Assembly (NCBI GenBank): GCA_019057635.1
Contig: DXJL01000184.1
Span: 1 to 28,556, forward strand
Length of the DNA: 28,556 bases
From: Candidatus Heimdallarchaeota archaeon
GTDB lineage: Archaea; Asgardarchaeota; Heimdallarchaeia; Hodarchaeales; Hodarchaeaceae
Reading direction: 5' to 3'
In this document: in pieces, positions 1 through 28,556 of the stretch
Layout: every line of letters begins with the position of its first letter
Position numbering within the stretch: the stretch's first letter is position 1
Notes under the pieces: model-generated
Databases searched by the model: none
The model's input: only the letters and a program-made list of their open reading frames with translations
What the model was told of the DNA's origin: nothing
Made by a program: the position numbers and the translations under genes

Positions 1-82
1 CGATAATTTTATTCAATTTTGATTTAAAGATCAAACTATTTCTTCCCAACAATGTAATATTTGGAAACTAAGGTTTAAGAAT

Positions 83-676
83 TTGCTTAAAAGAGAGGGA
101 ATTAATGATTGGAGTGACCTGAGGTTAGATAATGTAATTTCTTTTGGAAGTAATGAAAACATTGACCTTGGTGTAACCCAACTTCAAATACTTCACCTCC
201 CTGGGCATTCACCAGGCCATAGTGGAGTTTATGAGACTGAAAATCAAATTTTATTTATCGGAGATATTGACCTCTCTGGAAAGTTTGGCCCTTGGTATGG
301 TTGGTGGAATTCCGAACTAGATACTTTCAAAAAGTCGGTGGAGTACGTTATCGATTTTGTTTCCCGAAATGAAATTTCCAGAATTGTATCAAGTCATACA
401 CATGATGTATCTAAAGAAGAGGGGATTCATTTACTTAACAATTTTCTCAACTCATTTGATGCACGCGAACAACAAATTAAAACTTACATTACCCAAAAAA
501 GGACAGGAGTAACTCTCAAACAAATTGTTGATCAATCAATTATCTACCAGGGAAAACAAAGTGATCCTCCATATGTCTGGGAATATTTTGAGTCTGTTCA
601 TGTCAAAAAGCATATTGAGGCATTAATGAAGAAAAATGAAGTTATCTCAGAGGGAGATATAATTTTTAATACATAA
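83..676 (+). CDS. MBL-fold metallo-hydrolase, C-terminal part (5'-truncated or interrupted)
   Basis: Has the MBL motifs HLPGHSPGH, LFIGD and IVSSH plus a C-terminal wHTH-like tail. The HxHxDH motif is absent, so the N-terminus lies upstream. The frame is open back to base 23, with an in-frame TGA at 20-22. Confidence 0.8.
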   Translation: MLKREGINDWSDLRLDNVISFGSNENIDLGVTQLQILHLPGHSPGHSGVYETENQILFIGDIDLSGKFGPWYGWWNSELDTFKKSVEYVIDFVSRNEISRIVSSHTHDVSKEEGIHLLNNFLNSFDAREQQIKTYITQKRTGVTLKQIVDQSIIYQGKQSDPPYVWEYFESVHVKKHIEALMKKNEVISEGDIIFNT

Positions 677-786
677 TATTCAAAAAAATGTTCGAAAGAT
701 CCCGATTCTTTTTAGGGGGAAGACTGAAATATTATACTGAAAACGAAAGAAACGGTGTTAGAAAGAATTCGGGGTAAGTTTAATTC

Positions 787-1758
787 ATGGATGTTTTCGA
801 TAAGAGTATTCTCTTCAGTTTAGCAAAATCTTGCCGTATTTCATTTTCTCAGCTAGCTTCAGATCTTAACTTACCAGTGAATGATGTAGGAACGCGGATC
901 CAGCGACTCGTTAATGATCATACAATCCTCAAATTCACAGTGGTACTTAATCCCTATCTTTTGCATTTGCACAATGCAATTATCATTTTTCGATCCCTCA
1001 CTCCCTTAGAGCTCAATCGATTGACATTACTTGGAATTCATTCAGCTATTGAATATATTTCCATTGGAACAGCTCACGAAGGTTTTGCTTGTGCCAGATA
1101 TAGTAATAAGGAAGATTTTTTAGAATTAGCAGAACATTTCCAGCAATTTCATAAAGCATTTGAGGAATTACACCTATATCCCGTCGTTCCTCTCGTGAAT
1201 TCCGATATTTCTCCTCCTACTCAAGATTTAGTCTCTCTGGAAAAAGAGGATTGGTTAATTTTAGCTCATCTAAGAGAACAAGGACGACTTTCCCTTCAAG
1301 AACTCTCAAAGCGGATTGAAATTGATGTGGAAGTCATAAATGAACGGATGGATTATCTCCGACATTTTAATCTCATCCACGAAACAATTCAAATAAACCC
1401 TGTAAAATCTCCAAAAGAAACATTAACAATGTTTCAATGTGAATTTACTATTTTAAATCATTTAATTCAGCAGGAAATAATGCAAGAAATTAGTACCTTA
1501 CCACATTTTTGGCCCATCAGTTCATTTCGCTCTGCTGATAAACCAGTCTTATTCTTAAGTTTTTACTGTTCGTCTTATACCGAAGTAGAAAAAATACAAG
1601 CACATTTAACTGAATTACCAGGAGTAAAGAGCATAATTAAGATTATGGGTGGCACAACATATTATTTCACTGATATACGAGACGAACTCATAGAAGAAAA
1701 ACGAAGTCACGGTTGGTTCTCACCAGAAAAGTGGGTAACCGATTCCACGGGAAATTAA
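787..1758 (+). CDS. Tandem (double) Lrp/AsnC-type winged-helix transcriptional regulator
   Basis: Two AsnC-type HTH units (DKSILFSLAKSCRISFSQLASDL and DWLILAHLREQGRLSLQELSKRI), each followed by a RAM-like alpha/beta domain. Confidence 0.85.
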   Translation: MDVFDKSILFSLAKSCRISFSQLASDLNLPVNDVGTRIQRLVNDHTILKFTVVLNPYLLHLHNAIIIFRSLTPLELNRLTLLGIHSAIEYISIGTAHEGFACARYSNKEDFLELAEHFQQFHKAFEELHLYPVVPLVNSDISPPTQDLVSLEKEDWLILAHLREQGRLSLQELSKRIEIDVEVINERMDYLRHFNLIHETIQINPVKSPKETLTMFQCEFTILNHLIQQEIMQEISTLPHFWPISSFRSADKPVLFLSFYCSSYTEVEKIQAHLTELPGVKSIIKIMGGTTYYFTDIRDELIEEKRSHGWFSPEKWVTDSTGN

Positions 1759-1790
1759 TGTTCAATATTGTCCATTAATGATAATTTCAA

Positions 1791-1863
1791 GAGGGGCGGG
1801 TTGGCCTTTGGGGGAGATATCCCTCAAGAGCCTGGAAGAGTGTTTCCACTCGAAGAATCCCTC
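1791..1863. ncRNA. Candidate structured RNA or bidirectional terminator in a convergent intergenic gap
   Basis: 42 of 73 nt are G+C in an AT-rich background. Closing stem GAGGG (1791-1795)/CCCTC (1859-1863); 13-bp hairpin at 1803-1832; hairpin GAGTG-TTTC-CACTC at 1838-1851. Confidence 0.35.
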
Positions 1864-1886
1864 CTAAGTTAATAAACACCCAAATA

Positions 1887-2522
1887 TTATAGGTCAACTA
1901 GTGGGTCATTTTCCTTTGTAGAATGTATTGATACTACTTCTACTATTGTTTGTCTTACTAAGTCAGATGTTTCATGGTCTAGATGAATATTGAGTTGATC
2001 AATCACCTTAGAATTAATAAAATCGAGCATTCCCAAACCTACTACTGCTCCAGTACGGACTACAAAAGAAGAGTCTTTTTGAAGCGTTTCCAATAAGATT
2101 TTTTCAGCCCCTTGTACTTTTAAGCGTCCTAAGGCTCTTGCACACCGATCCCGAATCTGGATGCTCTTTTCACTCATGCACTCAATGAGTTTTTCGGAGA
2201 GTATTTCATTAAGTGGTGCTTCAGAGAAACTTAGGGCTGAGATTGTATTACTTCGAACCACATCCACAGAGTCTGATAACAGAGGTTCCAAGAGGGGAAC
2301 AATTATTTCTCCTTCAAGAAAGACTAAAGTCATCACTACTTCGGCACGTACTTCAGGTGCTGGGTCGGAAAGCGCTTTAACTAGTCTAGAGTGAAGATCC
2401 ATCGGAATATCGGTTAACGGGATTTCCATTCTACCTATTTTTCTAACCGCTTCGGCTCGTATGAATGAACTAGTTGCCTCCAGTTCTTCTAAAAGTTTCG
2501 CAAGTTCCTTTTTTTGTGACAT
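1887..2522 (-). CDS. HEAT-repeat (PBS-lyase-like) protein
   Basis: Repeated L.D....VR..A..AL units (LSDPAPEVRAEVV, LSDSVDVVRSNTI, IRDRCARALG, VVRTGAVVGLG). ATG at 2522 is preferred; the ORF extends to a TTG at 2558. Confidence 0.85.
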   Translation of the reverse strand: MSQKKELAKLLEELEATSSFIRAEAVRKIGRMEIPLTDIPMDLHSRLVKALSDPAPEVRAEVVMTLVFLEGEIIVPLLEPLLSDSVDVVRSNTISALSFSEAPLNEILSEKLIECMSEKSIQIRDRCARALGRLKVQGAEKILLETLQKDSSFVVRTGAVVGLGMLDFINSKVIDQLNIHLDHETSDLVRQTIVEVVSIHSTKENDPLVDL

Positions 2523-2576
2523 TCTCTTGAACCTATGTGTTTGTTCTAAATAGATCAATTAGAATTCTTTTTTTAT

Positions 2577-2626
2577 TTACCTCCTAAAAATTCATCTTTT
2601 GTTGCAATTTTACTTGTAGGAGGTAA
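2577..2626. repeat. Perfect 10-bp inverted repeat (SD/anti-SD-like arms)
   Basis: TTACCTCCTA (2577-2586) and TAGGAGGTAA (2617-2626) are exact reverse complements separated by 30 nt. Confidence 0.7.
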
Positions 2627-2953
2627 TTAGGAACTTCGACTAGAATTTGTACTTGAATTTGAAGATAGTTTTAGTGAACAGTTAGGACAATTAGGGGGAT
2701 GTCCCGTTAATTCACAGATGAATGATTGTTTGTCATTAGATGCACACTGTACCAAGTTCTGAAAATAGGTACATTCAAAGTCGTAATTAGCTTGGTATAG
2801 ATAATCAAAGGAAAGAGGTGATCCGACCTTGTAATATGGACACTTGGGTGGACAGGATCGTAAAAACTCTTTAAACACTACACATAAGAATAAACATTCT
2901 TTTGTGCCTTGATCTATGACTTGATGTTGGCAAGGACCCATAAAACTGTTCAT
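2627..2953 (-). CDS. Small Cys-rich putative metal-binding protein (paralogue of 27353..27658)
   Basis: Ten Cys, eight of which align with the 101-aa ORF at 27353. Starts 5 nt after the luxC-like stop. Confidence 0.8.
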   Translation of the reverse strand: MNSFMGPCQHQVIDQGTKECLFLCVVFKEFLRSCPPKCPYYKVGSPLSFDYLYQANYDFECTYFQNLVQCASNDKQSFICELTGHPPNCPNCSLKLSSNSSTNSSRSS

Positions 2954-2958
2954 TCCCG

Positions 2959-4407
2959 TTAAAGAACAGATTTTTCATCGGTAATCCATTTACACATTCG
3001 ACGTAATGGTTCAATAGCATCTTGGGGGGTTGCCATACTAGCATTAGCTGCAAAACCTAGGGATACTACTCTCTGCACCCCATAAAATGGTAAACTATCT
3101 CGAATTTGTAATTTGAGAGATTCAGGGAAAATACCAACAGTTTGGGTATAGGAATTGACTGATTGCAATGCTGTGTCAATTGTGTCTACAGGAACAAGAT
3201 TTACTACACGACTACACAATCGATGAGAAAAATCGACTGGTTCATCGAATTGAGAAACAATTACTGCACCTTCATTAGACTTCCCTCCATAGACGTGATA
3301 AAAGTCATCATTAAGACGGATTCCCTCTATATCATCTTTCAGGTTTTCATTAAAAATCTTAGGAGGTGTAGAAACATGTGAAGGAAGGTTAACAAGGGCC
3401 GAATAGAGTATTTTTCCGAAGGTATTCAGACGTTCAATTCCATCCTCAGTTGTCCCTGATTGCACATACATAATGCGTGAATTTAAACAGGCTTCTTGAT
3501 TGAATGCTCCCACATCTATAGCAGCTCTTTGAGCAACAGTATGAAGGGTCTGGTCATCCTGAAAAGCATCACGACCGATTATTGAGATCGAAATTTTAGG
3601 GTCAAAGGTAATTAGATCAAGTCCAGGTTGAAGATATCGGCTAATATATTTAATTGAATTAAAACCGCCCCAGGCAATAATTTTTTCAATATTCTCGGGA
3701 CGATAGAATTTTTCTTCAAAGTGAGTATCCCCCCCTCGCCAATAAAGGACACTGCAATGCTTTGTTATGGGGTGTTGGGGTTCCATTTCCATCATTGTCT
3801 GAATCAAAGCGGTAGCAGTTAGAGGATCATTGGAAGGTAGCTTGAAAATCGCGTCACATCGTGTGCCACAACTTCGAATGAGAGAGGCAGCAGAAACCGT
3901 TGGTACATTACCAGCAATAATATGAACTGTACGGGAGCCAAATGCTCGAATAGCAATCGTTCTACCATCCTCCATCTTTATAGGTACCCAGCTTTCAAGA
4001 TATTCAATACCTATCCTTTTATCAAGCATCTCACGAATATTGGATGGATGAAATAGCATAGGTAATGTTTGATACGTAGTATGAAGTACTTCAGGTGTTA
4101 AACCTGAGGCTTGACATGCAAGCTTATAGGCTGCTTGTAGATACTCATTTTCTTTTAAAATCAAACGTTGACCCAAATCATGGAGAAAAGTTATTATCTC
4201 TTCAATAGATAGATCATAGAGATCTTTCATTTTTAATGGATCAGAGAGGGAAATTTGGTTTACATATTTCTTTGCGCTCGGAGTAAGAAATTTAGCCCCG
4301 TTTCTTCCACCAAAAGTCTCCGAATAATCCTTTATCAGCTTTCCCCGAAGTAAGATGGGGATCTCAAAAGTCTCTGTATCCATCGTCTTGACAAGTGATG
4401 ATTGCAT
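2959..4407 (-). CDS. luxC: LuxC-family acyl-CoA/acyl-protein reductase
   Basis: ALDH-like LuxC motifs HIIAGNVP, FKLPSNDP, IIAWGG, FDPKIS, catalytic Cys in QEACLNSR, QTVG and GVQRVV. GGAGG at 4416-4420 lies 8 nt before the ATG at 4407. Confidence 0.9.
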   Translation of the reverse strand: MQSSLVKTMDTETFEIPILLRGKLIKDYSETFGGRNGAKFLTPSAKKYVNQISLSDPLKMKDLYDLSIEEIITFLHDLGQRLILKENEYLQAAYKLACQASGLTPEVLHTTYQTLPMLFHPSNIREMLDKRIGIEYLESWVPIKMEDGRTIAIRAFGSRTVHIIAGNVPTVSAASLIRSCGTRCDAIFKLPSNDPLTATALIQTMMEMEPQHPITKHCSVLYWRGGDTHFEEKFYRPENIEKIIAWGGFNSIKYISRYLQPGLDLITFDPKISISIIGRDAFQDDQTLHTVAQRAAIDVGAFNQEACLNSRIMYVQSGTTEDGIERLNTFGKILYSALVNLPSHVSTPPKIFNENLKDDIEGIRLNDDFYHVYGGKSNEGAVIVSQFDEPVDFSHRLCSRVVNLVPVDTIDTALQSVNSYTQTVGIFPESLKLQIRDSLPFYGVQRVVSLGFAANASMATPQDAIEPLRRMCKWITDEKSVL

Positions 4408-4420
4408 TAGAATGTCCTCC

Positions 4421-4435
4421 AAAAAAAAGGGAAGA
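4421..4435 (-). terminator. Oligo-T tract between luxE and luxC (possible partial terminator)
   Basis: The minus strand reads TCTTCCCTTTTTTTT just after the luxE stop; archaeal terminators are U-rich. Confidence 0.35.
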
Positions 4436-4437
4436 TG

Positions 4438-5865
4438 TTACTCTTCCTCTGTATCGAGAAGGTAATCGATAAACGAGTCATATGCCTCTTGACTACCAGC
4501 ACAGCTAATTTTATCGTCACCATTATTCTTTTCACTAATACGTTGTATTTTCTTTTCTAACCAGGGACCAGTTCGACCACAGGAACATTGATCATCATCC
4601 CAGTGGAGTGTAACCTCATCACCTGTCTGAAAACCACCCCAATAACTTTCTGTTAATAGGTCGTAGAATCCAAAGCGCCCCCTCTGTACACCTGTTCGTG
4701 GTAACACTTGTCCATCAGTATCAAAAATGAATGGAATAAAGTGGGGATAAATATGGTAATGATTTTGATCACAAGAAGGACAATAACCAGTTGTTTCTGT
4801 CATCCCATAGCCGTCACGGATATTCTTAACTCCATAAAAAGTACATATCCTTTCATACCAATCATCTGGAACCTCTTGCCCTTTTAATCCACCGCCAGTG
4901 ATAATAGCGGAATTGGAGGCAAATACATTACTCAACCCTTGTTTCTCTCCTTCTAATGCGGCATCAATCATTGATGTGAGGGTACCCAACATAAATACTT
5001 GACGCCCTTGATAGTTCTTCACCATATTATCAAAGAAAGCAGCCATATATTTAGGACGATTTCTTTTTAATCTAATCAATTCTCCTTTATTGTAGCTTAG
5101 AGCTTTAAGCATTTGGAGTTTACCTAATTCTCCTTTTGCTTTTGCAGATTGCAATCTACCTGCGAGAGACATGAAGTCTGCAGATAAATATCCAGGAATT
5201 GCGGTATGATATTCATCTTCAGAACCAGCCAACATGGGGCCAAACCGACTCAATATTCTCTGAGCTAATTGCCTACCATCGGCAAAACTAGGGAAAAATA
5301 CGGGCATTTTCGTTTTGTGAGGATTAACCCCCGTAAGAACTTCAATGAATAAATAAAACGCGTTTTTGAAACTTTCCATTTCACTCTCACTACGGGGTAG
5401 AAAACTAAGTTTTCCTGTTGTTCCCGTTGAATGGACAATCTGTAGCTCTGATTGGTTTTCAATTGCTTCTAACCAGGAATCTATTGAGTTACAGTTGTTT
5501 ATCTTTATTGCTGATAAATCATGACTTGTTAATTTATCTAACCAAGCTGTGAGCTTATCAAATTTCTTTTTTTCAATGAAAGCTAAGGGATAACTCTTGT
5601 AGACTGTATGTTGGAACAGAATTGGAGCTAAATCATTCAGAGTTTTGATTTCAGTTATTTTTTGTTCGTCTGCGAGCTTCTTCAGAGCTTTAATACGTGG
5701 ATAAAACCAGTTAAAGCGTTTTTGAGCACCAGCTAATTGAATTTGTTGTACAAAATCTGTTTCAAGACTGAACAATTCATCATTGGTGGCGTGAACCAGC
5801 GATTGCGGATTTTGAAACATTTCTGATTGTCTTTCCCCCGACAGTTTACTAGTTGATAAAACCAT
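4438..5865 (-). CDS. luxE: LuxE-like acyl-protein synthetase (ANL adenylate-forming superfamily)
   Basis: HSTGTTGKLS P-loop, YGMTE, QTGD, CSCGRTG and a C-terminal KISCAG Cys. Adjacent to the luxC-like gene. GAGGT at 5874-5878. Confidence 0.8.
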   Translation of the reverse strand: MVLSTSKLSGERQSEMFQNPQSLVHATNDELFSLETDFVQQIQLAGAQKRFNWFYPRIKALKKLADEQKITEIKTLNDLAPILFQHTVYKSYPLAFIEKKKFDKLTAWLDKLTSHDLSAIKINNCNSIDSWLEAIENQSELQIVHSTGTTGKLSFLPRSESEMESFKNAFYLFIEVLTGVNPHKTKMPVFFPSFADGRQLAQRILSRFGPMLAGSEDEYHTAIPGYLSADFMSLAGRLQSAKAKGELGKLQMLKALSYNKGELIRLKRNRPKYMAAFFDNMVKNYQGRQVFMLGTLTSMIDAALEGEKQGLSNVFASNSAIITGGGLKGQEVPDDWYERICTFYGVKNIRDGYGMTETTGYCPSCDQNHYHIYPHFIPFIFDTDGQVLPRTGVQRGRFGFYDLLTESYWGGFQTGDEVTLHWDDDQCSCGRTGPWLEKKIQRISEKNNGDDKISCAGSQEAYDSFIDYLLDTEEE

Positions 5866-5899
5866 TTTCAGTAACCTCTGATACCAATACCGAGAATGC

Positions 5900-5914
5900 T
5901 TTAAATATTCAAAA
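5900..5914 (-). promoter_or_regulatory. TATA-containing promoter motif for the luxE-luxC unit
   Basis: Minus-strand TTTTGAATATTTAAA, 34 nt upstream of the luxE ATG; 13/15 identical to the motif at 10846-10860. Confidence 0.5.
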
Positions 5915-6001
5915 TCGGGCTAAGGATCGTTTATTCGGATCATTCCTTATAAACTCCTTTTAAGAGATGTAATATATTAAGAAAAAGATCATTTCACATT
6001 C

Positions 6002-6019
6002 ATAAGGTGAAGACCTTAT
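6002..6019. promoter_or_regulatory. Palindrome ATAAGGT-N4-ACCTTAT upstream of the helicase (operator or leader hairpin)
   Basis: Perfect 7-bp arms around a GAAG spacer; overlaps an SD-like AGGTGA. Confidence 0.4.
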
Positions 6020-6035
6020 TCATCCATGAGCAAGA

Positions 6036-8795
6036 ATGACAGTAGCTCAAAAAGATGAAAAAATCCTCTGGAAACGATATGAATCAGCTCTGGAAGATTA
6101 CAGCTTAACACGTGATCTCGATGATTTGCTTAATGTATTCAAGAAAATTATTAGCTCTTCATCACCTAAACCAACTATTGCGTTACTTAACAACATAGCT
6201 GACCGTTTCGTTAAATTTAAACTCTATGACGAAGCGAAACTTGTCTTTGGAATGATATTACAGGAAGAGAGCCGACATCGTGAGACATGGAAGGCCCTCT
6301 CTTCTCTTTATTTTAAATTAAAAGATAATAGCAAGGCAGAGTTTTGTTTACAGAAGTACTACTTATTAAAGGGAGGAAGTGTTTCAATAAGTTCATCGGT
6401 TAAGAACCGCTTAGCGAGTGCAGGCAAGCTTAAAACATTGCCTACTGACCAACCACTAGGTCTTCAAAAAGCCAAACAGATAGAAGTTCGTGCACCGAAG
6501 AGTGTATTAACTTTAGATGAATTTACAAGGCGCTTCAAATTAAAAAATGCATCTATCCCTACGATTATAAAGAAAATCGTTCATTTTGCTCAACATCAAA
6601 TAATTGATTATAGAATCTTTGATAAACAGAGTGGAGAATTTGGAGACGATCTACACTTTCTTAATAATGGCCAAATCATAAAATATCTAACTGATAGAAA
6701 TATAAAACGGCTTTACAAGTTTCAAGAAGAAGCCTTTCATAAAATTTTATCGAACCAAGATGTGTGCATTGTTGCACCAACTGGTAATGGGAAAACAGAG
6801 GCCTTTCTTCTCCCAGCTCTATTAAAGATCAAAGACTTTGCTGGATATGGCGTTCAACTTCTTATAATTTATCCTCAGAAGGCCTTAGCCAAAGATCAAT
6901 TGAGGAAGATTACTGAAGTTGCCTCTCTCCTAAATCTTCAGGTAGAGGTATTTGATGGAGATACATCTCATTATCGTCGTAAGAAGATTTTTTCTGATCC
7001 ACCAGAAATCTTGATCACTAATCCTGATATTCTCCACTATCATCTTGGAATTGGAAAGAATTCAGGATTTTTTCAGAATTTAATCAGTAATTTGAAAATA
7101 ATCATTTTAGACGAGGTTCACACTTATTCAGGTACTTTTGGAAGCAATATGCACTTCGTCCTTCGTCGATTAGAACGAATATTGGATCAACAAGTACAAT
7201 TTATCACAGCTTCTGCTACGGTAGCTAATCCCCAGACTTTCACAAGTCGCCTATTAAATCGACCAATCACCGTGATTGAGTGTAAAAATGGACGAAGAGG
7301 ACGATTACATTTCTTGATGGTAGCTCCATTTGATGGTATGTCTACTTTTGATGGAATGGCCAGTTTATTGAATTCAATTAAACAATATGGTAAAATTTTA
7401 GCATTTCAAGATTCACACAGAAGTGCAGAATATTTATTTCAAAGATTACGGGGATCTTCTAATCGGGTAGGAATCCATAGAGCTGGTTTAACAAAGAAGA
7501 TACGAGAGAAAGTTGAAACACAATTTAGAGAAGGAGAAATCGATCTTTTAATCGCCACTCCGACATTGGAGTTGGGAATTGATATTGGTGAGCTAGAAAT
7601 AGTAGTAACACCTCCAATATCCGTAAATCGAGCTATTCAACGGATCGGTCGGGCAGGAAGAAAAGGACAGGATGCTATAGCGATCATCCACCTTAATGCA
7701 GATGATCCTATAAGTCATTATTATTACAACAATCCTGAACGGTATTTTCAAGAAGTAGAAGATGTTTTTTTTGACCCAACAAATCCAAATGTCGTTGATC
7801 ATCAACTATTGGCTGCAGCTCTTGATCATCCGTTAGGGATTAATGAATTCCCTGAAAATGTACCAGCAGTAGAAGAATTAGAGAATAAAAGCTTCCTTCA
7901 AAGATTTAACAATGATATTTTCGTCCCAACAGAGCAAGGGATCAAAAAAGTACGGAAATATTCAATCAGAGGAACTAATCACGAAATACAAATCAAAATT
8001 CGTGGAGGTAGACACATTGGAAAACGGGCAATGCCGATCGCGATGTTTGAACTATATCCAGGTGCTTATTATTTAGCAGGCGGCACGAGGTATCGAGTTT
8101 TTAATTACAGTTTTAACGGCTTTCGTGGATGGGCCGAGCTGATAAAGCCAAAAAATGTCTGGGGACAAACTTTTCCTTTAACAAAAATGAAACCTCAGAT
8201 TTTAGAGGTTCAGAAGCCATTAACTTCAATTTATGGAATAGAAGTGGGATTAGTTACAACAAAAATTCTTCAGTCGGTTATTGGATATACACTACAAACG
8301 TCAGCTGGAACCGAAACAAAGAAATTACGAGATCCATTACATTATCCATCGCAATCAAGAGGGTTGTTATTCCAAATTCCATTGTCTTCCCTAGATGTGC
8401 AATTAGATCAGAATAGATTTAGTAATTCCTTACATACCATCGTACATATCCTGCTACATGCAAGTCTGCCTTTTATTGGCGGACAGATTCATGAAATTGG
8501 GGGATTAACTTTATTACCGCAAGGATATATACTTATATTTGATCAAGCAACAGGTTATGGAATATGTGAGATGTTAATGGGCCATTTATCTGAACTCTTT
8601 ACCCGAGCGCGTGTAATTCTTGAATGTAAATGTCCAGATGGTTGTCCCAAATGTTGCTTTTTACCTCGCTGCAGTAAAAATAACACATTATTAGACAAAG
8701 ATGGTGCCCGAAAAATTCTTGATTATATCATACAACAAGATGTAACAATTCCCCTTGGAATGGATTATAATGAATGTAGGATTTTTATTTCATAA
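6036..8795 (+). CDS. Hrq1/MrfA/SftH-type DEAH-box helicase with C-terminal DUF1998 (Zn-binding) domain and TPR-like N-terminal extension
   Basis: APTGNGKT, DEVH, TASAT, HRAG, ATPTLELGIDIG and QRIGRAGR; C-terminal CKCPDGCPKC. Confidence 0.92.
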   Translation: MTVAQKDEKILWKRYESALEDYSLTRDLDDLLNVFKKIISSSSPKPTIALLNNIADRFVKFKLYDEAKLVFGMILQEESRHRETWKALSSLYFKLKDNSKAEFCLQKYYLLKGGSVSISSSVKNRLASAGKLKTLPTDQPLGLQKAKQIEVRAPKSVLTLDEFTRRFKLKNASIPTIIKKIVHFAQHQIIDYRIFDKQSGEFGDDLHFLNNGQIIKYLTDRNIKRLYKFQEEAFHKILSNQDVCIVAPTGNGKTEAFLLPALLKIKDFAGYGVQLLIIYPQKALAKDQLRKITEVASLLNLQVEVFDGDTSHYRRKKIFSDPPEILITNPDILHYHLGIGKNSGFFQNLISNLKIIILDEVHTYSGTFGSNMHFVLRRLERILDQQVQFITASATVANPQTFTSRLLNRPITVIECKNGRRGRLHFLMVAPFDGMSTFDGMASLLNSIKQYGKILAFQDSHRSAEYLFQRLRGSSNRVGIHRAGLTKKIREKVETQFREGEIDLLIATPTLELGIDIGELEIVVTPPISVNRAIQRIGRAGRKGQDAIAIIHLNADDPISHYYYNNPERYFQEVEDVFFDPTNPNVVDHQLLAAALDHPLGINEFPENVPAVEELENKSFLQRFNNDIFVPTEQGIKKVRKYSIRGTNHEIQIKIRGGRHIGKRAMPIAMFELYPGAYYLAGGTRYRVFNYSFNGFRGWAELIKPKNVWGQTFPLTKMKPQILEVQKPLTSIYGIEVGLVTTKILQSVIGYTLQTSAGTETKKLRDPLHYPSQSRGLLFQIPLSSLDVQLDQNRFSNSLHTIVHILLHASLPFIGGQIHEIGGLTLLPQGYILIFDQATGYGICEMLMGHLSELFTRARVILECKCPDGCPKCCFLPRCSKNNTLLDKDGARKILDYIIQQDVTIPLGMDYNECRIFIS

Positions 8796-8830
8796 TTCCA
8801 TCATTTCACCACTATTCTCAATTCTCCCAT

Positions 8831-8845
8831 TTTCAGATATTTAAG
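8831..8845 (+). promoter_or_regulatory. Conserved promoter motif TTTCAGATATTTAAG
   Basis: Identical to the motif upstream of radA; 66 nt before the ATG at 8912. Confidence 0.65.
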
Positions 8846-8911
8846 GTAAGTCAAGGATTCACTACTGAGAAGCCCAGTTTAAAAAAGTGGAATGTCTTTT
8901 AAAACAAAAAA

Positions 8912-10105
8912 ATGGATTCTAAAATGATAAATAGAAGCGTTTTAACTACTATTATCGGATTTTTATTTGGGTACTTCCTGTACACTGTTATTGATTCTAC
9001 TTCACTGTTTATTTTTCTTTTTGGAGGGGTAGGGTACTTCATTGGTTTGATACTTGATAATGCCGATAGAAGACTCCAACTCGAGAAGGTTCAGAATATT
9101 TCTTCAAGTCACGAGGTTTATTATTCTGATATCCTTCCAGAAGCTGTCATATTATATTCTATACTTGATAATATAACGATTATCTTAATTGATTATAAAA
9201 TTGAGGCAAAACCTGAAGATTATCGGCTATCAGTTCTTAAGAACCTTCAAGAGTTTGATTTTCGAGTAATAGAAGATTCTCTTAAGACAATTTTCTCCTT
9301 GAACATTGAATTTCCGGAATTTAATTATCCCTCCATAAGTAATTCCGAAAAAGAACAGAAAAAATTCTTCTATGATATTAAGGAGCAATGCATTGATTTT
9401 CAAGGGGCTGTACAAAAGATAATTCCTGGATTAGTGCTTAGTGCTATCTATAAACCAGATATATTTGGTGATCAGAATATATATAGCCATGAGACTGATG
9501 ATCCTTCTGATTCAATGAAACCCACAGATTTTAATAACGGAGAGCGAAGATCTTCTTCGCTTTCTGAGAAAGTAGATAAAATTAATCCTAGTATTCCTAA
9601 AATCTCAACAGCTAACTTGGAAATTCCAGAATTACAAACTGAAAATGAGGAGAAAATAATGTCTGATCTTTTTGGGAATACTTCGACACCCAAATTAGAT
9701 CCAAAATCTCTTACCAAGTCGCTAGATGAAAAATTTAAATCTTCTATGCAGAATCGGCCTAAAATATTAACTGCGGACAAAATTAAGGAAATTAGCAATA
9801 ATTTATTCGCTTTCCAAGATATGAAGGATGATGATTTTCTTGGTTCCGAAAAACCTGAAACTGACATGAAACCTGAGATAATGACTTCAGTGGAAGCAGA
9901 CTCAACAGGAAGATTCCATGTTCTTGGGAAGGATGAGGAGGGCACTTATGAACTTGTAGAAGAAACATTGGATGAAAAGGAAAGACCTCTATTAGCGAAA
10001 CTCGCTGAACAACTATATGATGAAAAAGAGCGACGAAGTAGTAATTCAGATCCTGAAGTGGATGAAGATTTTAGGCCAAAAGAGTCCTCTAAACAAGAAA
10101 TTTAG
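8912..10105 (+). CDS. Membrane-anchored hypothetical protein (two N-terminal TM helices, alpha/beta domain, acidic disordered tail)
   Basis: Hydrophobic segments at about aa 10-27 and 31-48; D/E/S/P/K-rich low-complexity C-terminal half. Confidence 0.8.
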   Translation: MDSKMINRSVLTTIIGFLFGYFLYTVIDSTSLFIFLFGGVGYFIGLILDNADRRLQLEKVQNISSSHEVYYSDILPEAVILYSILDNITIILIDYKIEAKPEDYRLSVLKNLQEFDFRVIEDSLKTIFSLNIEFPEFNYPSISNSEKEQKKFFYDIKEQCIDFQGAVQKIIPGLVLSAIYKPDIFGDQNIYSHETDDPSDSMKPTDFNNGERRSSSLSEKVDKINPSIPKISTANLEIPELQTENEEKIMSDLFGNTSTPKLDPKSLTKSLDEKFKSSMQNRPKILTADKIKEISNNLFAFQDMKDDDFLGSEKPETDMKPEIMTSVEADSTGRFHVLGKDEEGTYELVEETLDEKERPLLAKLAEQLYDEKERRSSNSDPEVDEDFRPKESSKQEI

Positions 10106-10272
10106 CCCTTATCCCTTGATGACATTTTAAACAGGAAATCTTTCTTTGAAGGAAGTATAAATAATCTCCACAGTGAGAACTTTAGATCTAATTGAATTGT
10201 AAATTGTGTAAAATCTTGATTTTGGAACAGACCAATAACTTTTTATTACAAGGAATGATCTCTCTCTCCAGT

Positions 10273-10788
10273 TCAGCTTATTAACTGCCGAGGGCGATTC
10301 CATAAAGGAGTAGTTGAGAAAGGAATTTTATATCGTTGATTCATGGAATTTAGAATCTCTTTTCTGACTTCCGAATTTAAATTCTGTTGAATTGAAGGGA
10401 CCCGATTTCTTATTTTTCCTTCAGTTGATATTGAAATGATTCCAATCCCGATTTCTCTTGCCCAAAGGAGTTGTTCTTCCAAAGTATCGTTGTTTAGCAA
10501 CTCAAATTGTTCATCAGGACATAATAAGTAACAATAATCACAAAATTGGCTATAAATTGATGGATGATTGACATGAATCTGAGTCTCGGCCTCGAAGAAG
10601 TGAATAGAACTATCTAGTTGACAAATACCTGCTAAATCAATCCGTATTTGCTTCTGACCCCCCTCAAGAAATTCAGATAATTGAAAATGGTCATTACTCC
10701 CTATTTGTAGCTCAGAATACGTCTGAAATTGTAGTTGATTTCTTAGGAATAGTTCTAACTGGTTGACTAGCTGATTTTCTGTTAACAT
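10273..10788 (-). CDS. PD-(D/E)xK-fold nuclease-like protein, MmcB-like
   Basis: YSE...RIDLAGI...HFFEAET...YSQFCDYCYLLCP...GIGII follows the MmcB-type pattern. ATG at 10788; the ORF extends to a TTG at 10797. Confidence 0.65.
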   Translation of the reverse strand: MLTENQLVNQLELFLRNQLQFQTYSELQIGSNDHFQLSEFLEGGQKQIRIDLAGICQLDSSIHFFEAETQIHVNHPSIYSQFCDYCYLLCPDEQFELLNNDTLEEQLLWAREIGIGIISISTEGKIRNRVPSIQQNLNSEVRKEILNSMNQRYKIPFSTTPLWNRPRQLIS

Positions 10789-10845
10789 CTTTCTCAATAA
10801 TGATTGAGATTTTCATTTTTATACTTAAAAATTGAGGAGATCAAA

Positions 10846-10860
10846 TTTTGGATATTTAAG
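10846..10860 (+). promoter_or_regulatory. Conserved promoter motif variant TTTTGGATATTTAAG
   Basis: 13/15 identical to the radA/8912 motif; 58 nt before the GTG at 10919. Confidence 0.6.
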
Positions 10861-10918
10861 TCACATTCACCATTACTAGATGTAAACATTCAGAACAGAA
10901 TATTCAGGTGAGTCGCAA

Positions 10919-11146
10919 GTGACAAGTCAACCAATACTCCAACCGAAAGGTCTTCCCTTTCTGGATGAAGTCTTTGTAAATAGTCCCCTTTGTCAAATAT
11001 GTGAGTTTGCTAACTGGGGAATAGGAGGAATTTGTTCATTATTGTTGAACAGGCGTATACCATCCGTTTTAGTAATACAAGAAGCGCAAGTGATCTCTTG
11101 TAGCGCTCATCGCAACTGGGTTGAGCATTTAGATTTAAATGAATAA
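10919..11146 (+). CDS. Small Cys4 putative Zn/FeS-binding protein
   Basis: CQIC...C...C pattern; AGGTGA at 10906-10911 lies 7 nt before the GTG; 8-nt overlap with the next gene. Confidence 0.65.
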   Translation: MTSQPILQPKGLPFLDEVFVNSPLCQICEFANWGIGGICSLLLNRRIPSVLVIQEAQVISCSAHRNWVEHLDLNE

Positions 11147-12599
11147 TCAAAAAAGGAATTATAACTCAATTAAGAACTGGATGGAACTAACTTTGAGCCT
11201 AACGAGGAGTGGTAATAAAATTTCTCATAAGCTTAAGTTTACTCCTTCACTGGATGAACAGATATTACTAGCTAAAATTCAAAGACAGAATTGCTTAATT
11301 CAGTATCGGCTCGAAGAGAAGCTTAATCGTATTCTGTCCTTGCTTATCAGTCTACATATCTCTAGAGAAAAAACACATGAATCCATTCCACGAGTACTCA
11401 TTCTTACTAAAAGACAAATTCAGGATATCTTCAGAGCAGGGATCCAGGATACCTTAGATCAGATTATAACGATCCATAATGGCCTTATACTCCCCCAAGC
11501 TCGAAAACTGGATTATAGTCGGTTTAGCATAATTCTCTCGACCCCTAAAACGGTGAAAAATGATTTTAAGGAAGATTTCTTTGTAAAAGATCACTTTTCA
11601 CTAATAGTGATTGATTATGCGGAAATGGGGGTATCCTCATCGACTTTACGATTTATTATCAAAAATTTAAAGCCGAACCAAGTAGTTGGTCTATCGAGAG
11701 AGAAAAATACAATAAAGCTTGGACAAGCTTGTGTAAACCTAGAGCTCACGGAATTTGTCAATATCGATGGAAATGCTAGGAGAGAACGGTCTAACATCCA
11801 ACATTATTCACTTCCTTTACCTAAAGAATATTTCTTTGTGCTAGATATTCTTAATCAGCTAAAAAAAAATAGATTAATACAACTTGAAAAGTTAGGGTTT
11901 GGAGTTACTGTGAAAAGCACTCCTCAAGAGGTAGCGGCAATCCATACTAGTTTGTTGAATGAAAAGAACCGAAAACTCTTAGTAAAAACAGCGAATTTAC
12001 AACGAATAATGACAATGCAACGAATGGTAATCTCTCAAGGTTTTCCTGCTCTCATATCTTATCTTGATGATTTACGTCACCGTCTAAATGATAATGATTA
12101 TGTCATAGGTAGAAAAGCTCTAGTTCAGTTTTTAGGAAATCCGATCATCAATAAACTCAATGAATATATTCGCTTATTTAGTGAGTTAGTTCATCCGAAA
12201 TTTCGACAGGTTTTGAAATTACTGGAGGACTATGGATCATCTGTTTCCCTAGTAACCAATAATCGATACAATGCAAAGTTTCTCCAGGAAAAGCTGAATG
12301 AAAAAGGAGTATCCACGATTAATATCACCCAACCGATATCTTCTCTAAAACGAATTCTGCTAGAAAAGAAACTCTTTGCTTTCAGTGGAAAGAAAACTCG
12401 AGTATGCATAACAAATACTGCTAATGAACTTATAGCTAATCTAGCTAATATAATTATTGCATATGATGTAAATGCAGAACTTGTAGAAAAATTGAATAGT
12501 TTGGCTTCTCCAATTCCCAAAGTTTTCTTAATTACGAAGCAAACGAGTGAGGAAGCAAGATTTTTCCATTTGAAAAACTTAGGAAACGGGATTAGATAG
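11139..12599 (+). CDS. Hef/FANCM(Mph1)-like SF2 helicase homologue, predicted catalytically inactive
   Basis: The Hef-like scaffold is retained (QNCLI, TPKTVKND, SLIVID, HPK, FLITKQTSEEA). Walker A GKT is absent, DEAH reads DYAE, and there is no QRxGRxGR. Confidence 0.75.
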   Translation: MNNQKRNYNSIKNWMELTLSLTRSGNKISHKLKFTPSLDEQILLAKIQRQNCLIQYRLEEKLNRILSLLISLHISREKTHESIPRVLILTKRQIQDIFRAGIQDTLDQIITIHNGLILPQARKLDYSRFSIILSTPKTVKNDFKEDFFVKDHFSLIVIDYAEMGVSSSTLRFIIKNLKPNQVVGLSREKNTIKLGQACVNLELTEFVNIDGNARRERSNIQHYSLPLPKEYFFVLDILNQLKKNRLIQLEKLGFGVTVKSTPQEVAAIHTSLLNEKNRKLLVKTANLQRIMTMQRMVISQGFPALISYLDDLRHRLNDNDYVIGRKALVQFLGNPIINKLNEYIRLFSELVHPKFRQVLKLLEDYGSSVSLVTNNRYNAKFLQEKLNEKGVSTINITQPISSLKRILLEKKLFAFSGKKTRVCITNTANELIANLANIIIAYDVNAELVEKLNSLASPIPKVFLITKQTSEEARFFHLKNLGNGIR

Positions 12600-14336
12600 G
12601 AAAAATCTATTCATTTTAGCAAAAAAGGTATCATACGCTTGATAACAAATATTGAGGTCGCGAAATACATTCGATTTTGGTAACATTGTGCGGAGAGAAG
12701 CAGCACGATAATCTAAGATTAAACTCGCAGCAAAATCAGTTTCCGATCGAATACCTCTTCCGATCGCCTGGGTCATTACTCGGGTGACTGGTAAAAGAGT
12801 GAGATGATCGGCCATTCTCCTACCCCATTTTTTAGCGTACAGAGTTTTGATTAATCGGTTTGTCGCGTCTGGGCGGGTATACGGTACACCTGCAATAATA
12901 ATTAGAGTCAATAAGCTTCGTTTTGTTTTCGGGTCGAGTATTTCGATACCTTCAGATAATTTTCCACCAAGGACACCAAATATAACCTCATGGGTTTTTT
13001 GGGGTAATTCGTCAATAAAATATGGAGTTTCTCCCGAATTTTCAACATAAACATTAGGGATCGTCATATGAACTAGAATCTTTTGTTTCAAGTCATGTGA
13101 TGGAGCAAAAACTATAGTGTGAAAGGGGTTACTCTGGTGTAAACGCTGTATAACTGAAGCCATAGCTTGAAAGGTTCGAGGAGTTCTTTCTCTGAATTTC
13201 GTGGTGAATTGTCTGTGATAAAGTATACCATTAAGGCTATATTGAAAATCTGATGGAATATGCATCCCGGGATAATTTAGCCCATAGAGCGTTTTGTAAG
13301 ACGATACAGGTTGAAATGTCCCAGACATAAGAACTATATTCTGGAAGTTATTATTCACAAATTTAAATGTAGTTTGAGGATAAGGATTAAGCTGTAGTAA
13401 TTTTTCTGACTCAGAAACCCAGATATCTCCCCGACTGTTAAGAAACCTTGAGATTGTCTGGAGATTTGTCTGTTCCCAAGGTGAAATTTTTGTTTGATGA
13501 TCGAGAAATGCATCTATCGCATCAGAGGACAAATTTTGGGGGCGATCAATTCGACCATGCCGATTCTGTATCAAGTCCTGTAATCTATCAAATACTTTTA
13601 ACGGGATGACATTCCTCGCCTTATTAATATCGTTTAAAGATAGCTCTGCTTCTAGCTCTGCGGAAAAATTATGTCCTTCGTCAATTATGCAAATTTTATT
13701 TGCGTAGGTGCTTTTCTGGAGGAGTGTGGACAGCATACTCTGCAATTTTTTACTTCTCAAGTAGGTATGTGTAGTAACAACGATATTTGCATACGGGATA
13801 CAACGCTTGACAATATAATATGGACATCCGAATTCTTGTAGCGCATCTTTGAAAGTTTCATTTTTGATATCCCCTTCATCATGAGCTGTAATGGGGACCT
13901 GTTCAACAATGGCAGGAAAATCTTCTTCGGGGATGGAACGGGCTTCTTCAAGATGCGGACAACGTATCTGAACACAAATACCTTGATAGAAAAATGGAAT
14001 ATCATGTCTTATACATAAATCAGACTTCAAAATTAATGGAAGAGCGGTTAAATAACCATATCTTTCCGTATTTGCAATTTTACTAATTTCATTAAGAAAA
14101 ACATGGAAAATTTGAGCTTTAGTTCTTACAAAGATGAACAATTGGTACTGCTGTGTTTTCACACGGGGTAAAGTGCTGATAAGAGCCATAACGGTCTTTC
14201 CAAATCCAACAGGTGCGTGAATTATTGCGCGTGGATTTTTTTCAACAAATCGAAGAAATCGCGCTTGGTAAGCACGTAACTCCTCATGAGGAAACAGTTC
14301 CAGGTTAGGTGGGAGGTTTAATTTCAAAGATTGCAT
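12579..14336 (-). CDS. xpd: XPD/Rad3-family FeS-cluster 5'-3' DNA helicase
   Basis: Q motif LRAYQ, APVGFGKT, four FeS Cys (DLC, GIC, RCP, GCPYY), DEGHN, MSGT, GKLSEGI, QAIGRGIR and LDYR. Confidence 0.9.
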   Translation of the reverse strand: MQSLKLNLPPNLELFPHEELRAYQARFLRFVEKNPRAIIHAPVGFGKTVMALISTLPRVKTQQYQLFIFVRTKAQIFHVFLNEISKIANTERYGYLTALPLILKSDLCIRHDIPFFYQGICVQIRCPHLEEARSIPEEDFPAIVEQVPITAHDEGDIKNETFKDALQEFGCPYYIVKRCIPYANIVVTTHTYLRSKKLQSMLSTLLQKSTYANKICIIDEGHNFSAELEAELSLNDINKARNVIPLKVFDRLQDLIQNRHGRIDRPQNLSSDAIDAFLDHQTKISPWEQTNLQTISRFLNSRGDIWVSESEKLLQLNPYPQTTFKFVNNNFQNIVLMSGTFQPVSSYKTLYGLNYPGMHIPSDFQYSLNGILYHRQFTTKFRERTPRTFQAMASVIQRLHQSNPFHTIVFAPSHDLKQKILVHMTIPNVYVENSGETPYFIDELPQKTHEVIFGVLGGKLSEGIEILDPKTKRSLLTLIIIAGVPYTRPDATNRLIKTLYAKKWGRRMADHLTLLPVTRVMTQAIGRGIRSETDFAASLILDYRAASLRTMLPKSNVFRDLNICYQAYDTFFAKMNRFFLSNPVS

Positions 14337-14339
14337 TCC

Positions 14340-16949
14340 TCAGTGTGAATCCAGTTCTTCTTTGAGCGTTTTTCCTCGTTTGAAAAAAGCAAAATGGATA
14401 TCAAGGACTCCATTTTCGGGGTAAGTTTTTAGCTCTAATGCCTTTGTGAAAGATTGTAGGGTAAGAAATCGCTCATTTGGCAAGAAATGTTCGAGTTTTC
14501 CAGAATATCTTTCGGAAACAGATGGTAAAGTGGGAGGTTGATTATTCATTTCACTCTCAAGGGCAGCATCAATATTTTTGACAACCACTAATAACTCTGT
14601 GCATAATTCATGAGCTGTAGTGTACAATTGACGAAAGTCTTGGCCTTCTATCCCAGTAATTGCCATTAAGTCGGTATATTGGGCATAGCGATCCCACGGT
14701 ATAGCATTACTCATTTGGTATACATAATGAAATACCTCACCGACCATTTTTTTTATCTTAGCATTTTCTTCGTGGCATTTCTGGACAGAGGAGGATCTAT
14801 CAAAAAAAATTTCTGAATCTAAGATTTTCTGTGGAGTTTGATCGAATTCAGCATAATTTCGAATAACAGGTAAATTCCCCAATATTGTCTCTTGTGCTTC
14901 GTAATATGCGTTCCCTTTAGCTGTAATCGCCCAATGTTTTGCTCCATCTTCTGACTCCTCAATGTATAATTTTTGTGACCTTAATTTGTTCAAGAGTATT
15001 TCTTCATCAAGGGTAAACTCTCTCGTGTCTTTGATTGCATCTCTACGGATTGGTTGAGCTCTAAGAATCTTGAGGAGTTTCATTAAGCTCAAATATGCCT
15101 TAGGAGTAAGACCAAAAGTTTTCTCCCCTCGTAATTTTGTTTCTGGGACTCTGACTGTATTGAGATCTAATGGAACTTTTGCAGAATCCATCTTAAAATG
15201 ATAAGCGGTACTCTGGGAAGTATCTCTACGAAATAACAATCCTTCACCCTCCATTATTCCCATAATTTGCCGTTCAATTGCTGAAGATTGAGTGAATTTC
15301 CTTACTTGCAATTGATGTTGAGTGATTACAATTTCTCTATCTTGAGTATTCACTAAACGTAGGTAGATTTGATTTTTTATTTCCTCAAATGAATTTACTT
15401 TCAAAGCTAAAGCTTGAACACTTTGGCTTCCCAGCAAAAAAATATTGTTACGTGCTATTGCATTACACGAATCGATCAGTACAGTCGGAATCTGTGTTTC
15501 AGCCCTTCCATAACCTGTTTTTCTGCTCAAAATCTCATCGGCATGAGGAAATACAATGCATCCATCATTTGCTTCATTGGATAAAAATTGAAGTAAAAAT
15601 GCAATGACGGCGCGTTTAATCATTGGAGGTTGAGCTCCGAATTGGAATATTGTAACTGAATCACTACGAAACAGCGTATTCCTCAGATGACCAGTAAAAG
15701 CTGCATAATTAACTTCAGAAAAGGATTTGAATTGGTCTAAAATACCATCTAAATGTTCTATGGCCATGATGTCAGCAAAAACGGAATCTATAGGGGCAGG
15801 GTCAGCATTAGGACTCTCTTCTTCGATTGATGAATCATTAAAGCCTCCGATTGTTGTCTTTACATCATTAAGAGTAAAGGAAGTTTGAACTTTCGCCGTG
15901 TTTTTAATTTGGGTTTCAAGTGGTATGGCAAATCTTGAAGTAAGGTAATCAGAAGTTGTTAAAGAGCTTATAAGAATATTACTAATAAGAAAAGCCTTCC
16001 AAGCTGCGATAGCTTCAGAATCTCGCATTAAACCATTAGGAGTAAGGGGAATGGTGACATCACATAAGTTTACAAACATATTTGTACCTAATTGGAATGA
16101 TTGAAAGTTCATTCCTTTTTTATTAGCTGCTATTGTTTGAAAATGGCGAATTAAGCCATTAAATTCATTGTGAGTATCAATGATAAATATTCCATGATGA
16201 TTTCTCTTATGACTAAAAGAGAGAATCAAATTCTGAAAGAGAGTAATTAGTTCATTCTTATCTGATCCACATACTAGCACAGATCCAGTTGATAGATTAG
16301 GAAAACCAACTGGTATTGAAGCATTATCAATTCGATGGCCTACCCTATGTTTGACCGGTAAGTCGGGGACAGCAAAATCTTGAATAAATCGAGATGGGAC
16401 TCGTTCGAGATTAAAGAATTTGTCAATTAATCGAGAATTGGATCCAGTTTGAGAAGGGAAAATCGAAATACCTTCTTTTACTTTCCCTCCACGAAAGTGA
16501 ATTAGTTCTACCTGTTTCCCTTTAACGAGCGAGACTTCAAATCCTGTTGCCTGGAGAATGGTATAGGTCATTGATCTTCGTTTTAAAAATTCTTTCCTTC
16601 CCCGACAAAGCAATATAGGAATTGTTGTCTCGGAACGAATATGAAAGTGATAGTAGACACGGACAATGAGTGAAAGACCTGTGTAAGAAATCTCCTGTCG
16701 TGAAAACTTCTTTAATTTCCGTGGGAGAGCAGAAAATACTTGTCGTATGACCTGAACTCCAGGTTGGCTTGTGACTCGAAATAAATTCTGAGAAGAATTT
16801 TCTAAATCATGGACTGGTTGAATCGCAAAATATGAGACAAGTGTTCCAGAAGAAGCATACAATTTATCGACGTCAGAGGAAAGATGTTCAATTTGAAGAA
16901 GGGTTGAATTATCCTCCAGAATTCTTGTCGAAAGTTGTGTCGAAAGCAT
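14340..16949 (-). CDS. HerA/VirB4(DUF87)-like P-loop protein, predicted inactive ATPase, with wHTH-like C-terminal region
   Basis: The motif order VLVCGSDKNE, IIDTHNEF, IVFPHADE, GSQS, NQIYLRLVNTQD, EGEGLL mirrors HerA-type motifs, but Walker A and B are degenerate. ITAKG is a wHTH-type wing signature. Confidence 0.65.
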   Translation of the reverse strand: MLSTQLSTRILEDNSTLLQIEHLSSDVDKLYASSGTLVSYFAIQPVHDLENSSQNLFRVTSQPGVQVIRQVFSALPRKLKKFSRQEISYTGLSLIVRVYYHFHIRSETTIPILLCRGRKEFLKRRSMTYTILQATGFEVSLVKGKQVELIHFRGGKVKEGISIFPSQTGSNSRLIDKFFNLERVPSRFIQDFAVPDLPVKHRVGHRIDNASIPVGFPNLSTGSVLVCGSDKNELITLFQNLILSFSHKRNHHGIFIIDTHNEFNGLIRHFQTIAANKKGMNFQSFQLGTNMFVNLCDVTIPLTPNGLMRDSEAIAAWKAFLISNILISSLTTSDYLTSRFAIPLETQIKNTAKVQTSFTLNDVKTTIGGFNDSSIEEESPNADPAPIDSVFADIMAIEHLDGILDQFKSFSEVNYAAFTGHLRNTLFRSDSVTIFQFGAQPPMIKRAVIAFLLQFLSNEANDGCIVFPHADEILSRKTGYGRAETQIPTVLIDSCNAIARNNIFLLGSQSVQALALKVNSFEEIKNQIYLRLVNTQDREIVITQHQLQVRKFTQSSAIERQIMGIMEGEGLLFRRDTSQSTAYHFKMDSAKVPLDLNTVRVPETKLRGEKTFGLTPKAYLSLMKLLKILRAQPIRRDAIKDTREFTLDEEILLNKLRSQKLYIEESEDGAKHWAITAKGNAYYEAQETILGNLPVIRNYAEFDQTPQKILDSEIFFDRSSSVQKCHEENAKIKKMVGEVFHYVYQMSNAIPWDRYAQYTDLMAITGIEGQDFRQLYTTAHELCTELLVVVKNIDAALESEMNNQPPTLPSVSERYSGKLEHFLPNERFLTLQSFTKALELKTYPENGVLDIHFAFFKRGKTLKEELDSH

Positions 16950-16967
16950 TCCAACTCAGCTCCATGC

Positions 16968-16983
16968 AAAAAGAAAAGAAAGA
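16968..16983 (-). terminator. U-rich terminator-like tract after radA
   Basis: The minus strand reads TCTTTCTTTTCTTTTT immediately after the radA stop. Confidence 0.45.
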
Positions 16984-18000
16984 CTATTTCCCTGAATAAT
17001 CACGAACCCCATCTGTATCAATAGAAAATTCAATTTTTCCGTCAGGTAACTCTGGATTCTTGGTAAGTGTTGCTGTACGCTTTATATCTTTTCCTTTTCT
17101 CAAAAAAATTCGTGTAGTAACCGTATGTCCGACTACATTTCCTCCAATAGGTTTATTGGGATCACCGAAGAACATTGCATCAGGTTTGGCTGATACCTGA
17201 TTAGTAACTACTGCAACGCAATTCATAATCTCAGATTGCTTTGCGATGAATGATAGATATTTCCCAATTAGTTGTTGGCGCTCTGCCAGTGAGCTTCGAC
17301 CAGCAAATTCCGATCGAAAATGTGCCATTAATGAATCCACGATTATTAATCCTACATTAGGTACCATAGTCAAAGCTTCTTCGGTTAACGCCATTTGATG
17401 CTCACTATTGAACGCTCTACCTACAGTAATCCGTGATAGTACTGTATCGGGATCTTGATCTAAGGCCTTGGCTATTTGAGTTATTCTGGTGAATCGAAAA
17501 GTGCCTTCAGTATCAATCCATATTACATCTCTTCCATTTTTCACACAATTTACCGCCAGTTGATGAGAAATTTGGGTTTTCCCACAACCATTTTCACCTG
17601 CAATTTCTGTAATCGATCCAGTTTCAAATCCACCACCTAAAAGTTCGTCGAATGCCTGAGAACTGGTAGTTAGATATTGACGTGTTTCACCTAACTTTGC
17701 GTAATGGGATCCTGGTTTTAATCCAAGATCAAATTGCGAACGAGCCTCTCGTATAAGTAACCTAGCTGTTTTTTCAGCAATTCCGGATATTTCAGTTAGC
17801 TGAGCGCGGGTAGCTAGTGCTATGGTCTCTTTACTACCAAAACCAGCTTCTTCTAGTCGTTTTCGTGTTGTGGGACCAATCCCAGAGATTGTATCAAGGA
17901 AGTTTGTCTCTTTTTTGTCTTTTCCTTTGTTTTTCTTTCCTTTTTCAGGAATTGGGTCCTCCACAACGCTTTTTTCTTTCTTTGTTTCAGCTTTTGCCAT
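16984..18000 (-). CDS. radA: DNA repair and recombination protein RadA (Rad51 family), divergent
   Basis: N-terminal HhH domain (ISGIGPTT, ISGIAEKTA), GENGCGKTQ, IDTEGTF, IIVDS, L1 loop GRSSLAERQQ and L2 region PIGGNVVGH. Confidence 0.92.
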   Translation of the reverse strand: MAKAETKKEKSVVEDPIPEKGKKNKGKDKKETNFLDTISGIGPTTRKRLEEAGFGSKETIALATRAQLTEISGIAEKTARLLIREARSQFDLGLKPGSHYAKLGETRQYLTTSSQAFDELLGGGFETGSITEIAGENGCGKTQISHQLAVNCVKNGRDVIWIDTEGTFRFTRITQIAKALDQDPDTVLSRITVGRAFNSEHQMALTEEALTMVPNVGLIIVDSLMAHFRSEFAGRSSLAERQQLIGKYLSFIAKQSEIMNCVAVVTNQVSAKPDAMFFGDPNKPIGGNVVGHTVTTRIFLRKGKDIKRTATLTKNPELPDGKIEFSIDTDGVRDYSGK

Positions 18001-18057
18001 TTATAATACTTCCATTTGTTGTATTTTGTACTATTCAAAATGGAAAGATAACTGAAA

Positions 18058-18072
18058 CTTAAATATCTGAAA
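18058..18072 (-). promoter_or_regulatory. Conserved promoter motif TTTCAGATATTTAAG upstream of radA
   Basis: Plus-strand CTTAAATATCTGAAA, 57 nt upstream of the radA ATG; identical to 8831-8845. Confidence 0.65.
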
Positions 18073-18094
18073 TCAGAAAGAATCGTTTTTTTAT

Positions 18095-18110
18095 AAACCA
18101 CTTATAAATA
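18095..18110 (+). promoter_or_regulatory. BRE/TATA-like promoter for the surface-protein operon
   Basis: AAACCACTTATAAATA; normal archaeal spacing predicts a transcription start near 18130. Confidence 0.5.
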
Positions 18111-18163
18111 GTAATTTCGAATATAAAAGATGAAGAAGCCCCTCATTACTGAGGGTCTCTAGT

Positions 18164-21100
18164 TTGTGGAAAAAAAAGAGAAAAATACAAAATACTTTGA
18201 TTCTAATTTTCGTACTCGGATTGTTTGTCTTAGTAAATATAGGAGTTAACCAGGTTAGTGCTACTGATCAAGAGACTTCGACAACAGTTCTAGCTGATAA
18301 AGGGGTTGTGGGTTCAGGTGATGTGATTCGCTTTTCTATTTGGACGTACGCAGGTTTTGACTCTGTACCTTTTGGACAAATACGATTAACAGATATTTTT
18401 ACCGGGGAATTTATTGAGACAATGATTACCAATGGTACAGCGGAAGTTGACTGGATTGTACCATCGCCAATTCAATCTGGAGAGCATTTATTCCTCGCTG
18501 AATATCTTGGTTTTTTGGGATATCTTTCCTCTGATGGATCGTGTAAAGTTCGATTTGAAGAGATTAGTCCTGGCAGCACTCGTTCAACATCTTTACAACT
18601 AGTTGTGAACTCAACGACCGTTTATAGGAATGCTTCACTCCATTTTACTCTTAATTTATTTATTCATTATAGGTGGTGGTTCCAAGGAGGGTATATCACT
18701 GTAATTAATGTTAATTTAACTGGAGCTCCAGTAATTTATACCTATGGTCCATTAGAAAACTATTATCCAGGGACTGATCCTGCAATTTTGACGCTTGAGT
18801 TTGATTATAATATTCCTGTGTTTTCTGTCGTCGGAAAATCACAGTTTTATGCGAGCTATACTGGTAGCTCTCAAAGCCAAACATCTCCCTGTACATCAAA
18901 CCCTGTCAATGTAACGGTCTTGAGCTCGGGATTTTGGCTTTACCAGACCATTAATACCACAAAACTTCAACGGACCGAAGAATCAGTCGTTATCAATACC
19001 ACAATTCTTGGAGATAATCCAAATGGATTATTGCTCTCAATATACTATTTACTTGGCTCACAACCAATGATTCTTACAGAAAAAGTGATTCATGGTCGAA
19101 ATTATCAAATAGTGTTTTCACCTAACAGTTCAATTCCCTTGGGTGAACTAACGATTTACACGGAGCTAAAAAATGACCAGTACGATTTATATGCTAATGT
19201 CTCATCAACTATTACAATACAGAATCGTGCTCGGATCCAATATTATTTGAATTCTTCAGATTATAGGCAAAATGAAACAATTCATCTCGAAGCCTACATT
19301 ACATTAGAAGATATACATACTGTTCCCGTTACGTGCCAAGTAGAATTCAGGGATTTAACTGATGGGAATATTTCATTGATGAATAAATTTACTAACTCAG
19401 ATGGATATGTGGCCTTTAATTATCCTCTTCCAGAAGGAATCAGCATCGGAAACCATGAATTTTCACTCCGAGTATTTGATGTAACACTAAATATTCTCGC
19501 AGTCTCAAGTATAATTCTAGTATCTATTAAGGGGTTAATTGAGTTTGATTTGACTTATGAAAGCGGAGGGATTAATCGAAACACAGATACTCAGATTCAA
19601 GTGACAGTTCACTCGGGAGGTGTAACAATTAATGAGGGGTTAGTCTCATTGGAGTACAGTAATTCTACTATTATTGATACTCAGAGCTGCGTATCAGGAC
19701 TTATTTTTAATTATCACATCCGTAATGATCACTCCTTAGGTGATATTTACCTCCTTGTCCATTTCTATAATTCCGAAAATTATGATGAAGGAGCTACTAC
19801 ATTAAAATTAACTGTGTTTTCGGTTCCCCATTTTAGTTCTCTGAATCAAAATTCAACAGAAGTGATTAATGGGCAATCATGCCGTCTTTGGGGGTATTTG
19901 CTTGACGAAGGTGGAAAAGCTGTAATCAATGAAGCAATCCACTTTACTGATACGACGACTGGAGAATTTTTGGGTTTTGTCACCTCTGATGTAGAAGGAC
20001 TATTTTTCTTTGACTATTCTGTGACCGTATCATCCCAAATAGGAGTACATATCTTACAATGCAGCTATCAAGGGAATGTAGGAGCTTTTTATTTACAGTC
20101 AATTAGTCCAGCAATTTTTTCTATCACGATTCGTCCTCCTCTTTCAGTTATGATTCAAGGATCCATCCTCTCAAATCACTGGACAATGATAGAACTAGAA
20201 GGTGGGTTGAATGAAGATATTTCCCTTTATTGGCAACGGGATGGAGAGAGTACTTGGAATTTTATTGCCGTAATCGCATTAAATGCTTCTGGACTAGGAA
20301 ATTATAATTGGACAACACCTTATTACAAAGGTGGATTATCTTTACGAGCTTCAAATCTCAATGGTACGAATACTAAATATGATCATACATTCATGTACAG
20401 TACTGCTGACATTGAAGTAATCGGTGGTGATTATGGAAATGTAAATGATAATTATTTATTTACAGTTAACTGTACGGAAGTTTATCAGATTTGGATGGAG
20501 GGTCAATTATGGAGAGACTGGTCACCAGCAGGAAAACATTCATACTCATATAGCTTCAATAACAGAGGAGTAAAAGAAATTTCCATAATTAGTAATGATA
20601 CATACGTCTATTATCGGATTCTTCATTCTCAAGTAACAATTTTTGAAGACCTAATTATTTCTGTAAGCATTCCTGGGGAAGCTTTTGTGAATATGTCAAT
20701 TCATATTGATGGTAATGTTATAGGAGAAGTTTCGGGTCCTATCATGGGAGTAGATACGATTCTACTGATGGGTGGGATGGAGAATGGGGTTGATTCTACA
20801 AATGGTGCAGGTATCTTCGATTTCATAATTTCATTTGATCAGCCTGGAATCTATACAGTTTCTGTAAAAGTGCCTTTACAATTCGAAGATTATTTCAATA
20901 CCTCATTTAGTCCTCAATTTTCAATTGTAATTCATTCTTTACCTTCTACGATAGAAATTCTTTCACCTGTCAACAACTCTATTCATGGATCTATATTAGA
21001 GCTATCTTTCCGAGGAGATGCTGTGAGTTATTGGTACTTTATTGAACCTCTTGATCAAACGAATAGCTCGTGGACGGATACTGCATATCGTGACTTACCT

Positions 21101-22978
21101 GAGGGGTTATATACTTGTCATGTTTATGGTGAAAATTCCTATGGGTTTTTATCTTATGCTTCTTCATCGTTCAGGATTGATTCAACTGCGCCTTCATTAG
21201 TAATTATAAGTCCAAAGAATGAGTCATACAAAACGAATTCTATTTCACTTTCATTTTTAACTGATGAAGAAACTGTATTTATTTTTTTAGATGATACGCC
21301 AATCGTTGGAAGCTCAGGTTTCGTTTTAACTGACTTATCTGAAGGAAATCACAACGTTACTATTCAGGTTAGAGATACTGCTGAGAATTTTGTCATTAAA
21401 ACCTCAATTTTCAATATTGATACAATTGCTCCTTCTCTAACGATTTTTTCCCCCTATAATTACACCTATATTGAAAAAATACCTTTATCCATCAATTCAG
21501 ATGGTCAAACAATCCTATATTGTATTCCAGAAGTAAATAATACTAATCAGACATATACTACATCATTAGTACTGTATTTACCCATTGGCAGTTATTCACT
21601 CAATGCTTATTCATTTGACTCTGCTGGAAACTTTATATCAGCGCAAGTAAATTTTTCTGTGGTAGAAAAAGTTGATCTTTTAACTAATTCGTATCTCACA
21701 GAAATTGACTCTGCTGGAAACTATCTCCTAAGTACAGAGATATTATCAAATCCATATTTCGAACAAGTCGGAATATATTTGAATGGGAGCCATTTTGGGG
21801 TGTTGGAATGGGATGCGTTTCAGCGGGATTATCGAATTCAATTTCAGTTTCCTTCCCCTGGCCTATGGGAAATCTCATTGTATGCCCACACAGCTGAAAA
21901 TAAGTACGATTTTAGACTATTTCTTGAAAGCTGGTATCCACCACAGCCAACTATCAATTCTCTGTCCGTTTCATGGAAATCGACTTATTATGAATTAAGA
22001 ACAACGATCGATTCACAAACTCTTGACCTTAATCTTGTCCAGGTAACGCTTGATGGTATGAATTACAGTTTAAGTAATTATTTTGGTGATCAATGGTACA
22101 CACAAGTTTACTGCAACCCACAAAATTACACTCTTAGGTTAGACATATGGTATCCATGGGATGACAAGCCTTCTGCTAGCAGAGATTTTGAAATTCTGTG
22201 GTATGCCCCCCATATCATTGTAGTGGAATCAGAATTCGAAAGAAATGGGTTTAATCTTGAAATTCGAGTTGAGAAGGTAAATGCATCACTTTCTACTGAT
22301 AATCCCTTTCTAGCAATCGAAAGTGGGTCTCAAGTTTTCATTGCTGATGGAACTTTGATTTATGAATCAACAACAGGAAGCTATCAAATCTGGCTATTCA
22401 CTTCTCCGTGGTTAACTCCGAATGTTTGGAACTATAATCTAACTGTATTCGATATTTATGGACATTCAAGTCAGTTTTTTGGGATTTTTAACTCAACGGA
22501 TTCTCCTCCAAAGATAGGAGCATCATCCCTAGTAATCCTTGATAACACATCCACTGGGATCCTCTATCGATTAAACGTCCAAGTATTTGATGATTTTGAT
22601 GGAATAGAAGCTTTTCTGTATATTAATGGTGTCGAATTTCCATTCACTCAGATAAATAATTCGTACGTATCCGTTGATTTCTTTTTAACTCAAGGCTCCT
22701 ATGTTCTTCAATTATCAGTAATAGATGATATAAATCAAGAAACAACGGAATTTTTAACGAATTTATACGTCCAGAGTCCGATTGATCAAACCACTACTAC
22801 TACTTCTGGAACAATAGATACAACCGACCCACCGGATCTAACTTCTCAGACAAGTACTCGAAAAGAGGTTAATTTGGATACAGGTATAAATGACTTGATC
22901 GAAATAGGTATCGGAGGAGGACTTTTTGCTAGTCTTGTCGCTCTCGGTAATACAGTTCTTCGAAAAAGGGAACCGTGA
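18164..22978 (+). CDS. Large secreted, C-terminally anchored multi-Ig-domain surface glycoprotein (S-layer/adhesin-like)
   Basis: Basic-plus-hydrophobic signal peptide, beta-rich repeats, three ~80-aa Big-type repeats at about 20950-21660 (IDSTAPSLVIISP, IDTIAPSLTIFSP), many N-x-S/T sequons, a Thr-rich linker and a C-terminal TM helix with basic tail. Confidence 0.88.
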   Translation: MWKKKRKIQNTLILIFVLGLFVLVNIGVNQVSATDQETSTTVLADKGVVGSGDVIRFSIWTYAGFDSVPFGQIRLTDIFTGEFIETMITNGTAEVDWIVPSPIQSGEHLFLAEYLGFLGYLSSDGSCKVRFEEISPGSTRSTSLQLVVNSTTVYRNASLHFTLNLFIHYRWWFQGGYITVINVNLTGAPVIYTYGPLENYYPGTDPAILTLEFDYNIPVFSVVGKSQFYASYTGSSQSQTSPCTSNPVNVTVLSSGFWLYQTINTTKLQRTEESVVINTTILGDNPNGLLLSIYYLLGSQPMILTEKVIHGRNYQIVFSPNSSIPLGELTIYTELKNDQYDLYANVSSTITIQNRARIQYYLNSSDYRQNETIHLEAYITLEDIHTVPVTCQVEFRDLTDGNISLMNKFTNSDGYVAFNYPLPEGISIGNHEFSLRVFDVTLNILAVSSIILVSIKGLIEFDLTYESGGINRNTDTQIQVTVHSGGVTINEGLVSLEYSNSTIIDTQSCVSGLIFNYHIRNDHSLGDIYLLVHFYNSENYDEGATTLKLTVFSVPHFSSLNQNSTEVINGQSCRLWGYLLDEGGKAVINEAIHFTDTTTGEFLGFVTSDVEGLFFFDYSVTVSSQIGVHILQCSYQGNVGAFYLQSISPAIFSITIRPPLSVMIQGSILSNHWTMIELEGGLNEDISLYWQRDGESTWNFIAVIALNASGLGNYNWTTPYYKGGLSLRASNLNGTNTKYDHTFMYSTADIEVIGGDYGNVNDNYLFTVNCTEVYQIWMEGQLWRDWSPAGKHSYSYSFNNRGVKEISIISNDTYVYYRILHSQVTIFEDLIISVSIPGEAFVNMSIHIDGNVIGEVSGPIMGVDTILLMGGMENGVDSTNGAGIFDFIISFDQPGIYTVSVKVPLQFEDYFNTSFSPQFSIVIHSLPSTIEILSPVNNSIHGSILELSFRGDAVSYWYFIEPLDQTNSSWTDTAYRDLPEGLYTCHVYGENSYGFLSYASSSFRIDSTAPSLVIISPKNESYKTNSISLSFLTDEETVFIFLDDTPIVGSSGFVLTDLSEGNHNVTIQVRDTAENFVIKTSIFNIDTIAPSLTIFSPYNYTYIEKIPLSINSDGQTILYCIPEVNNTNQTYTTSLVLYLPIGSYSLNAYSFDSAGNFISAQVNFSVVEKVDLLTNSYLTEIDSAGNYLLSTEILSNPYFEQVGIYLNGSHFGVLEWDAFQRDYRIQFQFPSPGLWEISLYAHTAENKYDFRLFLESWYPPQPTINSLSVSWKSTYYELRTTIDSQTLDLNLVQVTLDGMNYSLSNYFGDQWYTQVYCNPQNYTLRLDIWYPWDDKPSASRDFEILWYAPHIIVVESEFERNGFNLEIRVEKVNASLSTDNPFLAIESGSQVFIADGTLIYESTTGSYQIWLFTSPWLTPNVWNYNLTVFDIYGHSSQFFGIFNSTDSPPKIGASSLVILDNTSTGILYRLNVQVFDDFDGIEAFLYINGVEFPFTQINNSYVSVDFFLTQGSYVLQLSVIDDINQETTEFLTNLYVQSPIDQTTTTTSGTIDTTDPPDLTSQTSTRKEVNLDTGINDLIEIGIGGGLFASLVALGNTVLRKREP
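21615..21722 (+). repeat. Perfect 18-bp direct repeat within the surface-protein gene
   Basis: TTGACTCTGCTGGAAACT at 21615-21632 and 21705-21722 (90-nt period); both copies encode DSAGN. Confidence 0.75.
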
Positions 22979-22983
22979 ATTAA

Positions 22984-23550
22984 ATGAAAAATAGTACTCA
23001 TTATCTATTCTCGCTCGGATTTACAAATTTATATGGGATGTTGATAGTAGAGGAGATGTTCTCCTCTTGGATAATTATGGTACTATCAACGATTACCAGT
23101 TTGTTCAGTTTGGTTCCGAATATCATAGATCGATATGTTAATGTTCAATATGAAAATGAGGGTGTTTTATTAACAAGGAATAGACATCCTCTTACACACT
23201 CTCCTTGGACAGTTTTCTATTTCCTTCCCTTCCTTTATCTTGGACAGAAATCTAATGTAACAATTTTAGAAGTTGTAATAATATTATTTACAATAAGTTG
23301 GCTTTCACATTTATTAATAGATTCATTAAATCCCGGGGGATTACCTTTAGGAAAACGATCTGTCTTCAGTAATCATCCTGTTAAGCATTACAAGTTTCAT
23401 TGGACCCTCCCCCGAAATACAAAACGAATACGTATTGCTCGAATCCCGTTCAATGATCCAAGAGTAAATAAGAATTTGGGTTATCTGGGGTTATTCATTT
23501 TTTCCTTAAATTGTGCAAGAATGTTCCTTTCATTATTTTGGAGTTATTGA
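22984..23550 (+). CDS. Membrane-bound metal-dependent hydrolase-like protein (YdjM/DUF1286-like)
   Basis: THYLFS, PNIID, RHPLTHS and SHLLID motifs set among several TM helices. Confidence 0.75.
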   Translation: MKNSTHYLFSLGFTNLYGMLIVEEMFSSWIIMVLSTITSLFSLVPNIIDRYVNVQYENEGVLLTRNRHPLTHSPWTVFYFLPFLYLGQKSNVTILEVVIILFTISWLSHLLIDSLNPGGLPLGKRSVFSNHPVKHYKFHWTLPRNTKRIRIARIPFNDPRVNKNLGYLGLFIFSLNCARMFLSLFWSY

Positions 23551-23553
23551 AGA

Positions 23554-24612
23554 ATGTGTCTGATAGATAAGAAACAAATTATCACTTTAGGTATCTTATT
23601 AATTATTATCCAGGGAATAACAGTAATTTGTAAAGGAGATTTAGCCAAGACACTCCAGCAACAAGAGAGTAAATCTAGTTCGTATGATTTGAATATCAAT
23701 TATACAATGGATAAACCAGAGTTAACTTTTAATCGTTTTATTGTCTTGTCTAGACAATGGGATAAGTTATTTCTAAATTTATCCATTCAAAATTTTGGAG
23801 AACCAATTGATACTATCTTAACTACAATCAAAATTAATGGTATCATTACAGATCACGTTTTTTCAAGTAATGAAAGAGAAGGCCTTAAGAATTGTCTTGT
23901 TTATCAGTTTGATCAACCTCAGGCATTGATGATTCCGCTAAATTATTCATATCAAGAAATACTCTCCGTTTCTGTTTCCATGAATCTAGACTCCCTCATA
24001 TCTTGGCGCGAAGTGGAATATAATTTCACAATATTTTCGGCAATTGTTCATGCAGTTGATCTTGTACAACCCCTTAGTGAACAATCTTTGATGATTTTGT
24101 CTAGCAACTTCCAATATGCTCTTCAACCGTCACAAATATCATTTTTTGGTAAAAAAATACTTACAAAAAGTCTACTTCCTGTGGATATTCCTGATAATTT
24201 GTATCTTTCATCAATTCTTGAAATTACTATTAAAGGCGGACAATTTGATTACTTAGCACTTGGAACGGGAAGAAATCATGCCATAGATGGGAATGTTGTA
24301 AGAATAAATTCAACAGTCAATAAAGTCGATCTTGAAAACCAGATTTGGCATATTAATCTCTATATTATCCCGATTATTTCCTCTACTGATGATTATTCTA
24401 CAATAAGTATTTCTATTAGAGCTTATGGCCTTCTGAAGGAAATTAAAACATTAAATAACAATTTAGAGTCGGTTAGTCATCCCATTCCTGGATTTATAAT
24501 GATTCCAGTACTGATCTTCATTCTGTTTGGGATTCCATATTATTATGTCTATCAGGAGGAACTTTCTGAAAAAGACGATCGAATCATAGATTCAGGCTTA
24601 GGAAAAATGTGA
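23554..24612 (+). CDS. Exported, membrane-anchored hypothetical protein
   Basis: N-terminal hydrophobic signal, beta-rich middle with N-glycosylation sequons, C-terminal TM helix (GFIMIPVLIFILFGIPYYY). Confidence 0.8.
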   Translation: MCLIDKKQIITLGILLIIIQGITVICKGDLAKTLQQQESKSSSYDLNINYTMDKPELTFNRFIVLSRQWDKLFLNLSIQNFGEPIDTILTTIKINGIITDHVFSSNEREGLKNCLVYQFDQPQALMIPLNYSYQEILSVSVSMNLDSLISWREVEYNFTIFSAIVHAVDLVQPLSEQSLMILSSNFQYALQPSQISFFGKKILTKSLLPVDIPDNLYLSSILEITIKGGQFDYLALGTGRNHAIDGNVVRINSTVNKVDLENQIWHINLYIIPIISSTDDYSTISISIRAYGLLKEIKTLNNNLESVSHPIPGFIMIPVLIFILFGIPYYYVYQEELSEKDDRIIDSGLGKM

Positions 24613-25061
24613 AGAACCCAGTGAATTCTCATCAACAATCTACGACATTAAGTAAACCAAATGTCTTGATAGGGGATTATTACAAGTGTGTGAGTCTTCT
24701 AATGACTGCTAGAATCGAAGAATGGGTGATTCCCAAAATATTATGGATTGATTTCCGAGTAGTTCCGTTACCTTATTTTTACCATATACTTCGTCGGTAT
24801 AAATCCTTGAAAAATAAGTTTTCTTTTATGGAAATATTGTCAATTGAGGATTATAAACAAATTCTTGGTTCAAATGAGCTTTCAACATACTTGAAAAATG
24901 GATTTTCTTCGCTGATTGTGAATTATCCGCCATTGTGTACTAACAATCATGAAAATTGGACATACCTTAAAAAATTAGCAGTTTCAATGGTCGTTAATGT
25001 TATCGTTTCCAAAGATCTGTTTCCAGCAAACGAATGCACACGCTTTGTAGTTGACTCATAA
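24609..25061 (+). CDS. Hypothetical protein, probable degenerate RecA/Rad51-paralogue fold
   Basis: NVLIG, KILWID, SSLIVN and LKKLAVSMVVNVIVS follow the RecA core order, with no GKT/S. GTGA and TAATG overlaps with its neighbours. Confidence 0.55.
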   Translation: MKNPVNSHQQSTTLSKPNVLIGDYYKCVSLLMTARIEEWVIPKILWIDFRVVPLPYFYHILRRYKSLKNKFSFMEILSIEDYKQILGSNELSTYLKNGFSSLIVNYPPLCTNNHENWTYLKKLAVSMVVNVIVSKDLFPANECTRFVVDS

Positions 25062-25780
25062 TGGAAACCATTGATAGAGTTAAAAGTCTTCAAGAAATAA
25101 ATGAAGAGCTAGAAAAATCCATTAAAATCACGATGGGTATTGATATTATTGATAATCTTATAGGGGGTCTTATTGCAGGACAAATCCATTCGATTTTAGG
25201 TGAATCGGGAGTCGGAAAATCGTGGTTCTGTCAACAGGCAATTAACTCAATACTCACTAGTGATCGGAATGCGAATGTTATTTATTCGGATTTTTCAGGA
25301 AATATTCGATTTCAGAATCTCAAAAAAACTTTGAATTGTGAAGAATTTCTGGATCAGGTGAATTTTTTCCACCCAAATTCTATTTTAGAGAATATCATCC
25401 TAATTAAAAAAATTGTTGAGGGACAGTATTCGGATATTTCCCTACTAATTTTAGACACAATATTTGGTTCACCTATGCAACTTATTGAGCTTTTTGGCGA
25501 ATCTAAGAAAAAATGGACACGAAATATCTTTTATTTTATGTTAGATCTTAGAAAAATCGCTATTAGAAGAAACATACCTATCATCATTGCTCATCATGCT
25601 TTTTCCGATGCTTCAAAGGAGTTAGCAAGTAAAGATAGATTAATAGATCCTTTTTGTATGACAAAATCAGTATTACATAAATCTAGTAATGGATCCTCAC
25701 TAGATTTCTATATATACAATCAATCTCTTGGATCAACCACTATTAAACTGTATTCGGATAGGGATGAGGATTTAGAATAG
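25061..25780 (+). CDS. RadB/Rad51-paralogue-like RecA-family ATPase
   Basis: ITMGIDIIDNLIGGL, Walker A GESGVGKS, Walker B LLILDT and LRKIAIRRNIPIII; no N-terminal HhH domain. Confidence 0.85.
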   Translation: METIDRVKSLQEINEELEKSIKITMGIDIIDNLIGGLIAGQIHSILGESGVGKSWFCQQAINSILTSDRNANVIYSDFSGNIRFQNLKKTLNCEEFLDQVNFFHPNSILENIILIKKIVEGQYSDISLLILDTIFGSPMQLIELFGESKKKWTRNIFYFMLDLRKIAIRRNIPIIIAHHAFSDASKELASKDRLIDPFCMTKSVLHKSSNGSSLDFYIYNQSLGSTTIKLYSDRDEDLE

Positions 25781-25791
25781 TTAAATCCAGC

Positions 25792-26658
25792 TTAGTAATC
25801 TAGGTCTTCTAGAGAGAGGAAATCAATATCTGCCTTTTTTGTGAATTTTTGCATCGGCTTTTCAGTAGGTAACCAGAAAAAAACTGGTTTCTTTACTTTC
25901 CCACCTTGAGCGATATATCCTACCACAAATAAACCAATAATATATGCTACAAACCATAATGTTCCCAATAGAATGGAGAGAAAAAAATTCTGTGTTCTCC
26001 AAAGGGTATCAAACGTGAAAACAATATACACAATTATAGCATTGTAAAACCAAAATGGTCTAATTTGGAGGTTTATCATCAAAGCATGAATCATAAAATA
26101 CCAATCGTTAATACTAGGCATTAATACCCCAAAAATCACGATAAAGAGGTATAAATGAACCAATCCTCCCACTTGAGAGGAAAGAATTCCCGTATCGGCA
26201 AAGATCAGCGGGGTCACAATCAGATAGCCTAGTAACATTGCAAAAGCAAGTTTATTGGGTGCGAAGGCTACTCGTCTAGCATATTCAAATCGATTAAAAC
26301 CCATAAGTAATCCAGGATTCTCGTCTGAAACATCTATACCTGAAATTAAAGATGCACGGAGACTCCCTGTATCAATAACTGGTTCTTTTTCTCCTAACTC
26401 CTTACGAGATTCAATTTCCTTTAAAATTTGTTTAGCTGTGTACACATGAAGATAGACATGAATCCATCGGAAGGGAAGAAAAAAAATTACTAATATCCTA
26501 CGTAAGAAGGGGAGAAAATAAAGAAAGATTTGGAGCAACAAGTAATAAGAAAATTGTTTTACAAAAAAATCTACAAGATCCTCTCCCTGAACGCCTACAG
26601 TGTACCAATGTATGAAATCACTAAAGCCTTGAACAACAAGATCTAGTAGTTCAACCAT
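25792..26658 (-). CDS. Multi-pass membrane protein, M50/zincin-like peptidase homologue lacking the catalytic Glu
   Basis: FLPFRWIHVYLH (HExxH with E replaced by V), VAFAP and MPSIND; about six or seven TM helices. Confidence 0.65.
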   Translation of the reverse strand: MVELLDLVVQGFSDFIHWYTVGVQGEDLVDFFVKQFSYYLLLQIFLYFLPFLRRILVIFFLPFRWIHVYLHVYTAKQILKEIESRKELGEKEPVIDTGSLRASLISGIDVSDENPGLLMGFNRFEYARRVAFAPNKLAFAMLLGYLIVTPLIFADTGILSSQVGGLVHLYLFIVIFGVLMPSINDWYFMIHALMINLQIRPFWFYNAIIVYIVFTFDTLWRTQNFFLSILLGTLWFVAYIIGLFVVGYIAQGGKVKKPVFFWLPTEKPMQKFTKKADIDFLSLEDLDY

Positions 26659-26770
26659 TAAGAATCATTTCCCCAGTATTCCTCTTATCTTATACAAATA
26701 AAAATATCGTGGACAAAACAAATACTGCTCCAATATTTCTGATGTTAAGTAGGACATTGTACATCCATTT

Positions 26771-27229
26771 TTAAATTATTATTTCAATATCTTCATGTTC
26801 TATCCTGTGAAATAGAGACTTCAATAAACCTCTTGAAAGGAGAAACATAATTTTTTGAATACGATCCTCAGAGGAGGCACCGAAGGTTTGTAAGGTAATT
26901 TTAGAATTCGAAGTAATTCTTAGACCTAATCCAATCAATTCTCGATTTGTTAGGTCTGAGTAATTGATGAACTGAATGAATAAACCACTACTTTCAAGGA
27001 ATTTTTTGTTTTCACTTGTGGATATCATAGTATATGCCTTTATTGTATAGTAAGGTAATAACAATTCTAATTGAGGTAACCTATCTTTGTACAATTGTCT
27101 AACTAACACAAATTCTTCTATAATCCATTCAGACTCGTTAATCAATTTGATATCGTACTTACCCAGTGATAACCCGAAAAATAAGTTGTCATAGATAACT
27201 AAATGGGGATCCTGTAACAAAGTTGTCAT
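26771..27229 (-). CDS. Hypothetical protein
   Basis: 152-aa ATG ORF filling the gap between genes, with a GAGGA upstream; no recognisable motif. Confidence 0.65.
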   Translation of the reverse strand: MTTLLQDPHLVIYDNLFFGLSLGKYDIKLINESEWIIEEFVLVRQLYKDRLPQLELLLPYYTIKAYTMISTSENKKFLESSGLFIQFINYSDLTNRELIGLGLRITSNSKITLQTFGASSEDRIQKIMFLLSRGLLKSLFHRIEHEDIEIII

Positions 27230-27352
27230 CCTAATAAATCCTCAAAGACTATGAGTTCCTCTAATACTGATTATATTCAGAGCATATATACTCAAAATTA
27301 AACCAGAAAACGTGATGCTTATAACAATGGATCCGCACTCTAGAAATGAAAG

Positions 27353-27658
27353 GTGGCCTTCTTGGGAAATGAGACCAACAATTTAGCATTCAAACCATGT
27401 TCCGCATTAATTGCCACACTTGGCAAATCCCTTTCTTATTGCGCTACATATCATGAGTGGATAAGTAAATGCCCAAATCAGTGCGTTTATTTTAGTGAAG
27501 GTGTAGTTGGAAACCTAGAAGAAGTGGAGCAGAAAAAATATAATTTAGAATGTCTTTATTTTACAAGAACTAGTACAGATAGGTCAATTTTTCACTGTAC
27601 ATTATTCAATCAAGATAATCCGTTTTGTGAATCATGCCAATATGCTAAGGTAGAGTAA
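27353..27658 (+). CDS. Small Cys8 putative metal-binding protein (paralogue of 2627..2953)
   Basis: The pattern PC...C-x9-CP-x2-C-x-YF...EC-x-YF...C...CxxC is shared with the ORF at 2627..2953. Confidence 0.8.
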   Translation: MAFLGNETNNLAFKPCSALIATLGKSLSYCATYHEWISKCPNQCVYFSEGVVGNLEEVEQKKYNLECLYFTRTSTDRSIFHCTLFNQDNPFCESCQYAKVE

Positions 27659-28556
27659 TTTCTTCCGCCTTTTCAAGTGTTATATCAGTTGAAATCCTTT
27701 CTTTGGTCTTAAAGTATCGTTTTTCGTATTCTATCAATTTAGATAGCTTGAGAGAAACAATTGTATGAACTGTGTGCTCTAACGCTTCTTCAGCATCAAG
27801 CTTGACCCATGGAATACTCTTATTATTGACGCGTTCGACACTTAAATAGGGTAACAATGAATTAAAGCTAGGACGAAATGGTAGTTGAAATTCATATGTT
27901 TGTTCTGCCCCTAAAAACCATACTCGTTCATGGACTAGTCGATTTTTTTTATCAGACAATGTTATACAAAGGGGAATATGCTCCATTTGAGGAGGGAGAG
28001 CTGAAACTCTAAGTGAAGCGGAAAATTCTCTTTTCCCAAGCTTTGAAACCTGCAGTTCACAATGCCACTCAGGAGCGGGTTCTTTGTTTAACCATCGGTT
28101 GAAGAAGTATTTTAACTGTGAGAAATATTCATCTGGCCAAGTATCCCGAATCCCACCAGATGGTAGAAGAGCATCTTCAAGCCAAAGCTGCTTAGGTTTA
28201 TATAAGGATGTAAAAATTTTGAAAATATTCTTGTTAGGCATATTTTTATGATCAAAAACTGATATTTGGAACGTAGGACAGGAATGGAGCATGGAGAGAG
28301 AATATTTTAGATTCCATCGTGTTCTCCACGTGAAAGGCCACAAAATCAAACGGGTTAAGAATCTTAAGAGAGAGACACCAAAACCCGCATAGGGTAATTT
28401 ACGAGCAATTAGAATATTTAACGAAACAGGTCCATTTTCGAGAATGACAGCTCGGATCGGTTGATCTTTTACTAAGGTACTTACTAATAGTGTGCTGAAT
28501 GATTGGCTGTACACAGCAATTTTCCGTTTATTAAGATTATCACGTAAGATGAGGTA
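27645..28556 (-). CDS. Alpha/beta-hydrolase-fold protein with C-terminal beta domain, 5'-truncated by the window edge, degenerate active site
   Basis: The frame stays open to the window end (YLILRDNLNKRKIAVYSQSFS). Elbow-like SQSFS, then IRAVILENGP, PTFQI, PKQLWL and YFFNRWL. Confidence 0.65.
   Translation of the reverse strand, partial: YLILRDNLNKRKIAVYSQSFSTLLVSTLVKDQPIRAVILENGPVSLNILIARKLPYAGFGVSLLRFLTRLILWPFTWRTRWNLKYSLSMLHSCPTFQISVFDHKNMPNKNIFKIFTSLYKPKQLWLEDALLPSGGIRDTWPDEYFSQLKYFFNRWLNKEPAPEWHCELQVSKLGKREFSASLRVSALPPQMEHIPLCITLSDKKNRLVHERVWFLGAEQTYEFQLPFRPSFNSLLPYLSVERVNNKSIPWVKLDAEEALEHTVHTIVSLKLSKLIEYEKRYFKTKERISTDITLEKAEEITLP

Follow-up and report, generated by a model that had tools for sequence, protein, structure and literature searches.

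A lineage-specific gene set in Hodarchaeales links recombination-repair genes to membrane and surface proteins and suggests a DNA-handling envelope apparatus

Introduction

The closest described counterparts of the locus reported here are the type IV secretion-derived systems for archaeal DNA import, Ced (with Ups) in Sulfolobales and Ted in Thermoproteales, as described in the literature (10.1101/2024.09.27.615246, PMC11823120, PMC9905601). Our locus resembles them in encoding a VirB4-fold protein (g12) together with membrane proteins, in its functional neighbourhood of homologous recombination and a cell-contact device, and in being chromosomal and lineage-wide rather than plasmid-borne. It differs in that g12 has no P-loop, no VirB2-like pilin, CedA/VirB6-like or CedD/VirD4-like protein was recognised here, and cell contact would fall to a giant anchored surface protein instead of type IV pili. 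Here the locus also includes genes for helicases, for RadA and for RadB-like proteins, whereas to our knowledge the Ced locus is without such neighbours.

ComB, the DNA-uptake system of Helicobacter, is like Ced a VirB4-based DNA importer, and DNA uptake in Gram-positive bacteria is driven by the ComFA helicase. Fusions of VirB3 to VirB4 are known and frequent, and a small protein with two transmembrane (TM) segments that resembles g08 of our locus is in some sequences fused N-terminally to a g12-like protein, a parallel in layout. The core of g12 superposes on VirB4 of the type IV secretion inner-membrane complex (VirB3-VirB4-VirB6-VirB8; R388, PDB 8rtb/8rtd). Unlike that complex and ComB, the locus offers no match to VirB6 or VirB8 and its ATPase is dead, and in contrast to VirB4, g12 has an extra C-terminal helical domain. 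The HerA-NurA resection machine and HerA defence complexes share the ATPase superfamily fold and the genomic link to recombination genes, but Pfam searches found no NurA, Mre11 or Rad50 in the window and g12 lacks a P-loop. Eukaryotic complexes of Rad51-paralogue and FANCM type are rich in pseudo-enzymes, and the locus resembles them in its make-up: one recombinase is active, a RecA-family mediator is paired with a degenerate partner, the Hef/FANCM-like protein is dead, and helicases of XPD and Hrq1 type are present. We know of no such eukaryotic complex that is membrane-anchored.

Results

The window, which is the whole stretch of 28,556 nucleotides analysed, has a flat GC content of 0.32-0.40. 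An initial annotation had described a co-oriented unit of radA, a HerA/VirB4-like gene and xpd diverging from a five-gene unit. Coordinates, strands, gene order and spacing were all verified, most of the family assignments stand, and its observation as a whole is confirmed. The minus-strand unit has gaps of 34 and 3 nt.

16984..18000, minus strand: radA-w, full-length RadA that carries an HhH domain and the Walker A motif GENGCGKT
14340..16949, minus strand: g12, VirB4/HerA-fold pseudo-ATPase of 869 aa that begins with a beta-rich domain and ends in a helical region
12579..14336, minus strand: xpd, Rad3/XPD-type helicase

The plus-strand unit is spaced by gaps of 5 and 3 nt and then by overlaps of 4 and 1 nt, which translationally couple g17 to g16 and g18.

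18164..22978, plus strand: g14, surface protein of 1604 aa whose N-terminus is hydrophobic and which has a C-terminal TM segment and a basic tail
22984..23550, plus strand: g15, membrane protein of the YdjM family (predicted membrane hydrolases)
23554..24612, plus strand: g16, type-I-like membrane protein of 352 aa in which an ectodomain of ~270 aa lies between a hydrophobic N-terminus and a C-terminal TM segment
24609..25061, plus strand: g17, 150-aa cytoplasmic orphan
25061..25780, plus strand: g18, 239-aa RecA-superfamily ATPase, RadB/Rad51-paralogue-like, Walker A and B intact

Alongside these two units are further genes with helicase, nuclease or membrane features, and two copies of a promoter element.

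6036..8795, plus strand: g07, DEAH-box helicase of MrfA/YprA/Hrq1 type
8831..8845, plus strand: promoter element TTTCAGATATTTAAG, upstream of g08
8912..10105, plus strand: g08, membrane protein with two TM segments at the N-terminus, followed by a conserved cytoplasmic domain and a long acidic tail that carries a conserved PLLAKL motif at its C-terminus
10273..10797, minus strand: g09, conserved 174-aa protein
11139..12599, plus strand: g10, Hef-helicase-like, without Walker A
18058..18072, minus strand: promoter element TTTCAGATATTTAAG, upstream of radA-w, conserved in three close relatives
25792..26658, minus strand: g19, 288-aa all-helical polytopic membrane protein

An RNA run yielded only seven small contigs, located on radA and the giant gene g14.

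The initial call of g12 as HerA/VirB4-like and inactive is borne out by its fold and by its relatives. In the AF2 model (pLDDT 76), residues 193-594 superpose on the VirB4 C-terminal domain (4ag5_A) with Z 27.4 and an rmsd of 3.4 over 322 residues, followed by DndH-C (Z 26.3), HerA (Z 23.4) and TrwB (Z 22.3). HerA-NurA and HerA-defence structures (4d2i, 9x1l, 8xav, 8wld) score Z 20-23 with Foldseek E ~1e-9, and the superfamily's viral packaging ATPases also match (e.g. STIV B204, Z 16.6). Foldseek ranks TrwK/VirB4 from the R388 secretion system first (6.3e-10). The helix/strand pattern of the model reads as a putative winged-helix-like stretch in the C-terminal region. The Walker A (GK[ST]) motif is absent from 22/22 aligned relatives, and strongly conserved residues persist in the dead ATPase. 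The family is small, with 61 representatives among 1.84 billion proteins. Active DUF87/HerA-family genes are located elsewhere in the genome (C212, C74, C10 and C75).

The family assignment of radA is secure (PF08423 3.1e-70), although its PRK04301 score of 347.6 bits compares with 440-449 bits for two further, canonical RadA genes elsewhere in the genome. In a tree built without eukaryotic sequences, radA-w branches within the sampled Heimdallarchaeia RadA sequences, and its clade is supported at 100/99. The window gene radA-w is a divergent, dedicated RadA paralogue specific to Hodarchaeales. The xpd call is likewise supported by Pfam (DEAD_2 4e-13, Helicase_C_2 8.9e-19), and GFGKT, DEGH and four cysteines can be read in its sequence. 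A tblastn search of the genome at E 1e-4 found no second xpd, leaving the window copy as the sole one found. Two Rad51-paralogue-like proteins had been proposed at the end of the surface operon. This stands for g18, which has an intact Walker A (GESGVGKS), a TIGR02237 match under the cut-off (1.9e-10) and PDB profile matches to RadA (1.8e-10) and RAD51D (1.6e-8). It found no confirmation for g17, for which no relatives were detected, the PDB profile search was empty, and hhalign against the 239-aa g18 family gave a probability of 0.4%. The order g16-g17-g18 is retained in 7/7 fetched relatives that hold these genes.

Among the other enzymes, the Hrq1/MrfA-like identity of g07 is upheld by its match to YprA (PDB 6znp, 5.8e-59), next to a TIGR03817 match under that model's cut-off (2.3e-87), and that of g10 as Hef-like by NF010337 (4.3e-18) and PDB 1wp9 (3.8e-5). 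No GKT motif was seen on reading the g10 sequence, and g10 is probably a pseudo-helicase. The suggestion that g09 is MmcB-like was not confirmed, with Pfam and PDB profiles giving no match and a weak Atlas match (score 0.88) to a cluster of which 12% of the members carry that label. D54 and E69-x-E71 of g09 are invariant in the alignment. It may be a nuclease-fold protein, and both g10 and g09 look inactive.

Among the membrane and surface proteins, the giant g14 had been called an Ig-repeat surface protein, which is confirmed in part: it has a hydrophobic N-terminus and a C-terminal TM segment, and the Ig similarity detected by Pfam is limited to one weak stretch (Big_13, 9.3e-7). The YdjM/DUF1286-like character of g15 holds (PF04307 at 31.7 bits, above its cut-off of 29; DUF1286 7.8e-4). 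For g16, present in 20/21 genus genomes, Pfam gave no family match. In g19, residues P62, F63, H168, P181 and R221 are invariant; its 34 clusters are all unnamed or hypothetical, with Asgard as the organism label where one is given. The initial annotation had proposed comparing the membrane proteins with VirB6, CedA and ComEC, and for the g19 model (AF2 pLDDT 74) no match to these was found, the top fold match (Z 7.5) covering a helical hairpin only. The absence of a recognisable pilin, CedA, ComEC or relaxase was upheld, and no VirD4/CedD-like coupling protein was recognised either.

The TM segments of g08 were assigned by hydropathy, and alignment places its conserved cytoplasmic residues at P76, E121, Q164 and IPG171-173. 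It matches its paralogues by hhalign (73%, 3e-5). A g08-like domain is fused N-terminally to a g12-like protein (hereafter 869-like) in L035, P0008 (2.8e-56) and P0020 (9e-43), the latter two being among the 61 library representatives of that family. We propose that g08 is the membrane anchor of g12.

The promoter motif said to be common to radA and the two-TM gene is real: the 3.19-Mb genome has exactly two copies of the 15-mer TTTCAGATATTTAAG, one upstream of radA-w and one upstream of g08. The 14-mer ATTTTGAGTATAAA has four copies in G008, including the radA and g08 promoters, and three in G007, including the g12 and g08 promoters, while its reversed control gave no match in either genome (0, 0, 1, 0 and 0 over the five genomes searched). 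Counts of a degenerate form of the motif within the window are partly circular since the pattern was derived from five of its six window matches, and its 13 tested matches outside the window precede unrelated housekeeping genes.

The synteny check agreed with the initial description, with radA-w facing the surface operon in 16/17 genus genomes in which both were found, in one of the 16 only across a contig break; the two are apart in G015. The string radA-w, g12, xpd is present in seven genus genomes, and in nine fetched genomes g12 lies away from radA-xpd, often standing alone. In G007 and G008, g12 and g08 adjoin g07, with g19 one gene away from g12, and in G010 g19 is directly upstream of g12. 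Position and order are kept even between species that share just 30-45% protein identity, and the gene set is near-universal and syntenic within the genus, not patchy. A g12 profile search of 200 sampled Asgard genomes besides G000 recovered it in eight of nine further genus genomes, and weakly in one, and as judged by sequence the gene set is restricted to Hodarchaeales.

A second, paralogous cluster was found in six genomes (G020, G018, G004, G013, G003 and, in partial form, G002). It contains 869-like, YdjM-like, 352-like, g08-like and g19-like genes with an AAA ATPase whose N-terminus looks MIT-like by eye, and the YdjM-like paralogue is in every copy. Exported proteins are encoded near the cluster in G018, and a tubulin/FtsZ-family gene lies near it in G020. 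Since no DNA enzyme is recognisable in it, the core membrane module may act on a non-DNA target. In the sister family f2, an 869-like gene, XPD, a g08-like gene (hhalign 89%, 2.3e-6) and a g09-like gene form a string, with 2-3 nt between the first three and the last two ORFs overlapping as called. There, radA-w is followed by the apparent start of an 869-like ORF (by eye), and an Ig1604-like gene is upstream of adjoining g19-like and YdjM-like genes. The paralogous cluster, the g08-869 fusions and the f2 string extend the membrane-repair link beyond adjacency, and comparative sequence evidence thus supports the surface/membrane and recombination-repair genes as one evolutionarily coupled set.

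Discussion

The contact, DNA-uptake and repair system proposed in the initial annotation is sustained as far as a coupled gene set with an inactive HerA-like protein, with DNA exchange or import as a tentative reading of it. The genes could encode an apparatus that is anchored in the envelope and handles or imports DNA for recombination, similar in function to Ced/Ups of Sulfolobales or ComB of Helicobacter but assembled from other components, a reading that we favour tentatively and at less than even confidence. We found no published description of this gene system. In the envelope-anchored apparatus, g12, probably a ring like its relatives, would be held at the membrane by g08 with g19, g15 and g16 and would act as a passive docking site or portal, not as a motor. 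Where DNA crosses or touches the envelope, XPD (5'-3') and the MrfA-like helicase (3'-5'), both active, would thread and unwind it, after which RadA-w, aided by g18 and g17, would be loaded on it for homologous recombination. The giant g14 would provide cell-cell or cell-substrate contact. Against import stand the missing P-loop of the g12 family, whereas VirB4 and CedB require ATP hydrolysis, the lack of any recognised pilin, coupling protein, relaxase or ComEC and of a VirB6/CedA match for g19, and the separation of g12 from radA-xpd in the nine genomes. Since g19 has no match to VirB6, CedA or ComEC and the paralogous cluster contains no recognisable DNA enzyme, DNA exchange is one of several readings.

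The same proteins could instead form a membrane-tethered scaffold for repair or chromosome processing with no DNA transfer, which we consider rather unlikely. The dead VirB4/HerA-like and Hef-like proteins and the orphans would build a platform at the membrane that concentrates RadA-w, XPD and the MrfA-like helicase where the cell's own DNA is damaged or replicating, as in cross-link repair or when the chromosome is anchored for segregation. Several components do resemble pseudo-enzymes, a hallmark of scaffolds, MrfA/YprA and XPD are repair helicases, and no transfer-specific part was recognised. As the genome search turned up no xpd besides the window copy, the cluster also serves ordinary repair. 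A scaffold leaves unexplained, however, why giant surface and ectodomain proteins are translationally coupled to RecA-family proteins, why this link is retained genus-wide, and why VirB4 is the closest fold to g12. The locus may also hold two separate neighbouring systems, perhaps co-regulated, in which g14, YdjM, g16, g19, g08 and g12 serve adhesion, surface-protein handling or membrane remodelling beside an ordinary cytoplasmic recombination-repair cluster. The paralogous cluster, with its AAA ATPase and no DNA enzyme, near exported proteins or a tubulin/FtsZ-family gene, would fit this, as would the relocation of g12 in nine genomes and the detached surface operon of G015. We judge it unlikely given the g08-like gene inside the f2 string of 869-like, XPD and g09-like genes, the overlaps of g16, g17 and g18, the position of g12 between radA-w and xpd in seven genomes and after radA-w in f2, and the promoter element common to radA-w, g08 and the relocated g12.

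Defence against viruses or plasmids, in which a sensor in the envelope would direct helicases and a nuclease to incoming foreign DNA along the lines put forward for Zorya-type systems, appears distinctly improbable. A membrane complex with helicases and a nuclease-like protein would suit it, the HerA fold is common among defence systems, and library models of related families match g07 (BrxH, 4.1e-62) and xpd (type IV DinG, 5.6e-56). But no PADLOC or PHROGs model matches any of the unknown proteins, the set is near-universal and syntenic in the genus instead of patchy, and it holds the sole xpd found and recombinases with no effectors, its nuclease-like and Hef-like parts appearing inactive. 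Given the VirB4-like fold of g12 and its match to the viral packaging ATPase STIV B204, the locus could also be what is left of a provirus or integrated conjugative element with a decayed VirB4/HerA-type ATPase. This is scarcely credible, as integrase, relaxase and capsid families are absent from the window, GC is flat, position and order are constant across species despite the low protein identity, and g12 still keeps strongly conserved residues.

Hodarchaeales keep a lineage-specific gene set of two halves. The cytoplasmic DNA-processing half comprises RadA-w, XPD, the MrfA/Hrq1-like helicase, g18 with its small partner, and the Hef-like and nuclease-like proteins, and the envelope half comprises the dead g12, the two-TM g08, YdjM-family g15, bitopic g16, polytopic g19 and giant g14. 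The joint inheritance of a RadA copy, helicases, a dead ATPase and membrane and surface proteins suggests an undescribed DNA-handling envelope apparatus in this lineage.

Gene Organization of the Locus

The window is an entire contig of 28.6 kb from a 3.19-Mb genome (G000) that is 91.6% complete, and its GC content is even along its length (0.32-0.40). Homologues with organism names carry the labels Hodarchaeota, Hodarchaeales or Heimdallarchaeota, in keeping with an Asgard archaeon of the Hodarchaeales. Our ORF map reproduced exactly the gene order, divergence, gaps and overlaps claimed in the initial annotation, including the spacing within the plus-strand surface operon, where the first two junctions are gaps of 5 and 3 nt and the last two are overlaps of 4 and 1 nt.

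Genes of the radA-w unit and of the surface operon, from the ORF map
16984-18000, minus strand: radA-w, a RadA gene
14340-16949, minus strand: g12, 869 aa, VirB4/HerA-like, 34-nt gap to radA-w
12579-14336, minus strand: xpd, 3-nt gap to g12
Plus strand, divergent from the radA-w unit: surface operon of g14 (1604 aa), g15 (188 aa), g16 (352 aa), g17 (150 aa) and g18 (239 aa)

Pfam and NCBIfam confirmed the family calls made for RadA, XPD, YdjM (g15), the Hef-like g10, the DEAH helicase g07 and the RecA-family g18. The YdjM match of g15 (PF04307) reaches 31.7 bits with a gathering cut-off of 29, and a paralogue at another locus of the genus (L031) reaches 37.8 bits. In xpd, DEAD_2 and Helicase_C_2 both lie above the Pfam cut-offs and the motifs GFGKT and DEGH and four cysteines can be read in the sequence; its score on TIGR00604 (125.8) is under the cut-off of 246.95. 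g07 resembles YprA/MrfA of B. subtilis (5.8e-59) and g10 the Hef helicase domain 1wp9 (3.8e-5), with no GKT motif seen when the g10 sequence was read. Judged by the curated cut-off for RadB (TIGR02237, 172.4), under which it falls well short at 40.9 bits, g18 is classed as a member of the RecA superfamily only and not as RadB.

Other calls fared less well. The giant protein g14 had been described as Ig-repeat; one Ig-like stretch was found by Pfam, and no more than that one. The description of g17 as Rad51-paralogue-like found no backing, since hhalign against the RecA family (g18) gave a probability of 0.4% and a PDB profile search was empty. Nor was the MmcB-like call for g09 backed, since neither Pfam nor PDB profiles gave any match; an Atlas look-up returned a weak MmcB-like lead (score 0.88), and in the g09 alignment D54 and E69-x-E71 are invariant and the lysine of the PD-(D/E)XK nuclease motif is lacking.

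Several further features of the contig were recorded. The TGA stop of g12 is followed by an in-frame GGA and the xpd ATG (14336-14342, minus strand), so that a single read-through at this stop would join g12 and XPD. An open-frame search found the joint frame at 1458 aa in G000 and 1450 aa in one relative (G020) and in none of the other genomes listed; by our own arithmetic the gap is out of frame in another (G004). The in-frame junction is probably a coincidence. A Cys-rich paralogue pair flanks the locus (108 aa at 2627-2953, minus; 101 aa at 27353-27658, plus), and the 101-aa gene stays beside the cluster in several relatives. At 2959-5865 (minus), an AMP-binding-like protein and a LuxC-type acyl-CoA reductase (1.7e-48) form a pair, with a double-HTH Lrp/AsnC-like regulator and a HEAT-repeat protein next to them; the genes of this region are unrelated to the finding.

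A Divergent RadA Paralogue

Four full-length RadA genes are present in G000. On PRK04301, the copies on contigs C72 and C68 score 440 and 449 bits, radA-w 347.6 and the copy on C20 334. With a PRK04301 score over the cut-off (347.6 vs 259), an HhH domain (HHH_5, 9.4e-15) and both Walker A and Walker B, radA-w has the features of an archaeal RadA, and it lies under the cut-off of TIGR02236 (324.8 vs 361.15). When 30 RadA sequences were placed in a maximum-likelihood tree, radA-w grouped with its orthologues of the genus and of the sister family f2 in a long-stemmed clade of their own (support 100/99). On sequence grounds, radA-w is best described as a special, divergent RadA paralogue. RadA duplication has been reported in Heimdall- and Gerdarchaea, and the passages of that paper on the duplication do not mention Hodarchaeales (PMC12722695).

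Conservation of Gene Order

Synteny was compared in 22 genomes of the genus, G000 included, with radA-w orthologues accepted at a threshold of at least 70% identity. Both a radA-w orthologue and g16 were found in 17 of the 22. The divergence of radA-w from the surface genes is retained: in 15 of these 17 the two share a contig and diverge, at a distance of 5.5-5.9 kb, and in one further genome (G018) radA-w faces the giant gene across a contig break. Wherever the DNA was fetched, the space between radA-w and g16 is occupied by the giant gene and the YdjM gene. Three loci (G002, G005, G009) stop at contig breaks, and radA-w and g16 are both absent from G007, a genome 71% complete.

In G015, radA-w and g16 are separated by 567 kb. 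There, a RadA paralogue of the C20 type shares a 1964-aa open frame with the giant gene (L032, G015:C1, 8470-14364, minus), and the genes downstream, among them a Vps4-like AAA gene, match contig C20 of G000; the arrangement may be either a rearrangement or an assembly join. In G021 the locus is rearranged, the giant gene is truncated, radA-w was not found and g12 is interrupted by a TAG stop codon (L081, G021:C49; G021:C5), which shows decay of the gene set in one species. The truncated giant gene of G021 abuts a Hef-like fragment and g09.

The position of g12 is more variable. It lies between radA-w and xpd in seven genomes (G000, G001, G004, G006, G018, G019, G020) and away from them in nine of those fetched, where it is found beside g19, g07 and g08 (G007 and G008), directly after g19 (G010) or otherwise alone.

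g12 Is a Predicted Inactive Relative of VirB4 and HerA

An AlphaFold2 model of g12 (pLDDT 76) was built from an alignment of g12 with 13 orthologues and eight paralogues (22 sequences), and the modeled protein has the VirB4-type RecA-like ATPase fold. Foldseek placed TrwK/VirB4 of R388 first (8rtd_P, 6.3e-10), followed by HerA complexes and DndH-C. In VIA comparisons, g12 scored Z 27.4 with the C-terminal domain of VirB4 (4ag5_A; rmsd 3.4 over 322 residues), 26.3 with DndH-C, 23.4 with HerA and 22.3 with TrwB, and 18.9 with full-length TrwK (8rtd_O; 449 aligned); DndH-C and VirB4, about 1 Z unit apart, are about level as fold matches. GK[ST] is missing in all 22 aligned sequences at the position of the P-loop, where g12 of the window reads VCGSDKNE, in line with the initial annotation of the HerA-like protein as inactive. 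D258, at a Walker-B-like position, is invariant in the alignment and a GEGLLFR motif is conserved. The fold, the absent P-loop and these conserved residues together argue that g12 is a conserved, catalytically dead member of the VirB4/HerA clade.

The family is narrowly distributed. A g12 profile found 61 relatives among 1.84 billion representative proteins; in 200 sampled Asgard genomes besides G000 it matched eight of the nine further genomes of the genus and gave one weak match elsewhere, and it also matches both f2 genomes. Active DUF87/HerA genes are present elsewhere in G000.

Membrane Protein Families That Travel Together

A second, paralogous cluster occurs in five genomes (G020, G018, G004, G013, G003), and part of it is seen in G002, where the contig ends. 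It comprises relatives of g12, g15 (YdjM), g16 and g19 (a 288-aa polytopic membrane protein in the window), an AAA ATPase and a ~240-aa protein with two TM segments. The last is related to g08 (hhalign 73%, 3e-5), which itself has two N-terminal TM segments by hydropathy, and P76, E121, Q164 and an IPG motif are conserved in their joint alignment. In G003, the g12-like protein begins with such a g08-like domain, a fusion of 988 aa in all (BLASTP 2e-6 over 199 residues), and the same fusion occurs in two of the 61 library representatives (P0008, P0020). Both halves of the locus are present in the sister family: G023 has a string of g12-like, XPD, g08-like (hhalign 89%, 2.3e-6) and g09-like genes, and G022 one of g14-like, Cys-rich, g19-like and YdjM-like genes. 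Next after the f2 orthologues of radA-w, on the same strand, comes what appears by eye to be the start of a g12-like ORF, cut by the contig end. From the paralogous cluster, the fusions and the f2 strings, it therefore follows that g12, g08, g15, g16 and g19 travel together, and they do so also with radA-w, xpd, g09 and g17-g18.

Two f2 proteins considered as further members, a 518-aa protein as Hef-like and a 265-aa protein as g08-like, gained no support. The f2 Cys-rich gene, between the Ig-like and g19-like genes, encodes 153 aa.

The g19 model (pLDDT 74) matched nothing in PDB at E <= 0.001 with Foldseek, and the best of 48,161 chains in VIA reached Z 7.5 on a hairpin only, a value that proves neither a new fold nor a lack of likeness to VirB6/CedA. 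An Atlas look-up returned only unnamed Asgard clusters and weak leads (0.81-0.82). Peptidase_M50B and DUF3267, each assigned to 14% of a cluster's members, were dropped as leads because no HExxH motif was seen.

At the C-terminus of g08 and its paralogues (L028-L031, L035) is a short helix motif that is conserved (PLLAKL; LLxK) and, by eye, similar to an MIT-interacting motif. In the paralogous cluster, the AAA ATPase looks MIT-like by eye at its N-terminus and matches Vps4 at 3.2e-37, with a better match to VAT/p97. A contact between the g08-like tail and the MIT-like N-terminus of the ATPase is possible. A few kb downstream of the cluster in L028 (G020:C230) are a tubulin/FtsZ-family gene (14245-15618; PF00091, 1.4e-16) and a coiled-coil protein, and long acidic coiled-coil proteins follow the g12-like gene in L028, L034 and L035.

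A Shared Promoter Element and Expression

The promoter motif that the initial annotation saw before both radA and the 2-TM gene was recovered. The 15-mer TTTCAGATATTTAAG occurs at two sites in G000, one 58 nt ahead of radA-w and the other 67 nt ahead of g08, with ~0.05 copies expected by chance in our own estimate from base composition, and it is retained before radA-w in three close relatives. In more distant species, radA-w, g08 and the relocated g12 all have ATTTTGA(G/A)TATAAA in their promoters. The exact 14-mer has four copies in the 5.9 Mb of G008, two of them before radA-w and g08, and three in G007, where g12 and g08 are each preceded by one; the remaining copies lie within or before small unrelated ORFs, and the reversed motif gave 0 matches in either genome. 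A genome-wide repair regulon was considered and rejected. A looser degenerate pattern has 43 matches in the genome and is over-represented in the window, where six of them lie, but it was built from five of those six; the 13 matches examined elsewhere stand before genes with no relation to the set, for instance those for pyruvate kinase, a prenyltransferase and a tRNA methyltransferase. Since the counts for the looser pattern are partly circular and its other matches fall before such genes, we confine the claim to an element shared by radA-w, g08 and g12.

The 341-nt intergenic region between g09 and g10 (10798-11138), long for an otherwise compact locus, contains the promoter-like element twice, in opposite directions.

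In one metatranscriptome (X10), seven small contigs fall on radA-w and the giant gene only (5 of 30 bins). They are a weak hint that these two genes are expressed; DNA carry-over is possible and the uncovered parts are uninformative.

Comparison With Known DNA Transfer Systems

The RecA-like ATPase fold of VirB4 and CedB is common to g12, whereas their Walker A is absent from it; likewise HerA of the HerA-NurA system resembles g12 in fold (Z 23.4), but g12 has no P-loop, and Pfam found no NurA, Mre11 or Rad50 family in the window. The remaining parts of such machines were looked for with the same result as in the initial annotation, which had recognized no pilin, CedA, ComEC or relaxase. Among window ORFs of at least 80 aa there is no small 2-TM candidate for a VirB2-like pilin (CedA1, TedC), no VirD4/CedD-type coupling ATPase was matched by Pfam or NCBIfam among the 22 window proteins, and no relaxase was recognized in the window by Pfam. 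AAA_10 gave only a weak sub-threshold match elsewhere in G000, and the competence channel ComEC (PF03772) had no match in this 91.6% complete genome, the control search matching 10 of 14 reference genomes. A candidate for a VirB3-like small TM protein, bound or fused to VirB4, might be g08, with its two N-terminal TM segments and its fusion to g12-like proteins in L035, P0008 and P0020. The fold comparison suggested for the membrane proteins yielded no convincing VirB6/CedA-like channel and no ComEC match for the g19 model, either with Foldseek against PDB or among the 48,161 VIA chains. Although the set is proposed to work like Ced/Ups and ComB, it does not qualify as either: the P-loop is missing, and no pilin, VirB6 or coupling protein was recognized.

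Discussion

The most economical mechanism for this gene set would be a docking scheme. g08, with g19, g15 and g16, would hold the dead g12 at the membrane, where g12 would serve as a dock or portal; active helicases and RecA-family proteins would act on DNA at this site, and the giant protein g14 would supply contact. A bolder reading, which we consider rather unlikely, would give Hodarchaeales a dedicated machine of their own design for cell contact and DNA exchange. New membrane proteins would anchor a dead VirB4-like portal, and this portal and a giant adhesin would pass incoming DNA to helicases, the specialized RadA paralogue and a Rad51-paralogue-like pair. The machine would be chromosomal, would serve recombination between cells and would have evolved independently of Ced, conjugation and competence. 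In the same reading a second envelope machine, built on the same chassis, would be encoded by the sister cluster, whose AAA ATPase has an N-terminus that looks MIT-like by eye.

Three main rivals have to be weighed against DNA exchange. The two modules might be merely co-located, and the 567-kb separation in G015 and the wandering of g12 agree with this; the paralogous cluster, the fusions and the f2 strings make the link between membrane and repair genes more than adjacency. The paralogous cluster also contains an AAA ATPase and no DNA enzyme, and nothing argues more strongly that the chassis in the membrane may as such have a purpose other than DNA. A membrane-tethered repair scaffold is another rival, with which the dead g12 and the lack of any recognized pilin, channel or coupling ATPase agree. 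The genes might also be a defence system; PADLOC and PHROGs models matched none of the proteins of no known family in the set.

No published description of the gene set was found in a full-text literature search. On the cautious reading too, the locus adds several new Hodarchaeales-restricted families (g08, g12, g16, g17, g19), a VirB4/HerA-fold protein retained in a non-catalytic role and a RadA paralogue whose genomic context is specialized. Direct entry points for experiment are offered by the fusions, the shared promoter and the paralogous cluster. Hodarchaeales are often placed beside eukaryotes, and to our knowledge no Asgard apparatus for DNA exchange and recombination has been described so far. 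If DNA exchange is the true reading, the locus would provide a concrete gene set for studying how DNA is exchanged and recombined in close archaeal relatives of eukaryotes, and it would bear on how sex and the network of Rad51 paralogues originated.

Follow-up and report, generated by a model that had tools for sequence, protein, structure and literature searches.

A RadA-like P-loop protein and a small P-loop-less partner with a predicted RecA fold, encoded as a putative heterodimeric module in one genus-level clade of Heimdallarchaeia

Do two small overlapping genes at the end of a Heimdallarchaeota surface-protein operon encode a heterodimeric accessory of the recombinase RadA, and, if so, what does the pair have to do with the Rad51 paralogues of eukaryotes? 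Rad51-paralogue dimers and tetramers are needed for eukaryotic recombination, and weak or dead ATPase subunits of these paralogues shape Rad51 filaments. Archaea, as portrayed in PMC5480776, are said to employ their RadA paralogues singly, with RadB and SsoRal1 as examples; the same account describes RadB as a recombination mediator in Haloferax volcanii, proposes that it acts on RadA polymerization, says that it works alone and is restricted to Euryarchaeota, and names C. elegans RFS-1/RIP-1 among the Rad51-paralogue complexes. Within the window (the whole 28,556-nucleotide stretch of DNA analyzed herein), a first-pass annotation had proposed that a 150-aa and a 239-aa protein form a heterodimeric mediator for a nearby RadA, one partner being active and the other degenerate, and that the pair could be informative on the origin of the eukaryotic complexes.

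Both open reading frames lie on the forward strand, and the coordinates assigned to them were confirmed. ORF A (positions 24609-25061; 150 aa, GTG start) ends and ORF B (25061-25780; 239 aa, ATG start) begins within a TAATG (25059-25063), in which the stop codon TAA (25059-25061) and the start codon ATG (25061-25063) have one base in common. Upstream, the GTG of A and the stop of the gene for a 352-aa protein overlap by four nucleotides in ATGTGA (24607-24612, forward strand), and no ORF of at least 50 aa is present on the strand opposite 24609-25780. Relatives of A were located in 17 of the 21 genomes from the same genus, at 25-96% identity, and A was followed by B in all 12 loci that were fetched. 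Stop and start of the two genes overlapped by 1-17 nt in all ten loci where both ORFs were of ordinary length; of the remaining two, one had its B ORF called from an upstream ATG (L009) and the other carried in-frame stops (L011). The spacing between the upstream gene and A was a four-nucleotide overlap in four of nine tabulated loci and a gap of 3-21 nt in the other five. A and B are real genes, not chance ORFs.

ORF A had no match in Pfam, NCBIfam, PADLOC, PHROGs or, by HMM, the PDB. When 1.84 billion representatives were searched with a profile, only 17 proteins were retrieved and, as all of these are 78-153 aa in length, no fused or longer form of A appeared. Walker A was present in none of 22 A-family members, in agreement with what had been read from the single sequence. 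Structure prediction gave a model with a pLDDT of 85.2 and a pTM of 0.80, which is the second of two models and the one on which our conclusions about the fold rest; the first, made with 10 sequences, was poor (pLDDT 58.4), and its structure searches agreed with those of the second. The segments of A that had been taken for RecA-core strands (KILWID, SSLIVN and LKKLA...VNVIVS) fall on elements of the predicted model. Specifically, ILWID forms the beta strand at residues 44-48, SLIVN that at 101-105 and VNVIVS that at 128-133, and LKKLA lies within a helix spanning residues 113-124.

Searches with this model pointed to the RecA superfamily. In VIA-align, the best six rows were all from the Rad51 family (Z 10.6-11.2, 135-145 residues aligned), the top matches being XRCC3, RAD51C, Rad51, DMC1 and RAD51D, and lower scores were recorded for RadB (Z 9.8), FlaH (9.4), KaiC (8.8), Psy3-Csm2 (8.7) and Sso2452 (2w0m; 8.2). 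Rows that differ by no more than 1 Z unit count as ties, and A therefore fits RadA/Rad51 no worse than the paralogues. Altogether, 34 PDB representatives reached a Z of at least 8, with a maximum of 11.2 over 144 residues, and the best 30 listed rows belonged to the RecA superfamily apart from one corrinoid adenosyltransferase (1g5r). Foldseek returned 27 matches at E <= 1e-3 (best E 7.6e-5, TMq ~0.6), and its best 40 listed rows were RAD51, RadA or DMC1 throughout. The predicted fold is therefore RecA-like with Rad51-family chains as its best matches, as the earlier reading had supposed, and A can be predicted with confidence to be a minimal RecA core that has no P-loop and no conserved Walker B Asp. 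In sequence comparison, hhalign against the RadA set yielded 18.6% over only 21 columns, which are topologically matched (alpha1 plus beta2, with ILWID against VIWIDT). Against B, hhalign gave 1.3%, so that no paralogy of A and B was seen at the sequence level. The kinship of A with B or with RadA is one of predicted structure only.

A and B are predicted to bind each other as a heterodimer. Prediction of the complex reached an ipSAE of 0.77 (0.78, 0.77 and 0.77 in separate runs), as compared with 0.01 for the best control, so that the heterodimer proposed in the first-pass annotation emerges far above the controls. Of 157 solved complexes, 116 attained that mark, as did 2 of 215 mismatched pairs; these counts hold only roughly here because the alignments supplied for the A-B prediction were our own. 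The runs shared at least 89% of contacts, and the partner pLDDT was at least 77. In the predicted complex, the N-terminal strand of B lies on the beta-3 edge of A, the tightest contacts are formed by residues 7-10 and 13 of B with residues 71-74 of A, and the P-loop face of B is outside the interface. Residues 7-10 of B (VKSL; 25079-25090, forward strand), which are predicted to pair with the A strand at 71-74, have a hydrophobic-x-x-hydrophobic pattern and align with the FxxA of RadA; eight of the nine B members read [VL]-x-x-[LFI] at this position, and the ninth reads PIPF. Additionally, of the 11 most conserved positions of A, five belong to the 30 residues that it contributes to the interface (p 0.044). 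The high score of the pair may reflect some memory of Rad51-type filaments in the prediction model.

B appears to be a very divergent P-loop protein of the RadA/RadB type without an HhH N-terminal domain. Its Walker A, GESGVGKS (residues 47-54; 25199-25222, forward strand), is intact, as had been noted, and is kept in nine of nine B members, while the Asp of its Walker B, LLILD (residues 128-132; 25442-25456, same strand), is invariant in the family (D132). Other RadA signatures are gone. In the alignment, YSDFSGN (residues 75-81; 25283-25303, forward strand) stands in place of the RadA IDTEGT, which becomes SDFSGN in B, and the position of the catalytic Glu in IDTEG is occupied by S, Q, N, C or K across the family. 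The Gln sensor has likewise disappeared (TNQV reads AHHA, TNH or TNY), L1 is SPMQL-like and not HFRAE, and L2 is shortened and lacks GG..H. Because the L1/L2 consensus is missing, as the first-pass annotation had stated, B has no recognizable RadA-type DNA-binding loops. KHR, which we take to be a RadB motif, occurs in none of the nine members, again as previously observed for the single protein. The description of the pair as one active and one degenerate member holds for A, in so far as A is P-loop-less; the label "active" is unfit for B, since the catalytic Glu, the Gln of TNQ and the GG..H of L2 are gone. Judged from these residues, B probably binds ATP with little or no hydrolysis and is probably not a strand-exchange protein.

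Whether B belongs on the RadA/RadB side or with KaiC and ArlH (FlaH) is of consequence for any reading of the locus, and the family models gave modest scores to both. Pfam Rad51 (PF08423) scored 23.5 bits on B, only marginally above the cut-off of 22, and PF06745 (KaiC) scored 22.7 bits, under its cut-off of 26.6 and over residues 25-69 only; across the nine B members, Rad51 matched five (at E <= 0.01) and KaiC eight. RadB (TIGR02237) was the best NCBIfam family for all nine members (best E 1.7e-12), always far under its cut-off (40.9 bits on B, cut-off 172.4), and NCBIfam ArlH (NF052589) gave 19.4 bits on B against a cut-off of 215, with weak matches in five of the nine. Profile alignments separated the two sides more clearly. 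The best PDB match of the B profile was Sulfolobus RadA (2bke; E 6.9e-10, residues 8-185), and RAD51D, RAD51B, DMC1 and RadB aligned over approximately 160-175 residues, whereas KaiC matched the Walker A region only. With hhalign, B matched the RadA/RadB-like set at 98.9% (E 1.3e-17) over 230 columns, from the polymerization linker to the C-terminus, as opposed to 112 N-terminal columns only for the KaiC-like proteins of the same genome. In the reverse direction, the B HMM found ten of ten RadA/RadB-like proteins at 19-57 bits, mostly in long alignments, and six of six KaiC-like proteins at 3-21 bits in N-terminal alignments only. A search of 5.8 billion proteins recovered 27 family members at 233 bits or more, after which came two proteins named RadA (49 and 43 bits) and then a KaiC-type protein (39 bits).

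The phylogenetic reconstruction, which drew its 25 rows and 251 columns from B and the RadA, RadB-like and KaiC-like proteins that these genomes encode, placed B on a long stem of 2.13 changes per column. Support for a group of B and the RadB-like proteins was only 76/78, and a tree in which B was held beside the KaiC-like proteins was not rejected (p-AU 0.465). Built without eukaryotic sequences, euryarchaeal RadB, or solved KaiC/ArlH sequences, the tree is uninformative on the sister group of B. Thus, the profile alignments favor a position of B nearer to RadA/RadB than to KaiC/FlaH, in line with the separation that had been assumed at the outset; the tree does not place B and leaves the grouping with KaiC standing.

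The A/B pair was found in one genus-level clade only, and within this clade it is not universal. Both genes are absent from three genomes (G003, G013 and the 99% complete G008) that keep the rest of the operon and RadA, a loss that requires at least two changes on the tree of the neighboring gene. The pair is hence dispensable, and RadA is independent of it, given that these three genomes retain RadA without the pair. In-frame stops interrupt both genes in G021 and B in G006; the frame of A is open in 17 of 18 matches and that of B in 15 of 17 high-scoring matches. Between genomes whose neighboring RadA is 71-77% identical, A and B are 25-35% identical, and invariant columns number 29 in the B alignment and 12 in the ten-sequence A alignment. 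Canonical RadB-like genes (GKT plus DTEG) occur in a separate family of Heimdallarchaeia, where their surroundings differ, and canonical RadB was not found in the 22 genomes of the A-B genus, in which the best match had 39 bits. We also considered a distribution of the pair complementary to that of canonical RadB and found none, a RadB-like query matching 11 of the 22 genomes at E <= 1e-6, at best with those 39 bits.

A and B always form the tail of a five-gene operon led by a giant surface protein. In the window, three tightly packed genes precede A on the forward strand (18164-24612): those for a 1604-aa surface protein (18164-22978), a YdjM-like membrane protein (22984-23550) and, directly 5' of A, the 352-aa protein, which has N- and C-terminal TM segments (23554-24612). 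The five genes are separated by gaps of at most 5 nt or overlap, and they are co-linear in eight of eight wider loci. Divergent from the operon, on the reverse strand and 6.6 kb from A, as had been reported, lies a RadA paralogue (16984-18000; NCBIfam RadA 347.6 bits, cut-off 259), which is among the four full-length RadA genes of the genome. A RadA-like gene adjoins in all eight wider loci, with at least 70% identity in seven and 39% in one. Repair-type neighbors comprise RadA, an XPD/Rad3-like helicase, a DEXH helicase and a weak Hef-like ORF. An 869-aa protein adjoining RadA had no family or PDB sequence match, and a degenerate HerA-like P-loop that we had considered in it was dropped for want of support.

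Paralogous loci with YdjM-like and 352-aa-like genes carry a 235-aa TM protein in the place of A-B (four of four loci). Conservation of the cytoplasmic tail of the 352-aa protein does not differ between the presence and absence of A-B, so no dependence was seen, and the window contains no archaellum genes. GC content is even along the locus, at 0.31-0.38, and gives no sign of foreign origin by composition; integrase, repeats and tRNA were not seen beside A-B in the ORF lists. The chromosomal position of the pair is constant. Taken by itself, the operon context does not point to recombination, in that surface glycoprotein-like, YdjM-like and TM-anchored genes are packed together with A and B.

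The explanation that we prefer, and to which we assign an even chance as a whole, is that A and B, both of them RecA-fold proteins derived from RadA, make up one heterodimeric module, an accessory of RadA filaments. Its structural part is likely, going by the models; a role in recombination we rate somewhat below an even chance. B would have kept the P-loop and the Walker B Asp and lost the HhH domain, catalytic Glu, Gln sensor and DNA-binding loop consensus, and A would be a 150-aa remnant of the RadA core, from beta1 to beta5 plus one strand, devoid of a P-loop. The N-terminal strand of B, at the place of the RadA FxxA, would bind along the beta-3 edge of A in the way in which successive RadA/Rad51 protomers join, and because A has no polymerization motif of its own, A would end the chain. 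By analogy with RadB and the eukaryotic Rad51-paralogue dimers, the most likely role of the pair would be that of a RadA-filament accessory, either mediator or end cap, which presupposes a contact with RadA that we infer. A bolder and rather doubtful extension sees in A-B an archaeal equivalent, of independent origin, to the eukaryotic Rad51-paralogue end-capping complexes, maybe serving recombination of contact-acquired DNA. There, the polymerization motif of RadA would enter B, that of B would enter A, and the chain would stop at A, such that the pair would nucleate or cap RadA filaments at one end; the surface/membrane operon within a repair-gene cluster is what suggests that the DNA might be taken up through cell contact.

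The company that the pair keeps allows a different view, namely that A-B serves as the cytoplasmic ATPase module for an envelope apparatus that this operon specifies, comparable to ArlH (FlaH) of the archaellum and with no link to recombination. Such a module would fit the close packing and co-linearity of the five genes, the overlap of the start of A with the stop of a membrane-protein gene, the weak KaiC and ArlH matches among B members, the appearance of FlaH among the structural matches of A, and the tree with B beside KaiC; moreover, some automatic names of family members are 'archaellum biogenesis ATPase FlaH'. We nevertheless regard it as unlikely, since the KaiC and ArlH matches are confined to the Walker A region and under the cut-offs, the operon persists without A-B in three genomes, and the paralogous loci have a TM protein there instead. 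The tail of the 352-aa protein is as well conserved with the pair as without it, the predicted interface involves the position of a RadA-type polymerization motif, and the context may have stayed constant through inheritance alone, because the A-B family had a single origin within a narrow clade.

The frames, open in most genomes, the Walker A of all B members, the invariant columns of both alignments, the conserved stop/start coupling and the confidently predicted interface speak against A-B being a decaying or near-neutral leftover of local RadA duplications, kept by linkage and without a present specific function. This view, which would account for the fast evolution of the pair relative to the neighboring RadA, the missing catalytic residues, the repeated loss and the in-frame stops, is in our estimate improbable. 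We hold it to be just as improbable that A-B acts in another DNA-linked process, be it replication-fork or mobile-element control or defense, and not in RadA mediation. B does have weak PHROG matches to a DnaB-like helicase and a UvsX-like recombinase, and the pair has an accessory-gene-like presence/absence and evolves fast; against this stand the PADLOC results (none for A and one weak match for B, mad8, E 0.0011), the even GC content, and the constant chromosomal place, where no integrase, repeats or tRNA were seen adjoining.

To our knowledge, the crenarchaeal proteins SsoRal1 and Sso2452 are single P-loop proteins that have not been described as a pair coupled to a P-loop-less partner. 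Short and RadA-like as B is, they modulate RadA (SsoRal1 is named in PMC5480776; Sso2452, 2w0m). RadB (TIGR02237, 2cvf) is similar to B as a short RadA paralogue with a Walker A and without an HhH N-terminal domain; unlike RadB, B lacks the catalytic Glu and KHR and comes with an obligate small partner. KaiC and ArlH (FlaH) (PF06745; 4yds, 4wia) have the P-loop core in common with B; B aligns with RadA as far as its C-terminus. A 2025 study of Asgard RadA states that 'highly divergent, or RadB' sequences were left out of its trees (PMC12722695), and, among the titles and abstracts listed by our full-text literature search, none describes a coupled RadA-like/P-loop-less pair.

Among eukaryotic complexes in which a terminal subunit is P-loop-poor, the comparison was made with RAD51D-XRCC2 in BCDX2 and filament-capping complexes (8faz, 9q25, 9svx), Rad55-Rad57 (9q2c), Psy3-Csm2 (3vu9) and RFS-1/RIP-1. 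In these pairs, RecA-fold subunits of unequal completeness dimerize, as is predicted for A-B, and the contact foreseen between A and B is likewise one of protomer to protomer, as in eukaryotic Rad51-paralogue complexes, the PDB titles of which refer to capping of RAD51 filaments. No sequence-level or phylogenetic link of A-B to any eukaryotic paralogue was obtained, eukaryotic sequences being absent from the tree, and the restriction of the family to one genus-level clade makes convergence the best reading of the likeness.

The suggestion that the pair is informative on the origin of the eukaryotic paralogue complexes is therefore weakened: restriction to a single clade and loss on at least two occasions argue for a local invention, which A-B probably is, and make it unlikely as an ancestor of those complexes. 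A family so young, narrow and dispensable probably says little on their ancestry. If the explanation that we prefer is true, A-B would mean that a pair architecture of this kind can arise from RadA inside archaea, and its two proteins, of 150 and 239 aa, would provide a small and simple system in which to study the capping or steering of a recombinase filament by a dead RecA-fold subunit.

ORF A (24609–25061, +; 150 aa, GTG start) and its partner ORF B (25061–25780, +; 239 aa) are genuine genes. The first-pass annotation had proposed that they form a Rad51-paralogue-like pair, one member active and one degenerate, and ORF calls placed both where it had located them, with the TAATG overlap (25059–25063, +) in which one base is common to the TAA stop of A and the ATG of B. 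A similar overlap (ATGTGA, 24607–24612, +) joins the GTG of A to the stop codon of the 352-aa gene before it, and the opposite strand beneath the pair held no ORFs of 50 aa or more. The window belongs to a Hodarchaeales-type Asgard genome, the label that near relatives of both proteins bear in public records; the assembly comprises 3.19 Mb and is 91.6% complete. G000 and 17 of the 21 genomes in its genus-level group carried relatives of A, at identities down to 25%, as against none of the 19 genomes searched outside that group, while an A profile run against 1.84 billion proteins recovered only 17 representatives, every one of 78–153 aa. The B profile scored at least 219 bits in G000 and 16 of the 21 same-genus genomes, the best remaining score among 83 genomes of the class being 57.5 bits. 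A search of 5.8 billion proteins gave 27 B-family members scoring no less than 233 bits; after a gap, the next were two proteins named RadA, at 49 and 43 bits, and one of KaiC type, at 39 bits. The order A then B was found in all 12 loci, and the stop of A overlapped the start of B by 1–17 nt in the 10 that listed both ORFs at ordinary lengths, a count that leaves aside L009, whose B ORF call starts at an ATG further upstream, and L011, with in-frame stops.

The pair closes a plus-strand operon (18164–25780) with gaps of at most 5 nt or overlaps, in the order 1604-aa gene, YdjM-like membrane protein (PF04307, 31.7 bits), 352-aa gene, A, and B. Sequence features of the 1604-aa protein include a hydrophobic N-terminal segment, Ig-like domains, numerous NxS/T sites, and a transmembrane (TM) anchor at the C-terminus; the 352-aa protein has TM segments at both ends and a conserved tail (HPIP...TM...PYYxVYQE). 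These three upstream genes (18164–24612, +) were kept as a set in 20 of 21 genus genomes. Operon gene order was the same in all eight loci compared over longer stretches, as was the presence of a divergent RadA-like neighbor (at least 70% identity in seven, 39% in G015). Two TATA-like boxes were conserved across eight genomes in the divergent intergenic region (18001–18163), one CTTAAATATC-like by RadA and the other TTTCGARTATAAAA-like by the operon. On the minus strand (12579–18000), RadA is followed head to tail by an 869-aa protein, for which no family match was found, and an XPD/Rad3-like helicase; homologs of the 869-aa protein (563–755 aa) divergently adjoin paralogous YdjM-like/352-aa-like pairs in other genomes (L055–L058). 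The local concentration of DNA-repair genes is enlarged by a DEXH/DEAH helicase (6036–8795, +), which scored 294 bits against NCBIfam TIGR03817 and 186 bits against the ligase-associated DEXH type, and by a 486-aa ORF (11139–12599, +) whose Hef-helicase-like match was weak (64.8 bits). GC content was even along the locus, and a PADLOC search gave no defense-system signal for A–B beyond one weak hit of B (mad8, E 0.0011).

By sequence, A matched no known family in Pfam, NCBIfam, PADLOC, PHROGs, or the PDB. Its structural model was poor when built from 10 sequences (pLDDT 58.4) and confident when built from 22 (pLDDT 85.2, pTM 0.80), in which beta and alpha elements alternate in a core whose strands span residues 18–21, 44–48, 71–75, 101–105, 128–133, and 144–147. 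In a structural search against representatives, in which rows differing by less than 1 Z unit count as tied, the top six were all Rad51-family chains with 135–145 residues aligned (XRCC3 11.2, RAD51C 11.1, yeast Rad51 11.0, DMC1 10.8, RAD51C–XRCC3 10.6, and RAD51D 10.6), followed by UvsX (9.9), RadB (9.8), Twinkle (9.8), FlaH (9.4), KaiC (8.8), and Psy3–Csm2 (8.7). Foldseek returned 27 matches at E ≤1e-3, the top rows all being RAD51, RadA, or DMC1, and the predicted structure supports the RecA-like fold suggested for A. The lack of a Walker A was likewise borne out: the P-loop position reads IG-D-Y, with GK[ST] in 0 of 22 members, and no Asp is conserved where Walker B would lie (SLIVN). Moreover, A terminates shortly past beta5 and thus has neither L2 nor the C-terminal sheet. 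Profile comparison gave 1.3% for A against B and 18.6% over 21 columns against the RadA set, the latter positioned on the right elements; homology of A to B or RadA at the level of sequence is thus unproven.

For B, affiliation with RadA had to be weighed against affiliation with KaiC. Family models gave scores on both sides, with B reaching 23.5 bits for Pfam Rad51 (cut-off 22) and 22.7 bits for Pfam KaiC (cut-off 26.6), the latter confined to residues 25–69, while NCBIfam scores were 40.9 bits for RadB (cut-off 172.4), 32.8 bits for RadA, and 19.4 bits for ArlH. Among nine B members, NCBIfam matches were to RadB (9), KaiC_arch_4 (8), RadA (6), and ArlH (5), and Pfam matches to KaiC (8) and Rad51 (5). 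Against the PDB, the B profile aligned with Sulfolobus RadA over residues 8–185 (E 6.9e-10) and with RAD51D, RAD51B, DMC1, and RadB across approximately 160–175 residues, whereas KaiC matches were restricted to the Walker A region. Similarly, profile-profile comparison with a set from the genomes studied (seven RadA, three RadB-like; 98.9%, E 1.3e-17) covered 230 columns from the polymerization linker to the C-terminus, as against 112 columns (97.7%) with six KaiC-like proteins encoded in the genome that carries the window, and the B HMM scored all 10 RadA/RadB-like proteins at 19–57 bits and all six KaiC-like proteins at 3–21 bits. In a maximum-likelihood tree of 25 proteins, B was monophyletic on a stem 2.13 long and grouped with the RadB-like proteins (support 76/78), but constraining B with KaiC was not rejected (p-AU 0.465), and the tree is indecisive on its placement. 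We read B as a RadA-derived paralog because of the extent of the alignments, not the tree; the proposed Rad51-type affiliation is hence favored over KaiC by the one and left undecided by the other.

The motifs of B argue for a revision of the proposal. All nine members kept Walker A, with an invariant Asp (D132) in Walker B, but RadA IDTEGT is replaced by SDFSGN, with a variable catalytic Glu position (S/Q/N/C/K), and TNQV by AHHA, TNH, or TNY. As the first-pass annotation had said, KHR was missing (0 of 9 members) and neither L1 (HFRAE) nor L2 (GG..H) was recognizable in family alignments; the HhH domain is also absent. B thus appears to be a nucleotide-binding remnant, and the term 'active' is unwarranted.

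A heterodimer of A and B, as had been envisaged, was predicted far above controls (0.77, with runs at 0.78, 0.77, and 0.77; best control 0.01), the runs having at least 89% of contacts in common and partner pLDDT of at least 77. Of 157 solved complexes, 116 attained the 0.77 mark, as did 2 of 215 mismatched pairs, counts that are only a rough calibration given that custom alignments were supplied to the prediction. The pass may stem from model memory of Rad51-like folds; the prediction supports A–B binding, short of proof. The tightest predicted contacts set B residues 7–10 and 13 against A 71–74 (strand FSFM, with F73 invariant), and B helix 153–169 and residues 197–200 are also predicted to touch A 49–58. 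B 7–10 (VKSL) aligned with the FxxA polymerization motif of RadA; eight of the nine members have [VL]xx[LFI] there. In RAD51–BRC4 and filament structures, it is the beta-3 edge of the adjacent protomer with which the polymerization motif pairs, and the predicted A–B model shows the same pairing. The P-loop of B (47–54) lies outside the predicted interface. No comparable N-terminal polymerization motif was found in A, of which residues 1–12 were of low confidence (pLDDT <50) and residues 1–16 poorly conserved. The interface on A (30 of 150 residues) includes 5 of its 11 most conserved positions (p 0.044).

The constant position of the pair could reflect a tie to the envelope genes, yet evidence from its losses stands against a strict one. 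A and B were both absent from G003, G008 (99% complete), and G013, which retain RadA and the 1604-aa, YdjM-like, and 352-aa genes and are nested among carriers in the 1604-aa protein tree, such that at least two changes are needed. In-frame stops occur in both A and B of G021 and in B of G006. Furthermore, at four paralogous loci that lack A–B, a 235-aa TM protein comes after the YdjM-like and 352-aa-like genes, and the cytoplasmic tail of the 352-aa protein is equally conserved with and without the pair. A and B thus behave as one unit with a single gain, inheritance in a fixed place, and joint loss, and the constancy of their surroundings may be a matter of inheritance and not of function.

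The genome encodes four full-length RadA/Rad51-type genes (PF08423, 313, 301, 252, and 238 bits), of which the copy in the window (16984–18000, −) scored lowest; the others are at C72:54794–55528, C68:25862–26602, and C20:9161–9865. The window copy has LKPG where the others have the FxxA polymerization motif (LKKA in an ortholog). A 265-aa ORF on another contig of this genome (C91:11850–12281; L017:1294–2091) matched Rad51 weakly (23.8 bits) and lacks GK[ST] at the P-loop position (LLQGDINRKLL). A 349-aa ORF, truncated where the retrieved locus ends, lies 290 bp downstream of it; this contig may be a mobile element or binning contaminant, since the composition of its proteins is unlike that of the window's. 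N-terminally shortened RadA paralogs (280–307 aa, FxxA kept) occur in other Heimdallarchaeia families, as in G034 (L050:4927–5850 and L051:4887–5729). A canonical RadB-like gene (GKT and DTEG) was found in another family of the class, beside NAD synthetase and an ABCE1-like gene, such genes in other Heimdallarchaeia families (L047–L049, genus g5) encoding 240–253 aa; RadB is usually described as limited to Euryarchaeota. None was found in the 22 genomes searched of the window's genus, and RadB-like and A–B presence showed no complementary pattern across them.

RadA duplications in Heimdallarchaeia and relatives are described in PMC12722695, where sequences 'highly divergent, or RadB' were removed. 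The Asgard–eukaryote structural clusters of a 2026 preprint (10.64898/2026.10.28.762692) include RAD51/RadA and a RAD51D-labelled catalogue cluster, and the available portion does not describe a coupled pair; in full-text literature searches, no title or abstract among those listed described one. PMC5480776 presents a RadB-mediator model and eukaryotic mediators operating as heterodimers or tetramers. It is unlikely that A–B illuminates how eukaryotic paralog complexes originated. Predictions set against controls lend support to the structural part of the original interpretation. It is plausible that A–B would serve as a mediator of RadA.
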